Virus record (IMG/VR): IMGVR_UViG_3300018059_000013
DNA length: 64,000 nucleotides
Reading direction: 5' to 3' (one strand)
DNA from: a virus
In this document: piece after piece, positions 1 to 64,000 of the stretch
Layout of the letters: every line of letters starts with the position of its first letter
Numbering within the stretch: position 1 is the first letter of the stretch
Program-made: the position numbers and the translations under genes
The notes under the pieces: model-generated
The model's input: the letters and a program-made list of their open reading frames with translations, nothing else
Databases searched by the model: none
What the model was told of the DNA's origin: nothing

Positions 1-1468
1 TGGCTAGCCGAACCAAGTTTCGGATCTGGCGTCCGTTGAACTTGTGTTCTGCGAGGGAATCGAGAGTATTCTTCTCGATCTTCAGCTTCGCTGCTTCGAC
101 CATCCGTTGCCAGATCTTGGACCTTGCCTCGTTGTCGAGAGCCTTGTAGTTCACCCGAGCCGTGATGCGCGAGGCGAAGGCGGGATCGATGACGTCGACC
201 CGGTTGGTAGTGAGGAAGAGGGTTCCATCGAAGCCGTCGAGGAATTTGAGGAAGGTACCGACGATGGCGTTGCGCTCGATGTTGTCGACATCTCGCTTGA
301 CTAGGAAGATATCTGCCTCATCGAGGAGAAGGACAGCGTTCCATTTGGAAGCTCTTTCAAGGACCAGCTTCAACTTGTCCTCGACGCTGTTGAGGTCAAT
401 ACCAATCTCGCCGACGTCAGCGACGTAGAGGGGACGCTTGGAGTGCTCGGCCACTGCCTCTGCTGTGAGGGTCTTGCCAACTCCTGGAGGGCCATCGGCA
501 AGAATGACAGTACCACCGTGTCGCCCTCCAAAGATGTCACCGAATTGACACTCGGGCCCGGCGGAGAAGATCCGCTCGAACAGAGTTCGCACGTTGTCGG
601 GCATGACGACCTTGCCGAACCCGGCCGTGTCGTAGACATGTTCTGAGATGTTGTCGATGTGTACGTAACAGTACGCTTTGCGCTCGAGGAGAAAGACTCG
701 GACGAGAGGAATCACCTCATCGGTGTTGTCCGTGTTGTTGTACCACATCGCTTCTTGGAGCTCGAGATCGCACTCGACGATGGCCTTCTTGGAATTCGCT
801 CCAATCTGCACCTCGACGGGCATAGATCCCCAGCGCGATTTCACGTAGACGGGACCCTTGATCTGGACGAGCTTCCCTGTCAGTTCGGTCTGCATGCGAT
901 GCATGCGGCCCACGTCATCTGCGTGCTTCTTGTAGCTCGTCTCGCTGAACGGTTTAAAGTTCGCCTTGCTGAGGATCTCCTGCAACGTGAGATCCTTGCC
1001 GGTGGGATCTTTCATGTGCTCCGGATAGATGCTACGGTACTCGTTCTCCGAGTTGTCTCCGTAGTTGAACCCGAAACCGATAGTGACGCGGTTGCCCCAC
1101 GAATCGTCGCGGTAGCCGAGCTCTTTGATCGTGACGGGAAAGGTGAGCTTGCCAGCCTGCACGCCCACGATGTCCCCGCGACCCGCGACACCGCTCAACA
1201 GCGCCATGACCTCTTGAAGCGTCTTCGCCGTCTTGTTGAGGATCTCGCTGTGCGGGGTCAGGTAGTTCTCGATGAGGATCTTGATCTGATGGCCGTCGGC
1301 GTAGTGATCCCTCAGCTTGTTGAGGAACGTCTTCGGGACCTTGTTGAGGTAGATCGTCTTTTGGTCGTCGTCTGCTTCGTACGAATAGACGTAGATCGCC
1401 TTTCGCTCGACGCCGGCTTCCTTCGCGATCTTCTGGATGAGAGTTTCTTCGATTTTTATCGTAAGCAT
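1..1468 (-). CDS. AAA+ ATPase, paralog A (partial; C-terminal ~25 aa run off the window start)
   Basis: Reverse translation gives Walker A GPPGVGKT, Walker B LLLDEADIF, sensor TTNR and an arginine finger PAFASRI (SpoVK/CbbX-like SRI motif). The ATPase half aligns closely with ORF 8812..10365. Start ATG at 1466-1468. Confidence 0.8.
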   Translation of the reverse strand, partial: MLTIKIEETLIQKIAKEAGVERKAIYVYSYEADDDQKTIYLNKVPKTFLNKLRDHYADGHQIKILIENYLTPHSEILNKTAKTLQEVMALLSGVAGRGDIVGVQAGKLTFPVTIKELGYRDDSWGNRVTIGFGFNYGDNSENEYRSIYPEHMKDPTGKDLTLQEILSKANFKPFSETSYKKHADDVGRMHRMQTELTGKLVQIKGPVYVKSRWGSMPVEVQIGANSKKAIVECDLELQEAMWYNNTDNTDEVIPLVRVFLLERKAYCYVHIDNISEHVYDTAGFGKVVMPDNVRTLFERIFSAGPECQFGDIFGGRHGGTVILADGPPGVGKTLTAEAVAEHSKRPLYVADVGEIGIDLNSVEDKLKLVLERASKWNAVLLLDEADIFLVKRDVDNIERNAIVGTFLKFLDGFDGTLFLTTNRVDVIDPAFASRITARVNYKALDNEARSKIWQRMVEAAKLKIEKNTLDSLAEHKFNGRQIRNLVRLA

Positions 1469-1603
1469 GGAACCTTTTTCGTTGAAGGAATGAGTTCGAC
1501 CCACGAAAGGCCGAGTGGAACCACGTCCAAAGAAGCGGAAGGAGGTCGGAACGCCCCTCTAGTTGTTCCCCCCGGCCTCTCGTGGGTCGAACCCACGTGT
1601 CTG

Positions 1604-2137
1604 CTAGAGGATGGCCGCGCCGGCGGAAACGGCTGCGACGACGGTCTCGGCCGTCTTCTCGGCCGCGAGAGCTTCGAGCTTCTGGACGCGAACCTCGTTG
1701 TCCGCCTGCATCCTGACGATCGTCTTGATGAGACGCTCGGGCACCTTGATCTGGTTGTTCTCGTGCGCTTCGACGATGAGCTTCAGAACGTCGTACGGGC
1801 GGGTCGAGGTGCCCTTCTCGTTGTCGAAGACGGGCTCATCGAGCGTGAGCTGAAAGTACTTCGGCACGGTTTCGGCTTCGAATGCCTCTCCGTCGCTCGA
1901 GCGACGTTGTTTCGTGCATGTCGTCCTCTTGAGTTCGAGACGCTTGGTGACGATGCGACGGGAACGTTCACGATCCCACGTGTCCTTCGGGTTCTGCAGC
2001 GCATACGCCACTTCGAGAACGTTCTCGTCGACGGTGTATGCAATTGCGCCGATGGGCGTTCCCTTTCGAGGGAGCGCGCTCGGCTCGGTAGAAGGTTGCG
2101 TAGACTTGGTGCGGAGATAAATGACAGTGTTGTTCAC
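1604..2137 (-). CDS. hypothetical protein (177 aa) between X-A and ATPase A
   Basis: Protein-like ORF on the dominant strand; no recognisable motif. Confidence 0.5.
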   Translation of the reverse strand: MNNTVIYLRTKSTQPSTEPSALPRKGTPIGAIAYTVDENVLEVAYALQNPKDTWDRERSRRIVTKRLELKRTTCTKQRRSSDGEAFEAETVPKYFQLTLDEPVFDNEKGTSTRPYDVLKLIVEAHENNQIKVPERLIKTIVRMQADNEVRVQKLEALAAEKTAETVVAAVSAGAAIL

Positions 2138-2393
2138 GATTGCCTCCTTACGGCATTCTGTTGTTGGATGGAGATGTTAGATGTCGTACGTTCAGAGAAC
2201 TTCTACAAAACGGACGATGTCGTTCTCGATCAGAAGAGAATCTTCTGCGGGCAGGTGTCGACGATCGCTGTAATTACGCCTCTAGAGCGTTTGGTGTTGA
2301 AGCGACATGACATGCCCACACTCTCGCACAAAGTGTGCGCTTCCTCCGGTGAGAGTCCTACGAGAACTTGGAGGAAGTCTGTCGGGAAATTGT

Positions 2394-3332
2394 TCAGCGA
2401 GAGGAAGCTCCTGCGACCATGCGCTGCGAGGAGGGTTTCTCTGTTTCGGAGTCTTCCTCTTCTGACTGTGCAATCTCGACGACGTTCGTCGTACGGCTCG
2501 GAGCCGACTCTGTGACTCGAACCTTGGAGTCCTCGGCAGAAGATCCGCCGGGAAGCATGTCCAGGGCCGATTCGATGATGGGGGTGATGTGATCGATGAC
2601 GTTGTCCGCGAGGAACGCGCCGGCCGTTGCCATGCCCGCGACGCGGAACTCCTTGGCAAGACGCTTGACCCGGGGATCCTTCTTGATCCTTGCAGGGGCG
2701 AGATACGTCAAAGCGTATCCCGCTGACGCCTGGATGAGTGCCTTCCCCATGGGGGTGTTGAGCACCGCCTCGACTCCCTCTTTCGTGGCGCCATCGCCCA
2801 TCTTGGCCATGATTGCGAGTGCAATCATCTGGCGTGCACCCTCGGCGATCTTATCGGAGGCGACCCGGAACGCTGCGTCGGCGCTGTCGCTCTTGAATGT
2901 TTCGAAGAACGATTGGGTTTCTTCTTCTGGAGCAGAAGGTCGGCTGGTGGTCGTTTTCACTTCTTTCTTACCCTTCTTGGACGCCAATTCGCCGATCTGA
3001 AACGCGTGTGCATGGGTAGTCGACAGGGTGAGAAACCTGTTCTTTCCCGCGTTCATCTGCACCTCCTCACGGAACTCCATGGCGACGCTCGCTATGGAGG
3101 GTGCGCCTGTGTAGTTCTGGTAACCCGCCGGTTGGGGGAGGTCTTTGTCGAACATGATGACCACGTTCCCCGCACCATTCGTGCCGATGATCTTGGCCTT
3201 GATCTTCCGAGCTTTCGATGCCTTGTGATCGAAGTAGTTCGTCGTGTCGATGGCAGTACCCGAGTTGGGCTTCTGCTGGATGAGAGTGATTTCTTTGCCC
3301 AGGTCCTTCGCCCAGGGATCCGTAATTGCCAT
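2394..3332 (-). CDS. X-family protein, copy A (312 aa); function unknown; paired with AAA ATPase A
   Basis: C-terminal ~150 aa (EGVEAVLNTPMGKALIQ...DPRVKRLAKEFRVAGMATAGAF...LDMLPGG) aligns with the C-terminus of ORF 12041..13192; ATG confirmed at 3330-3332. Confidence 0.7.
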   Translation of the reverse strand: MAITDPWAKDLGKEITLIQQKPNSGTAIDTTNYFDHKASKARKIKAKIIGTNGAGNVVIMFDKDLPQPAGYQNYTGAPSIASVAMEFREEVQMNAGKNRFLTLSTTHAHAFQIGELASKKGKKEVKTTTSRPSAPEEETQSFFETFKSDSADAAFRVASDKIAEGARQMIALAIMAKMGDGATKEGVEAVLNTPMGKALIQASAGYALTYLAPARIKKDPRVKRLAKEFRVAGMATAGAFLADNVIDHITPIIESALDMLPGGSSAEDSKVRVTESAPSRTTNVVEIAQSEEEDSETEKPSSQRMVAGASSR

Positions 3333-3662
3333 TGTTGAGCCGTTCCTTCTTTCTTCCGACCAGGGAGAAATCTTGCTGAGAGTTAAAAAACTAAAACTAG
3401 GGATCGTGAATGACGTGACAGAAGACGAGGTGCAAAAGGACCAATCGATATTTGGTATCGAATAGCTACCTGTATGAGTCCCGGTGTAGCTTTAGGAGGA
3501 ACGAGAGAGTTAGATGCCACCGGTACTGGCAGGGCGGAATGTGCTGGTACCCGTACCTCGTTAGATCCGTTAGATCCCGTTCCCAGTTCTGTCCAACCTC
3601 AATCAGCTTGAAGCATTTAGCGCACGCTTTCGTGCCGACCTCGGTAATGCCGTCCACCGATC

Positions 3663-4049
3663 CTATACGCTCTGGATGTGCTTGATCGCCTCAGTCCGGG
3701 AGACGTATACGATCTTCCCTTCCTTTTGGATGGGGACGAGATCGCTCCCGGACTCCGGCTCTGGCTCCGGAATGTACATCGCGGGAGGAGCGCTGACGCA
3801 GGCTGAGACTGAGTACGCCGATGTGACGGGTTGATCTTTTTTCTTGAAGACCGGCCTCTGGTCGGGATTCTCATCCAACCACTTCGTGTACGTCGCAGGT
3901 GATACAGAGATCTCCTTGACGATCTCCCTCCCACGACCGATCTCGACTCCATCCTCATCGCAGTAGACCCGTTCCCGAGTCTCTACCACGATCTTTTTCA
4001 TCTTCTCGCCGGGTCTGGTGACTCTACCGGTCTTTTCGCAACGAAACAT
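3663..4049 (-). CDS. hypothetical protein (128 aa)
   Basis: Minus-strand ORF with protein-like composition. Confidence 0.45.
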   Translation of the reverse strand: MFRCEKTGRVTRPGEKMKKIVVETRERVYCDEDGVEIGRGREIVKEISVSPATYTKWLDENPDQRPVFKKKDQPVTSAYSVSACVSAPPAMYIPEPEPESGSDLVPIQKEGKIVYVSRTEAIKHIQSV

Positions 4050-4081
4050 GCGGGCTCCTTATTCTATTCTAGTGATTAAGC

Positions 4082-4318
4082 TTAGAGCTTGAGTTCCCAC
4101 AAGCTCGTGTAAGTTATGGTGTGTTCGCAGGGGTCTTCGACGCTCGTGTACCACTCGCCGAATTGGGGGTTTGGGGCTTCGAACACGTGCGCCTCACCGC
4201 ATCTGCAGATCCTGGGAATCTTTATCTTGATCGGGACGTCCCCGACGATCCCATTCTTTGGGATGACGATTTTCACAGAATCTCGTGTGCCATCGTCGTC
4301 CATGTTTGTCTTCAGCAA
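4082..4318 (-). CDS. hypothetical small protein (listed start is TTG; ATG 5 codons in)
   Basis: ORF directly downstream of conserved promoter 4346..4378. Confidence 0.4.
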   Translation of the reverse strand: MLKTNMDDDGTRDSVKIVIPKNGIVGDVPIKIKIPRICRCGEAHVFEAPNPQFGEWYTSVEDPCEHTITYTSLWELKL

Positions 4319-4345
4319 TACCGTTTGGCATTCAATGCCACGTGT

Positions 4346-4378
4346 TTAATTGTAACATCTGACCCATTCGAATTCATC
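4346..4378 (-). promoter_or_regulatory. conserved promoter motif, instance 1: GATGAAT...TGTTACAAT (extended -10)
   Basis: Reverse complement reads GATGAATTCGAATGGGTCAGATGTTACAATTAAAC; same architecture as 13 other sites. Confidence 0.55.
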
Positions 4379-4580
4379 ACTCGGATGTTCGAATTTGTTC
4401 TCGGACCGATGCCTCCAAAGTTGAAGGGGTTTGGACCCAGAGACCGTACTGTTCCCGTGAAAGACCTAGATACTCGTGCAGCGGCCCGTCATCCGCTGGG
4501 GATTCGTGCCACCTGTCGACCCAATCGTAGATCTCGTCGATCGTTGCGATACCTTCTTTGACCGCTTGAACGAAAGTCAT
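4377..4580 (-). CDS. hypothetical small protein (67 aa)
   Basis: Minus-strand ORF. Confidence 0.35.
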   Translation of the reverse strand: MTFVQAVKEGIATIDEIYDWVDRWHESPADDGPLHEYLGLSREQYGLWVQTPSTLEASVREQIRTSE

Positions 4581-4702
4581 GCTTTACTCCGTAGAAACCG
4601 AGGCCTTTTCCGCAAGGGCCCGAGCCCCTCCTCTATTTCTTGTCAAGGTGGGCGCGAGCACACCTCCAGAAGCGCCGCAGATCGCTCTACTGATCGGAAG
4701 TT

Positions 4703-5296
4703 CTAGTACTTGTACTTGAAGCGATCGATCTCGTCTGGGAACATGATCGCCTTCACTTCTCCCCCGACGGCACGCAGCACGTGCGCATCGATGGCTCCGT
4801 GTTCGAGATCCTGGTAATCGTACAGCTTGAAAGATGCACCCTTCTTGATCGTACCTCCGCCCGAGCAGGGCATGTCGTACTTTGCGATGTAGGTCGCACC
4901 AGCGACAGCTCGATCACCTACGTACGCTTTGGATCGTCTTCGAGAGCTCCCCCTTTGGTACAAGGTCTTGTGATCATTGAAGACAGCGATGATCGTGGGC
5001 ATGATCTTCGCATGGACGCGTTTGAAGCGCTCTCGGAACCACGACCGGGGCCGTGAACACTTGGTGAAGCGTGTGATGAATTGAACCTTACCCATCGACG
5101 ACATGTTTCGGATGACCTCGTGGGCGAGGTCGATCTCGGCGTCCGAGCACTTCTCGTAGGACACGAGACGCAGCGCATTAGTGACATCGGGTTCGATGTC
5201 ATCGATGAGCTCGTCGGTCGGATAGATCTCGAACCCAAAATCGAGACGCTTGAGCTGTCCCCTGGATAGGGACGAAAATTTGAGCTGTGGTTCCAT
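4703..5296 (-). CDS. Y-family hypothetical protein, tandem paralog 1 (197 aa)
   Basis: Shares NALRLV...EIDLAxE(V/I)...RPRSWF...KI(M/F)P with the adjacent ORF 5309..5938. Confidence 0.55.
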   Translation of the reverse strand: MEPQLKFSSLSRGQLKRLDFGFEIYPTDELIDDIEPDVTNALRLVSYEKCSDAEIDLAHEVIRNMSSMGKVQFITRFTKCSRPRSWFRERFKRVHAKIMPTIIAVFNDHKTLYQRGSSRRRSKAYVGDRAVAGATYIAKYDMPCSGGGTIKKGASFKLYDYQDLEHGAIDAHVLRAVGGEVKAIMFPDEIDRFKYKY

Positions 5297-5308
5297 TTTG
5301 GTCCTCGG

Positions 5309-5938
5309 TCAGAACCTCCCCGCGAATTCGCAGGGAAACACGATGAGCCGGTGATTCACGGACTGATGACACTCGTTCTTCGTCACCCCTACATGAAATG
5401 TAACGTCCCAGGCGTTGTGTTCGAGTTGCGTCTTCGAGATGATGTCCACGAAGGACCCTGTGCCGATCCCTCTGGTGGGTGATATGGCGAGCGGTGTCGT
5501 GGTCTTGTGCCATCCGTACAGAAGAGAAGGAGCGGAACACGCGCCCGGGTGGCTACGGCGCATTCCCCAAGAGGCGTACGGACCGTACTCGTTGACATTG
5601 TTGATGAGCGGGAAGATCTTTGAAGAGATCACGATCATTCGAGCATCGAACCAGGACCGAGGGTAGTTTCCTTCATTTCTGGAGAAGAGAGACCAGAAGA
5701 GAACCCTCGCCGACGTCGAAGTCCGTTTCAAGATTTCGACTGCAAGGTCAATTTCCTTCTCTTCGATCTCTTCGCGGACGGTGACGAGACGCAGCGCGTT
5801 CATGATTGCTGGATCGACTCGCTTGAGAAGGCTCGGTGCGACCTTACATCCGAGATGCCAATCGAGCATGCAGATCTGCTCGTTGGTGAGTTGATTGAAC
5901 TCTACACCCAATGAACCGTATGTCCCGCTGCACTTCAT
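5309..5938 (-). CDS. Y-family hypothetical protein, tandem paralog 2 (209 aa)
   Basis: Paralog of 4703..5296. Confidence 0.55.
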   Translation of the reverse strand: MKCSGTYGSLGVEFNQLTNEQICMLDWHLGCKVAPSLLKRVDPAIMNALRLVTVREEIEEKEIDLAVEILKRTSTSARVLFWSLFSRNEGNYPRSWFDARMIVISSKIFPLINNVNEYGPYASWGMRRSHPGACSAPSLLYGWHKTTTPLAISPTRGIGTGSFVDIISKTQLEHNAWDVTFHVGVTKNECHQSVNHRLIVFPCEFAGRF

Positions 5939-5941
5939 GAT

Positions 5942-6433
5942 TCACTCCTCTTCGACGAAAAAAAACACGGCGGCGGTATCCTCTTCCGAGGAGTCTTCCA
6001 AGTTATGTTCCATCATGACAGTCGCGACCCATCCGCCCTTCGATTTGCGGAAGATGGATTCACGACACTTTTGCGGAATCAGCTTGAGCTTCTCGAGCGC
6101 TCGAACAACGGGATCGTCCGTCGGTTCTTCTGACACGGGAATCTCAACACGGGAGAATTCGTTGGCGAGAACTTTCTTTTCGATGGAGGAGAGGACCTCG
6201 GCACAGGAGGTCCCTGTGCCGGTCCATTGGGCGCGAAGCTCCTCTGCGTCGAAGATGGTTCCATCATCCGGAATGCCCAACTTGCGAGCGTGCGAGCAAA
6301 AGATCTTCTCCGCACTTTCATCTTCGATCTCGACCTCTTCCTCACTGAAAACATCTTGAGGATCTGGTTCGCCGCCCAACATCGTTCGTCTGTTAGCGAT
6401 CGGTGCCTTCTTGGCCTTTTTCTTCTTGACCAT
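5942..6433 (-). CDS. hypothetical acidic protein with K-rich N-terminus (163 aa)
   Basis: Minus-strand ORF; start abuts the stop of 5309..5938. Confidence 0.45.
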   Translation of the reverse strand: MVKKKKAKKAPIANRRTMLGGEPDPQDVFSEEEVEIEDESAEKIFCSHARKLGIPDDGTIFDAEELRAQWTGTGTSCAEVLSSIEKKVLANEFSRVEIPVSEEPTDDPVVRALEKLKLIPQKCRESIFRKSKGGWVATVMMEHNLEDSSEEDTAAVFFFVEEE

Positions 6434-6436
6434 CGA

Positions 6437-6748
6437 TCACTTTGTGGCCTTGGGCGTACCGGCACCTCGCTTGCGCTTCGCCGCGCGGGTCGCCTGACGC
6501 TGCAACTCGATGATTCCACCCTTGCGCTTGCGCCGATCTTCCTTGTCGGACTTGCGTTGGGCAGGACTCTTGTTGAGATGCCAACTCTTCACGGCGAGTT
6601 TCTCCTCTTCCCTGCCCTCGACCATCAATTCTCTTGCGAGTTGCTTGAGCGAGATGAACCGGTTGCCAATGATGGCTCTGCGGTGGAGACGCTTGAGAAC
6701 CTTGCCTGCCTTCATAATACGATACCTCTCATTCGACGGAGCTCTCAC
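6437..6748 (-). CDS. hypothetical highly basic protein (103 aa)
   Basis: K/R-rich, nucleic-acid-binding-like composition. Confidence 0.4.
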   Translation of the reverse strand: MRAPSNERYRIMKAGKVLKRLHRRAIIGNRFISLKQLARELMVEGREEEKLAVKSWHLNKSPAQRKSDKEDRRKRKGGIIELQRQATRAAKRKRGAGTPKATK

Positions 6749-7286
6749 TGAGCTCGTCCTCTTCGTTGCTGTCGATGAAAATGATCTTCGCTCCGATGAT
6801 CTCGTCCTGCTCGTTCTTCATGACGAAGCAGTCGTAACATCCATCTCCCACACCGGAGCTCGACACGGCTCCGAATTCTCGGATGATTCCTGCACCGGGT
6901 GCTTCCAACGTCAATTCACAGGCCTCGTTGTAAAAGGAACCTTCTTCCCCGTACTCTCCGAGGTTTCCAAATGGATACAGTTGGAAGTCGAAAAAACCCG
7001 CTTGGCCAGAGTCGACACCGACCTGGAAGTCCTGCGCCTTCATCCAGGTGGAGGAGTATCCAGCATCGACGTCCGTGGACTCGTGAAAGATCTGCAGTTC
7101 GCAGACCCTGTTGCCCCACCCTTCCAAGTCTCCCTTGAGAATGAACGCGTTCCAAGTTCCGGGCTTGACTCCTTCGAGTTCTCCGCGGATTTCCTTGTCG
7201 GTCCCCAGGTCGTAGCACGGATCGCTCACAGCCATCTTATTCGAGAGTTGAGAAAAACTGCCCAAGCGGGTTCTGTTCATGTTCAT
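6729..7286 (-). CDS. hypothetical protein (185 aa)
   Basis: Protein-like minus-strand ORF. Confidence 0.5.
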   Translation of the reverse strand: MNMNRTRLGSFSQLSNKMAVSDPCYDLGTDKEIRGELEGVKPGTWNAFILKGDLEGWGNRVCELQIFHESTDVDAGYSSTWMKAQDFQVGVDSGQAGFFDFQLYPFGNLGEYGEEGSFYNEACELTLEAPGAGIIREFGAVSSSGVGDGCYDCFVMKNEQDEIIGAKIIFIDSNEEDELSESSVE

Positions 7287-7576
7287 TCGATCACCAAAGT
7301 TAGGACACGCAGTTAAGAAACGCCCGAAGGACGAAGGGAGAAGAGAGAACGAGAGAGGTCGACAATAAAGGCTGAGAGCTTCCCTCTTGCGGAGGATACT
7401 AAGTGCTCAGAGCTGAATGCTGCAAAGGGTCTAACTGCTGAATGCTGACTGCAGCGTCATTATCGTTATTGTTAATTGATTCCCTTTCGGGAGCCGGTAA
7501 TTACCTGTTCAGGGTAATGAATCAACCGTCTGTTCGTTCTCTTTCTCGCCTTCGCCCTCCGAACTCTGTTACCGGA

Positions 7577-8083
7577 TCAGGCCTTCAGGACCGTCCGATG
7601 ATTTGTCGTTTCGACGGCATCGTTGAGTGCGTCGAACTTCTCCTTGAAACTCTTGATCGCATCGGCCTGCTTGGCCTTGGGCAGATCGCAGCGGAACTCG
7701 TGCGTCGCCTTGACACGTTGCATGGCGTCGTTGTACTCGAACGAGTCTTCGTTCGATTTCTCATGGTCGCGCACAGGCAGACTTTCGATGAACTTGATCT
7801 GTCCCTTGAACTCCTCGAGTTGACGAGTGGCCTGCGAAAGCGTCATTTCCTTGCCGTCGTACTTCACCGTCGTGAGAGCATTGGTGACAGCGAGCCGGGA
7901 CTGAAGAGTCAGGAGCTCCGAACGTGCGGCCTGCGCCTTTTCCATGCAGTCGTTGAACTTGAACGCCGGCTCACGACCGACCTGGTACGACACCGATCCG
8001 GTAGCTCGTTGAGTGTGTTCGGCGATCTCGCCCTTGAGTTTCTTGATACGACGGAGTCCTTGAGAAATGGTCAGATCTGACAT
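7577..8083 (-). CDS. hypothetical coiled-coil protein (168 aa)
   Basis: Helical, heptad-like composition; the overlapping 212-aa plus ORF is an antisense shadow. Confidence 0.5.
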   Translation of the reverse strand: MSDLTISQGLRRIKKLKGEIAEHTQRATGSVSYQVGREPAFKFNDCMEKAQAARSELLTLQSRLAVTNALTTVKYDGKEMTLSQATRQLEEFKGQIKFIESLPVRDHEKSNEDSFEYNDAMQRVKATHEFRCDLPKAKQADAIKSFKEKFDALNDAVETTNHRTVLKA

Positions 8084-8365
8084 GCTGGTTATCCTATCCC
8101 CAATGAGCGATGGTTACTAAATGGATGGACATGTGATCCTTCCACGAGACGAAGTCGAAATAGATTTTCCCGTTGTGGAGAAAGACGGCCAATTCTCCTA
8201 TGAGTGATGGTCGAACATTTCCCATGTACAGGACGTAGTCACCTACGAGAACGCGTGATTGTCTGCATGCATCCCTTGCGACGTTTTGGTAGAGGTAGAA
8301 TTCCGTTCGTACATGGAAAAATTTTGGATCCGAATTAAAACCTGGTCATGTCTCAGGATGACGGA

Positions 8366-8575
8366 TCACGTCGGGAACTCTACGAGATGTCTCGCGCTTG
8401 TCTTCAGAGAAAGAAGGTCTCGATGAACGATTCCTTGGAAGAAGTACAAGGCATCATGATTAGAGATCGATCCCAAATACAGGATGATATCATCCTTGCG
8501 AACGGTGGTTATGTTGCTGGTTTCGTTGATGTTCGTATATAGGAAGATGTCTTCCATAACTCGAAGCAGGATCAT
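8366..8575 (-). CDS. hypothetical small protein (69 aa)
   Basis: Locally AT-rich; weak. Confidence 0.25.
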   Translation of the reverse strand: MILLRVMEDIFLYTNINETSNITTVRKDDIILYLGSISNHDALYFFQGIVHRDLLSLKTSARHLVEFPT

Positions 8576-8806
8576 TCACATCTTCTCGAAGTATCGATCA
8601 TCAATTAGGGCTTTTGGGCCCCACCGTCCGGGTAACCATCCGCGCCCGCCGCTGCTGAGCAGGTATGCGTGGTATCCCGCGGAGTTGTCATTCGCTATTA
8701 TCCACCCAAGGTAAACCACGATCCCACCCGCGGGGATTAAATACAATCTCGTGTGCGGTTTGAGTTGGATGTAGAGGCTAACGCCTTTGGTAGCTCGAAG
8801 CAACAT
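8576..8806 (-). CDS. hypothetical small protein (76 aa)
   Basis: Weak; contains an LIPAGGIVVYLG stretch reminiscent of the small-protein families. Confidence 0.25.
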   Translation of the reverse strand: MLLRATKGVSLYIQLKPHTRLYLIPAGGIVVYLGWIIANDNSAGYHAYLLSSGGRGWLPGRWGPKALIDDRYFEKM

Positions 8807-8811
8807 CAGGA

Positions 8812-10365
8812 TCAGGGCTTACGGGCATTGATCATCGCGATCTTTTCCAATTCAGCGGGGGGTAGTTCACCCGACGTGGGGTGGATGATGCGAACCAACC
8901 TCACGCAGTTACGAATCTCTCGGCCATTGAGATCGATCGCCGAGAGCGCAGAGATATCTCCCAAGGGGAGAATCTTCGCCTTGGCGAGCATGAGCTCCCA
9001 AATCTTCTGACGACGGTTGCTGTCGAGATCCGGGTAGTCCAACCTGACCGTGATGCGCGATGCGAACGCCGGGTCGAGCACCTCGGTGCGGTTCGTGGTC
9101 AGGAAGAGAGTTCCCCTGTACCGGTCGAGCACTCGAAGGAACACACCGACGATGGCGCTGCGCTCCAGCTCCTCCTTCGTACGTTCGGCCATGAAGATGT
9201 CGGCCTCGTCCAAGAGGAGGACGGCATTCCAACGGGTGACTCGTTGAAAGATCGTGTTGAGCGAGGATTCCACCTGGGCCACGTTGGTGCCGAGCTCGGT
9301 GAGATCGATCGAATACAGGGGACGCTTCATCGTGTGAGCGTACACCTCGGCCGTGAGGGTTTTTCCCACACCGGGTTTACCGGCCGCAAGGACGATGACT
9401 CCACCGTGGCGGTCGTTGAAAATGTCTCCGAAACCCTCGCTCCCGTTCCAGTTAAAGAGCGAGGTGAGGATGCTCTTCATGTTGTCGGGAAGAACGAGCC
9501 GCTCGTTCGCCTTCTCATCGTACTCGTACTTCTTCAGATTCTCGACGTCGATGTAAACGTATTCCTTCGTGTCGAGAGAGAAGCAACGTACCAGAGGTAG
9601 ATGTTTGTAACCAACCGATTGTTCGCTGTGGCGCGCACTTCTCGGATTGGATTCCATGTCAGGTTCGATCACGACACGTCCGATGTAGCCGAGAGGCAGA
9701 ACAACGGTCGGATCCCACCAAGTCGCGGACGTCTTGATTGCTTGACCGGTGCAAACGTACTGCGCACCCATTTCGTCCTTCGAGAGACGAATACACTCGA
9801 GGCGACTGGTCTTCCATCGAGTCAACGTTTCCTCTTGAATGGGACGCATGCCAGACGACGAAAGGATACTCCGAACGGTAGCTCCACCCATTTCAGAAAG
9901 GGTGTTCTCACCCAACGAGACAGATTTCGTGATGTTCTCCATACCGTCTGGCATCATGGCGATGGTCATGTTGGTGTAGAGGTACTTGCCAATGAACCCT
10001 TGTTCTAACTGACAGGCGGTCAGGAAGATCGGGTAGGATTTCCCAGCGAGCGTGAACTCGAGAGTCGGTTCGCTATCATCCTGAAGACGAATAAGGATGT
10101 TCGAAAACTTGATCAGGCTGGTCTGGGGTTCATCGAACTCCGCGTCGGAGACCCGATCACCCAAGAGCTTCCTGATCGCCTGTTTCGCCGCTGCACCGAG
10201 ACGCCCATTTCGGAGCAAAGCGCTGAGAATAGGCGGCGCGAGCTCTGCGAGCTTGACAGTCGTGTTTGCCGCGGCCGGATCCAAACCCACGATCTCCGTG
10301 TGTTCGATTCCCGCGTTCGCGGCGGCAGAGATGAGCTTCTTCGTATTGATCGAAAGTGATTCCAT
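8812..10365 (-). CDS. AAA+ ATPase, paralog B (517 aa): divergent N-terminal domain plus C-terminal classical AAA module
   Basis: Walker A GKPGVGKT, Walker B LLLDEADIF, TTNR, PAFASRI. ATG at 10363-10365 with AAGGA Shine-Dalgarno 8 nt upstream. Confidence 0.85.
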   Translation of the reverse strand: MESLSINTKKLISAAANAGIEHTEIVGLDPAAANTTVKLAELAPPILSALLRNGRLGAAAKQAIRKLLGDRVSDAEFDEPQTSLIKFSNILIRLQDDSEPTLEFTLAGKSYPIFLTACQLEQGFIGKYLYTNMTIAMMPDGMENITKSVSLGENTLSEMGGATVRSILSSSGMRPIQEETLTRWKTSRLECIRLSKDEMGAQYVCTGQAIKTSATWWDPTVVLPLGYIGRVVIEPDMESNPRSARHSEQSVGYKHLPLVRCFSLDTKEYVYIDVENLKKYEYDEKANERLVLPDNMKSILTSLFNWNGSEGFGDIFNDRHGGVIVLAAGKPGVGKTLTAEVYAHTMKRPLYSIDLTELGTNVAQVESSLNTIFQRVTRWNAVLLLDEADIFMAERTKEELERSAIVGVFLRVLDRYRGTLFLTTNRTEVLDPAFASRITVRLDYPDLDSNRRQKIWELMLAKAKILPLGDISALSAIDLNGREIRNCVRLVRIIHPTSGELPPAELEKIAMINARKP

Positions 10366-10424
10366 CTAAGTGTCCTTAAGTTTAAGAGGAGAAACGAGCG
10401 CGCCGTACGCTTACTTCCTCTTCT

Positions 10425-10643
10425 TCATTTTCCGTGACGCTCGCATGTTGATTTTCTCTTTGTACGAGCATACCCATTCGTCTCCTCAAATCCACCCGCT
10501 AACTTGACTCCGATCACCCAGCCAGCGAAGGCCATTACGATGTTCAGAAGGCCCCACATCCATCCCCACATAATGAATGCAGACGGAATGAAGATCGCCT
10601 GAAACAGAAAGACGACCCGAAATCTGTAGAGAAAATCTCTCAT
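10425..10643 (-). CDS. small membrane protein (72 aa, two predicted TM helices)
   Basis: Hydrophobic segments FLFQAIFIPSAFIMWGWMWGLLNIVMAFAGWVIGV. Confidence 0.4.
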   Translation of the reverse strand: MRDFLYRFRVVFLFQAIFIPSAFIMWGWMWGLLNIVMAFAGWVIGVKLAGGFEETNGYARTKRKSTCERHGK

Positions 10644-10945
10644 GTCTTTCCCGCAACTTCTCGGATCTGTGCAAGCACCCGGTCAGGATCGAGCTCTGCT
10701 ATTTTGATCTCTTCGAGTCTCTGCCACTCCCTCTGAACGTCATTCTCATTGTAGACGAAGACATCGCATGTCTTCCCACGGGAGGAAATGAGGATCGGCA
10801 TCGCGTTCTTCACAGAAGCGTACACGATGGATCCGTAGAGATTCGCAATCTGGACCCACGGCGTTTTGGAATACTCCAGCGCAGCTGAGGGGAACGTGCG
10901 GACGAAGTGGATACGAGATAGGAGCTCGATCCTGACCCCGCTCAT
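10640..10945 (-). CDS. hypothetical protein (101 aa)
   Basis: Minus-strand ORF inside module B. Confidence 0.4.
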   Translation of the reverse strand: MSGVRIELLSRIHFVRTFPSAALEYSKTPWVQIANLYGSIVYASVKNAMPILISSRGKTCDVFVYNENDVQREWQRLEEIKIAELDPDRVLAQIREVAGKT

Positions 10946-10948
10946 CCG

Positions 10949-11197
10949 CTATTCCGTACTGGTCGGAGTGGGATCGACCTCGACAGGGGAACAGATCGGA
11001 ATGACCCTCGGACCGACGCGTCCACGGGTGACATGGGGTGCCGCACCTCCCTTGCGACCTGCCTCTCGGGCCTCGGCAGCGTTGAACACGTGCGCCGTTC
11101 CCGCCGCGTGAGCAGCCTTTCCGCCCAGCGAAGCGATGAGCTTCACCTTGTTCGGATCCATCAAAGCAAATCCGCGCTTGTTCTTGTTCTCGTTCAT
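10949..11197 (-). CDS. KGG-repeat general-stress-protein-like small protein
   Basis: N-terminus GFALMDPNKVKLIASLGGKAAHAAGTAHVFNAAEAREAGRKGG resembles the KGG stress motif (YciG/GsiB type). Confidence 0.45.
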   Translation of the reverse strand: MNENKNKRGFALMDPNKVKLIASLGGKAAHAAGTAHVFNAAEAREAGRKGGAAPHVTRGRVGPRVIPICSPVEVDPTPTSTE

Positions 11198-11266
11198 GAC
11201 CGTTCCTCCTTGTGGTTACGGGGCAATCTCCCGCAAACTTATTAGCACATCCGAACAGACCGACCG

Positions 11267-11965
11267 CTAACCCTGGGTGCCGACTGCCTTGTCGTCCACG
11301 ACGACGGTGACCTTCTCGTCTTCTTTGACGAGCTTTCCAACTTCCGCGACGAAATCGTCGGACTTCTTCTGCATACCCTCTCCGACTTCCATCCGAGCGA
11401 AGCGACGGATCTGGATGTTCTCACCTAGCTTCGCGACGAGCGCCAGCCGAAGCTGTTCGATCGTCTGCTTGGGATGGTGGATCGACTCCTGCTTGGAGAG
11501 GCACGCTTCCGTGAACCACTTTTCCATCTTCTCGGTGAGGATCTTTTCATGCATCTCTGTGGGAGTGTCCTTGATCTGCTCCCTGAAGATCTCGCGCTGG
11601 GTGTTCGCTTCGACGCTGTTGTAGAGCTTCGACGATTCCATGTCGACGTACGTCGGGTTCATCCCGGCGACTTGCATCGCGACCTCTTCACAGAAGTTCA
11701 CGAAATCCTCGTTCTTGGCGACGAAGTCGGTCTCGCAGTTCACTTCGACGATGACTGCTATCCGATTTCCCAGATGGATGTACGGATGGATGCGACCCTC
11801 GCTTGCGATTCTCGTTCCCTTCGCCACCGCCTTCGCGATGCCCTTTTTCTGGAGGATGACGAGCGCACCGTTGATGTCTCCCTTCGCTTCTTCGAGGGCC
11901 GCCTTGCAGTCTCCCAGGGGAGCGTTGGATCGTTCTCTGACTTCTCTGACTTGTTCGATGGACAT
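11267..11965 (-). CDS. tsf: translation elongation factor Ts (EF-Ts), short form (~232 aa)
   Basis: MSIEQVREVRERSNAPLGDCKAALEEAKGDI...VEVNCETDFVAKNEDFV...LVAKLGENIQIRRFARMEVGEG...DDFVAEV matches EF-Ts N-terminal UBA-like and core motifs. Listed start 11971 is TTG; ATG is at 11965. Confidence 0.85.
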   Translation of the reverse strand: MSIEQVREVRERSNAPLGDCKAALEEAKGDINGALVILQKKGIAKAVAKGTRIASEGRIHPYIHLGNRIAVIVEVNCETDFVAKNEDFVNFCEEVAMQVAGMNPTYVDMESSKLYNSVEANTQREIFREQIKDTPTEMHEKILTEKMEKWFTEACLSKQESIHHPKQTIEQLRLALVAKLGENIQIRRFARMEVGEGMQKKSDDFVAEVGKLVKEDEKVTVVVDDKAVGTQG

Positions 11966-12040
11966 GCTCAAGCTCGCTTCTCTCGACTCCCGAGGATCGT
12001 CTCACCCCGGGAGGGGCTGGTGTTTCTTCCGAAGAGACGA

Positions 12041-13192
12041 TCACTTGCCCGCGACGGCCTTCTTCCCTTCCACGAGAACATCGGAGAGCTCGAGAAGCTC
12101 CTCCTCTGCCTTGACGTCCACCGCGGGGGACTCGGTCGGAGCGGCGATGCGTGCGTTGGTGACCGTCTTCTCCTCGCCACCGGGCAGCAGAGCGAGAGCG
12201 TCGTTGAGGACGGGCATCAGGTGCTCCATCACTCCACCGACGACCATGTCGAGACCTTCGGCCGTTCCCTGGATGCGGAACTCGGCGGCGAGCTTCTGGA
12301 GACGAGGATCAGCTGCCATACCTCCGACGTTCTGTCCCGCCATCGTGATCCCCCAACCCATGACGAGCTGGGTGAAAGCGACGCCGGCAGGAGACTTCAT
12401 GATGGCCTCCACGCTGGCGCCGTGCTCGGGACCGAGAGAGTTCTTCAGGACCTTGCACACGATGGTCGAACCACCCTGGCTGATCCGCTTGCCGGCGACT
12501 CGGTAGGCGGCCTCTTCGCCGTCGGACTTCACGATTTGGAACGCGGTCTTCTTCTCGGTCATTTTAGTCTCCTTCACTTCGGTTGCTGCTACTGCTACTG
12601 CGGGTTTGTCTTCCCAGGTTTCGGGGAGCGCTTTCGTGGACGACTTCTCTTCCAGATACTCCTTCGCTTCTTCGGGAAGGAGATCCGCCTCGGTCGCGTC
12701 GGCGACCTCTTCGGTCTGGCTGAGATGCCAGAAGGTGTGACCATTCAAAGCCGTTTTTCTTCCGAAGGAAACGTGATCCGAGACTGTGTACATCGTGTCG
12801 GGAGACAACCTGAACCCCTGAACCGGAGATCGCTTGTCCACCTTCAAAATGAAGTTCTTGTTGTCGTTTTGGCCGACGACTGTACCGACCATCGCACCGG
12901 CATTCGTCTGGAACTTGATCTGTTTTCCGATCTCGACCTTGCTCATGTAGACTCCATTCATGGTCCAAGTACAGTTCGGCCACGCCGAGCACCCAGTGAA
13001 TTCTTTCTTGGTGTATCTGTTAACTTTCGTGACGCCCAGAGCGCCGCACCTGGGGCACATCTTGGGAACTGGTGTCGCTGCGGCGGCAGCCTTTTCTTTG
13101 GCGGCTTTCTTCTTCTTCGCAGCGGTCGCATTCTTTTTACGGGTCGTGTCGCACGTCGAACACACCAATCCTTTCGGACACAAATAAGACAA
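12041..13192 (-). CDS. X-family protein, copy B (383 aa), with an N-terminal topoisomerase-I-type C4 zinc ribbon and K/A-rich linker
   Basis: CPRCGALGVTKVNRYTKKEFTGCSAWPNCTWT zinc ribbon; C-terminal 150 aa homologous to 2394..3332. Confidence 0.7.
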   Translation of the reverse strand: MSYLCPKGLVCSTCDTTRKKNATAAKKKKAAKEKAAAAATPVPKMCPRCGALGVTKVNRYTKKEFTGCSAWPNCTWTMNGVYMSKVEIGKQIKFQTNAGAMVGTVVGQNDNKNFILKVDKRSPVQGFRLSPDTMYTVSDHVSFGRKTALNGHTFWHLSQTEEVADATEADLLPEEAKEYLEEKSSTKALPETWEDKPAVAVAATEVKETKMTEKKTAFQIVKSDGEEAAYRVAGKRISQGGSTIVCKVLKNSLGPEHGASVEAIMKSPAGVAFTQLVMGWGITMAGQNVGGMAADPRLQKLAAEFRIQGTAEGLDMVVGGVMEHLMPVLNDALALLPGGEEKTVTNARIAAPTESPAVDVKAEEELLELSDVLVEGKKAVAGK

Positions 13193-13219
13193 GAGTCACA
13201 CTGCTTTCGATTCGCCCTC

Positions 13220-13705
13220 TTACGTCTTCTTGGGTTCGTCCTTGGGCCACCACTCGCCGTCGGCTTCGGTGCCGAAGCGATACGTCGACCAGATCTCAGC
13301 TTCCTCGATGGAGGAGTGACGAGCCACCACGATGACAACCGGAGCGGGCTGCTCCGGATAAGTTAATGCGAAGCCCGCGGACTGTCGGGGCATGTTCATG
13401 ACGTTCTTAGAGAAGTCCGGATAGCGCCGCATGATCTTCGGCTTACGAGGAAGCCAAGTTCGCAGACGGGGTCCTCGGGGACATTGGATGATCGTGCCCG
13501 CAGGGCAATCCTCCGCCGAAGATTTGAGAGTCACCGATTCGTGCTCGGGAGCCGGCTCGATCCGACCCTTCTTCGAACTATGAAGATTCTTACAGAAGTT
13601 GAATGCTAGCACGAAACCCGGAAAAACGATGGTATCAACCTTGCCCCCACGAAAGAACACAACACGATGGTACCTGGAGTTCTTCAAGATATCGTTCTCT
13701 TGCAT
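13220..13705 (-). CDS. hypothetical protein (~161 aa)
   Basis: Downstream of conserved promoter 13724..13756. The ATG at 13705 is preceded by GGAGG; the listed start 13720 sits at the predicted transcription start. Confidence 0.45.
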   Translation of the reverse strand: MQENDILKNSRYHRVVFFRGGKVDTIVFPGFVLAFNFCKNLHSSKKGRIEPAPEHESVTLKSSAEDCPAGTIIQCPRGPRLRTWLPRKPKIMRRYPDFSKNVMNMPRQSAGFALTYPEQPAPVVIVVARHSSIEEAEIWSTYRFGTEADGEWWPKDEPKKT

Positions 13706-13723
13706 TCCACATGCCTCCATTTT

Positions 13724-13756
13724 TCAATTGTACCACCGGACCATCGCAGATTCATC
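13724..13756 (-). promoter_or_regulatory. conserved promoter motif, instance 2 (GATGAATC...TGGTACAAT)
   Basis: Reverse complement reads GATGAATCTGCGATGGTCCGGTGGTACAATTGAAAA. Confidence 0.55.
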
Positions 13757-13816
13757 ACAGTGATATTTCCGATCTGACCTACCCTCAGATAGCAATAGCA
13801 AGTTCGTCGGACTCTG

Positions 13817-14416
13817 CTAAAGAGCACTCTCCGTCTTCTTGATTCTCTTGACCATGTCTCGAAACTTCTTATCTTCGAATAGGAGCGTCTCTCGAGGGTG
13901 GAGTTCTCTTTCGATCTCTGCGAGCCGGATGCGTAACCCTGATCGTTCGTTCTTCAGGAGAATTTCTCGAGAGATTCCTCCTTTTCCCTTGGAATGAAGC
14001 CATTTCCAAATGGGAATCTTGAACTCTCCATCCGCAATCCAAGCACAACGTGCACACATGGTCGCGACGAGCGATGGCCATTTGAAGGTTTCGCCCGAGG
14101 ACGTGTGAACGATCTTTTCGGACTGGATTTCATCGAGCTGTTCGTTGCACTGGGAGCAGATCCAGTTACCAGTCGTGGGAGCCCTCAGGAATCCTGCTTT
14201 CTTGACGAAGAGACGGCAGTTGCGTTTGACGAGCGCGACGTTGATGCGATTGATTAACCAACCGAAAGCTCGGGAGATCATGAGAAATCCTTCGAAACGT
14301 ACTTTCCCGTGAAAATGTCGACGTAGATAGCTCTGCTCCGCAGCGAGCCGTTCGTCCACCAAATCGAAACTCCCGAGTACCTGCCGTTGTCGTGGGAAAG
14401 TCGCAGCGCTCTCCAT
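13817..14416 (-). CDS. hypothetical protein with CxxC...CxxC zinc-ribbon-like motifs (199 aa)
   Basis: CSQCN...CARCAW motifs. Confidence 0.45.
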   Translation of the reverse strand: MESAATFPRQRQVLGSFDLVDERLAAEQSYLRRHFHGKVRFEGFLMISRAFGWLINRINVALVKRNCRLFVKKAGFLRAPTTGNWICSQCNEQLDEIQSEKIVHTSSGETFKWPSLVATMCARCAWIADGEFKIPIWKWLHSKGKGGISREILLKNERSGLRIRLAEIERELHPRETLLFEDKKFRDMVKRIKKTESAL

Positions 14417-14769
14417 AACAAACGGGCCATCCGGGCTGAGCCTGCATCTCCGCCTCGGAGGAATTTGCCCGGTACGAATGATCCTGTGTTCTCTGCGACG
14501 CTAGGCTGCTTGGCCAGCCGGGACAGCAGTCTCACTGACGACATCGAAGTAGAGCTCCTGTTCGATCGCGAGACAGTAGAACATCTTCAGACCAAAACTA
14601 GTGAAGACGATGAAGTAACGCCGAACGCCTTCGTCTGTAGTGCCGAGGATGGTGAATTGATCTCCCTTGCAGAGTGTCACCCCGCAGGGACAGAGAGTTG
14701 CACCGAAACGGCTTGCACATTGGTAATCATGCGTGAAGATCGTGGACTTTGCTCGACATTGGGCACTCT

Positions 14770-15027
14770 TCACGTTTCCGCCGTCTTCTCGAATTGGCCG
14801 CAGCCCTGGTGCTCGAACGTGAGGAGTCCGCTCCGGTGCGACTTGGCATTCGTGCAAACGCCCCAGTCCATATCCGGACCGAGATCTGCGGGGTTGTAGA
14901 TCGGAGTGAAGAAGTTGCAACCTCCCGAACAGTCACCCCCGTCTCGTTTGGTCGCGCCGTAGGGCTCGTAATCCTGCGGAAGATTCTTCACGATCGTCAA
15001 AAAGCGTTTGTGATTGGGCGTGTTCAT
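14770..15027 (-). CDS. small Cys-rich protein (85 aa)
   Basis: CSGGCNFF...WGVCTN...EHQGCGQF; GC3-biased codons. Confidence 0.4.
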   Translation of the reverse strand: MNTPNHKRFLTIVKNLPQDYEPYGATKRDGGDCSGGCNFFTPIYNPADLGPDMDWGVCTNAKSHRSGLLTFEHQGCGQFEKTAET

Positions 15028-15320
15028 AGCGTATCCTCTACGACTTTCAAGTACTTGTGGTCAATGTGAAAATTGATCGATGGTTCGATTAGGCAGAGCA
15101 ACCTCTGTTCGAACAGAACAGGGTACCTTCCGAAGGTCGATCCCACCTCAAAGGACATGTCTCCCAGGACAACAAGGTGACTTCTCTTCTGGATCTGGAC
15201 CGTGTTCAATCCGAACACCATCGTAGTTTGATCTCGGGCGACCAACCAGCTGAAGTTCGCAGCTATCACCCGTAGAAGAATTCCCTTGCGGAACGCTGGG
15301 AACACTGGAGCTTCGATCAT
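15024..15320 (-). CDS. hypothetical protein (98 aa)
   Basis: Start/stop overlap with neighbouring genes. Confidence 0.4.
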   Translation of the reverse strand: MIEAPVFPAFRKGILLRVIAANFSWLVARDQTTMVFGLNTVQIQKRSHLVVLGDMSFEVGSTFGRYPVLFEQRLLCLIEPSINFHIDHKYLKVVEDTL

Positions 15321-16309
15321 TCGCTCCTCTGAGAGGGTTGAACGTACGGAATTCCGAGAATCTTGTAGACGTCTTCTTCGTTGGTACCACCGATGTGTTT
15401 GGCGACGATTTCTTCACCGCACATCGCGACTTCCGGTCCGTAGACCGTCTTACGAGCATCCAGGTCCACTCCGTCCGCGACGAGGTAGATTCCGTACTCG
15501 TTCATGCGCATCCCTCTGGACTTCAACATGCCCCGCACGCGCTGGTTATGCATCTTGTTGCCGGTGGCGTAGTTGAGCGCGGCGCCCCAGTGCCAACGAT
15601 TCACTATCCAAAGATCGCATTGGATGCGTTGTGCTTCGTCGTTGACGAGGATGGCGGACTTAATGGGACCGCTCCATAGAACCTGACCGAGCTGTTCGAA
15701 AGCTCTTTTGATCTGAGCATCGGTGGCGAACTTACCGGTATCGTCGTGTTCTACGACGATGTCGATGTCTTTGCAAGTTGCGGTGTGCCGACGGATAGAT
15801 CCACAGATCTCGACCGATTTCACTCCCGACGAGAGAAGGGAATTTTTGATTCGATTGGCGATGGTGAGAGCGATCTCGATCGGAACTCGTTTGGCTTGGG
15901 ATTCCGCCGAGAGGACGTTCTTTGTCAAACTCGCGGAGAGCTCTCCCTGATGAGCTCTGAAGACGAGCTCTTCGAAGGAGGTAATACCCTGTTCGAAGAG
16001 AGCCCCGGCGGTCTTGGGCCCGACACCTGGAACGTTCATCAGGGAGAGGATCTCGACAGGCCATCTCGTGGAGAGATCCTCCAATCGAGTTGATGTTCCT
16101 CTGATGAAAAACTCCTTGATCGTGGCTCCAATGCTCGGTCCCACTCCAGGGATCTTCATGGGAGTACGAAGTTCTTCGTTTGTCCTGCCGCGTACTTGCA
16201 GCGACGCGTTGAGGTACGCTCGTATTTTGTGCGGGTTCTCCGCATCTAGATCCATGAGCCTGGCGACGGCTTCTAAGTGTTCTGACAGTTTGACCGAATC
16301 GTCGCTCAT
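15317..16309 (-). CDS. family X DNA polymerase (Pol beta-like, 330 aa, no PHP domain)
   Basis: Two helix-hairpin-helix motifs (IPGVGPSIGATI, VPGVGPKTAGAL) and a nucleotidyltransferase motif (ICGSIRR...KDIDIVV). Confidence 0.8.
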   Translation of the reverse strand: MSDDSVKLSEHLEAVARLMDLDAENPHKIRAYLNASLQVRGRTNEELRTPMKIPGVGPSIGATIKEFFIRGTSTRLEDLSTRWPVEILSLMNVPGVGPKTAGALFEQGITSFEELVFRAHQGELSASLTKNVLSAESQAKRVPIEIALTIANRIKNSLLSSGVKSVEICGSIRRHTATCKDIDIVVEHDDTGKFATDAQIKRAFEQLGQVLWSGPIKSAILVNDEAQRIQCDLWIVNRWHWGAALNYATGNKMHNQRVRGMLKSRGMRMNEYGIYLVADGVDLDARKTVYGPEVAMCGEEIVAKHIGGTNEEDVYKILGIPYVQPSQRSE

Positions 16310-16319
16310 TCCACCCTCT

Positions 16320-16559
16320 TCACAGAATCTCTGTTCGAAGCGTCGAAGCGTTCTCGTAGTTTCCTGTCAAGAACTCGTTCTCTACGTATTTCTTTTCGAT
16401 GCACTCGACGAACGCTCCCGAAGGGTCCCTAAAGTAGAAGACAACGGCTTCATATCTTTCATCTGTCTCTTTGATGATGTCGAGAATCATGAACTCGTCC
16501 ACGTTCTCGTACCCACTCAGAGTTTGACGAACAAAATCGCCTGTTTTCAATCTTCTCAC
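16320..16559 (-). CDS. small protein of the KxGD(I/V/F)V family (79 aa)
   Basis: MRRLKTGDFVRQ N-terminal motif shared with more than 20 other small ORFs in the window. Confidence 0.4.
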   Translation of the reverse strand: MRRLKTGDFVRQTLSGYENVDEFMILDIIKETDERYEAVVFYFRDPSGAFVECIEKKYVENEFLTGNYENASTLRTEIL

Positions 16560-16585
16560 AATCTAGGGACACCTTCGGGTGAGTC

Positions 16586-17005
16586 TTATTTGCAGGCTTC
16601 CTGCAGCTTGGTGAAGTCGTTCTTGCCAAGCGCGAGCTCGAGAGCCTTCTCGATCCGATCGCAGGCTTCCCTGGCCTTCTTAACTTCCTCGACCTGCTTG
16701 AGCGACATGAGCTCGACCTTCTTGCCGGTCGCGTCTTGAAAGACTTGATCTGGCTTGTTGATCTTGCGGAAGTTGCTGCGGGCCTCGTTGAACTTGTCGA
16801 GACCTTTCTTCGTCAGCTCTACCCGTTCGGCGATGGTCTTCTCGGCAAGAGCCGAAACGACACGATCGCGGACGACCGTGCCAGACTTGGCGATGAGGTC
16901 CTTCACCTCGTCGAGCAACGACACCGCTGCTGGCAAGGTGCCAGTGGGAGCCTCGGTCGAAGTTTCGGTCGTGTTGTTGTCGTTGCTGTCGTTCGTTTCG
17001 CCCAT
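16586..17005 (-). CDS. hypothetical protein (139 aa)
   Basis: Helical, protein-like. Confidence 0.5.
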   Translation of the reverse strand: MGETNDSNDNNTTETSTEAPTGTLPAAVSLLDEVKDLIAKSGTVVRDRVVSALAEKTIAERVELTKKGLDKFNEARSNFRKINKPDQVFQDATGKKVELMSLKQVEEVKKAREACDRIEKALELALGKNDFTKLQEACK

Positions 17006-17020
17006 GATGACATCTCCTTG

Positions 17021-17581
17021 TCAGCAGTTGTGATTTTCGATGAAAGTTTTGAAGGTGTCTTCGTCCATGGTTGACATGAACTCATCGTTCGAACCCAGTC
17101 CGGGGCAGTTGCACTGCGAAGAATAGAACTTCGCACGGGCTTCCGATCTCAGCCCTCCGTAGAGAACTACCAGAGACATGTATCTGTCCGCGCCTTCGTA
17201 TCGAAGCTTCTTTCGAGCGTGATGGTAGTTGACAGCGATCCGCGTGTACTTCTCCAACACATGCATCCGATGGCACCAACCTTGGTGCTTGTGCTTTCGA
17301 CAGAGAATCTCTCCCAAACCGGAAGTGCCTATCGAAGGCCTTCGCAGAATTTCGCTGTTTTTGACCCAGGTGGGAAGCGGCATGGGCTCCATCATCGCAT
17401 TGACGAGACGCTTGATGAACTCGTCACCTCGATCGAGGAGTTGTCGCGCTACTTCTTCCTGCAACGAATCGAGCAGCTCTGAGGAGAGGAGTTGAATTTC
17501 GTTGAGCGTGCTCACATCAACGAGGACCGGTGCTTTCGGAATGACCTGATAATCGATGTGCGCATCGTGAAGGTGATTCAT
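17021..17581 (-). CDS. hypothetical protein (186 aa)
   Basis: Downstream of promoter instance 17614..17646. Confidence 0.5.
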   Translation of the reverse strand: MNHLHDAHIDYQVIPKAPVLVDVSTLNEIQLLSSELLDSLQEEVARQLLDRGDEFIKRLVNAMMEPMPLPTWVKNSEILRRPSIGTSGLGEILCRKHKHQGWCHRMHVLEKYTRIAVNYHHARKKLRYEGADRYMSLVVLYGGLRSEARAKFYSSQCNCPGLGSNDEFMSTMDEDTFKTFIENHNC

Positions 17582-17613
17582 CTTGGGCTCACTCTGCGAA
17601 AATTGCCTACTCT

Positions 17614-17646
17614 ATTATTGTATCACCTGATGAATATCCGTTCATC
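17614..17646 (-). promoter_or_regulatory. conserved promoter motif, instance 3 (GATGAACG...TGATACAAT)
   Basis: Reverse complement reads GATGAACGGATATTCATCAGGTGATACAATAATAG. Confidence 0.55.
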
Positions 17647-17659
17647 AGAGGGACAACAT

Positions 17660-17875
17660 TTATATCTCCTTCACGCAGCGGCTCGGCAGGAACAGTGCTT
17701 CACCCATAGGGGAGATCACGAATACGAATTTGTTGTTCATTTTTCGTTCGAACTCTTCCATTTGGCCGCCCAATAGGATCGTCCCCTCAGAAAGGGAGAG
17801 ATCCAACCGACTGTCTTTGGGATTCGCCAGCGTGAAAAACGCTCGGCATCCGGAGATTGTCACGAAGAGCTTCAT
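17660..17875 (-). CDS. hypothetical small protein (71 aa)
   Basis: ORF only. Confidence 0.3.
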   Translation of the reverse strand: MKLFVTISGCRAFFTLANPKDSRLDLSLSEGTILLGGQMEEFERKMNNKFVFVISPMGEALFLPSRCVKEI

Positions 17876-18139
17876 GGATCTGTCACCACTTCTCTTGGAA
17901 GAACTTCGAAAAATCTCTGGTCGATAGGAGAGAAACTACCTTTACTTCTCCTTCATCTAGGACGATCCACAATCGGCTATGAGAAACAGTTCTTGGTCCG
18001 TCCATGAGTATGACGGCGCCTTGGGCTTTCGAGATCTGCAACCCACAAGAACAGTGAACGAACCTGTTCATCCAAAGCCTTTGGGCACACTGTCCATGGT
18101 GAATTCGGATTGGACGAATCCAGATTCCGAGCCTCGGAA

Positions 18140-18367
18140 TTACATTAACGTCCACGGGTAGTGCGTCCATGGAGAGATCGCTTCTTGCTTGAGATCGAAG
18201 CATCTGATGCAGAACCACGGTTTCCCACCGACCTGGGTCCAGTCGGGATGGTTCTCGTTGCATCCGGGACAGAAGGGGTAGAACAGTCCCGAAAATACCG
18301 ACTGGAAGAACAGACGGATTTTTCCCTTCTTGCGAAGACGCTGCTTGAGATGATCGGGACTGGCCAT
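18140..18367 (-). CDS. small zinc-ribbon protein (75 aa; internal ATG of the listed 169-aa ORF)
   Basis: FCPGCNENHP...FCIRCFD motifs; the S/T-rich N-terminal extension of the listed ORF overlaps gene 18372..18839 and is discounted. Confidence 0.4.
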   Translation of the reverse strand: MASPDHLKQRLRKKGKIRLFFQSVFSGLFYPFCPGCNENHPDWTQVGGKPWFCIRCFDLKQEAISPWTHYPWTLM

Positions 18368-18371
18368 GTTG

Positions 18372-18839
18372 CTACGCTGCTCTGTTGAGAGACTTTGCTT
18401 CGCCCTTCGTGAGAGGGCGAAGCACCCCTGCATACTTGTTGAGATCCTTCGCAAGACGGTTGACGATGTCGTCGAAGTTCCGGTAGATGCACTCTTCATC
18501 GTCCTCTTCCAAAGAGGAACGGTAATCGCTGCAGCAGAGCTGGAGCTTGTTGACATCGACGCTGTCCATTCCATCGTATCCGCCGACGTCGCTGAAACTG
18601 TCGGCGCATTTGATGTAGAACTTTCCCCCGAGATCCTTGATGTACACATTCGAGAAGTTCTCGTAGTACTCTCGCTCCACCTTCACGCGCGCCGAGAATC
18701 CCGCTCTAGAAATCGCTCTCTTGATGAAGTCTGCAACTGTCTTTTGGTTTTCCTTCGCTGTAGCGAGGGCGGGCAGACTCCTACCTGTTTCCCATTCGTA
18801 TCTCGACTTGTCGCGTTTCAGCGTAAGTTTCTCACCCAT
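18372..18839 (-). CDS. hypothetical protein (155 aa)
   Basis: Well-formed, protein-like sequence. Confidence 0.55.
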   Translation of the reverse strand: MGEKLTLKRDKSRYEWETGRSLPALATAKENQKTVADFIKRAISRAGFSARVKVEREYYENFSNVYIKDLGGKFYIKCADSFSDVGGYDGMDSVDVNKLQLCCSDYRSSLEEDDEECIYRNFDDIVNRLAKDLNKYAGVLRPLTKGEAKSLNRAA

Positions 18840-18882
18840 AGTCTACTCCTAGTAAAGCAAAAAAGAAATAAGTCATATCGAA

Positions 18883-19815
18883 TCAGTATCGTAAAGTCTG
18901 GCCGTTCGTCACTCGTTTACACTGCGAGCACGTTTGGATTGGTCCGCATGCGTAACCGCACAGTTTGAAGTACTTACGTTTTGCAGTGGTCGTCGCGCAA
19001 GCGGGCATTCCGTCCGATGCGAGCAGGTGAATGCCGCCTGCCCGCTGTTCGTTCTCCGAACACCCGTTTTGTTTCATGCTCATCATCTCTGTCGTAACCG
19101 GCGAGGCAAAGACGGACACCAGTCGTTGAATCGACATCATCAGAACTGCCTTGCTCAAGAAGGGAACCGCATTGACGATGTACCTTCGAAAAAACTTGAT
19201 CGTCGTCACGGGAACCCTTTCGAAGGCTTGCCCGACGCCGAGCGTAACGGGAACGTTGAGCTCCAACAAATTCGCTCTGATCCACTTTTCCTGCTTGGGA
19301 GAATCGAGCGCCACCAGCAAGATATCCGGAGAGCACGATCTGACTGCCGTGCGAATTCCCGTCTGTTCCTCGGAACAGTCGAACGAGGAGTTCGGTGGGC
19401 TGTACTGGCCCACGATGTTCGTTCCAGGATATTTCTTCCGCAGGAAATCGCCCGCTCTCGTCGCCGACCCAGGACAACCTCCTAGGAGGAAGACTCGACA
19501 GTTGCTCTCCATCGAAATGCGCCCAACCTCTTGGACGAGGTCCCTGCTCGAAATGCGCTCGGGAATGGGGTGGCCCGTGAGGTGTGAAAGGAGGACGATA
19601 GAATGTCCATCGGCGAGGACGAGATCCGCATCCTCATAGGTTCGTGCGTACGTTACGTCGGAGTCCGCTAACCGGAGATTTTCGAGATCTCCCATGCAGA
19701 CGTACTTCGGCTGAAGCCGCTGACGAGCGAAGGCTTCTACGATGGCCCCGGCCTCCGACCTGGTGACCCTGTCGAAACGAATGTTCCTCACACGCACTTC
19801 CGGATCTTGGTGCAC
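18883..19815 (-). CDS. WecG/TagA/CpsF-family (GT26) glycosyltransferase with a Cys-rich C-terminal extension
   Basis: ADGHSIVL, RISSRDLVQEV, RVFLLGG, NIVGQYSPP, ILLVALDSPKQEKW and LGVGQAFE align with E. coli WecG motifs. Confidence 0.7.
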   Translation of the reverse strand: MHQDPEVRVRNIRFDRVTRSEAGAIVEAFARQRLQPKYVCMGDLENLRLADSDVTYARTYEDADLVLADGHSIVLLSHLTGHPIPERISSRDLVQEVGRISMESNCRVFLLGGCPGSATRAGDFLRKKYPGTNIVGQYSPPNSSFDCSEEQTGIRTAVRSCSPDILLVALDSPKQEKWIRANLLELNVPVTLGVGQAFERVPVTTIKFFRRYIVNAVPFLSKAVLMMSIQRLVSVFASPVTTEMMSMKQNGCSENEQRAGGIHLLASDGMPACATTTAKRKYFKLCGYACGPIQTCSQCKRVTNGQTLRY

Positions 19816-19819
19816 GTTC

Positions 19820-20140
19820 TCACTCCTGCGGGTCTCTCACGCTGAACTCTTCGACCCATCCGATTTCAGAACCGAGCATGACGAGCTCTCGGCGGACGCA
19901 ACCGAAGTCGTTGGATCGAATCATCATAGTTCCCAGCCGTACGACTACTGTCCTATCGACGAGCATTCTTGCTGTAGGACGGTCGTCCTTTTCCAGCGTG
20001 AAGACCTCACGAGGAAGGAAGTAGGACCAACCGATGATGATACCAAGGCCCTTCTTCGAATCTTCGAATCGATGATTCATACGATGAGGACGAGACGCGG
20101 CGTGTCTTCGTCGGACCTGTTGTCGATCTTTTCGAAGCAT
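19820..20140 (-). CDS. hypothetical protein (about 85-106 aa)
   Basis: ORF only. Confidence 0.3.
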   Translation of the reverse strand: MLRKDRQQVRRRHAASRPHRMNHRFEDSKKGLGIIIGWSYFLPREVFTLEKDDRPTARMLVDRTVVVRLGTMMIRSNDFGCVRRELVMLGSEIGWVEEFSVRDPQE

Positions 20141-20442
20141 GCACCGGGAATCATCTCTCCAACCTTGATCGACGCCATCTGACCCTTGATGAGAATCAGA
20201 GCCCGGCAGAATCCATCGTTCAACATCTTGGATTGGACGACCTGAAACGTGTCATTCTGGCAGAGCTTGAGTTCATCGATGGGAGGGGAACGTACCATGT
20301 GCGTGACGTACACGTCTGGTTCGAAGACGGGAAATTCGACAGTCGCGAACATACGATACAGACCAGGTTTCATGCTCTGCCTTTTGTTGCTAAATCCGCA
20401 CGTCATACGAACCGAAAGCTCAGGTCGCTCTCCATTTCCCAT
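20077..20442 (-). CDS. hypothetical protein (internal start of the 192-aa ORF)
   Basis: C-terminal half is protein-like; the N-terminal part overlaps 20420..20917. Confidence 0.3.
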   Translation of the reverse strand: MGNGERPELSVRMTCGFSNKRQSMKPGLYRMFATVEFPVFEPDVYVTHMVRSPPIDELKLCQNDTFQVVQSKMLNDGFCRALILIKGQMASIKVGEMIPGACFEKIDNRSDEDTPRLVLIV

Positions 20443-20917
20443 TTTGAATGTACGAAAGAAGCCCACCTGGAGTGGAACTGTTGATGTAGTTTTGGTCGTT
20501 TTCCTTGGGGGCGACGATGCAAAGGTTGTAGTCACCAACCTTAGGATCGAATTCCACGAAGAGATCGAAGGTTCGAAATCGAATCGACGCTCCGAGCAGG
20601 GTGAACTCTGCCGTCGCCTGGACCGGGGGAATTCGAAGGAGGCGAGAACGTCCAATTGAACCCTTTATTCGATCCTCAGCCGTCGTCTGATTGAGATAGA
20701 GATTGGGAGTCGTGTCGTGTTCGGACCTGTATACTTCGACGAGAGGAGATTTTGTCACATCCGACGGACTGATCTCGAAGGATCGGAGAACTTCTTTGAA
20801 GTCCAATTCTTTAGAATAGAGATGATTCCCTGTTCCCACGTTACGTTGTGGATCGCTTTTGATATCCTCGAAATCTCGAAGAGCATGAGCATAATCGATG
20901 ATTTTCTTTAGATTCAT
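20420..20917 (-). CDS. hypothetical protein (165 aa)
   Basis: Protein-like. Confidence 0.45.
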   Translation of the reverse strand: MNLKKIIDYAHALRDFEDIKSDPQRNVGTGNHLYSKELDFKEVLRSFEISPSDVTKSPLVEVYRSEHDTTPNLYLNQTTAEDRIKGSIGRSRLLRIPPVQATAEFTLLGASIRFRTFDLFVEFDPKVGDYNLCIVAPKENDQNYINSSTPGGLLSYIQNGKWRAT

Positions 20918-21186
20918 TCAGGCCTCGCCCACAACTTAACGTCCGATTCGAATTCCCAGAACATACGACCGCCGACGAGAAGGAGAAGTATCCAACTGTC
21001 GGCGAAAAGAGTGCGAGCTAGGACTACTACCCATCCACTCGGCACCCTTTCTTTTCGAACCATGAAGGTCCATTTCCCCGAACCGGGGTGACCCACTTCG
21101 GTGGGTTTTATGTACGTTCGAGTCGGGGCTAACCAGACCGACCGCAGAGGAACGAAAATGGTCGGTAACGGTTTTTTCTTCGCCAC
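20914..21186 (-). CDS. hypothetical membrane protein (90 aa)
   Basis: Weak; contains a TM-like stretch. Confidence 0.25.
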   Translation of the reverse strand: MAKKKPLPTIFVPLRSVWLAPTRTYIKPTEVGHPGSGKWTFMVRKERVPSGWVVVLARTLFADSWILLLLVGGRMFWEFESDVKLWARPE

Positions 21187-21209
21187 GAATCATCGTTCTT
21201 TTCATCCTC

Positions 21210-21277
21210 CGAAGTAGAATACTGCAGAACCCAGGATGAGGAGGTCGGGGTCGAGAGCCCTGCAGTATTCTACTTCG
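21210..21277. repeat. 18-bp perfect inverted repeat (CGAAGTAGAATACTGCAG ... CTGCAGTATTCTACTTCG) with a 32-nt loop
   Basis: Seen directly; lies immediately downstream of the stop of gene 21293..21766. Confidence 0.6.
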
Positions 21278-21292
21278 AAGCATCGTTCGGGT

Positions 21293-21766
21293 TTACGCGG
21301 CGCGCTCTCTCGGCATGATCACCCGACACGAGTAGCAAGCGTACTGACCATTGACGATCGAGCTGGCGGCGACGTCCTTGTTCATAGCGCCGCACTTGCA
21401 GGTGTGATTTCCAAAGGCCGTGAGTTCCGAAAGATACGTGGGATCGTACAACCGGACCGCTTCGGGTGCACAGATCCAGAAGAACCGCCGTTCTCCAGGG
21501 ACGATCGCCTCGATCATTTTCCTGATGACATGGTTCGTCGCGGACATCGACTGTTTCAATGAAAACGCGCCGAGGGTGTACACGTCCAACATGACTAGAA
21601 CTTGTGAACCTTGAACGAGTGGACTCACCACCCGGGCTAGGACAGGACTTGCTTGGCTCAACCATCGATTTTCATGGAGACCGAACGTCGGTTCGTCCGA
21701 AAGAAAGATCCGTGTGCCAGGTTTCAGATCCTCCCAGCCGGAGGGCGTCTTGAATTGTTGGTTCAT
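21293..21766 (-). CDS. hypothetical protein (157 aa)
   Basis: Protein-like. Confidence 0.45.
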   Translation of the reverse strand: MNQQFKTPSGWEDLKPGTRIFLSDEPTFGLHENRWLSQASPVLARVVSPLVQGSQVLVMLDVYTLGAFSLKQSMSATNHVIRKMIEAIVPGERRFFWICAPEAVRLYDPTYLSELTAFGNHTCKCGAMNKDVAASSIVNGQYACYSCRVIMPRERAA

Positions 21767-21768
21767 GG

Positions 21769-22146
21769 TCAGGTCCCAGTCATGACAGGAAGAAGATCTT
21801 CCTCCGAGTCTTCCTCTTCACCGATGTTGGACATGAACTCGTCGAACGCTTCGTCTTGGACGAACCCAAGCTTGAGAAGCTGCTCTTCAACCTCGTTCAT
21901 GGTACGCGCCGTGGCGTAGCAGTTGTCCTGAACCTCGTCCATGTCGTCGGGCACCACTTCATCTAGGATGTCGTAGATTGCTTTCGACATCGATCCACTC
22001 TCTTTGAAGAACTTGATCGGACAGAAGTATGCGTACGTATCGCCGTCGGTTTCATCCTCCTCCAAGTAGAAGCAGAAGTCTGTTGCGGCCATCTTTGTCA
22101 ACGTGCTCTCGTCATCTTTCGCTGACTCGGTCTTATTCGCTTCCAT
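21769..22146 (-). CDS. hypothetical acidic protein (125 aa)
   Basis: GGGAG Shine-Dalgarno 7 nt upstream of the ATG; promoter instance upstream. Confidence 0.5.
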   Translation of the reverse strand: MEANKTESAKDDESTLTKMAATDFCFYLEEDETDGDTYAYFCPIKFFKESGSMSKAIYDILDEVVPDDMDEVQDNCYATARTMNEVEEQLLKLGFVQDEAFDEFMSNIGEEEDSEEDLLPVMTGT

Positions 22147-22187
22147 CTGGGACTCCCGATTGCTTCGGACTTATACAAGTCCATTGT

Positions 22188-22220
22188 TTGATTATACCAC
22201 TTGAGTACCAAGCATTCATC
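22188..22220 (-). promoter_or_regulatory. conserved promoter motif, instance 4 (GATGAATG...TGGTATAAT)
   Basis: Reverse complement reads GATGAATGCTTGGTACTCAAGTGGTATAATCAAACA. Confidence 0.6.
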
Positions 22221-22240
22221 CATGCAATGAACATTGAGTT

Positions 22241-22570
22241 TCAATGCCACCATCGTGTGTGGGCATTCGATTCGCTCGAGAATGGAATCACACCCTTCAT
22301 TCCCGCAGCCAGGAGCACACTGATTCCTTCATCGCAGAGACGAACGCCTACCCACCGCCAGTTGCGCTTGGCCCTGACAACGAAGAGAGACATCACACTT
22401 TCAACTTGCGGCAGCTTCCGCTTGATCGGAAGAAGGGCTTGGAATATCGGACGAAGCTCATTGTTCGCTATCCACACGTGCGCCATGAACTTGAATCTCT
22501 CGTACGCGTCGGAATTGTTCTTCTGAACTTCCGCCCACGTCACGATCGGATACCCCGACGTGCCTTTCAC
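22241..22570 (-). CDS. hypothetical protein (109 aa)
   Basis: ORF only. Confidence 0.4.
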   Translation of the reverse strand: MKGTSGYPIVTWAEVQKNNSDAYERFKFMAHVWIANNELRPIFQALLPIKRKLPQVESVMSLFVVRAKRNWRWVGVRLCDEGISVLLAAGMKGVIPFSSESNAHTRWWH

Positions 22571-22679
22571 GCTCGAGTGGACTGAACGCGCTTGATGACT
22601 GCATCGACGATTACCGCGACGACGTACATCTTGATGAGGTCCAATCCCAGGTTGAAAGCGTAGTTGTTCGTGATAGATT

Positions 22680-22958
22680 TCATCTAAGCTCCTCTAGATA
22701 CGTTTCGTACTTGTTGTCTGTTCGTGCGACCCACCCACGATGACCTGTTTGAGATACGATCAGGTGCCAATCATAATTTGTTGGGTAACGGTTGTTGAAA
22801 AGAGGTGAACCTTTGGTAACGAAGTCGTAGGAGATCACTATCTCCCCAATTCTGAGTATAGCGGGCTTATCAACATCTGCAAAAATGTGTGTCGAATTTT
22901 CGTTCGGTTTTTCGAAGATGTAGAGCCCGGATGTTTCGACTACCTTGAAAATGAGCAT
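22680..22958 (-). CDS. small-family protein (92 aa)
   Basis: LRIGEIVISYDF motif. Confidence 0.35.
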   Translation of the reverse strand: MLIFKVVETSGLYIFEKPNENSTHIFADVDKPAILRIGEIVISYDFVTKGSPLFNNRYPTNYDWHLIVSQTGHRGWVARTDNKYETYLEELR

Positions 22959-23180
22959 TTAACCCACTCCAACAGAAACAACGATTCCATCCTTGACAGA
23001 GAAGTTGATTCTTCCTTCCCGAAAGGTCGATTCGAGGCTGTAGGGCTCTCCGTCGACCTCCACAAGCCGAACGACGAAGTCCATGTCCGCTGCGACCTTA
23101 GTAGCTGCCTCCACGGTCTTTCCGACCATGATTTCGAGCCCTGGAGGGACCGCTTTTTCGGAATTCATGAAAATGCTCAT
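22959..23180 (-). CDS. hypothetical small protein (73 aa)
   Basis: ORF only. Confidence 0.35.
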   Translation of the reverse strand: MSIFMNSEKAVPPGLEIMVGKTVEAATKVAADMDFVVRLVEVDGEPYSLESTFREGRINFSVKDGIVVSVGVG

Positions 23181-23612
23181 TTTTTCACTCCCGCGCGTGT
23201 GCGTGTGCGCGGTTCGTGAGCTTTATCCGTGGGTTCGCTGGTTGGCTCCTGTCCTTCTTTGCCTCATGGATGAGGATTCCTGTAGCGGGATTTTTTTGCA
23301 TCATCTGAGTGCGTTCTGGCACGGTTCTGTTTATCAGATTTGTGTGGTGGTATATGTTCAACTTGTAAGAATCAGAAAAGGCTACGTTTATTTCTTGCAA
23401 GTGCAAACTGCAGATGCTTTCATCAAAATCGGGTTCACGATAGATCCATCCATCGGTTTAAAGATGAACCTCTCGGAGATTGCCCTTACGATGCTAAAAT
23501 CGCTCTGATGGGCCCTCGTGAACAATACGCCCACGGAGTCGTTCTTCATATGATTCCCCAACGAAAAACTCGTCTAAAACGACCTAAAGAGGATACATTC
23601 GTCTGACTTGGG
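23181..23612. other. ~430-bp structured non-coding region A (GC hairpin CCGCGCGTGTGCGTGTGCGCGG, then CGTGAGCT; terminal hairpin TTGTGCTCgaaaGAGCACAA)
   Basis: No convincing ORF on either strand; the hairpin-plus-CGTGAGCT element recurs at 53591..53622. Confidence 0.4.
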
Positions 23613-23816
23613 TCATTGTGCTCGAAAGAGCACAATTTCGAAGACGATCCTATCGATGGTCCCGTCTGGGAGAATGCAGTACCAAGATGGGTACAACGAA
23701 GCGTAGGAATACGTTTCGAAGAGCAGAATTAGGTGAGTTCCTGCGGCGCAGCGACCTCCGCCGTACGGAAAGATGTACTGACCCTCTGGGACCCGCAAAA
23801 TCTCACCGTTAGTCAT
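23613..23816 (-). CDS. Z-family small protein (67 aa)
   Basis: ILPDGTIDRIVFEIVLF matches LLPTGEIRKMIFEIVL in the 32044..32742 array. Confidence 0.4.
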   Translation of the reverse strand: MTNGEILRVPEGQYIFPYGGGRCAAGTHLILLFETYSYASLYPSWYCILPDGTIDRIVFEIVLFRAQ

Positions 23817-23899
23817 CGGCTTTTTGTAGCATGGATTTCCAGGAATCTAGTACGAAGTGTCCCGTCGTGCCTTTTAAGTGTGACAGACGGCCTCTTTGA

Positions 23900-24367
23900 T
23901 CAGAAAGCTTTCTTCTTCTTGGATTCACGCTCGAGCTTGGCGAGGTCGTCGGCCTGTTGACGCCTACGGATGATTCTCATCTTCGTATTGAGAATCTCGG
24001 TACTGCTGGGAGAACCGTCTGACAAAGTTTCGATGAACTCCCAGTGTGGGAGGCCGACGCCGTCGTGGGGCATGATCCCGTCCCGTTCACCGTCGCCGAA
24101 GATGATTCCGATCACGCGCCGAGGAGGGAGGTTCTTGCGAACCTCCGCATGCTGTGTGACGATGTCTTCATCGACATCCAGACCAAGGTCCTTGTTGGAC
24201 GTCAGGACGACCTGGGCGGGATATCCACCCTCCTCGACCGACTGCGTCGCCTCGAGCAAGTAGCTGATCTGCCCGACATTGTACGCGACAGATCGTTCGA
24301 GATCCTGCATATGAAACTTGGTCGACGTAGGCAAACAGTAGAACCCGTCGGTAACTTTACGAACCAT
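23900..24367 (-). CDS. P-family hypothetical protein, copy 1 (155 aa)
   Basis: About 60% identical over 110 aa to 55011..55502 (CLPTS.KFH.Q..ERS...ATQSVE.GGYP..VVLT...QHAEVRKNLPPR...GLPHWEFI). Own promoter instance and GAAGGGGG Shine-Dalgarno upstream. Confidence 0.55.
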   Translation of the reverse strand: MVRKVTDGFYCLPTSTKFHMQDLERSVAYNVGQISYLLEATQSVEEGGYPAQVVLTSNKDLGLDVDEDIVTQHAEVRKNLPPRRVIGIIFGDGERDGIMPHDGVGLPHWEFIETLSDGSPSSTEILNTKMRIIRRRQQADDLAKLERESKKKKAF

Positions 24368-24435
24368 GTCTATAACCCCCTTCGATCGTCGCCTGGCAGC
24401 GGAAGCAGATTATCTGACTCCCATTCCACTATTAG

Positions 24436-24468
24436 CTTAATCTTACCATACGACGAACGCAAATTCAT
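24436..24468 (-). promoter_or_regulatory. conserved promoter motif, instance 5 (GATGAATT...TGGTAAGAT)
   Basis: Reverse complement reads GATGAATTTGCGTTCGTCGTATGGTAAGATTAAGC. Confidence 0.5.
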
Positions 24469-24495
24469 CGGTGAGGGGCTTCTTCGATCGCGCAG

Positions 24496-24723
24496 CTATT
24501 CCGGACAATTCCAAGGACGATCCCGCCAGCACTTGTGCTCTCTAGCGTGTTCTCCTTGCGGAGTGATCGTATCGACCTCACCGCAGTGCTGAGGATTTTC
24601 ACGTTGACATTTGTCCAAGCGTTCGTACCCTCGATTGCAGGACCGAGCCGCAAAGATGAGGCAGACGACAGCTCCTATCAGGAGCGCGAGAGCAAAACAT
24701 CCGATCACTTTTTCGTCCTGCAT
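24496..24723 (-). CDS. small membrane-anchored Cys-containing protein (~75 aa)
   Basis: The internal ATG abuts the DHH gene stop; TM segment VIGCFALALLIGAVVCLIFAA. Confidence 0.35.
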   Translation of the reverse strand: MQDEKVIGCFALALLIGAVVCLIFAARSCNRGYERLDKCQRENPQHCGEVDTITPQGEHAREHKCWRDRPWNCPE

Positions 24724-24724
24724 A

Positions 24725-25840
24725 CTATCCTCGTCCTTCTTGCGTAGGATCCCATCCAGCATGGTCCTGCGGTTTGTGGCCGAGCTTGCTGCACGTTCCG
24801 CACGGATGAAGCTTGGCTGCGAAGGGATGCTTCTCCTCGTACGCATTCACGACGTTCTTGATGTAGGTGTACGGGTTGGCATCTTCCGGTTTGACAGATG
24901 CTCCGAATCCTGCGGCCTTGGTGTGACCGCCGCCACCGTACCACTTGGTGAACGACATGCAGTCGTAGAAGGTGTGGCTCCGAGTCGAGTGCAACATCTT
25001 GGGTTCAAGACCCGCTTCGGTCTTGTCGCACTTGTACTTGAAACCGATGATGAGGTCAGTGTCCTTGTCCATCGCCTCGGCAATGTCAGAAGATGCCCGT
25101 GTGCTGTTGAAGCAGGTCACCTTGGTCCCTCGATCGGAGACGAAATGGTACGCCTCGGCGAGCACGTACTGGGTGCTCTTCACCTGCTTCTTCATGAGAA
25201 TGCTACCGACGGGATGGAACTTCGAATCCCAGTGTTTCGAAATCTCCTCGAACTTGGTATCGAGCCAAAACTCTCTCGGCCAGAAATAGAGAATCTCTCC
25301 CTGAAGTGTGGATTCGTACCATTCAGGATTCGATCGCTGCCACGTGTCTCGGATGCCAGCCCGTTCCGCGAAGCGGGCGACGAACTGCTCGTGAGCGTCC
25401 CACATCTCCTCGTAGAGAGGATCGTAGTCCGCGCTCTCTTTCCAGTCCTTTCGACGAAGCGCCTGAAATGGTTTCCAGACGTGTCTATAAACGAGGGGTG
25501 CGCCGCTGATTCCCGGGTTGAGTTTCTCATCCCCGAACACGGCGAGCTCGCCGAACTTCTCGACGATGTCCTTAACACCCTTGTGATGGTCGAGAACAAT
25601 GGCTCCCATTTTCAAGAACTCTTCGTAGCGCTCCGAGGGAGGGACGATGTCGACGAACAACATGTACGGCCGAGCTTCGAGTTTGCCGTACGGCTCTGTA
25701 CCGTGCTGCGCAAAGATGATCTCCGCATCCGGTAGCACGTCATGTAACAGCATCGCTGCAGAAAGACCGTCGGTGCAGTTGTCGTGAGTCACTATCGTGG
25801 TCACAGCTTTCAACTTCTCGATGTCGATTTTTTTGTTCAT
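24725..25840 (-). CDS. DHH-DHHA1 phosphoesterase (NrnA/RecJ-like, 371 aa)
   Basis: DHH motifs HDNCTDGLSAA, LFVDIVPP, VLDHHKG and DHHA1 GGGGH; ATG confirmed at 25838-25840. Confidence 0.8.
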   Translation of the reverse strand: MNKKIDIEKLKAVTTIVTHDNCTDGLSAAMLLHDVLPDAEIIFAQHGTEPYGKLEARPYMLFVDIVPPSERYEEFLKMGAIVLDHHKGVKDIVEKFGELAVFGDEKLNPGISGAPLVYRHVWKPFQALRRKDWKESADYDPLYEEMWDAHEQFVARFAERAGIRDTWQRSNPEWYESTLQGEILYFWPREFWLDTKFEEISKHWDSKFHPVGSILMKKQVKSTQYVLAEAYHFVSDRGTKVTCFNSTRASSDIAEAMDKDTDLIIGFKYKCDKTEAGLEPKMLHSTRSHTFYDCMSFTKWYGGGGHTKAAGFGASVKPEDANPYTYIKNVVNAYEEKHPFAAKLHPCGTCSKLGHKPQDHAGWDPTQEGRG

Positions 25841-26028
25841 TCTAGCTGTTTCACCTCGGTGTCGAAAAGATGGAATTCTACTAAAACTCCGTCCAACACA
25901 CCGATGAATCTATGAAGATCATCTCCGATATCCAATGAGGATATCACGATGGTGATCGTTCCTTTTGGGACTAGGATCGTGTGTCCGAGGATGTAAGGTG
26001 GTGTCGAAGCTCCTACCTGCGTTTCCAT
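25837..26028 (-). CDS. hypothetical small protein (internal start)
   Basis: Weak. Confidence 0.25.
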   Translation of the reverse strand: METQVGASTPPYILGHTILVPKGTITIVISSLDIGDDLHRFIGVLDGVLVEFHLFDTEVKQLE

Positions 26029-26060
26029 TCTAACCAAAGAATGGAGCTGAAGCAACCTTT

Positions 26061-26279
26061 TCACGCGTCGATCTCTTCTCCTTGTACATCGATCACTCGA
26101 TGGACGGAGAGAAGCTTTCGCTTCGCCGCGGCCATGAACCATTGAGCGCTGTTAGGGTCACACTGGACGAGAACTGCGTTCAGCGCTAGAGCAGCTGCCT
26201 GGTCCTTATTCTCACCCAGAACACTGTACTTTCCCACGTACACACCATTGATCGTCGCGCAACAGAAAGAAGTCATCAT
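26061..26279 (-). CDS. hypothetical small protein
   Basis: Internal ATG; C-terminal part is protein-like. Confidence 0.3.
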   Translation of the reverse strand: MMTSFCCATINGVYVGKYSVLGENKDQAAALALNAVLVQCDPNSAQWFMAAAKRKLLSVHRVIDVQGEEIDA

Positions 26280-26539
26280 GTCGGCCTCCGTGGCGGGATT
26301 ATCCCCTTGTCGATCGCGTCCTGCAGACTCTTTTTCACGTACGCCCGAACGACACGGGCGTCGAGTTTCACCTTGTGAATGATCTTGATGTCCGTCAATA
26401 TCCATCCATCGAGGAACGCCACATCATCGTCGTCTATGAAGCGATCCTTCACAGTCAGTCTGACTATGTAGGAGTGTTCGCTAAACGCACGATCGACGTG
26501 CATGTCTAAAAGACGTTGTTCCTCGATGGTGGGGTCCAT
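26276..26539 (-). CDS. hypothetical small protein (~87 aa)
   Basis: ATG lies 4 nt after the stop of the upstream 55-aa gene. Confidence 0.4.
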   Translation of the reverse strand: MDPTIEEQRLLDMHVDRAFSEHSYIVRLTVKDRFIDDDDVAFLDGWILTDIKIIHKVKLDARVVRAYVKKSLQDAIDKGIIPPRRPT

Positions 26540-26543
26540 GGTT

Positions 26544-26711
26544 TTAGCGAGTGTCAACCTGGTACTTGTTGAGGACAGCCTCGAGCTCTTCCGAGAATGC
26601 GATGGCCTCATTAGAGGGACCGGTCGCGATCTCGATCGCCATCCACTTGTACGCCTTCAAGAGGCTCTCGCTGATGCGTTTCATTCGAAGGATAATCTTG
26701 GCTCGATCCAT
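26544..26711 (-). CDS. hypothetical 55-aa helical protein (below the ORF-track cutoff)
   Basis: MDRAKIILRMKRISESLLKAYKWMAIEIATGPSNEAIAFSEELEAVLNKYQVDTR, read directly from the sequence. Confidence 0.35.
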   Translation of the reverse strand: MDRAKIILRMKRISESLLKAYKWMAIEIATGPSNEAIAFSEELEAVLNKYQVDTR

Positions 26712-26718
26712 TTTGTGC

Positions 26719-26991
26719 TCACTTTCCGCAATACTCGAAGTGTGACTTCTTTTCGATTCCGTGACAGAAAATCACCCATCCGACCTTGTGATTCATGGTC
26801 ATGACGGGAACCCACCACCAACTATAGCGACCTTCGTCGCTTTTCTGGAGATATTCTTCTTCTGCCAGAACTCGGACCACCGCGTAGGCTACGAGATGCT
26901 CAACTACCCGCGACGATGATCCCGGAAGCTCGTGAACGACGAGACTGCCGCTTAAGACGGAAGAGGCCTTGACATAAGCTCCCAACTTCAT
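26719..26991 (-). CDS. hypothetical protein (90 aa)
   Basis: ORF only. Confidence 0.4.
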   Translation of the reverse strand: MKLGAYVKASSVLSGSLVVHELPGSSSRVVEHLVAYAVVRVLAEEEYLQKSDEGRYSWWWVPVMTMNHKVGWVIFCHGIEKKSHFEYCGK

Positions 26992-26997
26992 GAGTAG

Positions 26998-27432
26998 CTA
27001 CTCGTCGTTAGGGTCTTTGTTGGCAGTTTCTCGTACCATACGAGCGTTGACGTATGCCGCGTTGCAAGCATCGCAATTCGTGCGAGACCATCCATCATGA
27101 TGGATTTTTCCGGGAGCTCCACACGTTTCGCAGACCTTCGAGCAAGCTTCTTCAGCTTCGTCAATTGCCGACTCCATTTCGGATGTGGACCCGGCCATGT
27201 AGAACCGCAACCCGCCGAATTTCTCTTTGACCTGGGAAGCATAGTACGATCCCCGTAGATCTTCTGGCGCTTCTAAGATCAATTTTTCCAACTTCTCGGA
27301 GAGTTCTCGCACAATTGGTTCCCAACCGTCGCCGACGTCCAATCCGAACACCATGCAGGTTCCGCGCGTGCGTCGGTCTTTATAGAGGTTCGGAAAGTCC
27401 TTGCACAGAGCCTCATCGAGTTCGATTTTCAT
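26998..27432 (-). CDS. hypothetical protein with a C-terminal Cys cluster (144 aa)
   Basis: CETCGAPG...CDACN motifs. Confidence 0.5.
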   Translation of the reverse strand: MKIELDEALCKDFPNLYKDRRTRGTCMVFGLDVGDGWEPIVRELSEKLEKLILEAPEDLRGSYYASQVKEKFGGLRFYMAGSTSEMESAIDEAEEACSKVCETCGAPGKIHHDGWSRTNCDACNAAYVNARMVRETANKDPNDE

Positions 27433-27447
27433 ACCAAGATTCGGTTT

Positions 27448-27864
27448 TCACTTAAGGGAAGACCTCCCCTTCGATCCCGAAGTGGGGCCCGAGTGCAAGA
27501 AGCACCCGTTATTAGTAGCTGCTAGCCCGAGAAATGTTGCGAGCTCCGTGCACCGGGTTCTCATCGATCTATCGATCGAACGGGTGATGAGCTTCGGAGT
27601 TATTGACTTCGTGACTCCGTCCTGTATCAGGACAGCTTCACTCCAGATGACCATCCGCAATCCGAGCATCATCTGGATTCGCTTAGCGAACGACATACAT
27701 TCGTCGCTAGAGATGATCTCGTCAGAGTTAGATGTGAGCTTGTTGATTGTCGATGCAGCGATTCCCGACCTTGAAAAGAACCCTTTCATCGCCTCGAGCT
27801 CTTCCACCTTCAATTCGAGGGTTTCACTTCCATCGGGGGTGGCTCGCAGGAACATTCTACCCAT
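27448..27864 (-). CDS. hypothetical protein (~139 aa)
   Basis: ATG at 27864 is preceded by AGGAGG, downstream of promoter 27902..27934. The listed start at 27936 lies inside the promoter. Confidence 0.5.
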   Translation of the reverse strand: MGRMFLRATPDGSETLELKVEELEAMKGFFSRSGIAASTINKLTSNSDEIISSDECMSFAKRIQMMLGLRMVIWSEAVLIQDGVTKSITPKLITRSIDRSMRTRCTELATFLGLAATNNGCFLHSGPTSGSKGRSSLK

Positions 27865-27901
27865 GTTGACCTCCTGCCGGATCCTTTTTTCCGACTTACG
27901 T

Positions 27902-27934
27902 TTAATTGTATCACATGACCAATGTGGGTTCATC
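27902..27934 (-). promoter_or_regulatory. conserved promoter motif, instance 6 (GATGAACC...TGATACAAT)
   Basis: Reverse complement reads GATGAACCCACATTGGTCATGTGATACAATTAAA. Confidence 0.6.
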
Positions 27935-28271
27935 AATCCGTGGGAGAGATCGTCTTCATAACCTGCTTGAGTAGCGTCATGTCGTAAGCTTTCCGTGATT
28001 CGGGGTCCATCAAATCTTGAGGCGGCAGCTTGATGGCCGGAAGGGAGAACCCCAAATAGCTCGCAAGGGGCGAGAGCAGAAAGTCCATGCCGTATTCATC
28101 CACCGGATCCACTTGGAACCTTCCGCAGCTCGACCAGTACGGGTTGACGATCCACGATTCTTCGTATTTGAAACCCATACTTCGAATTTCTTCGAACAGA
28201 GAGTTGTTCTCATCGATTGGACCGTTGAACATCCGAGATTTGATCTGCTTCCGACTGAATGAAGTGATCAT
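27933..28271 (-). CDS. hypothetical protein (internal start, ~112 aa)
   Basis: Protein-like from MITSFSRK onward. Confidence 0.35.
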   Translation of the reverse strand: MITSFSRKQIKSRMFNGPIDENNSLFEEIRSMGFKYEESWIVNPYWSSCGRFQVDPVDEYGMDFLLSPLASYLGFSLPAIKLPPQDLMDPESRKAYDMTLLKQVMKTISPTD

Positions 28272-28543
28272 TTTCCTTTTGAGGCTCTTCGAGGAATCGT
28301 GAAAGACTTGTTGGGACGTTGGATCTGCGGAGGAACGGGGTCCGAAGCAGGTTGAACGATGACGAGCTTTTCCTGCAGGAGAGCGAATTCGTACGCTCTT
28401 GCGCTGGTGGGAAAAACCTTCGAACTGTGAAAGACGCTCTTCCAAGGAAACCATACGACCCTTGTCGGGCAGATGATCTCATCCGGCTGCATGGGAGCCG
28501 TGTTACACTCAAAGAACTTTTCGAGAGACTTTTCGAAGTTCAT
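28268..28543 (-). CDS. hypothetical protein (91 aa)
   Basis: ORF only. Confidence 0.3.
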   Translation of the reverse strand: MNFEKSLEKFFECNTAPMQPDEIICPTRVVWFPWKSVFHSSKVFPTSARAYEFALLQEKLVIVQPASDPVPPQIQRPNKSFTIPRRASKGK

Positions 28544-28773
28544 CCATCCTCCGAACCGACGAAGAATTCGACGAGCACACCGTCAGAATTGATCGTGTTG
28601 GTGAGATTACGAATGAAGAGATCGATGAGATCTCGTCTGGCAACATACGTGCTCGCGTTTATTGTTCCGACGTTGTACAGGCAACGAAGCACGTCGTGCT
28701 CGTGGAGTCCGATCTCCTTGCGAGACTTCATGGACAAGCTGTTGAGTCTGCATCGTTTCACGTCAGTGTTCAT
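28540..28773 (-). CDS. hypothetical small protein (internal start)
   Basis: Weak. Confidence 0.25.
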   Translation of the reverse strand: MNTDVKRCRLNSLSMKSRKEIGLHEHDVLRCLYNVGTINASTYVARRDLIDLFIRNLTNTINSDGVLVEFFVGSEDG

Positions 28774-29000
28774 GCGATGAGCGTGCATTCTTCGTCCATC
28801 ATCCGGTACGGTGTCCACAAAAATCGAGTTCCGAAGAAAATCACAACGGATCGATCGAGCTCGGTGGTGAAAGTCGATGTCATCTCGTAGTGAACGATCC
28901 GTGTGGCCACGATCAGAAAGCATTCTCCAGGAATGTGATCGAACTGAACGACGTCTCCCATGGAGCAATCGTAGAGACGTTTTCTAGAGAATTTCTCCAT
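28770..29000 (-). CDS. small-family protein (76 aa, MGDVVQF motif)
   Basis: GD(V)V motif shared with the small-protein family. Confidence 0.35.
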   Translation of the reverse strand: MEKFSRKRLYDCSMGDVVQFDHIPGECFLIVATRIVHYEMTSTFTTELDRSVVIFFGTRFLWTPYRMMDEECTLIA

Positions 29001-29259
29001 TTGCGTTCACATGGTACTCACACGCCAGTTCGATTCGAGTTTGCCCAGGAATGTGAACAATGTGCCAATTGTCGCTGTAGGCCCACTCTCTGTAGAAGCC
29101 CTTCAACGCAATGGTTCTCGGAGGAGTGAAGAACCCTTCGACGACGAGGACGATAGTTGGACCATCTCGAACAATGACGTCAAAGGGATACGTGATTTCG
29201 CGTGTGACGAGACGGTCCACGAACTTCATGATTCTGAACATCAGATTACAGTCCACCAC
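28984..29259 (-). CDS. hypothetical protein (91 aa)
   Basis: ORF only. Confidence 0.4.
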   Translation of the reverse strand: MVDCNLMFRIMKFVDRLVTREITYPFDVIVRDGPTIVLVVEGFFTPPRTIALKGFYREWAYSDNWHIVHIPGQTRIELACEYHVNANGEIL

Positions 29260-29419
29260 AAGTCGACCTTATACTGCATCAGATTACCTCTCCATGGAAT
29301 GACCCTTCCAACCCCATCCATGACGTCGACACCTTCCGGAAAGACGGACAGAACGACCACGATCACATCGACGAATCGATTGTGTCTTAGCACACTTCCG
29401 GAAGGGAGTTCGAAAAAGT

Positions 29420-29872
29420 TCAGTTCAGATTCCAGTCATCGTTGGGATCCTTCGATTCTTCTTTTTTCTTCGGGAGATCGAAGGGAGAGGGAGAAGCTCC
29501 GAGCGCGGACAGATTGCCGTTCTTGCGATCTTCTGCGCGCATGTCGACAGTCTTCAGAACGAGAATTGCACCGGCCTGATCTTCCTTGGACCATCCAGAA
29601 CGGGTGGAGATCCACTTTTCGAAGTCGATCTTTTTGCTCTGATCCGCGAACTTCACGGCGGCAATCGTCAGAATGACCCTTGAGGGAACGCCCAACAGAC
29701 CGAGGATCATGTACAAAGCGCTGAGCGCTTGACCCTGGGTAGTATCGGCGATGGAGTTGCTCCATTCCTTCGAGGGAGACAGAGAACGCTCACCTGAGGG
29801 GAGTTCAACTTCTTCGACATTCTCGACTCCGGGATAGGGAGTGAATTTAAGGTCTTCAAGCGGATCTTTCAT
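29420..29872 (-). CDS. hypothetical protein (150 aa)
   Basis: Protein-like with a central hydrophobic segment. Confidence 0.5.
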   Translation of the reverse strand: MKDPLEDLKFTPYPGVENVEEVELPSGERSLSPSKEWSNSIADTTQGQALSALYMILGLLGVPSRVILTIAAVKFADQSKKIDFEKWISTRSGWSKEDQAGAILVLKTVDMRAEDRKNGNLSALGASPSPFDLPKKKEESKDPNDDWNLN

Positions 29873-29908
29873 GATGGTCTCGATTGTTAAGGAGTAGGAA
29901 AAAAGAAC

Positions 29909-30141
29909 TCAGAACCAAACGTCGTACTGCCTGCTGTATGTCAGGGTCTTCGGCTTGACCTCGTACATGAGATCTTCGATCCCATCGAGATTCTTACGAA
30001 CCCATTCGTCAGCGTCACCTTCCGTGAAGAACTTATACGCAACGTTGGGGGCGTGCGGGTGACACACCTCTCTCCAAAGGTCGTTGCGAAGAATCGAAAT
30101 TGTGAAGCAATCCTGGCTAAGCAGCAGCAGTTCTTGGCGCA
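29909..30141 (-). CDS. hypothetical small protein (77 aa)
   Basis: GC3-rich codons; first gene after promoter 30202..30234. Confidence 0.45.
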
Positions 30142-30201
30142 TGTTCGTGGGTAATTCGCCAGTAGCATGTGTTCGTAACAGGACCTAAGTGTCCCCATTT
30201 G

Positions 30202-30234
30202 CTTAATTCTATCACATGATGCACATGGGTTCAT
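30202..30234 (-). promoter_or_regulatory. conserved promoter motif, instance 7 (GATGAACC...TGATAGAAT)
   Basis: Reverse complement reads GATGAACCCATGTGCATCATGTGATAGAATTAAGC. Confidence 0.6.
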
Positions 30235-30242
30235 CTACGGGT

Positions 30243-30527
30243 TCAGACAAATTCACCAACGAACGTGTGCAAGAAAACCGAGCCCCTCTCCGAGGGATCC
30301 CATCCACTATCGAGTGCCTCGCACACCACGAGAACCACGATGGAAGGGACCATCTTGTTTCCAAGAGGGTACTTGAACTGCATACACCGTCCCGGGCGGT
30401 CGATGTCTTCTTGAACCGTGATCGAGAGAACCTTTTCTTCCTCGAGCTGGGCCTCTTTCACCATGTAGATGAACTTACGTCCACCCGAGAGCTCCAACTT
30501 TCGGCTACCTTTTCTCGGAATTCCCAT
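30243..30527 (-). CDS. hypothetical protein (94 aa)
   Basis: ORF only. Confidence 0.4.
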   Translation of the reverse strand: MGIPRKGSRKLELSGGRKFIYMVKEAQLEEEKVLSITVQEDIDRPGRCMQFKYPLGNKMVPSIVVLVVCEALDSGWDPSERGSVFLHTFVGEFV

Positions 30528-30840
30528 CTTTTTCTCCGTCTTCTAAGATCATTTTATTAGATGCGTTGTAGAGCACCCACCCGACGCCGTAGGGCGTGAG
30601 AACCTTCCCCCGATGATTGTAAGGGTTGATCATCACCTCGTCTTCAACGTAGTAACAGTTAGTGTAGTGATCCTCCAGCGCTAGAAGCACGGTCCCTGCA
30701 GGGATGCGGCGACGAACACTGTAATATCCTTGATCATCTTCGTGGTGCGCTTTCTCGGTACCGATTTTGAAGAGCATTCCTCGCTCGACGAAGATGTTTG
30801 GATCGCTATCAAAGTTTAGCCAGATTACGTGCTTCGTCAT
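30505..30840 (-). CDS. hypothetical protein (111 aa)
   Basis: ORF only. Confidence 0.4.
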   Translation of the reverse strand: MTKHVIWLNFDSDPNIFVERGMLFKIGTEKAHHEDDQGYYSVRRRIPAGTVLLALEDHYTNCYYVEDEVMINPYNHRGKVLTPYGVGWVLYNASNKMILEDGEKDGNSEKR

Positions 30841-31009
30841 GATATTCCTTCGCCCTGATGAAATCGTCGAGCACTGACATCATCCACATGGAATGTTCCT
30901 CGTCGGGACGGGTGACCATATGTTCTAACAGACACCGCGCGAACCAGAGCCATTGGCATGCGAAGGCACGACAATCCTTGATACGACGGCGTTTTTCTTT
31001 GGATGTCAT
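30809..31009 (-). CDS. hypothetical small protein (66 aa)
   Basis: ORF only. Confidence 0.3.
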   Translation of the reverse strand: MTSKEKRRRIKDCRAFACQWLWFARCLLEHMVTRPDEEHSMWMMSVLDDFIRAKEYHDEARNLAKL

Positions 31010-31278
31010 GCTACTGGTTCGAAACAGTCGAAGAGTCTGGAAACGCTGCTGAGGTAGATCGCACCGACTGATGTTTCTCGAAGAACGAAGAACAGGTCGG
31101 TGTACGACAGGATCGTGATGATCTCTCCCACTTTCAAATGTTTGTCGACGCTTGCAACGTTAGAACCTACGTACCCACCCCCACTTCTGACATAGAAGAC
31201 GAGATCTGGTGCGAGTACTTTGACGACGATGGGTAAGATGTTGCCCTTTGTGCTCATGAAGACATCTGGCCAGTTCAT
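31006..31278 (-). CDS. small-family protein (90 aa, KVGEIITIL motif)
   Basis: ORF only. Confidence 0.4.
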   Translation of the reverse strand: MNWPDVFMSTKGNILPIVVKVLAPDLVFYVRSGGGYVGSNVASVDKHLKVGEIITILSYTDLFFVLRETSVGAIYLSSVSRLFDCFEPVA

Positions 31279-31460
31279 CGTTGGCTCGCTCGTATTGCGT
31301 TGTAAGCTGAAACGATCCGCATGAACTCTTTAGGATTTCCCGTCCTTGGATTGTCAGGATGGTAGAACTTGACCAACCATTTGAATTGCACCGAGACCCA
31401 GTTCTCTTGGCCTGGGTTGAGATCCAACGAGTTGTACGCTTCTTTTAGATCAATCGAAAT
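31275..31460 (-). CDS. J-domain (DnaJ-like) mini-protein, ~60 aa, no in-frame ATG
   Basis: Reverse translation gives ISIDLKEAYNSLDLNPGQENWVSVQFKWLVKFYHPDNPRTGNPKEFMRIVSAYNAIRASQR, with the HPD motif after helix II. Stop overlaps the ATG of the downstream gene. Confidence 0.4.
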   Translation of the reverse strand: MSIDLKEAYNSLDLNPGQENWVSVQFKWLVKFYHPDNPRTGNPKEFMRIVSAYNAIRASQR

Positions 31461-31670
31461 CTAGACCTTCACCTTCGTCCAGCGCGGGAAATCAAAAAAA
31501 GTCGGATGCCAACTACTCCATCCTATCGAAATGAGCGGTGGTTTGCGGCTCGAACCGAAAGAGATCGTCCAGCTCTTATCTCCGAAGACAAGAAGAGTCA
31601 CAAAACAGAATCTGTTCGATTTCACTCAACACCCTTCATGTTCGTGACCGCTTGTTTGAACGACATGTTA

Positions 31671-31997
31671 TTAGATGACCCTGAACTCGTAGGAAAAGAG
31701 CAAAATGGAGAGGACTTCACTTTCGAACAACACTACCATGCGATTCGCCGAGGAGCCGTCTCTAACGTATTCGAAGTCCATCAGACAAACGATGATGGAA
31801 CCAACGGGAGCCGGACGAAGCTTTCCTTGGGCCCATCCTGCTACGGTGCAATTCTTCCGAGTGATCTCGAGCAGAGAACCCTTCGCTACGAACATGGGAA
31901 CGGAGTCATTCTGTTCAAGACATCCTTGGTCATACCACCAATGATCTGGCCGGTAGGATACAGAAAATATCCATCTCCCAAATGGAGAACGACCCAC
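31671..31997 (-). CDS. hypothetical protein (108 aa); ambiguous against the overlapping plus ORF 31506..32036
   Basis: Local GC3 bias is weak and neither frame is decisive. The minus strand is preferred only because every other gene is on it. Confidence 0.25.
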   Translation of the reverse strand: MGRSPFGRWIFSVSYRPDHWWYDQGCLEQNDSVPMFVAKGSLLEITRKNCTVAGWAQGKLRPAPVGSIIVCLMDFEYVRDGSSANRMVVLFESEVLSILLFSYEFRVI

Positions 31998-32043
31998 CCT
32001 TGGGCTTTAGCGATCCAATACGATCCAAGAAGTTGATACAGCA

Positions 32044-32202
32044 TTAGAGTGCTTGCATGTGGTTCAAAACGATCTCGAAGATCATTTTTCTAATCTCGCC
32101 AGTCGGGAGCAAGAACCAATCATCTCCGAGATGAATGACGATCTTTCCCCGTGCGAGAGGGCCGAGGAGAACCCAAGAGAGTCCCACGAGCTGATATGGC
32201 AT
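32044..32202 (-). CDS. Z-family small protein (~52 aa, MPYQLVG...FLLPTGEIRKMIFEIVL)
   Basis: Paralog of 32375..32593, 32594..32742 and 23613..23816. Confidence 0.4.
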   Translation of the reverse strand: MPYQLVGLSWVLLGPLARGKIVIHLGDDWFLLPTGEIRKMIFEIVLNHMQAL

Positions 32203-32444
32203 CACTTCTTCTTGGGAATGAGATAACCAATCGCTCTTCCGGCGACGAGGAAGACGAGCCCCCAAAAGGTAAACGTTACAAATACCGGCCACATGAGCGC
32301 CGCCGCGAAAATGATCGTGGGCGCTTTCAACATCTTCGCCTCACCCGTATAAGGTATGTACCGCGCTCCCAAGATCAGGAGAACGAGAACGATCCCAAAC
32401 GGGATGAAGTACCACGCGGGATGTTGCATGAAGATAACGAGCAT
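32202..32444 (-). CDS. small membrane protein (80 aa, 2-3 TM helices)
   Basis: Strongly hydrophobic; stop overlaps the downstream ATG (TGATG). Confidence 0.4.
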   Translation of the reverse strand: MLVIFMQHPAWYFIPFGIVLVLLILGARYIPYTGEAKMLKAPTIIFAAALMWPVFVTFTFWGLVFLVAGRAIGYLIPKKK

Positions 32445-32593
32445 CTGATTTCTTCCATTCCTTTTTCGATGATATCAGCACTCACTGGACCGACGTTTCC
32501 CTTCGGGAACAGAAAGTAGTTCTCCGACAGACGAAGAACGACATACCCCCGTTGATGTTCGAACCAGATAGTTCCTACGAGTTTATAGGGCAT
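32375..32593 (-). CDS. Z-family small protein (MPYKLVG...FLFPKGNVGPV)
   Basis: Paralog; ATG immediately follows the stop of 32594..32742. Confidence 0.4.
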   Translation of the reverse strand: MPYKLVGTIWFEHQRGYVVLRLSENYFLFPKGNVGPVSADIIEKGMEEIRCSLSSCNIPRGTSSRLGSFSFS

Positions 32594-32742
32594 CTAAATT
32601 CTGTCATGTAGAAGACTTGGATGTTTAGATTGACGTGAACTATGTCTCCATCTGGGAACAGGAAGAAATATTCGAACAGTCGGATGGCAACCTTACCCCG
32701 GACATCCGAGGACCACCAGCATCCAGATAGACGATACAACAT
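32594..32742 (-). CDS. Z-family small protein, 49 aa (below the track cutoff)
   Basis: MLYRLSGCWWSSDVRGKVAIRLFEYFFLFPDGDIVHVNLNIQVFYMTEF, read directly from the sequence. Confidence 0.35.
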
Positions 32743-32750
32743 TACGTTAG

Positions 32751-32822
32751 CGATCCCGGCGAGGTTCGAACTCGCGTAAACGGAGTGAAAATCCGCTATC
32801 CTAACCGCTAGATGACGGGACC
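32751..32822 (-). tRNA. tRNA-Glu (anticodon TTC)
   Basis: Cloverleaf: acceptor GGTCCCG/CGGGATC, T-arm GCGAG-TTCGAAC-CTCGC, anticodon arm GCGGA-TTTTCAC-TCCGT; CCA not encoded. Confidence 0.8.
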
Positions 32823-32833
32823 GTGAAGTTCAG

Positions 32834-32905
32834 CTGGTCGAGGCGGAATCGAACCACCGGCGCCCCTTTTCCGGGGCGTACTCGTGCCACTTGAGCTACC
32901 GACCA
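32834..32905 (-). tRNA. tRNA-like gene with a non-canonical anticodon arm (type undetermined)
   Basis: Good acceptor, D-arm (G18 G19) and T-arm (GGTGG-TTCGATT-CCGCC). The anticodon region ACGCCCCGGAAAAGGGGCGCC can only form a 6-nt (GGAAAA) or 8-nt (CGGAAAAG) loop, never 7. Confidence 0.5.
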
Positions 32906-33153
32906 ATCAGTTCTTCGAACATGGAAGAACAAGAGACGAACACTTCACCATGGGGCGAGAGAAAGATTGTATCCTCTCCCTGAGATGCGAGCGGAGGAGA
33001 TATTTTGTCCACTCGCACGAATAGCGTTCCCCGTTCGAACGTTGTGTTGGCGTCGTTCGATTCGTATCCAAAAGGAACGTTCGATCCTGTTGGACCATGG
33101 CAATCGGATTCAGGATAGATCCCGATCCAGGTAGCCGAACGAAAGATGCTCAT
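32896..33153 (-). CDS. hypothetical protein (85 aa); 3' end overlaps the tRNA-like gene by ~10 nt
   Basis: ORF only. Confidence 0.3.
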   Translation of the reverse strand: MSIFRSATWIGIYPESDCHGPTGSNVPFGYESNDANTTFERGTLFVRVDKISPPLASQGEDTIFLSPHGEVFVSCSSMFEELIGR

Positions 33154-33311
33154 CCGTAAACACCTTCAGCGAACATCCACGACAGCTTACAATCAGGACA
33201 CTCAACACGACACGGCTTCTTGCACAGCTTGCTGCCGCACTTGACGTACCTCATCTTGGGATGAGTGCAAAACGCGCCTTTGGGCGGCATCTGGAGTTTG
33301 GGAGGTTTCAT
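33150..33311 (-). CDS. small zinc-ribbon protein (~53 aa, internal start)
   Basis: CTHPKMRYVKCGSKLC...CRVECPDC. Confidence 0.3.
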   Translation of the reverse strand: MKPPKLQMPPKGAFCTHPKMRYVKCGSKLCKKPCRVECPDCKLSWMFAEGVYG

Positions 33312-33457
33312 TCTTTTTCGCGACAACCATTGCGGCGCACCACGAATCCGAACCATCCGATGTCGAATCGAATGCAGTGCTTGACGCAAGTTTCCTCTAC
33401 ATGGAAGACCCATTCACCGGGCCGGCGCCAGGAACCATCTCTCCAGAAGAATTTCAT

Positions 33458-33688
33458 TTACGCGATCAGCCTCCAGTAACTATCCATCACAGAGTCAACG
33501 TACACTATGGTTGTTCTTCCCTTGGTGCAGTCGAACAAACACACCATCGTATGGGTTCGAAACCCGTCGTTCGGGGTCTGTTGCTTGACATAGATCTCGT
33601 CGCTGAGGATGAGGAAGCAGCTCTTCGTGACGTGATTCGTGCCGCGTTCCCACGTTTGTCCCTTCTTGATCCGACCTGTCTTCTTCAT
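33458..33688 (-). CDS. small-family protein (76 aa, IKKGQTWERG motif; Tudor/SH3-like guess)
   Basis: KxGxxV N-terminal motif. Confidence 0.35.
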   Translation of the reverse strand: MKKTGRIKKGQTWERGTNHVTKSCFLILSDEIYVKQQTPNDGFRTHTMVCLFDCTKGRTTIVYVDSVMDSYWRLIA

Positions 33689-33770
33689 CAGCAGTCCGTT
33701 TCGTCGTTATCTGTCGGAAGAGGTTTTTTTTCGGGTTCGAGAGGTTGCACCGGAGAAGGGAGCTTCTTCT

Positions 33771-34124
33771 TCATCGGGCGATCGTCTGTTCTACGATGAC
33801 TACCGCTTCGGGCGGAACAACGACCTGCTCAACGATTTCTTCCCAGCATTTGGATTCGCCCATCCCAGCGTAATGGGATTTTTGGTCCTTGCCGTCCTTG
33901 TCCACGAAGGGAATGTCGAATCCTTCGACATTCATCTTGAAAAACTTCTCGTCCAGCGTGGGACCATCCGCCATGGTGTCATCGTCAAAGACGATGACGA
34001 ACTTGACCCGCCCGGGTCCTACCTCGACGAAGTGAATTTCCTTCGCCAAGTAATCGTGATCCTTCACGCGGTTGATCTGCCTGAACCTGCGAAGTACTTT
34101 GAGTACTGACATCAGAAACCTCAT
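33771..34124 (-). CDS. hypothetical protein (117 aa)
   Basis: Preferred over the overlapping plus ORF on strand consistency. Confidence 0.35.
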   Translation of the reverse strand: MRFLMSVLKVLRRFRQINRVKDHDYLAKEIHFVEVGPGRVKFVIVFDDDTMADGPTLDEKFFKMNVEGFDIPFVDKDGKDQKSHYAGMGESKCWEEIVEQVVVPPEAVVIVEQTIAR

Positions 34125-34142
34125 CGGGATCGTGCATTTCCA

Positions 34143-34433
34143 TCAGACCCTGTCGGGCATCATCTCGTTCCAAACGTTCCAGCGAGAATTGGCGAAGTAG
34201 AATTTTCCGTTGTATCCGAACTGGTCCAGAGCGGTCTGCCAGGTTTTGGAGACCATGTCTTGGTCCGTTCCCTGGCGTTCGGCTCGAACGACCTCCATTG
34301 CGATTGATTCATTCTCGAAATCCTCGACGCGCATGATGAGGAAGCCGATGAAACCATCCTCTCCCTTCACACGAAGAGCCCATTCCTGCCCTTTTCGGAT
34401 CGGGAGATAACCACGGCGGCAAGAAATGTGCAT
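34143..34433 (-). CDS. small-family protein (96 aa, IRKGQEW motif)
   Basis: ORF only. Confidence 0.4.
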   Translation of the reverse strand: MHISCRRGYLPIRKGQEWALRVKGEDGFIGFLIMRVEDFENESIAMEVVRAERQGTDQDMVSKTWQTALDQFGYNGKFYFANSRWNVWNEMMPDRV

Positions 34434-34449
34434 GTCTAACGCTCTTTTT

Positions 34450-34656
34450 TCATATGATGTCCCATCCCGCCTCTATCCACTCTTTTCGGAAGTTGCCGTG
34501 GGCACGATGAACTTTTCCCAAAGGAGTCATGTAAAACATGAGATCCAGTGCAACGTAAACTACAACGAAACAGTACCGTGTTGGATCGATGTAGTGCATT
34601 AGGATGTTTCCTTGAAGCAATCTACCACCAGGGTCTTCCGGCACTGTCGACGACAT
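34450..34656 (-). CDS. hypothetical small protein (68 aa)
   Basis: ORF only. Confidence 0.3.
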   Translation of the reverse strand: MSSTVPEDPGGRLLQGNILMHYIDPTRYCFVVVYVALDLMFYMTPLGKVHRAHGNFRKEWIEAGWDII

Positions 34657-34936
34657 AATTAACGGTCCTGTCAGGATTGAAATAGACGGTGTCTCCCGTG
34701 TGGTACACGATCTTGTAGTCGTACATGTCGTCGTTACGACGATGCAGGGCAGTGCAGTTCTTCATTCGATAGATCGTTTCGACATCTTCGAATTCGGTGA
34801 CAGGAGGAGTCGTAACGACGATCCTCTTCTGTTGGGTGCATTGCAGAACGTTGTGCGATTCCCAGAACCATGAGAAGTCCATGGTGGCCGGAACATCCTT
34901 CAGTCCACACTTGCACTTTCTGACAGCGAGGGTCAC
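34622..34936 (-). CDS. small-family protein (104 aa, HTGDTVYF motif)
   Basis: ORF only. Confidence 0.4.
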   Translation of the reverse strand: MTLAVRKCKCGLKDVPATMDFSWFWESHNVLQCTQQKRIVVTTPPVTEFEDVETIYRMKNCTALHRRNDDMYDYKIVYHTGDTVYFNPDRTVNYVVDSAGRPWW

Positions 34937-35205
34937 GTCTTCGCCTTCAACTTTTCGAGGCAGACTGCACAGGAGATCTTCGTCTTTTCCTTCGTGTACT
35001 TGTAGCTATCTTCCGATATGAAGACGTCTGGATCTCCGGACGACACCATGTACGGCAGTGTCCACGCCATGCTGCAAAGGAGCTGAACGTCGCAGTCGGA
35101 GATGAAACTAGCTGAGTGAACGTTTGTCAATGACATGTCGTCTACTCTCCATGATCCGTCCGGCCAGCATTCCTCACAACGACTATCCCTGTCGCACTTG
35201 ATCAC
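34933..35205 (-). CDS. Cys-rich small protein (90 aa)
   Basis: CEEC...CAVCLEKL motifs. Confidence 0.4.
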   Translation of the reverse strand: MIKCDRDSRCEECWPDGSWRVDDMSLTNVHSASFISDCDVQLLCSMAWTLPYMVSSGDPDVFISEDSYKYTKEKTKISCAVCLEKLKAKT

Positions 35206-35214
35206 TTTAAGCCC

Positions 35215-35676
35215 TCAACTCATTCTACGACGAGTGTATCTTTCACTGACGTATCCACGTCCCATGTTCTTGCCGCAAAACGTATCCGTTTGCGACTGGC
35301 AATTGGGACAGATCAGACGAAGGTTCGTCTTGAGATTATTTTCGCAATTTCCATCGATATGATCGAGTTCGATGGGAGCGGGTTTGCCCAACCATTCCGT
35401 CAACCCGCAAATTTGGCACTGATTGCCGAACTCTTTGAGAAGACGCGATTTTCGACTGCCATCCGTCTTCAGACTATCGAAAGGAATACGACAAGATTTT
35501 GAATGCCCACCGAATTTGTTCCCATCAGAGAACGATTCGTTGCAGAGCAAACACACATGAGTCGTAGGCGGACCCGGAACGGGAGCAGCTGTTCCATCTC
35601 TAGTGTGGCTTCCTCGGTGACCCCCGAGCTGCTGTCCTGAACTGAACTTCTTCTTGCAAACATCGCACGAAAACAT
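35215..35676 (-). CDS. HNH endonuclease with N-terminal C2H2-type zinc fingers, copy 1 (153 aa)
   Basis: CDVCKKKFSSGQQLGGHRGSH (C2H2); CQICG...ELDHIDGN...NLRLICPNCQ (HNH). Directly downstream of tRNA-Gln. Confidence 0.75.
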   Translation of the reverse strand: MFSCDVCKKKFSSGQQLGGHRGSHTRDGTAAPVPGPPTTHVCLLCNESFSDGNKFGGHSKSCRIPFDSLKTDGSRKSRLLKEFGNQCQICGLTEWLGKPAPIELDHIDGNCENNLKTNLRLICPNCQSQTDTFCGKNMGRGYVSERYTRRRMS

Positions 35677-35710
35677 CTATATCGAATGTAGAATAGAAGT
35701 TTTTCTTTTG

Positions 35711-35782
35711 TAGGGGATGAAGGATTCGAACCTCCATACGGCGGGTCAAAGCCGCCTATTCTAGCCGTTGAATTAATCCCCT
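35711..35782 (-). tRNA. tRNA-Gln (anticodon TTG)
   Basis: Acceptor AGGGGAT/ATCCCCT, D-stem ATTC/GAAT, anticodon arm GGCGG-CTTTGAC-CCGCC, T-arm GGAGG-TTCGAAT-CCTTC. Confidence 0.8.
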
Positions 35783-35789
35783 GGTCGAT

Positions 35790-36293
35790 TCAGGTGAGCT
35801 GGCGTGCGAACCAGTTCAGAGCTTCGTCGATAGTCGAGAAGATGTTCGCCTTCGGGAATCGGGCGCGCAAAACCTTTTCGGTCTGCTTGTACGACTTGAG
35901 AGCGTGGCCCTCGATACCTACGGGGTCGAACACGACCACAGTGTCGAGCTGACGATCGTACAGGGCCATGGTCGCTTCCACCATGGAGTACGCGCTCAGA
36001 GGATTACCATCCTGTTGGGGAGATCCGATGTAGAAGACGAGGTGCGTGGCTGCCTTCTTCGCCGCTTCTTCCTTCTTCGCATCGTCCTCGGTCCAGTCTT
36101 CGACGACGGGATTGAAGATGTCTTCCATGTTGTACCCACGGCGAAGAAGAGCGGGGATGAAGTCCGCGCGCCACTTGTTGTTCGCCACCGTACCGCCGAG
36201 AAAGATCAGACGTTTTCGTGCGTTCATTCGAGGAACCTCTTTCGAGAGAATGTACATGAGAGCGATGACGCCCACGATGATGGATTTTTTCAT
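35790..36293 (-). CDS. membrane-anchored protein with a nucleoside 2-deoxyribosyltransferase-like / flavodoxin-like fold (~167 aa)
   Basis: Internal start MKKSIIVGVIALMYIL (TM), then RLIFLGG...VFYIGSP...VVVFDP. The listed N-terminal extension is a low-complexity artefact. Confidence 0.35.
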   Translation of the reverse strand: MKKSIIVGVIALMYILSKEVPRMNARKRLIFLGGTVANNKWRADFIPALLRRGYNMEDIFNPVVEDWTEDDAKKEEAAKKAATHLVFYIGSPQQDGNPLSAYSMVEATMALYDRQLDTVVVFDPVGIEGHALKSYKQTEKVLRARFPKANIFSTIDEALNWFARQLT

Positions 36294-36316
36294 TTCTTTT
36301 AAATTGGTCAAAGCAG

Positions 36317-36784
36317 TTATCTTCTCGTGCACTCTCCAGATTCGGCTTCCTTCATGAGCTCCCTCAGAACGAGACCATTTCCGTAGCGTTTGCGGGAAAA
36401 TTGATTCCCTACGAAGCAGCGCCCGTGGGTGTAGATTCCCAAGGAGTCGCGCCCGCGAATTCCCGCATTCTCGCAGAGATCGACGCTCTCTTGGATTCGA
36501 ACTAGAGCGAGGTGGGCTTGCTTTTCGAGCAATTGGGAGCACGAATCTGCGACTTCTTCGTTGGAACGCGGGACGATCTGAAAGGTGCCCCTTGCTCCGT
36601 ACGAATTCAACCTCCTACAGAAGACAACGTCTTTGTCGAATCCACTCTCTCCTCGAGCTATTAGGAGGAGAGTTTCCACCTGCCAGACTTCGACAGAGAC
36701 TGCAATGGTCGCTCGCACGACCTTGTCGACAACGTCCTCATCAACGTGTTGGGAGAATCTCGGTTCTTTTGTTGCGAGATTCAT
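36317..36784 (-). CDS. lytic transglycosylase (SLT-domain) protein (~156 aa)
   Basis: Catalytic ES (IARGESGFD) and GARGTFQIVP motifs. The internal ATG at 36784 is used; the listed 249-aa N-terminal extension is G/R-rich and overlaps gene 36814..37182. Confidence 0.55.
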   Translation of the reverse strand: MNLATKEPRFSQHVDEDVVDKVVRATIAVSVEVWQVETLLLIARGESGFDKDVVFCRRLNSYGARGTFQIVPRSNEEVADSCSQLLEKQAHLALVRIQESVDLCENAGIRGRDSLGIYTHGRCFVGNQFSRKRYGNGLVLRELMKEAESGECTRR

Positions 36785-36813
36785 CGCAAATGCGAACGCT
36801 GCAGCGTAGAGGT

Positions 36814-37182
36814 TCACTTCGTCTCTCGAGCGAGTTTCTGTTCTGCGTACTTCTTCTCGCGGCTGGACACCTTCTTGACGTCGTCCACCACACGATCCTT
36901 CTTCGCCTGCTCTGTGGCCAGCGGCTTGTTCTTCGCCGCCTCCATTCGGGCCTTGATGCGGGCCTTCTGTTTGACGGCACCGTCGGGGAAACGCTGGTTG
37001 AGAATGGCGAGCTGCTCGTCGAACGAGAGCCGGGCCCACTTCACGTTCCGCCCGTCGACCTTGCAATCGTTCACCCCTACGACGCCCTCTGCATCACGAC
37101 GACGCATCTCCTTGAGATGGGGACTGAACCCCTTGACTCCGACGTGGTGTCGTGCGTGTCCCGCTGTGGTCTTTCCGCTCAT
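36814..37182 (-). CDS. hypothetical basic protein (122 aa)
   Basis: K/R/H-rich, helical C-terminus. Confidence 0.45.
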   Translation of the reverse strand: MSGKTTAGHARHHVGVKGFSPHLKEMRRRDAEGVVGVNDCKVDGRNVKWARLSFDEQLAILNQRFPDGAVKQKARIKARMEAAKNKPLATEQAKKDRVVDDVKKVSSREKKYAEQKLARETK

Positions 37183-37216
37183 GTTGATTCCTCCAGACCT
37201 TTCGGTCCTTCACGGG

Positions 37217-37531
37217 TTAGAGTTTGCGTGCAGATGGGAGATTCAGGATCTCGTGATTGACGAAATGTTTGTACGTCGCCGGAAAGTTTTTCTTGAGCGC
37301 TTGGAGAGCCTGTACGATCTGCTTGAACTCGAAATCGGGTCTCGTGATCCGTATCTTAGTGTTCGCAGATGCAATGCAGGTGACCCATTCTATATGGGAT
37401 CCGCCGCAGTACATGGTTTCATGGCTCTTGAGGCACCCCTCTAGGCTCGGAAGTTCGGACCCAATGATTCCCACGAAACGTTCGCACCTTGGGCAGGTGA
37501 CCCTGTCGCAGCACGGGCAGGGGACTAACAT
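37217..37531 (-). CDS. hypothetical Cys-rich protein (104 aa)
   Basis: CPCCDRVTCPRCE motif. Confidence 0.4.
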   Translation of the reverse strand: MLVPCPCCDRVTCPRCERFVGIIGSELPSLEGCLKSHETMYCGGSHIEWVTCIASANTKIRITRPDFEFKQIVQALQALKKNFPATYKHFVNHEILNLPSARKL

Positions 37532-38421
37532 ACCGGCTCCGGGGTTTCACACCACCAACACTTTTTCGATCCGATATCATTGTTGCGTGAACACTGCTTG
37601 CACGGAGCTTCGACCCGTGTTGTAGAAACCTGCACCTCTTTGGGAGGGCAGAACCTTTCATCGCTCCGCGAGATAAAGCAGTAACCGCCAGGAAGATGAG
37701 CTGCTGCGGTCTTGCCACACTGCTCGTTGGTGCAGACGGGTGTTACTGCTGTATGGAGGGTGGGTGGGAGTCCGGCGTCGTCGTACCCGCTTGCATCCCG
37801 AAGAGAGGACGAACAGTACGGTGCTGTTGCTCCACATCCACACTGACACCGGCCCTTACCGTTGTTGTTCCATGCGAAATCGTCGCGTACCGGAACTTTG
37901 ACTCGGCGGGAAGGTTGCGTCGACGGTGAGCATAGACTCATCTCGTCCATGAAGAGAGGAGGGATCGGCAACTCGAGATACTCAAGGACTGCCGTGTTGA
38001 TCGCGTAGTCTTTTGCCAAGTTGGGGTTCGGAATTCCGATGAAATCTTCAGCTTCCAACTTTGAGAGTTTTACGTCGACGAAATTTAACCTATTTTCGAA
38101 CGCGAACCGGCGATGAGCATCGCTCATGGGAGTTGTGCCAAGACTGTTCGACATGCTCTTGGGTCGAGACATGAGTGCCGCCTCGGCATGAAGTCGCTCA
38201 TGCTCTTCAATGATTTCCCGAGCTTTCTGAATGTTCTGGAGCTCGACTATCGCGTTCTTGATGTCTTCGTCTGGAATCGACGGAGAGATGTTGAGCCATC
38301 CGGGATCGTAGACTATGATGGGCATCCGTACTTCGAACGCCAATTCTGCGTTCTTGCGATCGATCTGTTCTTGCAGAATCGAACTCCACGACTTCTTCGG
38401 TTTCTCGTGCTCGTCATCCAT
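37525..38421 (-). CDS. hypothetical protein with a Cys-rich C-terminus (298 aa)
   Basis: Long, protein-like ORF. Confidence 0.5.
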   Translation of the reverse strand: MDDEHEKPKKSWSSILQEQIDRKNAELAFEVRMPIIVYDPGWLNISPSIPDEDIKNAIVELQNIQKAREIIEEHERLHAEAALMSRPKSMSNSLGTTPMSDAHRRFAFENRLNFVDVKLSKLEAEDFIGIPNPNLAKDYAINTAVLEYLELPIPPLFMDEMSLCSPSTQPSRRVKVPVRDDFAWNNNGKGRCQCGCGATAPYCSSSLRDASGYDDAGLPPTLHTAVTPVCTNEQCGKTAAAHLPGGYCFISRSDERFCPPKEVQVSTTRVEAPCKQCSRNNDIGSKKCWWCETPEPVC

Positions 38422-38459
38422 CTTGACCTCCTACAGCCGTTGATGTTTGAATCGGGATC

Positions 38460-38633
38460 TCAGAACAACAGACCAAGAGCCCAACGTGTGAACACATACA
38501 TCCATGTTCCGGGCCAGATCATCGAGAGCAATGCACACTTCCAAAATGGATACGTGCGCGGAAACAAACCGTGCATGACGCCGTAGAGCAATACGAACGT
38601 GATGAGCGTGCAAATCGTGTACAGAGTGAACAT
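38460..38633 (-). CDS. 57-aa hydrophobic membrane peptide (below the track cutoff)
   Basis: MFTLYTICTLITFVLLYGVMHGLFPRTYPFWKCALLSMIWPGTWMYVFTRWALGLLF. Confidence 0.3.
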   Translation of the reverse strand: MFTLYTICTLITFVLLYGVMHGLFPRTYPFWKCALLSMIWPGTWMYVFTRWALGLLF

Positions 38634-38887
38634 TCTAGCTCCCCAAATCGGAATCTCAAGTTTGGGAGGGAAGAACGCACCGTTCGACCGACCCAGAGTT
38701 GAACGCCCGATTGCGTTCTTTTTAGCCCGGTGTTTCTCCGGGTATGCGTGCGCTAAGCGCTGTCTTTGTCCCTAGGCTTGCTGCTTGGCGGTGCTTCGGG
38801 ATCGATATCGTGACGCCGTCGAGGAAGGAAAATTTCAGCTCCCATAGAAGGACTTCTTCATGATGTTTCTCCTTTCTCAAAGATTCG

Positions 38888-38964
38888 CGGTTCATCCAAG
38901 ATTCGAACTTGGAACCGAACGGGTTCTAACACCCGAGCGCTCTACCAATTTGAGCTAATGAACC
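38888..38964 (-). tRNA. tRNA-like gene (77 nt) with an irregular anticodon arm, type undetermined
   Basis: Perfect acceptor GGTTCAT/ATGAACC, D-arm GCTC...GAGC, T-arm CCAAG-TTCGAAT-CTTGG. The anticodon region CGGGT-GTTAGA-ACCCG gives a 6-nt loop (or 8-nt with a 4-bp stem). Confidence 0.5.
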
Positions 38965-39218
38965 TGGTTATTGTAGATTTCGTACTGGTACGAACAGAGT
39001 TCACACAGTCCCGAAGATGTCGAAACAATCGCTTTTCTTCTCGATATATACGAAACCAGAACTAGATCACCTGCTTTTGCGACGATCTTTTGATTCGAAC
39101 AAAGAATGTGATTGAAGGGAATCACTCCCAACCCGGGAACTTCGATCAACGTCGTTTTCAGACAGACGTGGGTAGCAGTTCGAATTCGCCATGCCCGGGC
39201 TGCTCCTCCGTCTTTCAC
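38955..39218 (-). CDS. small-family protein (87 aa, KAGDLVLV motif); 3' end overlaps the tRNA-like gene
   Basis: ORF only. Confidence 0.3.
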   Translation of the reverse strand: MKDGGAARAWRIRTATHVCLKTTLIEVPGLGVIPFNHILCSNQKIVAKAGDLVLVSYISRRKAIVSTSSGLCELCSYQYEIYNNQVH

Positions 39219-39222
39219 CGTT

Positions 39223-39438
39223 TCACCAGTTCTTCAGATCACGGATCTTGCGAGTGTCACCCTCGAACCACACCAGCCCAAAAAAACCCCGCTCGTAGAA
39301 CAGGGTCGCCAGCCCGGCCTTCCCCAGTTCCGAAGCCTCGTACAACGTGGGGAAGTCCACACGACGAGCGCCCGTCCATCGACGTTGGAAAGGCTTGTGT
39401 CCGATCTTGGTAGGTTTCTTTCCAGTGAACATGTTCAT
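39223..39438 (-). CDS. hypothetical small protein (internal start MNMFTGKK)
   Basis: ORF only. Confidence 0.3.
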   Translation of the reverse strand: MNMFTGKKPTKIGHKPFQRRWTGARRVDFPTLYEASELGKAGLATLFYERGFFGLVWFEGDTRKIRDLKNW

Positions 39439-39632
39439 TCTCCGCAGGGTTCGCAGTACGATTTGCCGAAAGAAGGAGCTGCCCTGTTGCAACAGAGGCA
39501 CGCTCCCGAAATGAACGGCTTTCCTGACTGGGAGATGAATTGACGCTGTGCGGCATCTATCTCCTCCTTCGTCAGGGAAACGAGCACGGGTTTTCCTGTT
39601 TCGTCCCGAGCGAACAGTTGGACGATCTTCAT
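39435..39632 (-). CDS. hypothetical small Cys-containing protein (65 aa)
   Basis: CLCCN...CEPCGE. Confidence 0.4.
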   Translation of the reverse strand: MKIVQLFARDETGKPVLVSLTKEEIDAAQRQFISQSGKPFISGACLCCNRAAPSFGKSYCEPCGE

Positions 39633-39937
39633 GAGGATTTGATCCCCATGAGCTGTTCGAGATGTTCGACTCGGACCCTGAGCTCCGCGAGGTCGTTGTC
39701 CCGTGTCGTATCGGGAGGAGCTTCGACCTGAACAGGCGTAGCCTCCAACGTGATGGTCACCCGGACCAACTCACCGGCGTCGTTGATCTCTTCGACGATT
39801 GCGCTCGGAGGAAGCTTGTTGACGCTGGCGATCGCCGCCGCCTTGGCCCGCGCCTTCTCGGGAGTCTGAACCTGGTGAACCTTGGTGTTCTCCTTGCCCA
39901 TGTAGATGTCGTGCTTGGTGAACAGGACGTCGATCAT
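39629..39937 (-). CDS. hypothetical protein (102 aa)
   Basis: ORF only. Confidence 0.45.
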   Translation of the reverse strand: MIDVLFTKHDIYMGKENTKVHQVQTPEKARAKAAAIASVNKLPPSAIVEEINDAGELVRVTITLEATPVQVEAPPDTTRDNDLAELRVRVEHLEQLMGIKSS

Positions 39938-40203
39938 TTTTCACTCTCCTTTAGCCAACGGGCGCGGGCAGAGAGGATGAGCTCTTCTGCCCGCGCCGTC
40001 GAGTTTGAAATCGTGGAAAGGGTTTCGTTGAGGTCGTTGACCTCTTCGTCGGTGAGAGTTTTCTCCTCACCGGACATGAGAACATGCGCCCGGAAGAATC
40101 CTTCGATGTCGTTCCATCGATCCCAGTTGATTCCCGAGCGCTTGTTGTCAATCACATTCTTCGTCCTCTTCCTCATCGTAGTAGTCGTCCTCTTCTTCTT
40201 CAT
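39934..40203 (-). CDS. hypothetical protein (89 aa, basic N-terminus)
   Basis: ORF only. Confidence 0.4.
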   Translation of the reverse strand: MKKKRTTTTMRKRTKNVIDNKRSGINWDRWNDIEGFFRAHVLMSGEEKTLTDEEVNDLNETLSTISNSTARAEELILSARARWLKESEK

Positions 40204-40417
40204 CCTTGGGATTGCAGAGGTGGATCTGAGTCAGCTTGTCGACGATTTTCCCGTCTTTCCAAGCTTCGAATCGAACCTGATTGGTGTTCCCATCCTGCTC
40301 GCATTCTTTGATCTCGGCATCGTAGGCCCGAGAGGCGAGGCGGCGGGAAGAACTGACGTACTGATTCACATCAGCACCATCGAAGTCCTGTACGACGACC
40401 GTGTACACTAAGCTCAT
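40148..40417 (-). CDS. hypothetical protein with a poly-acidic C-terminus (~89 aa)
   Basis: ATG at 40417 preceded by AAGGA; downstream of promoter 40437..40472. Confidence 0.4.
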   Translation of the reverse strand: MSLVYTVVVQDFDGADVNQYVSSSRRLASRAYDAEIKECEQDGNTNQVRFEAWKDGKIVDKLTQIHLCNPKDEEEEDDYYDEEEDEECD

Positions 40418-40436
40418 AAAAAGATCCTTTGTTACC

Positions 40437-40472
40437 TTGTTAATTGTATCACACGAAGAAAATAGATTCATC
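40437..40472 (-). promoter_or_regulatory. conserved promoter motif, instance 8 (GATGAATC...TGATACAAT)
   Basis: Reverse complement reads GATGAATCTATTTTCTTCGTGTGATACAATTAACAAGG. Confidence 0.6.
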
Positions 40473-40502
40473 ACGCAGATATCCCATATGTGTCCGTGCC
40501 CT

Positions 40503-40688
40503 TTAGAGCACTTCTTCGCACCATGAGTCGGTATCACGCACGTACGTGTCGTACACTTTACCGTCGGGACCGAGGTAAAAGTACTTCACCACGGTTGTTC
40601 CACCAAAATCGACGTCCACCTGGCCCACGGGCAAAATGATATCGCCCGGTCTGAACCGAAATACGGAAGTGGTGAGCTTAAAGATCAT
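40503..40688 (-). CDS. small-family protein (61 aa, RPGDIILPVGQ)
   Basis: ORF only. Confidence 0.4.
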   Translation of the reverse strand: MIFKLTTSVFRFRPGDIILPVGQVDVDFGGTTVVKYFYLGPDGKVYDTYVRDTDSWCEEVL

Positions 40689-40918
40689 TCGAACTTAATC
40701 ATGCTTCTGAGCTCGTTGCCGGGGTAAGTGAGATGGTGGCCAACTCCTCCGAAAGTCATGAACAGATGCGTGCTCCACGATCCCCATTTCAGGGGATTGT
40801 CTGTCAATAGCATGACGATGTCGCCTGCCTTACACTCGACAAATGTATAGTCTTTGTTGGACGTACCTAGCAGGGAAGTTTCGAACCGTAGGCTAGAGAC
40901 TAACTTCAGAAACTTCAT
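40685..40918 (-). CDS. small-family protein (77 aa, KAGDIVMLL)
   Basis: ORF only. Confidence 0.4.
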   Translation of the reverse strand: MKFLKLVSSLRFETSLLGTSNKDYTFVECKAGDIVMLLTDNPLKWGSWSTHLFMTFGGVGHHLTYPGNELRSMIKFE

Positions 40919-40987
40919 TTACTTCTTCCCAAGAGGACGTACGAACTGGCATTGTACTTCCAGCATTTTTGAGGAGCTTGAGGAGCA

Positions 40988-41161
40988 TCAGATCTCTCTC
41001 CAATATCCGAGCTCGATTCCTCGTTGGGGATTGACAGTCGTCTTCCACCGCCTTCCATCGCTGAGGAAGAAGTTCCATCTCGGAGGAAACGAATCGCCGG
41101 GTTGTTCGTACAAGAAGATGACGACTGTTCCCGCGGGGAATCCCCACGAATGCAGAAGCAT
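40988..41161 (-). CDS. W-family small protein (~57 aa, internal start)
   Basis: HSWGFPAGTVVIFL...NFFLSDGRRWKTTV...GIELGYWREI; paralog of 41176..41385. Confidence 0.35.
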   Translation of the reverse strand: MLLHSWGFPAGTVVIFLYEQPGDSFPPRWNFFLSDGRRWKTTVNPQRGIELGYWREI

Positions 41162-41175
41162 CTTGGCAATGAACG

Positions 41176-41385
41176 TCACAATTCTTCCCAATATCCAAGT
41201 TCGACGCCCCACATCGGGCCAGAAGAGGTTTGGAACAACCTGTTGTTGCAAGAGTAGAAATACTGGACTATGAATCTCTTTCCCAAGAGATTGGGGAACT
41301 GTCCTCTGGCCTTTTTCAAAAGGACAACGACGCTCCCTTTCGGGAATCCCCACCATGAAGTGCTGACCATTCTTCCGACAAACAT
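41176..41385 (-). CDS. W-family small protein
   Basis: TSWWGFPKGSVVVLL...GVELGYWEEL. Confidence 0.35.
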   Translation of the reverse strand: MFVGRMVSTSWWGFPKGSVVVLLKKARGQFPNLLGKRFIVQYFYSCNNRLFQTSSGPMWGVELGYWEEL

Positions 41386-41453
41386 GATGAGAGCCGCAGA
41401 TCTGGATCGAACAGACGACAACCGCTTTACGAAAACGGGGCTCTACCTCTGAG

Positions 41454-41933
41454 CTACTGCGGCGAAGGATATTTGTAGTACTTTTTTCGTAGTATCAATC
41501 GCGATGTCTTAAATTTTCCTCTGTTTTTTCCAGCGTACGAATCAGTTTGCGCGTGGCAATTAGGACAGATGAATCTGAGATTTTCTATCGAATTGATCTC
41601 AGGATTTCCGTCAACGTGATCCATTTGAATGGGAGCGGATTTCCCACACCATTCTTCGATCCCGCAAATTTCGCATTTTACTCCTCTTTCAGAGAGGAGT
41701 CTCGTCTTTCTAGTACCATCTTTTTTGACATCTTCGAATGCCAGTGCGTGCAATCGTTTGTGACCGCCCAGCCGATATCCAGTCTCAAAATGCTTTCTGC
41801 AGATATTGTACGTATGAGTTTTGTCAGATGGTGGAATTTTCCACGAAGGATCTCTTCGTGTGTGTCCACTACGATGTCCTCCTAAACGAGAAGAATTCTC
41901 GAACTCTTTCCCATGCACGTCGCATGAAAACAT
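41454..41933 (-). CDS. HNH endonuclease with N-terminal C2H2-type zinc fingers, copy 2
   Basis: MFSCDVHGKEF...GGHRSGH; CEICG...QMDHVDGN...NLRFICPNCH. Paralog of 35215..35676. Confidence 0.75.
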   Translation of the reverse strand: MFSCDVHGKEFENSSRLGGHRSGHTRRDPSWKIPPSDKTHTYNICRKHFETGYRLGGHKRLHALAFEDVKKDGTRKTRLLSERGVKCEICGIEEWCGKSAPIQMDHVDGNPEINSIENLRFICPNCHAQTDSYAGKNRGKFKTSRLILRKKYYKYPSPQ

Positions 41934-42165
41934 GCGGAAAATGTACAAAAGAAATCATGATTGAACATCTCGAAAGGACATGAACCACCCGAGAAAATCT
42001 GCATCTTTCCATTGGACTCCATCTGTCCGTCGCTTCTCAGCACGAAGCATCCACTAAGCTCAGAATCTCTTAGGACTATGAAGCAATGGTTCTTGGATTT
42101 GGACCACCACATCGAACCCTGGGTGAGGAGAGGTTGGGCTGCAACCCAAGCTGTATCGTCGAAGC

Positions 42166-42717
42166 TCACGGTGCCTTGTGATTTCCGAACTCGTACTTGC
42201 CGGTCGGTTTGAAGTTGATCAGTTGACGTGTGTGGTGTCCGCCGCACCCCCACGATATGTCGTACTTCTCCGCAATTCTCCAGATTGCGGGCCAGCCGTC
42301 GACCCTCGGTTCTCTTCCCTTTTCGTACGTTCCTGTCGCACCGAAGCATCCCCCGTAGCTGCGAGGTCCGACGTCGATGCTCGTGTACCCGACTTCGAAG
42401 CACTCTTCCATGAACGGATCCATGTCGATGTATGGAGTCAACCCAACGAAATCGAGAACGCTAGCATGATTAACGACCTCCTCGAGGTCTGAGAAGTACG
42501 GACGAGATCTTACAACCTTTCCGCTGGAAAGGATGAGAATGGGATGCCATTCGAACTGAGACTTGTAATGGCGGCCGTATGTTTTGACAGATATGATGTC
42601 AGCAACGTAGGCATGGGTTCGATAGAAAGGATCCAGCTCGATTCTGTTTCCTTCGAAATCGAACACAGAATTTGCACTTCTAACGTCAACGAACATCATG
42701 TCACCGGTGTGTACCAT
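42166..42717 (-). CDS. hypothetical protein (183 aa)
   Basis: Protein-like, W/G/Y-rich C-terminus. Confidence 0.5.
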   Translation of the reverse strand: MVHTGDMMFVDVRSANSVFDFEGNRIELDPFYRTHAYVADIISVKTYGRHYKSQFEWHPILILSSGKVVRSRPYFSDLEEVVNHASVLDFVGLTPYIDMDPFMEECFEVGYTSIDVGPRSYGGCFGATGTYEKGREPRVDGWPAIWRIAEKYDISWGCGGHHTRQLINFKPTGKYEFGNHKAP

Positions 42718-42917
42718 TCATCTCCAACCAGAAACAACGATCCGCCGCCGATCGCGAAGTTTCTCGGGTGGAGATACATCACGCTCCCATCCGAGAATAG
42801 ACCGAATCCTCTGATGCACCAATTCGCTGGAGGCACGAGGACGAGGAAGGAACCACCTCGTCCTTTCCACACTTGACCCGTGGCCATCATTTTCCATGAA
42901 TCGGTACCCTTCATCAC
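42696..42917 (-). CDS. W-family small protein (73 aa, FGLFSDGSVMYLHP)
   Basis: ORF only. Confidence 0.35.
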   Translation of the reverse strand: MMKGTDSWKMMATGQVWKGRGGSFLVLVPPANWCIRGFGLFSDGSVMYLHPRNFAIGGGSLFLVGDEWYTPVT

Positions 42918-42941
42918 TGAGAGATCGAATGTCTTGCGTCT

Positions 42942-43262
42942 TCAGAGCTTGGCATCCTTGACTTTCTCGTTCATAGATTCGAACCACTGCGCGTTGCAGA
43001 TCTTGCACTTCACATGGAAGTGCGGAACTCTCGGACAGAGCAGTCTTCCGATCCACCATCGTCGCTTGCCGTAGCAGAGGTTGCTGTACTTGAGCCAGGT
43101 CTCCTCCTTGTAGTGTCGATGGCACGCACGACAGAAGTCTTCTCGGAATCTGAACGACCCGTACGGGTGGGCGGGCATATCTTTCGTCTCTTCCTCGGAT
43201 CTAACGAGCTTGTCCCAGGCCTCGCGAAAGTCCGCGATCGTGAGAGGATCTTTAGCAGTCAT
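42942..43262 (-). CDS. hypothetical Cys/His-rich protein (106 aa)
   Basis: CRACHRH...CPRVPHFHVKCKICN motifs. Confidence 0.45.
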   Translation of the reverse strand: MTAKDPLTIADFREAWDKLVRSEEETKDMPAHPYGSFRFREDFCRACHRHYKEETWLKYSNLCYGKRRWWIGRLLCPRVPHFHVKCKICNAQWFESMNEKVKDAKL

Positions 43263-43477
43263 AGCTCAACCCACTGTTCGTAGCTCTCTATGTCGGGAGC
43301 CCATACGATCTTTCCGTCGGAAAGCAAGAACACGCATGAAGGCGCTCCGTTGTAGGTCCAGGTGCATCTGGCAACGAGAATTGCCACCTCCCCTTTTTCC
43401 AGTGGAAAATAGCATTTACCGTTCCCGCTCGGATCTGTCCACACATGCGCAGGGGTCGTGAATCGAATGAGTGTCAT
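43259..43477 (-). CDS. W-family small protein (72 aa)
   Basis: YFPLEKGEVAILV...VFLLSDGKIVWAPDIESYEQWVEL. Confidence 0.4.
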   Translation of the reverse strand: MTLIRFTTPAHVWTDPSGNGKCYFPLEKGEVAILVARCTWTYNGAPSCVFLLSDGKIVWAPDIESYEQWVEL

Positions 43478-43486
43478 TTGTCCCTA

Positions 43487-43708
43487 CTAGATAAATTCCC
43501 AATCTTTAGTCGAGAAAATCGGAGTCCATCCGATCCTGCCATCGTCTAAGAGAAAGAAATGAGCTGGCATTGGGTCAATTGGACTTTTTCTCCACATGAA
43601 GGAAGCGATTATCATCGCCATCGTTCCCTTTTTCACCCAGATGGAATCTTCTGGTGTACCCTCGCCGGTCCAGGCATATATGCCGTTCAAAAAACGGACG
43701 ATAGTCAC
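43487..43708 (-). CDS. W-family small protein (~73 aa, probable GTG start with AGGAAG Shine-Dalgarno)
   Basis: VTIVRFLNGIYAWTGEGTPEDSIWVKKGTMAMIIA...HFFLLDDGRIGWTPIFSTKDWEFI aligns along its full length with 43259..43477. Confidence 0.35.
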   Translation of the reverse strand: MTIVRFLNGIYAWTGEGTPEDSIWVKKGTMAMIIASFMWRKSPIDPMPAHFFLLDDGRIGWTPIFSTKDWEFI

Positions 43709-43799
43709 TTGTTCTTCCTGCGCATGAAGGCGAAGAATGAAGAGGCGAGCCTGTACGAGTTGACGATGGATTTCATGGTTCTTGATTCTTCGATCCACA

Positions 43800-44090
43800 T
43801 CATTCGATCTGCTTCCAAGCGTGGTCTTGGATGGTGAACCAGCACCCGCAAGCGCCGTGCCCGACCACCCACGCAAAAGCGTACTGCAGATGGTCTAAAG
43901 CATGATTGCGGTTCTGTTCCTCAGTGAATCCTATGATGAGCAGAATACTGTTGTATACGTTCTCGTGATGGACTAGTTGACCCACGCGCGGATCATCTGT
44001 TCTTGTTGAGAGTTTACACAACTGTAAATGGTCTCCCGGATATTGCGCCGTAAAACTCCATAAAGATCCGACCAAGTGATCGTAGATCAT
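43800..44090 (-). CDS. hypothetical protein (96 aa)
   Basis: ORF only. Confidence 0.35.
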   Translation of the reverse strand: MIYDHLVGSLWSFTAQYPGDHLQLCKLSTRTDDPRVGQLVHHENVYNSILLIIGFTEEQNRNHALDHLQYAFAWVVGHGACGCWFTIQDHAWKQIE

Positions 44091-44272
44091 TCGATTTGTC
44101 CCTTCATGAGGGAAGGATGGAGAAGGGCGTACCTCGATCTTCCTTTATAGAAGATGAAAGCGGGGATTGAATCGTTTTCAGACCCCGGCTCGAGGAATGG
44201 ATTAACCAGCAGCACGATGAACGGAACTCCTGCGGAGAGAAAGACGTCTCCCGCTTTCGGATCGAACATCAC
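44087..44272 (-). CDS. small-family protein (61 aa, KAGDVFL)
   Basis: ORF only. Confidence 0.35.
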   Translation of the reverse strand: MMFDPKAGDVFLSAGVPFIVLLVNPFLEPGSENDSIPAFIFYKGRSRYALLHPSLMKGQIE

Positions 44273-45426
44273 TCTGTCTCGGGCGGAACTTCGTAGATCT
44301 TGTTGGCGATCTCGAGCTCCTTCTGTTCCTCGTATGTCAGGATGCCCGTTTCACCCTTGCCGACGTGGTAGACGGCTTCTTGCCAGAGCTCCTTGCGATT
44401 GCCGTGTAGGAAGTCGAAGTCGAGCCGTTGGGAACCATTGAGTTTCACGACCCACAACCGACGATTAAACGCGGGATCCGTGATGAACTGCATGGGGTTC
44501 GAAGTCGCCGCGAAACCCTGGCGAAGAGCGTACCGCTGGGGCTTCCTCGCCCAAGGCAATCGGACGTCGATGAACTGCGATGTGAGCAGCTGTTTGAAAA
44601 CATCCTGCGTCTTCGGATACGCAAGGACAGAAAGCTCGTCGAAGCAGGCGACGGTCTTTCCGACGATCGCTTCCTGAAACTTCTGCGGGCTCTTAATGTC
44701 GCACAGGATCTCTCCCGTGCGCGCCTCGAAGGGTTCGGGCAAGAGCTCTCTGAAGAACCTCGTCTTACCGACGCCTGCCGGACCCTGGAAGACGAAGCAT
44801 CCGTCGTGTGACGATCCGGGTTCGAGCGCCCGCTTGGCCGTTCCGATGATCCATTTGCGGAACAACCGATTCGCGGCGGGAACATCATCAGCAGCGATCG
44901 CCGTGCCGAACGCTCTGGGCAGGAACGTGTCGATGACGCTGGTCTTGCTCGGGTCCCAGCCTGCGAACTCCTGCTTGAATTTCAGCGAAGTGAAGTCGCT
45001 TACCTCCAGGTCGTCCAGAGCATTCTCGAGGTGACCTCGAAGCGCCGGGCTATTGATTCCGGTCTGCTTGCTGATCATGGTGATGATGTCGAGCTTGGTC
45101 TTGGGCAGAATGGGATTTCCATCGAAGTAGACCTGCCCGTTCTCCTCATCCTTCATGAGCATGCCCTTCACGGCGGGGCTGTTCGTGAGCCATTCATGGA
45201 CGAAGATGGCGGAAGATTTGAAGACGATGTTCTCCTTCTTGTCCATGGTGAAGTGGACGGTGTCGTATCCGACCTTTCCCGCTGCTTCCTTGCGAGCTTG
45301 ATCTAGGGTCTTGGCGAAGTAGTTTCCAATGAGACCCTTTGCCTTCTTCTTGATTTCACCCGTGATGAGAGACTTACCCGTTGAGAGCAACATCTTGCCC
45401 ACGATGTCTCCGATTCCCTTCGCCAT
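44269..45426 (-). CDS. D5 / P4-primase C-terminal-type P-loop NTPase (SF3 helicase-like, 385 aa)
   Basis: Walker A FQGPAGVGKTRF, Walker B VACFDE, downstream ATSNP (sensor-like); the domain order resembles phage/plasmid primase-helicase C-terminal NTPases. Confidence 0.7.
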   Translation of the reverse strand: MAKGIGDIVGKMLLSTGKSLITGEIKKKAKGLIGNYFAKTLDQARKEAAGKVGYDTVHFTMDKKENIVFKSSAIFVHEWLTNSPAVKGMLMKDEENGQVYFDGNPILPKTKLDIITMISKQTGINSPALRGHLENALDDLEVSDFTSLKFKQEFAGWDPSKTSVIDTFLPRAFGTAIAADDVPAANRLFRKWIIGTAKRALEPGSSHDGCFVFQGPAGVGKTRFFRELLPEPFEARTGEILCDIKSPQKFQEAIVGKTVACFDELSVLAYPKTQDVFKQLLTSQFIDVRLPWARKPQRYALRQGFAATSNPMQFITDPAFNRRLWVVKLNGSQRLDFDFLHGNRKELWQEAVYHVGKGETGILTYEEQKELEIANKIYEVPPETE

Positions 45427-45432
45427 GTTATT

Positions 45433-45783
45433 CTACTTTCTTCTTCCAGAGTACTCGAAGAAAATCTCTTCGTATTCGCAGGAAGAATGGAAGTCTTCCC
45501 ACTTGCCAGAACCCAGGACGATCCTACGACATCCGGGAATGATCCGGTTTGCCTCGATGAGAGCACGATTGAGTCCTGTGCAGACACCACTCATCTCTCT
45601 AGCTAACCTCATGATGTCCACAAAGGTCGGGTTCCCCTGAAATTCGACCATGAGAGGTCGGTAATCGAAGCAGAACACGATATCTTCGGGGCGGAAGGCT
45701 CGAACGATGTAATGCGCTTGATCCTGATTCATCGAAATGCTCGTCAGTCCCGAAGCGTCCATCAAAAATGCGGTGGACATCAC
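45433..45783 (-). CDS. degenerate vWA-like protein (116 aa), tandem paralog of 45780..46304
   Basis: Aligns with the neighbouring vWA protein, but the MIDAS motif DxSxS is replaced by DASG and TGGTDL by GVCTGL. Confidence 0.5.
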   Translation of the reverse strand: MMSTAFLMDASGLTSISMNQDQAHYIVRAFRPEDIVFCFDYRPLMVEFQGNPTFVDIMRLAREMSGVCTGLNRALIEANRIIPGCRRIVLGSGKWEDFHSSCEYEEIFFEYSGRRK

Positions 45784-46304
45784 TTCACCCGGTATTGACG
45801 AAGACTGTTCTTACTATAGACACTGAAGGGAGCATGCGTCTTTTTCATCCACCCATCGGGGACGATGTCTGCAGCATCACTGTTGTGGACGAAGATCACG
45901 AGATCGTAATCGAATTCCTTGTTCAGGCTCTCGTGGTTGCCGTCCGATAGGACGAAGAGTTTCCCATCGGGGGACATCTTCCGTGCGTACAGAATCGCCT
46001 GGCGGAGGTCCGTCCCTCCGGTCTGGGTCTTGCGCACATTGATGATGTCTTCGTACGTCGGATTTCCGAGGAACGAAACTGCGAAGGACGTATGATGCCA
46101 GCCCACCACGCAGTCACCGGGACGGAAGCGATGGGAGATGTATCTCGCCATGTCCATGAACATGCTACCCGATGTGCTGCCCGAGTAATCGATGAGAAAC
46201 ACGGTCTTTTCGTTGTTTTCCATAATGTCTACTTTCCTTCGTTCCAGGCACCCACGAGCGGAAGAACGATGATCGTTTTGAGAGAAACTTTCGACTCGAT
46301 CCAC
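45780..46304 (-). CDS. von Willebrand factor A (vWA) domain protein with an intact MIDAS motif (174 aa)
   Basis: VFLIDYSGSTSGS (DxSxS), TGGTDLRQAI, and LSDGN at the end of the domain. Confidence 0.6.
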   Translation of the reverse strand: MDRVESFSQNDHRSSARGCLERRKVDIMENNEKTVFLIDYSGSTSGSMFMDMARYISHRFRPGDCVVGWHHTSFAVSFLGNPTYEDIINVRKTQTGGTDLRQAILYARKMSPDGKLFVLSDGNHESLNKEFDYDLVIFVHNSDAADIVPDGWMKKTHAPFSVYSKNSLRQYRVK

Positions 46305-46591
46305 GCCTTTACCTTCTCACGGTCGAGATCGGTGCAATGGACATTCTTGTAGTGCATCTTACCGTTCGACTTACGTCGGGTCGGCACGCACTTGGTGACG
46401 AATTGTTCCATGCGCTCGCTGCTGGTGCAACCGCCGCTACCGAGATCGTTAGCCTCAAGGTACTCGAGGAATTCGTCGAGGAAATCGTCGACCTCGCTCT
46501 CGGAGAGCAGAGGGAAGAACACGCACAGGATTTCGAATCCCTTGTAGTCGAATTCACGGAGGTGTTTTTTCTTTCGGAGCCTGCGATTCAT
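46229..46591 (-). CDS. YggL (DUF469)-family protein
   Basis: MNRRLRKKKHLREFDYKGFEI...DDFLDEFLEYLEANDLGSGG matches the YggL N-terminal signature RRLRKKLH..EF..GF. Confidence 0.6.
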   Translation of the reverse strand: MNRRLRKKKHLREFDYKGFEILCVFFPLLSESEVDDFLDEFLEYLEANDLGSGGCTSSERMEQFVTKCVPTRRKSNGKMHYKNVHCTDLDREKVKAWIESKVSLKTIIVLPLVGAWNEGK

Positions 46592-46863
46592 CACAACCAC
46601 TCATCCTTGACGAACATCCATTCGCTGCGAAATTTGCCAGCAGGCGTCAGAACCCGACCCGTCCAACAATCATACTGATCGTTGTACTTGGTGCAAACAT
46701 CGACGACTAACATGATCTCGTCCGGCATCATGCTATTTTGATCACATTTGATGATGAAAACATCGCCGAGCTGCGGAGGGTTCGATTGAGATCGAACTGT
46801 TGAATTGAATCTTCGGATCACATCCGCTCCCAATCGCTCATCGTCCAATCCCAAGGATTCCAA
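46591..46863 (-). CDS. small-family protein (90 aa, QLGDVFII)
   Basis: ORF only. Confidence 0.35.
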   Translation of the reverse strand: MESLGLDDERLGADVIRRFNSTVRSQSNPPQLGDVFIIKCDQNSMMPDEIMLVVDVCTKYNDQYDCWTGRVLTPAGKFRSEWMFVKDEWL

Positions 46864-47084
46864 AGGTTCGAATCTCTTCTGAGAATGAACCTTCCGACAG
46901 TTCCATTGTTCATGAGAACGTCTGCTTCGTAGTAATTCGTCTGGGAAAGAACAAGGAGAATGTCTACGCGAGTTTTGGTCCCGGGCCGTTTCTTCGGCTT
47001 CTTGGGAATGTAGACGAGTATGTCTCCTGCTTTAACGTCTATGCCCAGCTTCGAATTCATTCGACTACTCTGATTCCTCCGCAC
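46818..47084 (-). CDS. small-family protein (88 aa, KAGDILVYI)
   Basis: ORF only. Confidence 0.35.
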   Translation of the reverse strand: MRRNQSSRMNSKLGIDVKAGDILVYIPKKPKKRPGTKTRVDILLVLSQTNYYEADVLMNNGTVGRFILRRDSNLWNPWDWTMSDWERM

Positions 47085-47290
47085 AAGGAGACGATAGAGA
47101 TCTTATCTCCTCTCAGGAGCTCGAAGCGCTGGTACTTGTGCGTTACCGACTGCCACTTGCCTAGAGAACTCAATCGAAGAAGGTATTCTTCTGGCTCAAT
47201 CTCTGATTGGGCTTGCTGCCACCAGTATGGATAACTGTAGATGCGGCAGAGTTCTCCGGGCTCAAGGCTTTCGATGCGACAGATTCTCAC
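47057..47290 (-). CDS. hypothetical small protein (77 aa)
   Basis: ORF only. Confidence 0.3.
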   Translation of the reverse strand: MRICRIESLEPGELCRIYSYPYWWQQAQSEIEPEEYLLRLSSLGKWQSVTHKYQRFELLRGDKISIVSLCGGIRVVE

Positions 47291-47544
47291 GGATTCTTTT
47301 CTAGATAGAGCTCGTCGCGTCTCGACTGGATGTGCTCACGGAGAGGACCACCGGTCGTATGACCGTATAGGATCATCCAATCGTCGATCTTCTTGTAGTT
47401 GTTAGAACGCAGCGCTTCACGCAAATCATCGAACTTGCGATCGGTCTTGAGTTGATTCTTCTTGAAGCGGGACAGGAGGAAGTACCCTCCGAATCCTGTT
47501 CCTCCGAGGAGTGCCAGCAGAACGAGGAACTCTGCGAAGATCAT
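47287..47544 (-). CDS. small membrane protein (85 aa, N-terminal TM)
   Basis: FLVLLALLGGTGFGGYFLL. Confidence 0.4.
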   Translation of the reverse strand: MIFAEFLVLLALLGGTGFGGYFLLSRFKKNQLKTDRKFDDLREALRSNNYKKIDDWMILYGHTTGGPLREHIQSRRDELYLEKNP

Positions 47545-48467
47545 TTCTTGGGGGTGATCTGAAGGATGAAGTTGGGATTCTGCGGGACCATGACGGACCC
47601 ACCCTTCTCGGCGGCGTAGGCGTACACGTCGCGGACGTAGTATTCGGGATTGCGATGCAGCGCCGCCCCAATGATGTCGATCTTCTTGGCGGTGGCCTGC
47701 GCTTCGACGTCCTGCTTCACGATGTCGAGCTTGGCCGTTTCGATCTCGGCCTGCACCTTCTCGCGCTCGGCGATCGCCTTGTCTTTCAGGACGGCCTGGG
47801 TCGCCCGGTCGGTGTTGGCGTGGACCAGCTGCTCCGGAAAGCTGAGGTTAGAGAGATTGAGACCGTAGACGGTCACGAAGTTTCCCTCCACCTTTGCGAG
47901 TTGGTCGGTGAACTTCTTCTTGATCTGCTCGAAGATTTCATCTCGTCGTGCATTGACGTCATTTGCGATGACCGGAGACACTGCCTCGCGAACCGCCTCA
48001 CCGAGAGCGGGCCGGATGTAGGTGTTGTAGACCTGTCGACTCGTGATGGTGAGTTCGGGATGCGGCTCGATCGGGTCAGAGTTATCGTCCTTCGGAGCTT
48101 TGGGATCGACCGCGCGGGCGTTGCCGGGGGAGAGCGTGCTGAGGAGACCTTTAATGGCATCTTCGTTATCGCAGTTCGCGCTGAACCTGACGTAGATGTC
48201 GAGGTTGAACTGGACACTGTCTTTCGTCATCGCGTTGAGAGGTTCCTTGATGGTGCGCTGCCCGCAATCGACCATGCGAACTTCGGGGTAGATTGACGTG
48301 AAGTAGGTGCCGGGTCCGAGGATGGGACCCTCGAATCCCTTTCCGCCCGAGTAGAAAGCCAGCCAACCCGTCTTGTCGAACATTCGACCTTTGTGCGCCT
48401 GCGGCACGTCTTGGCTCGAACATCCGACTGCGAGCGCTGCGAAAGCGAGGATACCTAGTCTTCTCAT
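47541..48467 (-). CDS. SPFH/Band-7 (HflK/C, stomatin-like) domain lipoprotein
   Basis: Internal ATG at 48467 gives the lipoprotein signal MRRLGILAFAALAVGC (lipobox AVGC). SPFH core TKDSVQFNLDIYVRF...IRPALGEAVREAVS...FVTVYGLNLSNLSFP. The listed N-terminal extension is R-rich junk. Confidence 0.7.
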   Translation of the reverse strand: MRRLGILAFAALAVGCSSQDVPQAHKGRMFDKTGWLAFYSGGKGFEGPILGPGTYFTSIYPEVRMVDCGQRTIKEPLNAMTKDSVQFNLDIYVRFSANCDNEDAIKGLLSTLSPGNARAVDPKAPKDDNSDPIEPHPELTITSRQVYNTYIRPALGEAVREAVSPVIANDVNARRDEIFEQIKKKFTDQLAKVEGNFVTVYGLNLSNLSFPEQLVHANTDRATQAVLKDKAIAEREKVQAEIETAKLDIVKQDVEAQATAKKIDIIGAALHRNPEYYVRDVYAYAAEKGGSVMVPQNPNFILQITPKK

Positions 48468-48478
48468 TTGATCGACTC

Positions 48479-48700
48479 CTAACGTATGATCTGCCAACCA
48501 TATCCCGTCCAATGTCGGACAAGATAGTATTCGTTTTCTTCGATAGATCCATCGCCGTGGACGTAGATAATCCCCCATTCGAACGTTCCCACGACAAGCA
48601 GCCTCACTTTGTGGGCGGTCATATGATCGTTCTCTATAATGTCCCCGACTTCTACCTGAAAATCTACTGGGACGTCTGCGTGCGACCTGTACACACTCAT
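48479..48700 (-). CDS. small-family protein (73 aa, VGDIIE)
   Basis: ORF only. Confidence 0.35.
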   Translation of the reverse strand: MSVYRSHADVPVDFQVEVGDIIENDHMTAHKVRLLVVGTFEWGIIYVHGDGSIEENEYYLVRHWTGYGWQIIR

Positions 48701-48960
48701 GAAGATCTGTACGGACCGTTCTTAGGAAGAACTTTCCTAACGTCAAGGACGTCAAGCGCGCTCAGGCACAGCCTTTTAATCCCGGGTCGAAGATGGCTTC
48801 CGTAGACGTTGTCTCTCAGCTCGCTCGTATCGAGCGTGCCCCATACGAGCTTCATTGCTTCGAGGGGTTCGCGCTCCTCATCCATGATGTACTCTTCGAG
48901 AGTCTTCTCTAGGTACGCGATGTGCACCATCCTGATAGCACGATTCACTTCGTCCTCCAA
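48697..48960 (-). CDS. hypothetical protein (87 aa)
   Basis: ORF only. Confidence 0.4.
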   Translation of the reverse strand: MEDEVNRAIRMVHIAYLEKTLEEYIMDEEREPLEAMKLVWGTLDTSELRDNVYGSHLRPGIKRLCLSALDVLDVRKVLPKNGPYRSS

Positions 48961-48993
48961 ATATTCGAGGTCATCAGGTATGTTCGTCAGTGT

Positions 48994-49491
48994 TCAGTCG
49001 ATATCGTCGTCGTACGATCTTGGACTAGGACGCGGTTTCTTCATGATGAAACAGTATCCTCTGATTGTCTTTATCTTGCACCAGTCGTACGTTGCTACGC
49101 ACCCTGCGATAGCCAATAATGCGAGGATGACCTGCGTGCCGAGGATCGGCCTCCGGATGAGCAGGAAATCGAAGTCGTATATCACGGACACTCGATGCGA
49201 TTTGAGACCTTCTCCTCCGACGTAATGGATGAAGACGTCGTAGTGTTCCGAAGAACTTTGAAAGCTTTGTTCTTTGCCTGCGATGACGCGAGGGGTGCGA
49301 AATTTCTTCGTGTACCCGGTAACTACCCGTTTTTCGATTTGAAGTAATAGATCGGGCTGTTTCCGTGCCTCGTATTTGTAGATGAGCTTGCTGATCCAGC
49401 AGAGGTATTCTTTTCTGACAAGATCGAATTCGATGATCTGCCCGTTCTTGGGTCGAACCCAGCTCCAAATCTTGTCAGCGTCGAATTTCAT
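48994..49491 (-). CDS. hypothetical protein with a C-terminal TM segment (165 aa)
   Basis: ORF only. Confidence 0.45.
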   Translation of the reverse strand: MKFDADKIWSWVRPKNGQIIEFDLVRKEYLCWISKLIYKYEARKQPDLLLQIEKRVVTGYTKKFRTPRVIAGKEQSFQSSSEHYDVFIHYVGGEGLKSHRVSVIYDFDFLLIRRPILGTQVILALLAIAGCVATYDWCKIKTIRGYCFIMKKPRPSPRSYDDDID

Positions 49492-49525
49492 CTATCGAAC
49501 TTTCTGGCAGTTCTGAATGGACAAA

Positions 49526-49549
49526 GGGTTCGGGAGTACTCCCGAACCC
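49526..49549. terminator. perfect GC-rich hairpin GGGTTCGGGAGTACTCCCGAACCC, candidate terminator after gene 49571..50491
   Basis: 10-bp perfect stem 22 nt downstream of the stop; flanked by a T-rich run on the plus strand and a weak U-run (UUUGU) on the minus-strand transcript. Confidence 0.4.
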
Positions 49550-49570
49550 TTCCTTCCCATTTTGGATGAT

Positions 49571-50491
49571 CTAGACGAATCCCCATGAGATCCACGTCTT
49601 CGTGGATTCGTCGTAGTACGCGGTCTCTCCTGAGAAATCGACGTGGAACTTGTACTTGCCCTTTTGATCGGAACCGACTCCCTGGAGGAATTCGGGATCG
49701 CTCGGCAACGATACCATATACTCGGAGTCGATGTCTTCGACGAGGTTCTTCTCCGACTGTTCATCTGTGCACTCGGACTGCTCTTTCCAGTACTTCACAA
49801 GAGCCACGAATGCCTCGGGATCGAGCTTTCTGAATCCGGCGGGGCTCATGCGAGAGTGATGCCGCTCGGCGTATTGGTAGAACGGTGAGGACAGTTTCTT
49901 CACCAATTCGAGTCCGTCCGGAGACTTGAGAAAGCCGATGATGCCTTCACGAGCTACGGCCGCCGTGTAGTCGGGCCCGAGCGACAACATCGCTCGGGCC
50001 TCGGCATCGTCAACCTCTGGGTCTCCTCGACAATCTTCCCAACGAAATTCTGCCAGTATCGTCCTGATGAGACCTGCTCCCATGACCCTCAAGGACTCGA
50101 TCCCTGTGACACGGATGTCTTCCGGCATCGTCGACTTTTCGACGTATTTCTTGGTGGCAGGAACGCTCTCCATGATGCCATCGAGGTACGAATCTCGAAT
50201 GGTGAACTGCACGTAGATTTCGGGACCTTCTTCTCGGTCCGCGTCAGCATTCTCGATGGTCGCTCGAAGTTCGGGGGAGCAGAATTCGTACGTGCCCGCT
50301 CCCTTGAAGCCGGCGTCGACCAGAGCTTCCTGCAGCTTTTGAAAGAACGGAGCAAAGTACTCCATCGTCGGATACGGAGGATTGGGAACTGCGACCTTGC
50401 CGGTTTCGTCGGGGTCTTCGGAGTCGAGACCCTCCTCACCGAGATAGTGTTGGAAAGCGGCGATCGCTGGGAACTTGCTGTAGGAATTCAC
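49571..50491 (-). CDS. hypothetical protein (306 aa)
   Basis: Long, protein-like ORF. Confidence 0.5.
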   Translation of the reverse strand: MNSYSKFPAIAAFQHYLGEEGLDSEDPDETGKVAVPNPPYPTMEYFAPFFQKLQEALVDAGFKGAGTYEFCSPELRATIENADADREEGPEIYVQFTIRDSYLDGIMESVPATKKYVEKSTMPEDIRVTGIESLRVMGAGLIRTILAEFRWEDCRGDPEVDDAEARAMLSLGPDYTAAVAREGIIGFLKSPDGLELVKKLSSPFYQYAERHHSRMSPAGFRKLDPEAFVALVKYWKEQSECTDEQSEKNLVEDIDSEYMVSLPSDPEFLQGVGSDQKGKYKFHVDFSGETAYYDESTKTWISWGFV

Positions 50492-50685
50492 GACATCCTC
50501 CGCAGGATCTCTGTCTTGATGAGCGCATAGCGCTCTGTCGCCAGGCTGAGATCTGCCAGGTCCGTCTTGCCTTCGATCGTTCCCATCGTCGTCCCGAGCC
50601 TTGCGCCCTTCTGACGAATGGAGTTGATGCTTTCTTCGAAAACTTGCATCAGATCACCTATACTCAACTTCTTCAAATCTTCCAT
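50488..50685 (-). CDS. hypothetical small protein (65 aa)
   Basis: GGAGG Shine-Dalgarno 6 nt upstream of the ATG. Confidence 0.4.
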   Translation of the reverse strand: MEDLKKLSIGDLMQVFEESINSIRQKGARLGTTMGTIEGKTDLADLSLATERYALIKTEILRRMS

Positions 50686-50865
50686 CGCGATGACCTCCTC
50701 AGATCAATTTGATGATGTTTGGTTGCCCTACCAGCTGCATGGACCGTGGGTGTCGCTTATGAAGAACCAACGAATCCGATCGAAGATAACCTTCAGACAC
50801 TTCATGTGCTCTCTTTGATTCTCGTGGGGAAGTCCGCTTTCACGATACCATAAACCCCAACTTGG

Positions 50866-50898
50866 TTTATTGTACCATGGGTTGCATCACAGTTCATC
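50866..50898 (-). promoter_or_regulatory. conserved promoter motif, instance 9 (GATGAACT...TGGTACAAT)
   Basis: Reverse complement reads GATGAACTGTGATGCAACCCATGGTACAATAAACC. Confidence 0.55.
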
Positions 50899-50993
50899 AA
50901 ACAGAAAATGCATCTTCTTGATGGAGTCTCTCAAGGGAAGAACGATTCTCCACAGCATGATGATGTGAATTTTTCTGCTCCATGAGAGACGAG

Positions 50994-51308
50994 CTACGGT
51001 GATAGCACGAATGACTGCGCTGTTGTAGGGAGAGAACATCGAATCTCCTCAAGGATAAGATCGGATCTGTTGAAACAGATGCTGCACACGTTCCCACGAA
51101 GAAACACGAGGAACGACCATGTGTCTTCGAAGAGTTCTCTATCAGAGAGCTTTGCGTACGAGAACTCTTCGAAGACCAGCATGATCTCTCCCTTCTCTAG
51201 GGTGAGAGAGGGTTCATCTAGAAGAGAGCAATCGCACTTCAATGATCGGTGACAGGCCACCGTATGACGTTGTACGTCATGCAATTTCTTCCTGAAGGAG
51301 TAGATCAT
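50994..51308 (-). CDS. small-family protein (104 aa, LEKGEIMLV)
   Basis: ORF only. Confidence 0.35.
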   Translation of the reverse strand: MIYSFRKKLHDVQRHTVACHRSLKCDCSLLDEPSLTLEKGEIMLVFEEFSYAKLSDRELFEDTWSFLVFLRGNVCSICFNRSDLILEEIRCSLPTTAQSFVLSP

Positions 51309-51517
51309 AGCAGCTCCGAGTCGTTAGTCCAGGAAGCCCTGTCGACGAAACGTATGCTATGTCCGAACTTGTCTAACCAGATAGCATGGCCTCGTTCGTC
51401 CGGATCTGAAATGAGGAGGTAAATTGCGTTACCGGTAGAGCACGGTACCCTAATCACATCTCCCTTCTTCCAAGTTCCCTGCAACTTTCCCATGTTCGAC
51501 ATGTAGCCGTCTTTCAA
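51305..51517 (-). CDS. small-family protein (70 aa, KKGDVIRV)
   Basis: ORF only. Confidence 0.35.
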   Translation of the reverse strand: MKDGYMSNMGKLQGTWKKGDVIRVPCSTGNAIYLLISDPDERGHAIWLDKFGHSIRFVDRASWTNDSELL

Positions 51518-52011
51518 GATGCTTTCTTCGCTTCGACCACTTCTCTTTCCTTCACGATCAGGTAGAGGCTTCCCAGCTTTTCCTCGAGGAAACGAAGATG
51601 GAGCTTGGTCCGCATCAGGTCATCCTTCAGCTCGAGCATCTCGAGGGCTTCGATGAGATCTTCCTTCGACTCTGCTCTGATGACGGGTGGAGCGGACAGG
51701 TCGAACCCGTAGCACTGCTCCCTGGTTTCGTCCCACAAGGAGACGTAGCCACCCTCCTCATCGTAGTTGACGACAGTACCCAGGTGGAGCTCGGTCTTGC
51801 CGTTGAGAGTTCTTTCGAAGACGACCCTTCCTTTCATCTTAACAATGAACCGTCCCTCGAAGATAGCCGGAGGAAGAATGTCCATGTCGACCTTGACCTT
51901 CCTCTTGCGAGAGGTGAAGACCTTCTTCTTTTCCTTTGCTTTTCGCATCATGGGAACACTCTCATCGTTTCTTCGGTGAAGATAGTCTCTTGGGCTCTGG
52001 GGTGACGCCAT
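51514..52011 (-). CDS. hypothetical protein (165 aa)
   Basis: ORF only. Confidence 0.45.
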   Translation of the reverse strand: MASPQSPRDYLHRRNDESVPMMRKAKEKKKVFTSRKRKVKVDMDILPPAIFEGRFIVKMKGRVVFERTLNGKTELHLGTVVNYDEEGGYVSLWDETREQCYGFDLSAPPVIRAESKEDLIEALEMLELKDDLMRTKLHLRFLEEKLGSLYLIVKEREVVEAKKAS

Positions 52012-52222
52012 CCATCAGAAATGGAGAAGACATCTCGGTCTTCATTTGTTCGCAGGAAATTCTTGCGGCATCTCCCGCACCGCAGTAGCAATGATTAACG
52101 CAGCACACGTTGCAGTATCCGCTACTGCACGGACATCTCCATGCTCGGCAGACTTTACTTCTGCATACGGGTACGGGCGTCCACCAGAATCCGATGAAGA
52201 GGAAGACGAGAAGACGGATCAT
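51962..52222 (-). CDS. secreted Cys-rich small protein (signal peptide plus 12 Cys)
   Basis: MIRLLVFLFIGFWWTPVPVC then CRAWRCPCSSGYCNVCCVNHCYCG. Confidence 0.35.
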   Translation of the reverse strand: MIRLLVFLFIGFWWTPVPVCRSKVCRAWRCPCSSGYCNVCCVNHCYCGAGDAARISCEQMKTEMSSPFLMDGVTPEPKRLSSPKKR

Positions 52223-52425
52223 TTTTCTGTTTCGACCTCAGGATCATTTCGACGAAAAAGGTACGTTGCGATCCTGTTTCCGAGAATCGTACCGATGAAG
52301 ATGCTCCAGGGATGCGCCGGCGGCATGAAAAAATAGACGAGCGCGTACGCGACGAGAGCTGAACTCACCATCGATACGACGTCAAAAATGTTGACCTTGA
52401 GAAGAATCTTAAGTGTTCGGTTCAT
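52219..52425 (-). CDS. small membrane protein (internal start MNRTLKILL)
   Basis: TM helices. Confidence 0.35.
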   Translation of the reverse strand: MNRTLKILLKVNIFDVVSMVSSALVAYALVYFFMPPAHPWSIFIGTILGNRIATYLFRRNDPEVETEK

Positions 52426-52637
52426 TGTGCCTCTGCCGGTGCCATCTGTTGAATGATGAATTCCCACACGAGAAAAGTCGGAGACCCTCTCACACACCAC
52501 GACTTCGCAGCCTTGGCGAAGCGCCAGATCGAGTCTTTATCGTATCCCTTGGACGTGAGACCCTCAACCTCCATTTTCGCAAGCTCGATGATTTCGGGAG
52601 CGTACACTTTCTTTTCTTCGACGATCTTTGCTTTCAT
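52422..52637 (-). CDS. hypothetical small protein (71 aa)
   Basis: First gene after promoter 52667..52700. Confidence 0.4.
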   Translation of the reverse strand: MKAKIVEEKKVYAPEIIELAKMEVEGLTSKGYDKDSIWRFAKAAKSWCVRGSPTFLVWEFIIQQMAPAEAQ

Positions 52638-52666
52638 TTGAATCGCAAGCTACATGCTACCCATTT

Positions 52667-52700
52667 AAATTCTATCACATGGTCGATGCAGAGGTTCATC
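52667..52700 (-). promoter_or_regulatory. conserved promoter motif, instance 10 (GATGAACC...TGATAGAAT)
   Basis: Reverse complement reads GATGAACCTCTGCATCGACCATGTGATAGAATTTAAATG. Confidence 0.6.
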
Positions 52701-52828
52701 CTACGAGGATTCTACCTCCCGAGGCGCTTGCGCTCCGCCTTCTTCTTTTCGCTGTGCTTCTTGAGCATGCTGTAGATGAACGTACCGACCGAATATAGAA
52801 TGACGACAGTTTGCATTTCAATCTCCAA

Positions 52829-53035
52829 TCACAACATCACGTAACCTAATTTGAGCCAGTCTTTTCTTTGAAGCTCTTGAATGGATGTTCGATGAACGTT
52901 CGTTTGATTCAGGATCCGGCGCCAAACCCAACAAATTCCATTCTCTTCGATTCGAAGAATCAAATATACCGCGAGCATTTTTTTACTATCCTCGTCGTAC
53001 CAGGCGAATAGATCGCCTACTTCAATGTCAGACAA
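52829..53035 (-). CDS. small-family protein (68 aa, VGDLFAW)
   Basis: ORF only. Confidence 0.35.
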   Translation of the reverse strand: MSDIEVGDLFAWYDEDSKKMLAVYLILRIEENGICWVWRRILNQTNVHRTSIQELQRKDWLKLGYVML

Positions 53036-53216
53036 GGATGTAGTTCAAGTGGAACCAACTGCTCCGCAAGTAATAAGCTTCCTCAGTTGCTCTCGAAAGA
53101 TGTCCTAGCGACGTCATGAAGTAAACAGCTTTTTCGTCGACTGCCAATACCAGGAAGGAGATGAATGTACTGCGTCGGAGCACGAAAACGTCTCCGGGTT
53201 GCGTCCGATCTGTCAT
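53028..53216 (-). CDS. small-family protein (62 aa, PGDVFVL)
   Basis: ORF only. Confidence 0.35.
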   Translation of the reverse strand: MTDRTQPGDVFVLRRSTFISFLVLAVDEKAVYFMTSLGHLSRATEEAYYLRSSWFHLNYILV

Positions 53217-53446
53217 AGTCTATCTTCGATCTTCTGATATCCTCGTTTGAGCCAACCAGAATGCCACCTATACGTTTGGTCGAAGCATGTCATGTAGGTA
53301 ACGTTGTTTGCCAACACACGAACGATCAGAAAGTAGCAAGAGAGATGAGCACCCAAGCTGGGAGAGTGGAAGTAGTAAATGTCTCCCTCTCGGACCATCC
53401 TGTCCTTGATATTGCTTCCGATCTCAAAGTGATCCCACCACGGCAT
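53213..53446 (-). CDS. small-family protein (77 aa, EGDIYYF)
   Basis: AGGTGG Shine-Dalgarno; directly downstream of promoter 53461..53493. Confidence 0.4.
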   Translation of the reverse strand: MPWWDHFEIGSNIKDRMVREGDIYYFHSPSLGAHLSCYFLIVRVLANNVTYMTCFDQTYRWHSGWLKRGYQKIEDRL

Positions 53447-53460
53447 ATTCCACCCACCTT

Positions 53461-53493
53461 ATTATTGTACCACACGATTCACGTACGTTCATC
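53461..53493 (-). promoter_or_regulatory. conserved promoter motif, instance 11 (GATGAACG...TGGTACAAT)
   Basis: Reverse complement reads GATGAACGTACGTGAATCGTGTGGTACAATAATAAGG. Confidence 0.6.
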
Positions 53494-53495
53494 GA

Positions 53496-54030
53496 ATGGA
53501 ATCGCTCCAAAAAAGAGCGAGCAACTCACTGCTCGCATTTCTACACGTCAGATGCACTATTTTTCCTACATTTCCTTGCGAATGTACTACGCGCGCGCCT
53601 GTGTGCGCGCAAGGCGTGAGCTACAAAAGTAGCTCTTAGAGAGAATCCTCATCTAAGTTCCGAGAGCCTCATGGCGGGTCACGTGGTGATTGGATCTTAG
53701 GAAGAATGCATCCTGTTCCAGGGCGTCCTGATGAATTGACGCAATTTTCTCGGGATCGATAGGTTTTTGCAGAAAGAGATCGAGCATCAATGAGAAGTAC
53801 TTCTCATTGATGCTCAAGGGCCCTACCCAAGAGTTCTATTCAGACCTATTTCATCCTCTTGGCGAGAGAGGAGAGCTCACGATTCAGACGTTTCTGACAA
53901 CAGAAACACCCGGAGCCATCGAGTCCCGGACGTAGACAGTTCATCGAAACTGTCGCTCGACGAGTGAAGGAACTTCTGATTCCTTCCCATAGGAACATGA
54001 GAGTCTCTCTGAACGTTAGCTTTCCGAGCC
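53496..54030. other. ~530-bp highly structured non-coding region B
   Basis: Four hairpins plus a 30-nt perfect palindrome GCATCAATGAGAAGTACTTCTCATTGATGC at 53784..53813; the GC hairpin GCGCGCGCCTGTGTGCGCGC followed by CGTGAGCT recurs at 23190..23221. No convincing ORF. Confidence 0.4.
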
Positions 54031-54033
54031 ACA

Positions 54034-54312
54034 TCAGGCAGCTTTCTTGCTCAAAAAGTTGATCGCTTTTTGGCACCCTTCAGAGAGTGTGCGCGCTTCG
54101 ACGAGAATCTGGATCCAACCATCATGATGACGAAGCATACCGTACAGGGAAGAACCCTGGCCGTACATCCGAAACATGAGAGCTTCTCGACCCTTGTTGA
54201 GAATCTCGAGAGCCTCTTCGAGAGTGCGAGCTTCGCAACTACCGTTTCGTCCGGTGCATCGGATCGCAGAAATGGGGGTGATGCCCCTCTCGAGGTCGAC
54301 TTTGACGATCAT
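54034..54312 (-). CDS. hypothetical protein (internal start, ~93 aa)
   Basis: C-terminal part is protein-like. Confidence 0.3.
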   Translation of the reverse strand: MIVKVDLERGITPISAIRCTGRNGSCEARTLEEALEILNKGREALMFRMYGQGSSLYGMLRHHDGWIQILVEARTLSEGCQKAINFLSKKAA

Positions 54313-54403
54313 GGATCGACCGTGACCGTGTAGAAGTCCTTCGTTAGATCTCCCCACGAAGCTGCGAGGAATGTCATCGTACCCAATCGAAATTTCATCG
54401 AAC

Positions 54404-54739
54404 CTATTCTCCTTCTTTCCATGAACAGTGAGACTCTCCTGAATCCGGACACTTCCAGTTCTTTCCCGTCCACTCGCTGTAGTGCCAACCTTGGGCGGGC
54501 CACCATGTCCTGGCATAGAGACGCCCATCGTGTTCCCAGTATTCCTGTTCTCTGTCCATTTCTGCGACTTCGAAAGGATCCATCGAACGAATCTGGTGCT
54601 CTCGAGCAACAGGGAACTTGGAACGAACTGCAATGAGATCGATCTTCTGTGCCATGGGAACATGGGAGGGATTCCAACCCTTCAGATGCGCTTGCCACGG
54701 ATGGCGTGCACCATGTCCAGAACTTGCTTCAACCTTCAA
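54404..54739 (-). CDS. hypothetical W-rich protein (111 aa)
   Basis: ORF only. Confidence 0.3.
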   Translation of the reverse strand: MKVEASSGHGARHPWQAHLKGWNPSHVPMAQKIDLIAVRSKFPVAREHQIRSMDPFEVAEMDREQEYWEHDGRLYARTWWPAQGWHYSEWTGKNWKCPDSGESHCSWKEGE

Positions 54740-55010
54740 CTTGAAGGAACGACGCTTAGGACGTCTGCAGAGGTTCTAATTCTATTGTTAAAAAGAGACT
54801 TACGGACCGTCTCGAATTCGCATTTGCCTCTTCGGTTGATACCGGTGAATAGAAAGGGCTTCGTTGCCCGACAGAACGAGCTGATATTACGAGGGTTTTT
54901 CTTACCCAGTAACCACTCTCAGTGCAAATTCGGACCGAGAATGTTCAGCTCGTTCTGTCGGGAAACCCGAGGGAATCTAATCCCTCGGGATCCCTCACTC
55001 GTTCACTCGT

Positions 55011-55502
55011 TCACGCCGCCTTCGTGGCAGTCTTCTTCGCCGCCGCTGCAGCCTGCTTCGCAGCCTCGCGGCCGTCGCGGTTCTGCTTGAGCCTCTCACC
55101 GGTGGCGGCGATCGTGTCCATCGACGCCGAACCATCCTCGTTCGTCGGGATGAACTCCCAATGCGGCAGGCCGATTCCCTTTGCAGGGACGTCTCCGTAG
55201 GTCGAACCGTCCGACATGACGACGCCGGTGACCTTGCGCGGGGGAAGGTTCTTGCGAACCTCGGCGTGCTGGGTCGCGACCTCGTCGCCGAGGCTCAGCT
55301 CGAGGTCGCCGTCGGGAGCGGTGAGAACCACCGCCGGGGGATACCCACCGTCCTCGACGGACTGGGTCGCGCTGAGGATGTATGCCGTTTGGTCAGGCGC
55401 GAAAGCTCCGCTGCGCTCACGTTCCTGGCAGTGGAACTTCGACGACGTGGGGAGACAGAAAATGCCGACGAGCGACTTGGTGGTGCGATTCTTGCGGATC
55501 AT
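55011..55502 (-). CDS. P-family hypothetical protein, copy 2 (163 aa, A/K-rich C-terminal tail)
   Basis: Paralog of 23900..24367; AGGAG Shine-Dalgarno 8 nt upstream; own promoter instance. Confidence 0.55.
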   Translation of the reverse strand: MIRKNRTTKSLVGIFCLPTSSKFHCQERERSGAFAPDQTAYILSATQSVEDGGYPPAVVLTAPDGDLELSLGDEVATQHAEVRKNLPPRKVTGVVMSDGSTYGDVPAKGIGLPHWEFIPTNEDGSASMDTIAATGERLKQNRDGREAAKQAAAAAKKTATKAA

Positions 55503-55569
55503 GATTGAAACTCCTGATAGATGTGAGATGGTGGGTTTGGAGGAAGTATTTCCTTTTTACCACCTAAGA

Positions 55570-55601
55570 CCATTATAACATTTGACTGAAATTGATTCAT
55601 C
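55570..55601 (-). promoter_or_regulatory. conserved promoter motif, instance 12 (GATGAATC...TGTTATAAT)
   Basis: Reverse complement reads GATGAATCAATTTCAGTCAAATGTTATAATGG. Confidence 0.6.
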
Positions 55602-55612
55602 CTTCCGAGATA

Positions 55613-55861
55613 CTATGTGTCCGATGCGCTCAGGATGGGAACCCAGCACGCATCGACATGGAGGGGATTCTCAGTCACGAGAACTCCTTCGACCAAAAAA
55701 ATGTATTGTTGGCTGCAACTGGTGATTCCCATGAAGAGAGCGATAGCTGGTTTTTGCACGATGTAATAGCACGGGGTTTGCTCATCGAATCGAAAAAATT
55801 TGTGTTCCCACTTTGAGCAAGGGTTCACTTTGAACACTGATCCGATCGAATGATCGATCAT
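55613..55861 (-). CDS. hypothetical small protein, tandem paralog a
   Basis: PAIALFMGITS...IFLVEGVLVTENPLHVD resembles the neighbouring ORF. Confidence 0.35.
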   Translation of the reverse strand: MIDHSIGSVFKVNPCSKWEHKFFRFDEQTPCYYIVQKPAIALFMGITSCSQQYIFLVEGVLVTENPLHVDACWVPILSASDT

Positions 55862-56097
55862 AGTCGTTTCCACGTGTTCAAATGCCTGCACACTTCAGTG
55901 ACGAACACTCCATCTACGAGCAGCAAATACAGAGTGCCCTCTAGAGCGTCGCCAGGCAAGATACCCATGACGAGGGCGATGACCGGCGTCGTGGTGTGGT
56001 AATCTCCGCCGTCGACCCGAAAAAATCCGTGGCCGCTGATAAACGGAGCTCCCTTGAAGATATCCTCTTTTATCACCACGTCGCCGAGCACGAGCAT
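55858..56097 (-). CDS. hypothetical small protein, tandem paralog b
   Basis: PVIALVMGILPGD...YLLLVDGVFVTEV. Confidence 0.35.
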   Translation of the reverse strand: MLVLGDVVIKEDIFKGAPFISGHGFFRVDGGDYHTTTPVIALVMGILPGDALEGTLYLLLVDGVFVTEVCRHLNTWKRL

Positions 56098-56354
56098 CAG
56101 CCGTTGTTCTTGAACGTCGGAAATGCCTGGTCGAACGCTTCCTGCGCCTTCTGGAGCTCTGCCATGCACGCTCCGTACTCGACCCAGTTCTTGGCCTTGA
56201 GAGCCTTCTTCGTCGCAATGGAGAGAGTCTCCGCAAGCCGCATAAACATCACGAGTGGACCTTCCATCGGCGAACGCTTGACGACATTCACCGTGACAGT
56301 GATCGGCTTCTGCTTGGTTGTCGACTTCTTCGTAACCTTCTTCTTCGTTTTCAT
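56097..56354 (-). CDS. hypothetical K-rich protein (85 aa)
   Basis: ORF only. Confidence 0.4.
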   Translation of the reverse strand: MKTKKKVTKKSTTKQKPITVTVNVVKRSPMEGPLVMFMRLAETLSIATKKALKAKNWVEYGACMAELQKAQEAFDQAFPTFKNNG

Positions 56355-57346
56355 GATCGTCTCCTTCTCATTCCGAATACGATCATCGCTACCATCAGGA
56401 TGATCGACGTGATGTTAGTTCTTGCGTGCACCATTCGGCATCCACCGGCATCGATACGACGATCTGGATGTGGAACGGGTCCACTCTCCTCCAGGTTAAA
56501 CGTCGTTCCCGCGAAGAGGAACGCATCCTTGAAGAGCGAATCGAAACCTGCAGTGGTCGTGTAAACATGCCCGAAGTTGTCTGAACATTCTCCGCCGCGC
56601 GAGACGACGCCGATGATCGCTCCTGTAGCTTCGCTGATGGCGGGACCACCGCTATCACCCTGGCACGATCCTACGTCCACCTCGAATTCGTGCTCTCCGA
56701 GGATGAAACCCGTAGAGGTTTTCGTTCGACCTTGTGTTAGGACGCTAACGTTGCCTCGGCGGAATCGACTTCCGATGGGTACATTCTTATCGTTTTTCCC
56801 ATACCCAACTGACAGAACCTTTTCTCCCATAGCAGCAGGAGACTTAAGGCGGACAGCCAACACATCGATATTAGTTATCGGAGTTTCGAGCACGATGATT
56901 GCGATGTCGTGATCGCACAAGTTTTTTCCGTTCGTGGTGAATATCGCAATAGCTCGTGAACGAGGTGGATCGGAAAAGTGGGGAGTCGCACCGGAATAGA
57001 CTCCTATGCTCGTCGGGTCCATGTTTCCCTCCACGTGGTCTCCGTTCAAGCTGTCGCTGTTTTGGTTACAGGCGATTTGGTACGTGATAACTTTCGAAAT
57101 GCAGTGTCTCGCTGTGAGAACGACGTTGGAAGCGATGAGTGTACCTGTACAAAGGCCGAACGTATCACCGTTGATCGTTCGAATAGCGACCACACTCTCG
57201 TTGGAACTCGCGTCGTTATCTTCCATTCCTCCGAAGATGGCGGGTTTCGAAGTGTTTGATCCGATTTGGATGATTTCATTCTCTGAAGATTCGATCGTGC
57301 ATCCCGATAGAATCAGAGAGATAATCGGGATGCACGATCGAATCAT
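56351..57346 (-). CDS. trypsin-like (S1) serine protease lipoprotein with a MYXO-CTERM-like C-terminal sorting tail
   Basis: Lipoprotein signal MIRSCIPIISLILSGC; catalytic triad contexts LTARHC, DIAII, GDSGGP; C-terminal GGCRMV plus TM helix plus RRRR. Confidence 0.75.
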   Translation of the reverse strand: MIRSCIPIISLILSGCTIESSENEIIQIGSNTSKPAIFGGMEDNDASSNESVVAIRTINGDTFGLCTGTLIASNVVLTARHCISKVITYQIACNQNSDSLNGDHVEGNMDPTSIGVYSGATPHFSDPPRSRAIAIFTTNGKNLCDHDIAIIVLETPITNIDVLAVRLKSPAAMGEKVLSVGYGKNDKNVPIGSRFRRGNVSVLTQGRTKTSTGFILGEHEFEVDVGSCQGDSGGPAISEATGAIIGVVSRGGECSDNFGHVYTTTAGFDSLFKDAFLFAGTTFNLEESGPVPHPDRRIDAGGCRMVHARTNITSIILMVAMIVFGMRRRRS

Positions 57347-57606
57347 TTCGTTACCGGGATGTTTTTGGTTCGCTTTACCGGTTGTTTCGGAATGACGATG
57401 ATTGTCTCTTGGACAAGCTCAATCCGCTCCTCATCGAGCAATTCGATGTACGCTGGCTCGTGGTGCAACATCAGCTGTTCCGGCTGGCGTGTGGGAACGA
57501 CGGCGGGGTCAACCTTCCGCATCTCCTGGCGGTCAGCTCTCGAATTGACGCAGGCCTCGATGGTAAGGACGCTGAGGAGAACACAAAATGGAATTGCTCT
57601 GGTCAA
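57343..57606 (-). CDS. secreted small protein (signal peptide) upstream of the protease
   Basis: MTRAIPFCVLLSVLTIEAC. Confidence 0.4.
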   Translation of the reverse strand: MTRAIPFCVLLSVLTIEACVNSRADRQEMRKVDPAVVPTRQPEQLMLHHEPAYIELLDEERIELVQETIIVIPKQPVKRTKNIPVTK

Positions 57607-57681
57607 GATGACTCCGGTTCTTTAGATACGAGATAGAGATAGAATTTGTGGATGGGAGAAATTTCCCATTTGAACGAGAGT

Positions 57682-57915
57682 TCAGTTCGGTTGTGCCCAT
57701 TTAGGGCGTTTGGCGATCCAGACTCTCGAATGAGAATTCCAGAAGAGAGTTTTTTCCGGCTCATTCTTGAACATCAAGATGTTCGCTCTCACGTCGACTG
57801 CCAAGTGAACAGAATCGTCGGGAGAAAAAAACGACTTCTTCTTCCTTTCGAGAGCTTCAATTGCACCAGGATAGAGCGTCTTCGCTCCCTCGACGGATAT
57901 TTGTCCTATGAGCAT
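57682..57915 (-). CDS. hypothetical small protein (77 aa)
   Basis: ORF only. Confidence 0.35.
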   Translation of the reverse strand: MLIGQISVEGAKTLYPGAIEALERKKKSFFSPDDSVHLAVDVRANILMFKNEPEKTLFWNSHSRVWIAKRPKWAQPN

Positions 57916-57936
57916 CGTCGTAGGACCCTCATCCTA

Positions 57937-58230
57937 CTAAACCGGATCGTTACCTGCCTTCTTTTTCTCGGCTTCAGCCTTCGCGATGAGCTTTGCCATC
58001 TGCTTCATCCGACGAGCTTCTTCCTTCGAAGTGTTCACACCCTTACGAATGCTTCCTCCGGCGGAGAAGTTGGGAGAGACGTACGGGGTGTAGTGATTGT
58101 GTTTCGCTCGCCCGGCAGTTTCGGGCCTCGGCTCCGAACGTGGTTCGGGCATCTCGGGCATCAGGTCCGTAGAGGCTCCCATTGCAAGGGCCATCGAAGC
58201 GAGCATCATCAGCGGCATTCGTCGATTCAT
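57937..58230 (-). CDS. secreted protein (~97 aa, signal peptide, K-rich C-terminus)
   Basis: ATG at 58230 preceded by GGAGG; MNRRMPLMMLASMALAMGAS signal peptide; downstream of promoter 58280..58309. Confidence 0.45.
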   Translation of the reverse strand: MNRRMPLMMLASMALAMGASTDLMPEMPEPRSEPRPETAGRAKHNHYTPYVSPNFSAGGSIRKGVNTSKEEARRMKQMAKLIAKAEAEKKKAGNDPV

Positions 58231-58279
58231 GAATCCTCCTCGGGCGTTTCGTTGGAGGTTGAAAACCTCCATTTAGTAA

Positions 58280-58309
58280 ATTTTACCATAGGACGGACAT
58301 TCATTCATC
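58280..58309 (-). promoter_or_regulatory. conserved promoter motif, instance 13 (GATGAATG...TGGTAAAAT)
   Basis: Reverse complement reads GATGAATGAATGTCCGTCCTATGGTAAAATTTAC. Confidence 0.55.
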
Positions 58310-58332
58310 CCATGAGAAATTCTCTGCATCGA

Positions 58333-58656
58333 TCAGAACTTCGGAGTTAGCGAGGCCGAACGAATTTCGCACACTTTCTTTGTCTTGACGAAGATGATCT
58401 TGTTATCTCGTTCGTTCTTCTCATCGAATATGAGAACGGCCCTCTCAGAATTTGCCGTTTCCCAGCAGTTCTTTGTGACGACTAAGCCGGTGTAGTCTCG
58501 ACTGCCAACACGGGCTTTTATCGAGTACACGTTCGACTCCACACGGGTCACCTCTCCGATGTAGACCTGCGGTCCGATGAGAAGGAAGATGATGAGGAAC
58601 TTCACTTGTTCACCGGTTTGATCTGTCCTGAAGAGACGTTGCATTCGTACGAACAC
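58333..58656 (-). CDS. hypothetical protein (107 aa)
   Basis: ORF only. Confidence 0.4.
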   Translation of the reverse strand: MFVRMQRLFRTDQTGEQVKFLIIFLLIGPQVYIGEVTRVESNVYSIKARVGSRDYTGLVVTKNCWETANSERAVLIFDEKNERDNKIIFVKTKKVCEIRSASLTPKF

Positions 58657-58814
58657 ACGGGTTTCATGTTCGTGATGACGTCACACAACGCAGAATACTC
58701 GGACTGAACGAACTCTTTCTTGCAGCCGGTGCACAAGACCTTTCGTGTGCGATGTCCGAGTTTGCCGCTCCATCCGTCCTTGTCTACTTGAACTTCTTTC
58801 CGTCCCACACCCAT
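58602..58814 (-). CDS. small zinc-ribbon protein (70 aa)
   Basis: CTGCKKEF...CSYEC. Confidence 0.35.
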   Translation of the reverse strand: MGVGRKEVQVDKDGWSGKLGHRTRKVLCTGCKKEFVQSEYSALCDVITNMKPVCSYECNVSSGQIKPVNK

Positions 58815-59083
58815 GATAGCTTCATCCCCTTCTTGAGATAATGTGGTTGATCAGCGGAGACGTAGAACTTTCCATCATCTTCGTCGAAGTTGTACACCCA
58901 GCTTGCGAATCCCTCATCATCCTTGAACGTCTTCGGTGGAAAGACAAGCACCTTCTTATTCAGAAGGTACAGACCCTTCATGACACCGGGCAGGAAGTCC
59001 TCGACATCGTAGTTGCCGAGTAAGTCTTCGTTGATGAGCTCGATCAAGTTCGACGGGGCAACAAGAGGGTACGTCTTCTTCAT
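58784..59083 (-). CDS. hypothetical protein (99 aa)
   Basis: ORF only. Confidence 0.45.
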   Translation of the reverse strand: MKKTYPLVAPSNLIELINEDLLGNYDVEDFLPGVMKGLYLLNKKVLVFPPKTFKDDEGFASWVYNFDEDDGKFYVSADQPHYLKKGMKLSWVWDGKKFK

Positions 59084-59084
59084 G

Positions 59085-59250
59085 CTACTTCGAACTTCTC
59101 CATAGCTTCACCGAAATGACCTCGAACTTATCGTTGTCCTTCTCGATGAATTCGATCTTCTGTACGAGTTCTGTCCACGATTCTGCATGGAGAAAGTGTT
59201 TCGCCTTGGGGCCCTTATTGATTTCGACTTCGATTTCGAACTTCATTGGA
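59085..59250 (-). CDS. 55-aa hypothetical protein (below the track cutoff)
   Basis: MKFEIEVEINKGPKAKHFLHAESWTELVQKIEFIEKDNDKFEVISVKLWRSSK; AGGAAG Shine-Dalgarno; downstream of promoter 59316..59345. Confidence 0.35.
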
Positions 59251-59315
59251 GGATCTTCCTGGTGCGGACGACCTCTTTCGTTTGTTTCACGTCCCCGACC
59301 TCCACTCCTAATTGA

Positions 59316-59345
59316 ATTATACCATAGGACAGAAACCGGTTCATC
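59316..59345 (-). promoter_or_regulatory. conserved promoter motif, instance 14 (GATGAACC...TGGTATAAT)
   Basis: Reverse complement reads GATGAACCGGTTTCTGTCCTATGGTATAATTCAATTAGG. Confidence 0.6.
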
Positions 59346-59354
59346 ACATCGATA

Positions 59355-59585
59355 TCAAGTGATCTTTACTAGTTTCGATACGTTGAAACGCATGAGCTCT
59401 GCGCCTCGCTCGCATACGACGATCTCATCGTTCACAACAAGATAGATGATATTGAGAAACTTCTCACGTAGAGCATTCAGGGCAACGGCTTGTTCTTTTG
59501 TGAGTCGATTCTCTGAATCCATGAGACCCTCAAATTCGAGTTGCGAACACCACATACGACGATCGACAAGAAGCACCGCGATCAT
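59355..59585 (-). CDS. hypothetical small protein (76 aa)
   Basis: ORF only. Confidence 0.35.
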   Translation of the reverse strand: MIAVLLVDRRMWCSQLEFEGLMDSENRLTKEQAVALNALREKFLNIIYLVVNDEIVVCERGAELMRFNVSKLVKIT

Positions 59586-60024
59586 CGATGACGTTGATAG
59601 AGCTAAGTCCCCGACCCCTTGAACCGTCCTCTTCCCATGTCATCCATCCTCGGTAGCTCTTCGTTAGGACAGAAGTTCTGCATGTCAGATCGATGAAGAC
59701 CGTGCATCCGTTCATGATCATCGCCGGACCGACAGTGCAGACTTCTAAGGAATGGACGTCGTCTGTGGATACTTCACCGTTCGGACCGATCGTGAGCATT
59801 TCATCCTTGACGAAGGAGCTGCACTTCGGTTCCGACCTATTTTCCACGTCGGCGACCTCGGTACGGTGGAAGAAGTACTGAGAGTTGCGGGTCACACAAG
59901 AGATGGCTCTACCTGCTTCACCCGGTCCCATGGGTGGAGGAACATATCTCGGAGAGGGCGTCGATGGACCGGCGACCGTGCATGCGAACAATCCGAAGAG
60001 AGGAAGCAGGAGAAATTTCTTCAT
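59530..60024 (-). CDS. lipoprotein (164 aa)
   Basis: MKKFLLLPLFGLFAC lipobox. Confidence 0.45.
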   Translation of the reverse strand: MKKFLLLPLFGLFACTVAGPSTPSPRYVPPPMGPGEAGRAISCVTRNSQYFFHRTEVADVENRSEPKCSSFVKDEMLTIGPNGEVSTDDVHSLEVCTVGPAMIMNGCTVFIDLTCRTSVLTKSYRGWMTWEEDGSRGRGLSSINVIDDRGASCRSSYVVFATRI

Positions 60025-60057
60025 TCTGCATTCTAATCCATCGAACGTTCTTTTACA

Positions 60058-61614
60058 TCACTTGAAACGCATGCATCGTCCGCCGACCAGAGCGCTCTTC
60101 GCTTCAGGGCGTTGAACTCTCAGAATCGTTTCTCCCGGCATGTACTGCACGTTAAGATCGGAACGGGAGCTGCCATAGCCGATACCTCGACCTTTCAGTG
60201 CGAAGAGTCCGTTGGAAAGATCCAGGGTGGTTTCGCTGAGGTTGCCAGCGAGATCCATCCAGACCTCCGCTCCAACGGAGACACGATCTGCAACCACCCT
60301 TCCGGGTGCTGCGATCTGCCAGGACTTGTCGCTGTTCGAAGCTCCGAGATTTGGGTAGTGGTAGTTGTGCTGGTTGAGAAAGCTCCCAATAGTGGGTAGC
60401 ACGTCTCCCGCATCGAATGTCGCATTGATCACGTTGACATCGGCGCATCGACCTCCCGACTGGACAGTTCCGTCAAGGATATCTCCGAGAAGAGCTCCAT
60501 GGTTGTCGTACTGCGAGCCACACCCGGAGACCGAGTTCGGACGGTTCGGGCTTGCTGTCACGAAGTCTACCACCTCGGAGGTCGCGAGCTGTCCACCATC
60601 CCAGTGGCAGAAGGCTGCGAGCATGGCGTTGGTGACGCAGTTCATCGACTTGACATCGAGAAATTCCTGCGCAGGGATGACCTTACCACTCGAGTCCAGA
60701 GCGTCAGCTCTCGGGACCTCGCCGTTCTTTGTTTGGACGTTCGCAGGGTAGTAGTACGTTGGGAATCCGTACGCGGTGGTATAGGTGCCACAGTTGTTGC
60801 CGTGGAGGTCGGCGAAGACCTGCCCACCGAACTGATGGTTGAGCCCGACGCTGACGTTTTGATCGTTCGTCGGAGGAAGGATGACACCCGGACCCGCTTG
60901 CTCTTGGGTCTGCCCATCGTGCCGAGGATCTCCTAGAAGGAGCCGGGGGATCGTGATGCTCCCACCCTCGTAGTCAGAGGGCAGGTAGTTGTTCCAGTTG
61001 GAGTTCCAGTACGTCGGCTTGTTGAAGTTGATCCATGACTTGATGTCGGGCTTGTTAGACATCTGCTGGGTGATGTCAGCGATGAAGGCTCTGATTCGTC
61101 CTGCAGTCACCTCGTACTTGTCGAGGTATGTTATCTTACCGGGATGGTTCGGGTCATTGTAGCCTGGCACCGGGAGGCTCCGGCAACAGCTTTCGTGGGC
61201 TGTTCCGGACTCACCGACCTCACCTCTTCCACAGGTGTCTCCGCCGAGGTGATTGAGGCAGCTCTTCTGGTCTGCGGGAAGACAGATGCCCTGGTATCCG
61301 CACGCGTGGGTCGCGCAGTCGGAGCGCTGGACGCAACTCTGACCGATTGGACACTGCACGAAGGCGAGACCCCCACAGTCGACGCCGGTCTCACCCGCAT
61401 TCTTGATCCCATCCGAGTGGGTCTCTCCCGGAGGGAACGCGTCTGACATGGGAGCATCCGAACCTGCATCCGGGATCGATCCATCCTCACCGGGAAGAGG
61501 GTCTGCATCTTCGTTCGGGATCGGAGTGTCGGGTTTCGGTGTCGTGTCGACGGAGACGTTGCATGCGAGCAAACCACTCGCTGCGAGCAGGAAAAAAATC
61601 GTCCGCTTCTTCAC
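60058..61614 (-). CDS. FGE-sulfatase (SUMF1/EgtB/PvdO-like) domain lipoprotein (518 aa)
   Basis: Lipoprotein signal MKKRTIFFLLAASGLLAC; C-terminal GYGSSRSD...ALVGGRCMRF resembles the FGE-domain end motif. Confidence 0.65.
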   Translation of the reverse strand: MKKRTIFFLLAASGLLACNVSVDTTPKPDTPIPNEDADPLPGEDGSIPDAGSDAPMSDAFPPGETHSDGIKNAGETGVDCGGLAFVQCPIGQSCVQRSDCATHACGYQGICLPADQKSCLNHLGGDTCGRGEVGESGTAHESCCRSLPVPGYNDPNHPGKITYLDKYEVTAGRIRAFIADITQQMSNKPDIKSWINFNKPTYWNSNWNNYLPSDYEGGSITIPRLLLGDPRHDGQTQEQAGPGVILPPTNDQNVSVGLNHQFGGQVFADLHGNNCGTYTTAYGFPTYYYPANVQTKNGEVPRADALDSSGKVIPAQEFLDVKSMNCVTNAMLAAFCHWDGGQLATSEVVDFVTASPNRPNSVSGCGSQYDNHGALLGDILDGTVQSGGRCADVNVINATFDAGDVLPTIGSFLNQHNYHYPNLGASNSDKSWQIAAPGRVVADRVSVGAEVWMDLAGNLSETTLDLSNGLFALKGRGIGYGSSRSDLNVQYMPGETILRVQRPEAKSALVGGRCMRFK

Positions 61615-61631
61615 AGTGACCTCGATTCAGA

Positions 61632-62678
61632 TTAGTTGACCACGCAGGGAAGAGTGGGACCGAAGACAACGAATGCACCACCAACCGAAGGAGCTGCATG
61701 CATGTTGACTTGATTCGTTCCCTTGTTGATTTCGAAGAGAAACGCTCCGTTACCTGCAACGGGATTGGGAGGAAGGACTTGAACAGGGGCAAACGCTCCA
61801 TTGGGAGCTCCGACCGGAAATACGGCCGAACCTTGTCCGAGTTGGCCATTCATATTGTTGATATCAGCTGTTGCCGTACCAGCTCCCAAAGCCGTAACAA
61901 CTAGATGATAGTTGTATGTGATTCCTGCTTGCGAAGCAGTGCACGTAAACGACACGGGAGCAGGAATGCAGACGTTGTTTGTACAACTCCACCCTTTTCC
62001 GAGCCATCCATCGGAGCAAGCTGTGGGTCCAGCAACGTCGCAATTAGGAACTCTAAGCGACCCACAATTATCGGTAAGACCCGGTGCAGCGAGCACCCCA
62101 CAGTTCTTCCCTGTTCTTGCGCAAAAAGTTGCGTCTGCTTCTGGAACACAAACCGGTGCGGCACACACGTTCTCCGGTGAGCATGTTGCGGGAAGAATGC
62201 AAACTCCGCAATCAGGAATTGTTCTGGGTTTTCCGCAGTTGTCAAACAGAACTGACACTGAACCACACTGCTTGCCGAGCTTGCTGCACAGAACTACGTT
62301 GGTGTCGGGAACACAGTCGACAGGAGCATCTTTGCAGGTGTTGATGCTGCAGATTTCCTTGTTCCCGCAGACACCGCACACCTGCACGCTTCGAAGCTCT
62401 CCGCAGTTGTCGGTGGCAGAGAACTGCCCGCACTGCTTTCCGTTGCGTCCGCAGAAAGATGCGTTGTCTTCGGGGACGCAGCTGGGGGGCTGGAACACGT
62501 CGGGCTGGTCGGAATCCGATCCGACGTCCGGAACGCTCGCATCGACGTTAGGGGTGGGCTTCGGAGCAGGCGGAGGAATGTCTCCTTGCACCTGTTGCGG
62601 GTTCGCTCCCGAACAGGCGACGATCACCAGCGTGCCGAGAACCGTGAGAGGAAGAAGACGCGCGAGCGACAGTTTCAT
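61632..62678 (-). CDS. lipoprotein with three ~45-aa Cys-rich repeats
   Basis: Lipobox LVIVAC; repeats C.P(E/D).(N/T/A)..FC.R.GK.CG......DNCG..R...C..C. Confidence 0.6.
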   Translation of the reverse strand: MKLSLARLLPLTVLGTLVIVACSGANPQQVQGDIPPPAPKPTPNVDASVPDVGSDSDQPDVFQPPSCVPEDNASFCGRNGKQCGQFSATDNCGELRSVQVCGVCGNKEICSINTCKDAPVDCVPDTNVVLCSKLGKQCGSVSVLFDNCGKPRTIPDCGVCILPATCSPENVCAAPVCVPEADATFCARTGKNCGVLAAPGLTDNCGSLRVPNCDVAGPTACSDGWLGKGWSCTNNVCIPAPVSFTCTASQAGITYNYHLVVTALGAGTATADINNMNGQLGQGSAVFPVGAPNGAFAPVQVLPPNPVAGNGAFLFEINKGTNQVNMHAAPSVGGAFVVFGPTLPCVVN

Positions 62679-62734
62679 TGTTTACCCCAGCAAACGTTGA
62701 CGTATTTCGTTGAAAGCAGCGATGAGAGAAATGA

Positions 62735-62977
62735 TCATTCGTCGATTTTGACGAATCGGGACGACGTTCGGATAGGGATGTGGGTCCAATAGGTCTTTCC
62801 ATCTTGCCGCAGAAAGAACGTCTGAAGTGCGACGGTTTCTGACATGTTTCCGCGCGGATCGTCCTTTCTTTCGTGCAAGAGAATGATGACTTCACCCTTA
62901 TCCATCCATACGAGATCTCCTGCATTCTGACCCACTACAGTGACGGGTCCACCCATGAACCTGTAGACGTTCGACAT
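62735..62977 (-). CDS. small-family protein (80 aa, GDLVWMDKGE)
   Basis: Shares the KGDxLW(I/M)DK motif with 63460..63672. Confidence 0.35.
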   Translation of the reverse strand: MSNVYRFMGGPVTVVGQNAGDLVWMDKGEVIILLHERKDDPRGNMSETVALQTFFLRQDGKTYWTHIPIRTSSRFVKIDE

Positions 62978-62978
62978 G

Positions 62979-63197
62979 TCAGTACCGCAGGATGATGACG
63001 AACAACCACCAGAAGAACCAGAAGATGCACGGGATCGCAGAGACGATGATTCCCCACGAAGCTGCCGTGTCGTTTCTGTTGCGTCGAAGAGCGATCATGG
63101 AGACGATCATTCCCAATAACGACAAGGACCCGAAGGTGATGAAACCTCCGAGTCCGAGCATGAGTCCGATCATGCCCAGTTTGTTACCGAACTTCAT
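62979..63197 (-). CDS. small membrane protein (internal start MKFGNKLG)
   Basis: Three hydrophobic segments. Confidence 0.4.
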   Translation of the reverse strand: MKFGNKLGMIGLMLGLGGFITFGSLSLLGMIVSMIALRRNRNDTAASWGIIVSAIPCIFWFFWWLFVIILRY

Positions 63198-63463
63198 CGT
63201 TGTACTTGCCTCTCGTCGACAGTTGCCTGTACGGGGAAGTCGTCTGCATCTAGTCTCTCCTTGACGAGCGCTGCCGTGGGTTTGCAACGGGTGGCGGGCT
63301 TGATCAACTTCGATCCGCCCTGGAGGAGCTGAACGCTCGAGGGCGAACGGCTACTGCACGTGATCGTCTCCGTGATGGTGTACGGAACGGGCGCGAGCTC
63401 GAAGTGGTGGATTGAACACCCGACGAAGGAGAGAACGATGATCGCGAGCGCAACAAACTTCAT
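63194..63463 (-). CDS. small lipoprotein (internal start MKFVALAIIVLSFVGC)
   Basis: Lipobox FVGC. Confidence 0.4.
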   Translation of the reverse strand: MKFVALAIIVLSFVGCSIHHFELAPVPYTITETITCSSRSPSSVQLLQGGSKLIKPATRCKPTAALVKERLDADDFPVQATVDERQVQR

Positions 63464-63672
63464 TGCGAGTCTTCTTTCAGAGTGATAGTCCACCACGGAC
63501 GACTAAAACAACTAAGAGGAGCGTCGATCCATGCGATCGTTCCGTCTACCATCAACGCGAGGACGACAGGTTCTCCGTTGAAGTGATGACGAAAGACATC
63601 TCCCACCACGAGGAAAGGTCGTTCCTTGTCGATCCAGAGCATGTCACCCTTCTTCAGGTAGACTTGGGCCAT
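63460..63672 (-). CDS. small-family protein (MAQVYLKKGDMLWIDKE)
   Basis: Paralog of 62735..62977. Confidence 0.35.
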   Translation of the reverse strand: MAQVYLKKGDMLWIDKERPFLVVGDVFRHHFNGEPVVLALMVDGTIAWIDAPLSCFSRPWWTITLKEDSQ

Positions 63673-63784
63673 ACGCTCACCAGCAGAACGATGATCTTGT
63701 ACTCCGTGCACATCACACCAACGATGAGCGCCAGCATGAGAGCGTAGAGCTCGATCTTCACTTTAAGATCTTCCTCCATTTCGA

Positions 63785-64000
63785 TCACTCCCAGTACGTA
63801 CCGATGAGCTCGTGCGTTTGAGGGAAGTGCTCTTGAAGCTCATCGGGAACTCCTCCGTCGTCATCTCCGGTGATGAGGAGCTCGCATTCCTTTTCTGTTG
63901 GTAGACGACCGACCACACCAAAGTCAGTACGAAGCACATCCTTCAGAATGATCTTATCCAAGACGATATGAGAGTCCGAGAACGCCCAGTTGCACAGGGA
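63785..64000 (-). CDS. hypothetical protein, C-terminal fragment (N-terminus beyond the window end)
   Basis: Reverse translation gives ...VLRTDFGVVGRLPTEKECELLITGDDDGGVPDELQEHFPQTHELIGTYWE*. Confidence 0.3.
   Translation of the reverse strand, partial: SLCNWAFSDSHIVLDKIILKDVLRTDFGVVGRLPTEKECELLITGDDDGGVPDELQEHFPQTHELIGTYWE

Follow-up and report, generated by a model that had tools for sequence, protein, structure and literature searches.

Two long intergenic gaps of a phage genome, referred to below as A and B, carry a short GC hairpin that is a real, recurring dispersed repeat of this phage group. Judged by alignment with related genomes, most of the sequence in both gaps is lineage-specific, consisting of the remains of genes which relatives retain intact and of an insert that the relatives do not share. 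We lean towards an explanation in which both gaps are mostly such debris with the hairpin, terminators and a promoter embedded in it, and in which the hairpin acts as an intercistronic stem-loop in RNA.

The two gaps and their setting

The window, i.e. the whole stretch of 64,000 nucleotides that was analysed, is the final 64 kb of a 350-kb phage-like contig, and the minus strand is the transcribed strand for nearly all of it. By the deposited gene calls, gap A spans 23181-23899 (719 nt) and gap B spans 53447-54033 (587 nt). No intergenic gap in the annotated stretches visible is larger than these two, and they interrupt a minus-strand block of small genes, the content of which differs greatly among relatives. 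An initial reading made from the letters alone (the sequence-only reading) had presented A and B as the sole long ORF-free stretches. The largest gaps they are, but they are longer than was proposed and contain ORFs of 53-76 aa, so neither is strictly ORF-free. Its description of both regions as structured holds to a modest degree, with minus-strand fold z-scores of -3.2 for A and -4.6 for B vs -1.13 +/- 0.55 for ten coding controls of similar length.

We rejected the idea that A and B are two copies of one long element: their gapped local alignment scores 24, shuffled sequences score 21.5 +/- 2.4, and outside the GC hairpin nothing is shared above chance. An alternative genetic code was likewise discarded, with mixed stop codons present in all six frames. 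The features located in the two gaps are listed in Table 1, in which relatives are designated by L numbers.

Table 1. Features of regions A and B, with positions in the window
Feature	Position	Strand	Remarks
Conserved leader of 73-aa gene (22959-23180)	23181..23282	-	74-75% identity to L011/L016, continuing into the gene
GC hairpin, copy A	23191..23212	-	Stem CCGCGC/GCGCGG, loop ACACGCACAC; fold energy -11.5 kcal/mol
CGTGAGCT, copy A	23215..23222	+	Not conserved in relatives
Lineage-specific insert, ~550 nt	23283..23832	-	GC 0.47; no counterpart in relatives
3'-end stump of 117-aa gene, 31 nt	23833..23863	-	90% identity to L010/L011/L012/L016 over 31 nt
Extended -10 promoter TGGTACAAT	53464..53472	-	Conserved in L019; 77-aa gene (53213-53446)
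Intrinsic terminator GCGAGCA-GTGAG-TTGCTCGC then TCTTTTTT	53509..53536	-	8-bp stem, 5 GC pairs
Conserved spacer after hairpin B (TAGTACATTCGCAAGGAAATGTAGGAAAAATAGTGCA)	53550..53589	-	Recurs with the hairpin at other loci
GC hairpin, copy B	53590..53616	-	CGC-CUU-GCGCGC-ACACAG-GCGCGC-GCG; fold energy -16 kcal/mol; nhmmer match
CGTGAGCT, copy B	53615..53622	+	Not conserved in L019 or L018
Probable 3'-end stump of small C2H2-type zinc-finger ORF	53623..53679	-	Alignment and frame translations vs L019
C-terminal stump of receiver-domain (response-regulator-like) gene	53653..53817	-	L019 homology; codon score 0.20, gene-like
Perfect 34-nt palindrome GAGCATCAATGAGAAGTACTTCTCATTGATGCTC	53782..53815	.	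U-rich tail UCUCUUUCU on minus strand
62-aa ORF, truncated or fused gene	53846..54034	-	N-terminal half homologous to L019 73-aa gene

Gene remnants in the two gaps

The upstream end of region A holds what is left of a 117-aa gene, which is intact in the closest relatives and of which the window is without the first ~290 nt; the stump reads TAG where the relatives have TGG. Next comes the ~550-nt insert, for which blastn and tblastx found no counterpart in any relative. Of the two ORFs in it (23613-23816 and 23388-23549), neither is supported: the matches of ORF a1 were all spurious and of low complexity, and for ORF a2 no homologue was found. The insert is also unusually structured (z = -2.96 vs -1.13 +/- 0.55 for the coding controls), a property that the explanation favoured here does not account for.

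The remainder of region A is the leader of the 73-aa gene, in which, along the minus strand, GAATCCTCAT (23270-23279) is followed by ~57 nt, the GC hairpin, the Shine-Dalgarno sequence GGGAG (23188-23192) and the ATG (23178-23180). L009 shares both GAATCCTCAT and the hairpin, and L013 shares the hairpin. Neither a TGNTAYAAT promoter nor a minus-strand terminator was found in region A, which suggests that it would be read through as a long spacer in a polycistronic mRNA.

In region B, the comparison rests on L019, which at the same place contains an intact 131-aa receiver-domain gene, a 191-aa M10-peptidase-like gene and the remainder of a 73-aa gene, ~1.1 kb in total. By blastn, window positions 54823-53958 match L019 8485-9361. 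Since homology ends near 53958, the 62-aa ORF is taken as a truncated or fused gene and not as non-coding sequence; its start codon and the stop codon of the 164-aa gene upstream overlap (TGATG), and its codon score of -0.02 is ambiguous. The receiver-domain stump reads LDLFLQKPIDPEK... in the window vs FDLVLTKPIDPRR... in L019. For the zinc-finger stump, similarity to L019 (about 10542-10698) is short and weak, and the L019 ORF is absent from the deposited calls. That the window carries a deletion, as opposed to the relative an insertion, is read from these stumps, with one to three relatives per locus.

Promoter and terminator in region B

A 180-nt block of region B is 84% identical to L019, vs ~74% for the coding flanks, and holds the GC hairpin at its 5' edge, an intrinsic terminator and the extended -10 promoter TGGTACAAT. 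The terminator (53536-53509) is a GC stem-loop with a U-tract downstream of a gene; in L019 the stem and the T-run are kept and the loop changes from GTGAGT to ATTCAC. Within 14 kb, the two highest-scoring terminator candidates of the minus strand are both in region B. The promoter motif lies 18 nt before the ATG, with the Shine-Dalgarno sequence GGTGGGTGG in between, and belongs to an enriched, strand-consistent set: the window has 10 matches to TGNTAYAAT vs 1.2 expected, every one of them on the minus strand, with one in B and none in A. We thus assign it to the sigma-70 extended -10 promoters, the start site being predicted. Taken together, region B would comprise the 3' end of one transcription unit and the promoter of the next.

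A dispersed GC hairpin in this phage group

The sequence-only reading had noticed a GC hairpin followed by CGTGAGCT in both regions, and both components are present where it placed them. Apart from copies A and B, the 64 kb contain no (CG)n-type pure-GC hairpin whose stem reaches 6 bp. Copy B has the core GCGCGC-CTGTGT-GCGCGC at 53593-53610, which can be extended to 53590-53616; in L019 its stem is invariant and its loop changes from ACAC to ACGU, and a related copy exists in L018.

These copies belong to a family of alternating CG/CA stem-loops of ~20-24 nt, of which this phage group has at least 12 copies, spread over about 6-7 loci. Orthologous hairpins lie upstream of the 73-aa gene in L009, L011, L013 and L016, although the proteins are only 40-53% identical to that of the window. 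Region-B-equivalent copies occur in L019 and L018, and further copies were found in L018 (4594-4631), L056 (9383-9420) and L057 (13684-13719 and 14936-14975). The sequence-only reading depended on the motif recurring elsewhere, and for the hairpin this is so: about 75 kb of this genome contain 3 copies, and about 57 kb of a related 349-kb genome contain 5. Each of the 12 copies lies between genes and is oriented as they are; all fold, with energies from -9 to -16 kcal/mol. With several copies per genome, the family thus qualifies as a dispersed intergenic (REP-like) repeat.

The seven stem pairs are nearly invariant with no double (compensatory) changes, and the one that differs between L011 and L016, U.G in one and C-G in the other, remains paired; however, the (CG)n ends of the stem are self-complementary by construction. 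The loop sequence is fairly conserved. The loop measures 6 to 10 nt, and this variation is more in keeping with a stem-loop than with a fixed dimer site. Relative to the genes, the hairpin either overlaps the preceding stop codon or follows it by 3 to 286 nt, and it lies 10-157 nt before the next start codon; such a variable position dictates no single role.

The family is also marked by alternation of pyrimidines and purines. Copy A contains a perfectly alternating tract of 20 nt (23192-23211), the longest in the window, while copy B has two adjacent runs of 11 and 12 nt. In 7 of the 9 aligned copies (12 are known), alternation is perfect over 20-24 nt, and these copies are, by sequence, candidate Z-DNA-forming tracts (CG-rich and alternating over at least ~12 bp). 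Such strict alternation, like the conserved loop, is not required by a plain RNA stem-loop and would fit a DNA-level property (Z-DNA) equally well.

The hairpin is conserved and recurs, but the other half of the element proposed by the sequence-only reading did not hold up. CGTGAGCT occurs 5 times in the window vs 2.6 expected, which is chance level, and copy B overlaps a local hairpin of its own (GAGCTAC-AAAA-GTAGCTC, 53617-53634). The relatives have unrelated sequence at this site, in which only TCACG recurs (3 of 9 aligned copies), and CGTGAGCT was therefore rejected as part of a conserved element. From these alignments, it appears to be a within-genome coincidence, the TCACG part of which may continue the alternating tract.

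Possible roles of the hairpin

In our favoured reading, the hairpin in RNA would serve as an intercistronic stem-loop, a putative processing or stability signal. Copy A might in addition be a translational brake, as its 3' arm overlaps and would pair the first Gs of the Shine-Dalgarno GGGAG. Both the operon structure and the role in RNA are proposed from sequence.

Alternatively, the hairpin could work at the DNA level, as a Z-DNA or cruciform tract or as a site for a phage DNA-binding protein, promoter or activator that marks the starts of small-gene cassettes. We regard this as possible but rather unlikely. The strict alternation speaks for it, with copies differing by transitions or 2-nt shifts that preserve the pattern, as do the loop bases ACACGCAC, which are conserved and unneeded in a plain stem-loop. 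Moreover, conservation of region B with L019 starts exactly at the element, as expected of a cassette head, and region-B-type copies have a conserved downstream box (GAAATGTA..AAAAATAG). However, every copy is co-oriented with transcription, while Z-DNA and cruciforms are strand-symmetric, and alternation is broken mid-way in both region-B copies, that of the window and that of L019. Besides, TGNTAYAAT already provides the phage group with a clear promoter type, only 11 nt separate the end of copy A from the start codon, leaving no room for a conventional promoter and leader, and the spacing of the inverted arms (6, 8 or 10 nt) is poor for a rigid dimeric binder.

A more far-reaching version, which we offer only as an unlikely speculation, is that the alternating CG/CA hairpin is a dedicated expression signal of these very large phages, read by a phage-encoded factor and splitting long transcripts of small accessory genes into separately controlled units, and that, independently, the insert in A is a lineage-specific ncRNA. 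Candidates for such a factor are an endoribonuclease, an RNA-binding translational regulator and a protein sensing a Z-form or cruciform structure.

RNA gene, operator and origin as alternatives

The sequence-only reading also suggested ncRNA genes, and the search of RNA families went against it. With the Rfam 15 covariance models, only three tRNAs in the whole window scored above the gathering threshold, and permissive scans of A (insert included) and B gave chance-level matches with bit scores well below the gathering scores. A new stable ncRNA, either the ~550-nt insert in A or a small RNA of ~75-110 nt in B from the GC hairpin to the 53509 terminator, is improbable in our view. Fold z-scores of -3.0 for the insert and -3.2 for B (53447-53781), vs -1.1 +/- 0.55 for coding sequence, are in its favour, and the B block resembles a small RNA gene in having a 5' stem-loop, a ~55-nt spacer and an intrinsic terminator, conserved above the neighbouring genes. 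Yet the insert lacks a homologue in every relative and so cannot be an RNA gene that the group conserves, neither candidate has a TGNTAYAAT promoter upstream, conservation ends upstream of hairpin B, and in L018 and L057 the module of hairpin plus spacer has no terminator after it.

As for the palindrome of region B, described in the sequence-only reading as a perfect 30-mer, it is present and in fact a perfect 34-mer. It sits where homology to the L019 receiver-domain gene resumes and has no counterpart in L019, the only relative covering the site. Its 17-bp perfect stem is followed by a tail, TCTCTTTCTG, that passes a simple terminator scan, with the U-tract interrupted. This U-rich tail on the minus strand makes it terminator-like, and it is probably a second intrinsic terminator. 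A second long perfect palindrome (49524-49551) has the AGTACT centre in common and is located 19 nt after a stop codon, again terminator-like.

The sequence-only reading had considered a binding site for a dimeric regulator. That the palindrome is such an operator, or another DNA site recognised by a protein, and not a terminator or by-product of rearrangement, seems very improbable. A perfect 17+17 palindrome is far beyond chance, and the centre shared with the second palindrome would agree with a recognised site. But in the 64-kb window and about 110 kb of relatives the half-site has no second copy and does not recur beyond chance, L019 lacks the palindrome, and in the window the site is surrounded by gene stumps, with the nearest promoter about 310 nt downstream and not beneath it.

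It is extremely unlikely that A or B is a replication origin or packaging (pac/cos) site, as was also proposed: both are long, hairpin-rich and intergenic, and two Logan assemblies break inside the palindrome, but there are no iterons, direct repeats or AT-rich stretch (GC is never <0.46 across B and averages 0.48 in A), cumulative GC skew falls monotonically through A and B with no turn, content beyond the short elements is not conserved in relatives, and three other assemblies read straight through the palindrome, at which a break would be expected from a k=31 de Bruijn graph.

Significance and comparison with known systems

For annotation, the lesson is that ORF-free, hairpin-rich stretches of very large phages can consist mostly of decayed genes surrounding ordinary terminators and promoters, and that they should be compared with relatives before being called RNA genes or origins. 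The hairpin family is the part worth keeping, being strand-oriented, present in at least two ~350-kb genomes and conserved where neighbouring proteins are 40-50% identical. If it is indeed a processing, stability or translational signal, it would offer a handle on the control of hundreds of tiny uncharacterised phage genes, and it is short enough for direct testing in reporter constructs.

Solitary phage-borne CRISPR repeats and CRISPR repeats in general share with the hairpin a GC-rich, intergenic hairpin repeat of ~25-30 nt in a large phage. However, the hairpin has no regular spacing or array: no CRISPR array was found in the window, and among the matches listed there is at most one per locus in the viral and bacterial collections. 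The bacterial matches of the hairpin pattern, among those listed, are single per locus and come from diverse, mostly GC-rich bacteria, and no multi-copy bacterial genome appeared among the first 120 matches of the scan. Z-DNA tracts of the (CG)n/(CA)n type are likewise CG-rich with strict alternation over 20-24 bp, but the hairpin family is strand-biased and two copies break the alternation.

Of the ordinary signals, the promoter in region B matches TGnTAtAAT of the sigma-70 extended -10 class and lies in a strand-biased set of 10. The 53536-53509 element is like other intrinsic terminators in its GC stem and T-run, with the stem conserved and the loop free to vary, while the palindrome differs from them in its perfect, over-long stem and only moderate U-tract.

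Intercistronic hairpins are familiar in phage mRNA, with T7 RNase III sites and 5' stabiliser stem-loops as examples. Like these, the hairpin is a stable stem-loop between cistrons without a U-tract, and copy A lies directly 5' of the ribosome-binding site. The T7 sites have longer, bulged stems, and our family conserves a loop and purine-pyrimidine alternation that are not required there. REP/BIME-type repeats are also similar, in that they are short, GC-rich imperfect palindromes with many copies per genome, lie in intergenic spacers inside operons or at operon ends and can fold in RNA into stem-loops with an effect on mRNA stability. In contrast to them, the hairpin family belongs to a phage group instead of a bacterial chromosome, is always co-oriented with transcription, consists of an alternating CG/CA tract and has no associated transposase that we could see.

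Structure and genomic setting of regions A and B

Regions A and B had been described by the sequence-only reading as two long structured non-coding stretches sharing a GC hairpin with an adjacent CGTGAGCT. This observation is largely correct, and the interpretation attached to it is only partly right. Every quoted sequence was located in place, and both regions are structured: they fold better than shuffled sequence and than ten size-matched coding controls, with minus-strand z-scores of -3.2 (A) and -4.6 (B) compared with -1.13 +/- 0.55 in the controls. As judged from the comparison with relatives, A and B are not units but gaps that hold gene remains and an insert. Within these gaps there are ordinary terminators, one promoter and one real, conserved and dispersed GC hairpin element. 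The best gapped alignment of A with B lies inside the shuffle range. Of the shared motif, the hairpin stands, while CGTGAGCT falls away (5 occurrences vs 2.6 expected, not conserved), its copy at A being conserved in none of the related loci L009, L011, L013 and L016.

The window is the final 64 kb of contig CACVEL010000001.1 (350,418 bp; assembly GCA_902730045.1; record coordinate = window + 286,402), and the identical sequence is carried by other public assemblies. Its phage-like genes encode a VapE-type helicase/primase, an AAA ATPase, a DHH phosphoesterase, a PolX-type polymerase and a trypsin-like protease, together with scattered tRNAs and very many small genes of unassigned function. 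Nearly all genes are on the minus strand, and cumulative GC skew declines steadily throughout. A and B are the largest gaps among the stretches with visible annotation. Two tRNA-like genes on the minus strand (32833-32905 and 38887-38964) are ARAGORN calls with aberrant two-base anticodon loops and are absent from the Rfam tRNA-model output.

An independent ENA assembly of the same genome (L056, 1-11322) extends 11.3 kb beyond the NCBI contig end. The NCBI contig stops 16 nt past the window and a 322.7-kb ENA contig stops at almost the same point, so the two contigs probably break off at a repeat or assembly boundary and do not mark a simple physical end.

Coordinates of the features of regions A and B, GC hairpin copies and promoter motifs (window positions unless a locus is named)
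Feature	Position	Strand	Remarks
Region A	23181-23899		719 nt, from deposited gene calls
3' stump of 117-aa gene	23863-23833	minus	31 nt; 90% identical to copies in L010-L012 and L016
Insert	23832-23283	minus	about 550 nt; GC 0.47; fold z about -3
Leader of 73-aa gene	23282-23181	minus	GAATCCTCAT, about 57-60 nt, GC hairpin, GGGAG, 6-7 nt, start codon
Region B	53447-54033		587 nt, from deposited gene calls
62-aa ORF	54034-53846	minus	ATG overlaps stop codon of upstream gene (TGATG), exactly as in L019
Region-B palindrome	53782-53815		perfect 34-mer
Conserved block	53616-53438	minus	84% identical to L019 vs about 74% for flanking genes
Second palindrome	49524-49551		28 nt; AAGGGTTCGGGAGTACTCCCGAACCCTT; same AGTACT centre as region-B palindrome
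GC hairpin, copy A	23191-23212
GC hairpin, copy B	53590-53616
GC hairpin, region-B-type copy	L018 12843-12879
GC hairpin, extra copy	L018 4594-4631
GC hairpin, extra copy	L056 9383-9420		same genome, about 1.9 kb past right end of window
GC hairpin, extra copy	L057 14936-14975
GC hairpin, extra copy	L057 13684-13719		weaker match
155-aa family copies	23900-24367, 55011-55502
TGNTAYAAT sites	4349-4357, 13727-13735, 17617-17625, 22191-22199, 27905-27913, 40443-40451, 50869-50877, 53464-53472, 55572-55580, 59316-59324	minus	53464-53472 in region B

Relatives of the phage

A DNA search of the phage collection gave no match, and no relatives were found when IMG/VR was searched with the flanking proteins. 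The query that led to relatives was the 155-aa gene upstream of region A: the contigs encoding its protein hits were looked up and gave syntenic loci. These include L009, L018 and L057, all on one 348.9-kb Logan contig (SRR21686405_1765); the groundwater contigs L010-L012, L016 and L017, in which the 155-aa protein is 75% identical; the further syntenic loci L013 and L014; and L019, which is collinear with 50-58 kb of the window at about 74% DNA identity. Only one further orthologous locus came from a metagenome scan. Pfam and PHROGs searches with the flanking and internal ORFs returned nothing significant.

The 155-aa family has several copies per genome. Its members (about 155-170 aa; P0012, P0015, P0020-P0022) carry the motifs FCLPTS..KFH, TQHAEVRKNLPPR and GLPHWE and a lysine-rich tail, and the second window copy has a GC content of 0.64-0.69 vs about 0.52 in the window. 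After the equivalent of this second copy, L018 has a 703-nt gap without a called gene (8493-9195), which contains a terminator-like hairpin and, by reading, a pair of long inverted repeats whose arms measure roughly 20 bp; the gap has no sequence resemblance to region B.

Region A

On the minus strand, the first feature of region A is the stump of a 117-aa gene. L010-L012 and L016 have this gene intact; the window has lost its first ~290 nt and has TAG where these four relatives have TGG. No relative matches the insert that follows, either as DNA or in translation. The two ORFs of the insert, a1 and a2, have borderline codon scores and were rejected as genes, the matches of a1 being artefacts of a tandem-repeat protein and a2 having no homologue. 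The leader of the 73-aa gene is kept in L011 and L016 at 74-75% identity, and its GC hairpin is also found in L009 and L013, where the 73-aa proteins are 40-53% identical to that of the window. The 10-mer GAATCCTCAT is common to A and B and is conserved in the A-type leader of relatives; its copy in B is in the opposite orientation, within a stretch not conserved in L019, and was treated as chance. A has no TGNTAYAAT, the closest one upstream being that at 27913, and the minus-strand scan of A found no terminator, from which we infer that A may be an internal spacer of a long transcript that is read through.

Region B

In region B, the first half of the 62-aa ORF matches the 73-aa gene of L019, and the homology stops near 53958. 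At this place L019 has about 1.1 kb comprising the remainder of its 73-aa gene, an M10-peptidase-like gene and a 131-aa receiver-domain gene; instead, the window has about 175 nt of unshared sequence with the palindrome at its end, and it appears to carry a deletion relative to L019. Homology restarts at the 3' edge of the palindrome with the C-terminus of the receiver gene (LDLFLQKPIDPEK in the window vs FDLVLTKPIDPRR in L019), and the short stretch next to it resembles, as a weak match, the end of a C2H2 zinc-finger ORF read in L019.

The conserved block runs from the GC hairpin through a conserved spacer and an intrinsic terminator to TGGTACAAT, after which come a Shine-Dalgarno sequence and the ATG of the 77-aa gene. 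L019 has an identical hairpin stem with ACGU instead of ACAC in the loop, and its terminator keeps the stem and the T-run with ATTCAC instead of GTGAGT in the loop. Of the minus-strand terminator scores within 14 kb, the top two are in B, at the palindrome and at 53536-53509, and B also holds a TGNTAYAAT, so B resembles the end of a transcription unit together with the promoter of the next.

Upstream, the stretch 54529-55010 (about 480 nt) has no minus-strand gene call in the deposit, the sole call being an opposite-strand ORF, and is homologous to L019 DNA bearing 62-aa and 96-aa genes. The 164-aa gene of the window (54034-54528) matches the 96-aa protein of L019 over only 56% of its length. 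Together, these two observations suggest further gene fusion or decay here.

Downstream, the 77-, 62- and 68-aa genes (52829-53446, minus strand) and an uncalled L018 ORF after the hairpin (12925-13195) seem by eye to form a single small-protein family (GD.F ... W ... GY). The equivalent 600 nt of 52829-53446 were left uncalled by the L019 gene caller.

Promoter motif and palindromes

Compared with an expectation of 1.2, the window has 10 TGNTAYAAT sites, and all of them are on the minus strand. All four sites checked against gene calls (55580, 53472, 27913 and 22199) are 18-70 nt upstream of a gene start. This extended -10 motif is the putative host-type promoter of the phage group, and the set offers a ready promoter map of the window.

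The palindrome reported in region B is present, with a length of 34 nt instead of 30, and has a U-rich tail on the transcribed strand. It is not conserved in L019, and its half-site, proposed for a search elsewhere, is not repeated in the window, nor in about 110 kb from related genomes. The second perfect palindrome lies 19 nt past the stop codon that closes a 306-aa gene, and UUUGU comes after it; besides these two, the window and the relatives have no long palindrome centred on GTAC. Both are read as terminator or 3'-end hairpins. Two Logan assemblies (L007 and L008; position 1 = window 53811) end within the region-B palindrome, and three others, including MEGAHIT and NCBI contigs, cross it, so the breaks were rejected as a sign of a physical end. 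Assembly graphs built with k=31 should break at a palindrome of 34 nt, and the break in L007 and L008 is probably such an effect.

Other roles proposed for the two regions found no match. No Rfam family was detected in A or B, permissive thresholds included, and neither region has iterons or direct repeats, an AT-rich stretch or a GC-skew turn that would mark a replication origin. A recoded gene under an alternative genetic code was excluded because every frame has mixed stop codons, none being broken by only one kind.

The GC hairpin family

The longest alternating pyrimidine-purine run in the window (20 nt) is in A, and B has a run of 11 nt that abuts another of 12 nt; besides the hairpins of A and B, the 64 kb contain no GC hairpin of the (CG)n type. 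Recurrence elsewhere in the genome was looked for and found, including the copy in L056. In total, the profile search gave 12 copies from about 6-7 independent loci, and all 12 are intergenic and on the gene strand. The L018 copy at 12843-12879 is of the region-B type with a core (CGCGCACACGCACATGCGCGCG) almost equal to the region-A sequence, which links the two types. Region-B-type copies share the downstream box TAGTAC..TT..CAAGG.AAATGTA..AAAAATAG, and in the predicted fold of region-A-type copies the first Gs of the Shine-Dalgarno sequence are paired by the 3' arm of the hairpin. All copies fold (-9 to -16 kcal/mol), and their position varies from overlapping the stop codon or 3 nt after it up to 286 nt, and from 10 to 157 nt before the start codon.

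Strict co-orientation with transcription, tolerance of changes in loop size and intergenic placement argue for a role at the RNA level, and with moderate confidence we suggest that the GC hairpin acts in RNA as an intercistronic stem-loop. It would serve as a processing or stability signal, and copy A would in addition partly occlude the ribosome-binding site. The main rival explanation, that the hairpin works at the DNA level, draws on the conserved alternation of purines and pyrimidines, which is perfect over 20-24 nt in 7 of 9 aligned copies; the strict co-orientation speaks for the RNA stem-loop. The stem is nearly invariant, with one U.G/C-G alternation and no true compensatory change.

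Outside the phage group, 36 unrelated IMG/VR contigs (L020-L055) and at least 120 bacterial contigs, mostly GC-rich, have a single match each to the pattern CGCGCACAYGCRCAYGCGCG, which indicates that such alternating CG/CA tracts arise sporadically elsewhere. Among the IMG/VR and bacterial matches listed the pattern never forms an array, and a CRISPR-like repeat was therefore excluded; there is no sign of a host REP family among the bacterial contigs listed (L058 onward), which have single matches only. The coding reading, in which the hairpin is the C-terminus of a zinc-finger gene (…RTHARA-stop), was rejected because only the L018 copy at 4603 is within a called ORF, and the remaining copies lie behind a stop codon or in a broken frame. 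The sole IMG/VR match of the hairpin plus CGTGAGCT is a chance one within a gene of an unrelated high-GC phage.

The viral matches of CGCGCACAYGCRCAYGCGCG tend to avoid long open frames; the stop-free length that covers them has a median percentile of 0.23. Viral contigs with a 20-nt alternating CG/CA tract include phages of GC down to 0.37, and the tract is directly ahead of a ribosome-binding site in L030, L036 and L046 and directly after a TATAAT box in L049.

A literature search gave no useful match for comparable phage elements. The GC hairpin family is a variant of intergenic hairpin repeats of known kinds.

Follow-up and report, generated by a model that had tools for sequence, protein, structure and literature searches.

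The window analysed here, a stretch of 64,000 nucleotides from a phage genome of 350 kb, carries five tRNA-shaped genes on its minus strand, on which ARAGORN, the Rfam tRNA model and RNAfold concur (Table 1). Three of them are canonical tRNAs; the tRNA-Thr lies just beyond the range of an earlier sequence-only reading of this DNA and is conserved in the related phages L012-L014. The two others, TL1 and TL2, were described by that reading as tRNA-like genes accompanying the canonical tRNA-Glu and tRNA-Gln, an inventory with which the three programs agree, and the Rfam model places both genes at exactly the same coordinates. The Rfam score of TL1 falls below the gathering score of 29 bits, and the two-base "anticodon" that ARAGORN prints for both genes denotes a 6-nt loop. 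Since TL1 and TL2 are base-for-base the same in four independent assemblies (NCBI, Logan (SRR7006411), ENA and JGI), their oddity is not an assembly error.

Table 1. Genes and anticodon arms considered in this study (positions in the window)
Feature	Position	Strand	Evidence
Canonical tRNA-Glu(UUC)	32751..32822	-	ARAGORN (ttc) 32750-32822; Rfam 57.4 bits
TL1, tRNA-shaped, 72 nt	32834..32905	-	ARAGORN tRNA-???(aa) 32833-32905; Rfam tRNA 26.5 bits
TL1 anticodon arm CGCCCC-GGAAAA-GGGGCG, hexaloop 32867-32872	32861..32878	-	Folding
HNH endonuclease gene, N-terminal C2H2 zinc finger	35215..35676	-	Pfam zf-C2H2_6; PHROG HNH families
Canonical tRNA-Gln(UUG)	35711..35782	-	ARAGORN (ttg) 35710-35782; Rfam 60.6 bits
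TL2, tRNA-shaped, 77 nt	38888..38964	-	ARAGORN tRNA-???(ta) 38887-38964; Rfam tRNA 46.0 bits
TL2 anticodon arm CGGGU-GUUAGA-ACCCG, hexaloop 38925-38930	38920..38935	-	Folding, stem enumeration
Canonical tRNA-Thr(CGU)	41392..41463	-	ARAGORN (cgt) 41391-41463; Rfam 56.2 bits

The term "cluster" given to these genes does not fit, since they are spread over 8.7 kb and the only adjacent pair is TL1 and tRNA-Glu, the latter following downstream after an 11-nt spacer. The tRNA-Gln does lie directly upstream of an HNH endonuclease gene, as had been noticed; the 34-nt distant gene matches PHROG HNH families with E values down to 3.7e-25, and the synteny map shows that it is missing from the corresponding spot in the related phage L015. 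The ORF overlaps of about 10 nt at the tRNA-like genes are present as described but have no significance, as each ORF ends at a TAG formed by U8-A9-G10 of the tRNA itself. Nothing favours an integration-site mimic: no integrase was found among the Pfam or PHROG matches obtained, and the genome measures 350 kb. The Pfam and PHROG matches examined near TL1 and TL2 include no recognisable gene for tRNA repair or anti-defence.

The acceptor, D and T arms, which the sequence-only reading had found convincing, are perfect in both genes, in TL1 (acceptor UGGUCGG/UCGACCA, D GCUC/GAGU, T GGUGG-UUCGAUU-CCGCC) as in TL2 (acceptor GGUUCAU/AUGAACC, D GCUC/GAGC, T CCAAG-UUCGAAU-CUUGG). The invariant nucleotides are intact, the discriminator is G in both, and RNAfold returns a full cloverleaf for TL1 (-32.6 kcal/mol, z = -2.67), in which no CCA is encoded and just 2-3 nt are left in the variable region, and for TL2 (-26.6 kcal/mol, z = -3.38). 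The TL1 anticodon arm is a 6-bp stem, CGCCCC/GGGGCG, all six pairs being G-C, closed by the loop GGAAAA; that of TL2 is a 5-bp stem, CGGGU/ACCCG, with the loop GUUAGA, and the Rfam alignment of TL2 places an insertion within this arm. In the canonical register of TL2, deduced from its alignment to the tRNA-Ile of Brevundimonas phage Kabachok, the arm shows a "loop" of 10 nt, GUGUUAGAAC, within which two base pairs form and lengthen the stem, and the canonical stem below the extended part contains the mismatches C27.U43 and U28.U42.

The claim that neither gene can form a 7-nt anticodon loop was borne out when all 5-bp stems and loop lengths were enumerated in the five tRNA-shaped genes. In TL1, a perfect 5-bp stem requires a loop of 6 or 8 nt, in TL2 one of 6, 8 or 10 nt, and the Glu, Gln and Thr controls each pair fully (5/5) around a 7-nt loop. 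With a loop of 7 nt, at best 3/5 positions pair in TL1, and the best option in TL2 lies in an impossible register. The 6-nt form is favoured over the 8-nt form by 4.7 kcal/mol in TL1 and 2.7 kcal/mol in TL2, the ends of the "8-nt loop" being a Watson-Crick pair with an ensemble probability of 0.999 (TL1, C-G) or 0.986 (TL2, U-A). Moreover, position 33 of TL1, on the 5' side of the would-be anticodon, is G and not U. Both molecules thus combine a normal tRNA body with an over-long predicted anticodon stem and a 6-base loop, which probably prevents normal codon reading.

A single orthologue of TL1, hereafter TL1h, was found; it occupies the equivalent position upstream of tRNA-Glu in a related phage (L015:5707-5779) and is identical to TL1 at 60/73 positions (82%). 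In the same phage comparison, identity over the four-fold degenerate sites in 24 pairs of flanking genes is 361/690 (52%; binomial P ~1e-7 for the difference), and over the bona fide tRNAs 71% (Glu) and 92% (Gln). The stem changes between TL1 and TL1h keep pairing, G2-C71 becoming A2-U71 and three G.U pairs becoming G-C. Together, the excess identity and these pairing-preserving changes show that the TL1 lineage is under purifying selection; local gene exchange among phages could inflate the identity of TL1 and TL1h relative to the flanking genes. TL1 shares U1-A72 and G7.U66 with tRNA-Ile(GAU) genes found in related phages, and when TL1, TL1h and two Ile paralogues are aligned, 48/48 acceptor and T-stem cells are paired, with four pairs altered on both sides. 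The shared pairs and compensatory stem changes show that TL1 and these tRNA-Ile genes come from a common stock.

In the anticodon arm, G33 and the motif CGCCCCGGAAA are common to TL1 and TL1h, so that a non-canonical arm is older than their split. The loop of TL1h differs: it has 7 or 5 nt, its stem is weak (3 base pairs and mismatches), and the ARAGORN call is tRNA-Phe(GAA) with a 7-nt loop; every arm difference between the two genes adds pairing in TL1. As counted from the alignment, divergence amounts to ~15% in the body and to ~29% in the anticodon arm and variable region. For TL2, no orthologue was found; L012-L014 have a plain spacer of 250 nt at the syntenic site. The tRNA content varies among these close relatives, tRNA-Ile being present in L013 and L015 and missing here, and both tRNA-Ile and TL1 being missing from L012, which implies a fast turnover of tRNA genes.

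Comparable 6-nt-loop genes recur across phages, and at least one family of them is strongly conserved. A length-outlier scan of IMG/VR phage contigs gave 121 pattern matches in all; 6- or 8-nt loops occur in 19 of the 116 matches called by ARAGORN and in 8/467 unselected tRNAs of the same loci, about 1.7% of predicted phage tRNAs, and many of the non-7-nt phage loops resemble one-base indels of canonical loops. The family with the loop GAUGGA (e.g. L034:1389-1464) is identical at 75/76 positions in two jumbo-phage contigs that share 72-77% identity in the DNA around it, and is conserved as tightly as the adjacent true tRNAs. Its single substitution replaces a purine by a purine 3' of the doublet. 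In an unrelated contig of 68% GC, the element L092:9800-9876 (arm CCCGGGG-GGAAAA-CCCCGGG) has the same GGAAAA hexaloop as TL1 on a similarly G+C-rich stem. The GAUGGA family and the L092 element lie within phage tRNA clusters. Both resemble TL1 and TL2 in their 6-nt loops and extended stems, but their homology to TL1 and TL2 is undetectable past generic tRNA features, which indicates an independent origin.

Several readings compete with the one we favour. TL1 and TL2 could be plain pseudogenes, recently inactivated by small anticodon-loop indels and devoid of function, whose bodies look intact merely because little time has elapsed. This is a real if lesser possibility, especially for TL2, which has no orthologue, is missing from its syntenic site in L012-L014 and, although its structure fits the favoured model too, may just as well be a young pseudogene, disabled not long ago. 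The quick turnover of tRNA genes among close relatives, the 1.7% of unselected predictions with non-7-nt loops, many of them resembling one-base indels, the low Rfam score and short variable region of TL1, and the 7-nt reading still present in TL1h are all in keeping with decay. Against this stand the selection on TL1 and TL1h (82% against 52% at neutral sites, with solely pairing-preserving changes), their shared G33, which marks an old oddity, and the arm differences that, unlike random decay, all raise pairing in TL1. Furthermore, stems and invariant nucleotides are all intact in TL1 and TL2, and the GAUGGA family is as conserved as true tRNAs. It is also possible, if rather doubtful, that the tRNA shape serves as an RNase P/RNase Z cleavage signal separating the mRNA segments of a long minus-strand transcript, the excised RNA being itself roleless. 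Both genes lie between small minus-strand ORFs in a dense co-oriented region, tRNA-Glu adjoins TL1, and selection would be expected on the acceptor, T and D arms and not on the anticodon arm, which fits the divergence of ~15% versus ~29%. However, a normal tRNA would do equally well, with tRNA-Glu already 11 nt from TL1, and neither the tighter anticodon-arm pairing nor the conservation of CGCCCCGGAAA is thereby explained.

That the two RNAs are working decoders is unlikely. Their closing pairs would have to be held open, for example by base modification, and the enlarged loops would read Phe codons in TL1 (GAA or GAAA) and CUN or AAY in TL2 (UAG or GUU within UGUUAGAA), either as triplets or as the +1 frameshift suppressors proposed by the sequence-only reading. 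The parental anticodons are recognisable, TL1 having GAA followed by AA, and TL1h is called tRNA-Phe(GAA). In E. coli, the identity elements for PheRS include U59-U60 and A73; the former are kept in TL1 and TL1h, the latter in TL1h. sufD, SufB2 and engineered quadruplet decoders likewise join an anticodon region of more than 7 nt to an otherwise normal body, and the 8-nt reading would print in ARAGORN as a 4-base anticodon, as for L092 (gaaa). In these suppressors, however, the extra base widens an open loop with U33, whereas in TL1 and TL2 the additional bases are paired and make the stem longer. The suppressor assignment finds no support: the 8-nt forms carry the energetic cost given above, with closing pairs at a probability of at least 0.986, G33 deprives TL1 and TL1h of the U-turn uridine, and loop length is not kept between them. 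The TL2 anticodon would also lie one or two stem layers farther from the elbow than in normal tRNAs. A search for programmed sites, of low power, found the candidate quadruplets not enriched at +1 frame junctions (TTTC 18, TTCC 17, CTAA 4, TAAC 0, TCTA 5; mean 14 per quadruplet). As for triplet reading, yeast mitochondrial tRNA-Thr1(UAG) decodes CUN with a natural 8-nt loop, UUUUAGGU (PMC3113583), which UGUUAGAA of TL2 resembles in its U-N-U-UAG-R-N layout, both being natural genes arisen from another isotype. Yet the loop end bases are unpairable in the yeast tRNA and form in TL2 a U-A pair (P = 0.986) atop an extra G-C, and TL2 differs further by two mismatches at the stem base. Least probable of all, and very much so, are doublet decoders whose 6-nt loops would show AA (TL1) or UA (TL2) and promote -1 frameshifting. 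Doublet decoding by 6-membered loops was reportedly obtained in vitro by anticodon replacement (Bruce, Atkins and Gesteland, 1986); the TL2 hexaloop G-U-UA-G-A flanks its doublet with a 5' U and a 3' purine like a normal triplet, and the purine-for-purine change of the GAUGGA family fits the same scheme. On the other side, G occupies the U-turn position in TL1, the TL1h loop has 5 or 7 nt, the longer stems would misplace the loop on the ribosome, and no -1 site requiring such a tRNA is known here. The -1 signature, a frame resuming at the third base of TAA/TAG, is indistinguishable from ordinary TAATG overlaps.

The most likely explanation in our view is that TL1 and TL2 are tRNA-derived, non-decoding, tRNA-shaped RNAs. 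In the model that we put forward, tentatively, they descend from ordinary class-I phage tRNA genes by remodelling of the anticodon arm and act as a "body double". Normally unpaired positions are now paired, giving a stem of 6-7 layers and a purine-rich 6-nt loop (GGAAAA, GUUAGA). Both would be co-transcribed with neighbouring genes, as the position of TL1 11 nt upstream of tRNA-Glu suggests, released by RNase P and the 3' processing enzymes and, because no CCA is encoded, completed by CCA addition. They would then fold into the L-shape without a U-turn triplet anticodon, which would preclude normal decoding. Several observations run against this scheme: one orthologue was found for TL1 and none for TL2, the matches examined nearby offer no tRNA-repair or anti-defence gene, the weak arm and 7-nt reading of TL1h could mean that the lineage is an odd tRNA-Phe, working elsewhere and disabled only recently in this phage, and ordinary gene decay also yields loops with single-base indels.

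A role outside translation has a precedent in tRNA-Other of Bacillus cereus, a pseudo-tRNA (PMC3399842) which, like TL1 and TL2, is tRNA-derived, keeps a tRNA-like fold and is retained despite missing normal-decoding features. It is nevertheless chromosomal, its 7-nt loop bears a Trp anticodon, and it functions as part of a larger regulatory RNA (PMC3399842), whereas TL1 and TL2 are carried by a phage and are defective specifically in the anticodon arm. The same specificity is seen in phage tRNAs whose anticodon-loop substitutions were proposed to provide an escape from host anticodon nucleases (PMC10264068). The tRNA-Ile(GAU) lineage of this phage's relatives, which tolerates C33 where TL1 and TL1h have G33, experiments with its anticodon loop in agreement with that idea (PMC10264068), a point that could also be claimed for working decoders. 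For the body double, the least secure step of the model, we propose the binding of a protein through recognition of its tRNA body and anticodon stem. The likeliest partner would be a tRNA-targeting nuclease of host defence or some other enzyme that binds tRNA, and the sealed loop would present it with no site for cleavage or decoding. Of the alternatives in the sequence-only reading, the decoy or regulatory mimic is the direction we favour; the two RNAs may act as decoys or by binding. The phage tRNAs proposed to evade nucleases retain a loop of 7 nt and the ability to decode, while loop size and stem length are both changed in TL1 and TL2, which suggests that these RNAs would serve as decoys rather than as nuclease-resistant substitutes.

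ARAGORN places five minus-strand tRNA genes in the window, Glu(ttc), ???(aa), Gln(ttg), ???(ta) and Thr(cgt), in which the tRNA-like genes TL1 and TL2 receive the two-base anticodons aa and ta. With the Rfam tRNA model (RF00005), the canonical genes score 60.6 (Gln), 57.4 (Glu) and 56.2 bits (Thr); TL2, with 46.0 bits, lies over the gathering threshold of 29 bits and TL1, with 26.5 bits, under it, and the alignment of both to the model fails in the anticodon arm only. Both genes possess a 7-bp acceptor, a 4-bp D stem and a 5-bp T stem in which all pairs are Watson-Crick or G.U, the T loop UUCRANY, U8, A14 and G18-G19, and their RNAfold minimum free energy structures are full cloverleafs. The description in the sequence-only reading, two canonical tRNAs accompanied by two tRNA-like genes without a 7-nt anticodon loop, is thereby borne out by ARAGORN, the Rfam tRNA model, RNAfold and the enumeration of stems and loops. 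These results establish that TL1 and TL2 are tRNA-derived genes with every feature required for recognition as tRNA precursors and for L-shape folding, yet with no 7-nt U-turn loop: as in pseudo-tRNAs, a tRNA-derived fold lacks a feature essential for decoding.

The enumeration of all stem and loop combinations makes a 7-nt loop impossible in either gene, at most three of the five stem pairs being formed in a usable register, against 5/5 with a 7-nt loop in the Glu, Gln and Thr tRNAs; neither gene has the canonical arm of 5-bp stem, 7-nt loop, U33 and purine 37. Position 33, a near-universal U in tRNAs, is G in TL1. RNAfold closes the TL1 arm by six G-C pairs capped by the hexaloop GGAAAA, and the TL2 arm by a CGGGU/ACCCG stem capped by the hexaloop GUUAGA. 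The 8-nt readings, CGGAAAAG for TL1 and UGUUAGAA for TL2, each require a Watson-Crick end pair to be kept open; for unmodified bases, nearest-neighbour energies favour the 6-nt over the 8-nt form by 4.7 kcal/mol (TL1) and 2.7 kcal/mol (TL2), and the ensemble probabilities of the loop-closing pairs are 0.999 (TL1, C-G) and 0.986 (TL2, U-A). Base modification could shift the balance between the two forms. In canonical numbering, positions 27-31/39-43 of TL1 are CGCCC/GGGCG, with one additional pair and two nucleotides left as variable region; this region measures only 2-3 nt (CC or GCC) in TL1, 5 nt in TL2 and 4-5 nt in TL1h, the TL1 orthologue of the related contig L015, the class I norm being 4-5 nt. 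The alignment of TL2 with a Brevundimonas jumbo-phage tRNA-Ile assigns CUCGG to positions 27-31, CCGUU to 39-43 and CGGUU to the variable region; the canonical-register loop is then the 10-nt GUGUUAGAAC, inside which a G-C and a U-A pair form, and the TL2 stem would in effect be shifted two layers loopward, with two mismatches left at its base.

Several more ordinary identities were rejected. An intron, whether of group I or of the bulge-helix-bulge kind at position 37/38, would account for an excess of merely 1 nt in TL1 and 3 nt in TL2, and Rfam gives no intron match; ARAGORN and Rfam find no tmRNA; no U tract follows the TL1 or TL2 hairpin, as a terminator would demand. A nonsense suppressor would have one of the anticodons CUA, UCA and UUA at the centre of a 7-nt loop; TL2 has UUA, yet outside any such loop, and standard-code gene calls are dense in the window. 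Sequencing or assembly error is excluded because the sequence of TL1 and TL2 is identical in four independent assemblies. The window DNA corresponds, by coordinate arithmetic, to the last 64 kb of the metagenome-assembled huge-phage contig CACVEL010000001.1 (350,418 bp; NCBI GCA_902730045.1), and is also present in the Logan SRR7006411 assembly, ENA ERZ27267809 and JGI 3300021090. The coordinates of the features discussed are collected in the table.

Coordinates of the tRNA, tRNA-like and neighbouring features in the window and in the comparison loci
Feature	Sequence	Coordinates	Strand
tRNA-Glu(ttc)	window	32751-32822	-
TL1	window	32834-32905	-
Junction of 76-aa and 49-aa genes	window	33457/33458	
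HNH endonuclease gene	window	35215-35676	
tRNA-Gln(ttg)	window	35711-35782	-
57-aa membrane-protein gene	window	38460-38633	
250-nt spacer	window	38634-38887	-
TL2	window	38888-38964	-
Imperfect hairpin	window	39154-39224	
69-aa gene	window	39223-39432	
tRNA-Thr(cgt)	window	41392-41463	-
Counterpart of spacer	L012	5695-5944	
tRNA-Glu(UUC)	L012	10064-10135	
tRNA-Ile(GAU)	L013	9118-9191 (9118-9190 for the C33 comparison)	
Junction without HNH gene	L015	2902-2997	
tRNA-Ile(GAU)	L015	5318-5393	
TL1h	L015	5707-5779	
tRNA-Ile(GAU), C33	L016	2994-3070	
GAUGGA-loop gene	L034	1389-1464	
GAUGGA-loop gene	L051	5698-5773	
GAUGGA-loop gene	L067	643-718	
GAUGGA-loop gene	L130	10871-10946	
tRNA(CUA) and two odd-loop tRNA genes	L050	8770-8843; 9669-9745; 10000-10072	
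GGAAAA-hexaloop gene	L092	9800-9876	-

TL1 and TL2 are surrounded by a row of small minus-strand genes, mostly of no known family, among which VapE-like, Band_7, YggL (from the precomputed gene table), nucleoside deoxyribosyltransferase-like and HNH endonuclease families are recognised. Pfam and PHROG searches with about 30 window proteins gave matches to PolX, AAA ATPase, VapE-like, Band_7, trypsin, WecG, nucleoside deoxyribosyltransferase-like and HNH proteins, and to no tRNA-repair or anti-defence enzyme. Promoter-like sites (5 against 6.0 in shuffled sequence) and terminator-like sites (14 against 10.3) numbered as many as shuffling predicts or nearly so, and their scans revealed nothing specific to the TL genes. 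The ORFs said to overlap the 5' ends of both genes by about 10 nt are present; the overlap itself is an artefact, the ORF stop TAG being the tRNA's own U8-A9-G10 in both cases, and the 87-aa ORF over the 5' flank of TL2 is absent from the gene callers' predictions. The HNH gene adjoining tRNA-Gln is real according to Pfam and PHROG and lies 34 nt downstream of it. It is missing at the same junction in L015, where no more than about 100 nt separate tRNA-Gln from the homologue of the 67-aa gene, which is consistent with the insertion of a mobile homing endonuclease. Upstream of TL2, just downstream of the 69-aa gene, a strong imperfect hairpin may be a terminator or a processing structure; its Rfam match to mir-71 (28.1 bits, under threshold) is spurious. 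L012 retains part of the 250-nt spacer that separates TL2 from the 57-aa membrane-protein gene: about 100 nt are common to both, including the hairpin GAACGC-AAUCGG-GCGUUC (GAACGC-UUCGG-GCGUUC in L012). The spacer also has a very short upstream ORF whose ribosome-binding site is good (MKKSFYGS* in the window, MKLFNL* in L012), and it may be a leader or regulatory element of the 57-aa gene.

Two related lineages could be retrieved, the groundwater contigs L012-L014 and L015 (SRR21686422), both syntenic with the window, the L015 proteins being mostly 50-90% identical; the comparative evidence rests on these four contigs. At the DNA level, GenBank phages show no similarity to the window apart from a weak tRNA-Glu match, and BLAST of the TL genes returned weak matches to Ile, Asn and Phe tRNAs only. 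Exact and degenerate pattern scans for TL1 and TL2 in IMG/VR and JGI metagenomes gave nothing, or chance matches inside protein genes; protein-anchored scans of IMG/VR and metagenomes added only L001, a remote contig devoid of tRNAs, and L018, of 1.7 kb, besides recovering L012 a second time under the name L017. The query alone was returned in 2/3 of the homologous-protein searches, and cluster-member look-ups led back to the same phage (L144, 100% identical). The comparison of the TL bodies with 569 phage tRNAs yielded no informative nearest neighbour from which an isotype could be read, both bodies being generic class I.

The tRNA-Thr(cgt) gene is common to the window and L012-L014. A tRNA-Ile(GAU) gene stands between the 76-aa and 49-aa genes in L013 and L015; in the window these two genes abut and tRNA-Ile is absent there, and L012 has Glu and lacks both Ile and TL1. 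Because Ile is missing here and present in relatives, the tRNA content of this clade must turn over quickly. The tRNA-Glu of L012 reaches 47.4 bits with Rfam and escapes ARAGORN; two of its acceptor pairs are mismatched, and its T loop has U for C (UUUGACU). C33 replaces U in the tRNA-Ile(GAU) genes of L013 (loop CCGAUAA) and of L016, Brevundimonas phage vB_BpoS-Kabachok (ON529852.1; UCGAUAA), two unrelated large phages, and these genes may be relevant to the evasion of anticodon nucleases.

Like TL1, TL1h is found upstream of tRNA-Glu; ARAGORN labels it tRNA-Phe(gaa), and no Rfam tRNA match is reported at E<=1. TL1 and TL1h are identical at 60/73 positions (82%), against a neutral baseline of 361/690 (52%) at the four-fold degenerate sites of 24 neighbouring gene pairs (binomial P ~1e-7); in the same comparison, the true tRNAs Glu and Gln are 71% and 92% identical. 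All the differences outside the anticodon arm preserve the structure: the acceptor pair G2-C71 is replaced by A2-U71, and G7.U66, G10.U25 and a T-stem U.G are each replaced by G-C. In TL1, TL1h and the two Ile paralogues, all 48 acceptor and T-stem cells are paired and four pairs have changed on both sides, although the shuffle control for this pairing covers four related sequences and is weak evidence by itself. On sequence grounds, the comparison shows the body of the TL1 lineage to be under purifying selection; for TL2 no orthologue was found, and retention by selection is seen for the TL1 lineage only. The pair U1-A72 is common to TL1, TL1h and the Ile genes, and G7.U66 to TL1 and both Ile genes, which points to a duplication of the phage's Ile(GAU) gene as the probable origin of TL1. 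The loop would then have passed from C-U/C-G-A-U-A-A to C-G-G-A-A-A-(A/G); its non-canonical form is older than the split of TL1 and TL1h, since G33 and the 5' half of the arm, CGCCCCGGAAA, are identical in both. The 3' half differs, AGGGGCGCC in TL1 and GAGGCCCAUC in TL1h, so that the TL1h arm is weak, with three pairs, flanking mismatches and a loop of 7 nt (CGGAAAG) or 5 nt.

Odd loops are not confined to this phage. The scan of IMG/VR for tRNAs in which 2-5 additional bases lie between a D arm and a T loop of common type gave at least 121 pattern matches; among the matches listed, 19 of the 116 genes called by ARAGORN have 6- or 8-nt loops, against 8/467 (1.7%) of the remaining tRNAs in these loci (1.14 Mb). 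One family, with the arm CCAGA-GAUGGA-UCUGG and its 6-nt loop, is found between tRNA-Arg(cct) and tRNA-Arg(tct) in at least 10 jumbo-phage contigs of 140-350 kb (four loci are in the table, and at least six more occur in IMG/VR). Between two of these contigs the gene is 75/76 identical, its sole change being in the loop (GAUGGA to GAUGAA), in surrounding DNA of 72-77% identity, and the true tRNAs next to it match at 72/73 and 59/73 positions. The L092 contig (IMGVR_UViG_3300046012_000301, 68% GC) bears, between tRNA-Val(aac) and tRNA-Ala(ggc), a tRNA-like gene with the arm CCCGGGG-GGAAAA-CCCCGGG, i.e. TL1's hexaloop, with no further homology to TL1. The scan for GGAAAA hexaloops recovered this contig alone in IMG/VR, and four matches in bacterial and archaeal genomes, none tRNA-like. 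Sealed-loop tRNA look-alikes therefore recur in large phages, at least some of them conserved, without forming one sequence family. In another phage contig, L050 (IMGVR_UViG_3300042868_008486; locus 34% GC), a tRNA(CUA) of the amber-suppressor type stands beside two odd-loop tRNA genes, one with the 8-nt loop GGUUAGUA and the other with the 6-nt loop UUGAUU; the phage may have recoded a stop codon. Phage tRNAs with 8-base loops were reportedly described by Pope et al. in 2014 among the Cluster M mycobacteriophage tRNAs. In the searchable literature, whose coverage is incomplete, no account of conserved phage tRNA genes with 6-nt loops came up.

The sequence-only reading had proposed that 8-nt loops make TL1 and TL2 +1 frameshift suppressors. 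The likeness to such suppressors lies only in the non-7-nt anticodon region, and the three testable features that define them are lacking: the 8-nt loop is not open, its ends being paired; G33, not U33, precedes the four-base anticodon in both genes (C-G-GAAA-A-G in TL1, U-G-UUAG-A-A in TL2); and the TL1 lineage is unlike a suppressor because the latter should preserve both the size of its loop and its four-base anticodon, which the lineage, with a 7- or 5-nt loop in TL1h, does not. Nor did the search for +1 sites, defined as an in-frame quadruplet at least 50 codons into a start-containing ORF whose +1 frame runs at least 50 codons past its stop, give a signal: TTTC occurs 18 times, TTCC 17, CTAA 4, TAAC 0 and TCTA 5 against a mean of 14 per quadruplet, a weak test on 64 of 350 kb. 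Enlarged-loop decoders of any kind, these suppressors included, are improbable, although TL2's 8-nt reading resembles the loop of the yeast mitochondrial tRNA-Thr1 (PMC3113583), from which it differs in that the ends of TL2's loop pair. The doublet decoders which the two-base anticodons might evoke are hardly credible, and a role as integration site, also suggested, is without support. That the genes would serve as processing signals only is a little less probable still than enlarged-loop decoding.

The most serious rival is that TL1 and TL2 are plain pseudogenes, which we regard as unlikely overall and whose case is strongest for TL2. Many of the odd loops surveyed in IMG/VR look like normal loops that have gained or lost a single base, in keeping with ordinary decay. 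On the other hand, the differences between the TL1 and TL1h arms all favour better pairing in TL1, a result that random decay would not be expected to yield. Possibly TL1h is a working, eccentric tRNA-Phe and TL1 was disabled recently. The reading we tentatively prefer, at somewhat less than even chance, is that TL1 and TL2 are functional, non-decoding tRNA-shaped RNAs: they would be processed to tRNA-sized RNAs, would take no part in normal decoding and would act by their shape. Conceptually, TL1 and TL2 come closest to a loosely delimited group, the pseudo-tRNAs acting outside translation, such as the B. cereus tRNA-Other (PMC3399842), from which they differ by their phage setting and by a defect confined to the anticodon arm. 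Their most plausible role, which may account for perhaps half of the weight of the preferred reading, would be to engage a tRNA-binding factor as a competitor or as a decoy that cannot be cut, because tRNAs come under host attack during infection and those of phages have diverged in their anticodon loops (PMC10264068).

Could large phages more generally keep, by selection, a class of tRNA-shaped RNAs whose anticodon loop is sealed into a long, 6-nt-capped stem? Such RNAs would occupy host defence nucleases directed at tRNAs, or other factors that bind tRNA, as sponges or as decoys that cannot be cleaved; less likely, they would be doublet readers steering -1 frameshifting. TL1 with TL1h, TL2, the GAUGGA family and the L092 element would each have arisen independently; this wider proposal is a speculative one, which we consider rather doubtful.

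Phage tRNA genes are usually explained as helpers of codon usage and, of late, as substitutes for the tRNAs that host defence nucleases destroy; genes such as TL1 and TL2 are labelled 'tRNA-???' or pseudogene by gene finders and are normally ignored. The sequence comparisons suggest that at least some sealed-loop genes are conserved as tightly as real tRNAs. Even if they are products of decay, the approximately 1-2% of phage tRNA calls with non-7-nt loops should be left out of any tally of decoding capacity or of frameshift suppressors. Neither the helper nor the replacement account fits a tRNA body under selection with a closed anticodon loop; such a body would suggest that phages put the tRNA shape to a third use, the binding or titration of a tRNA recogniser.
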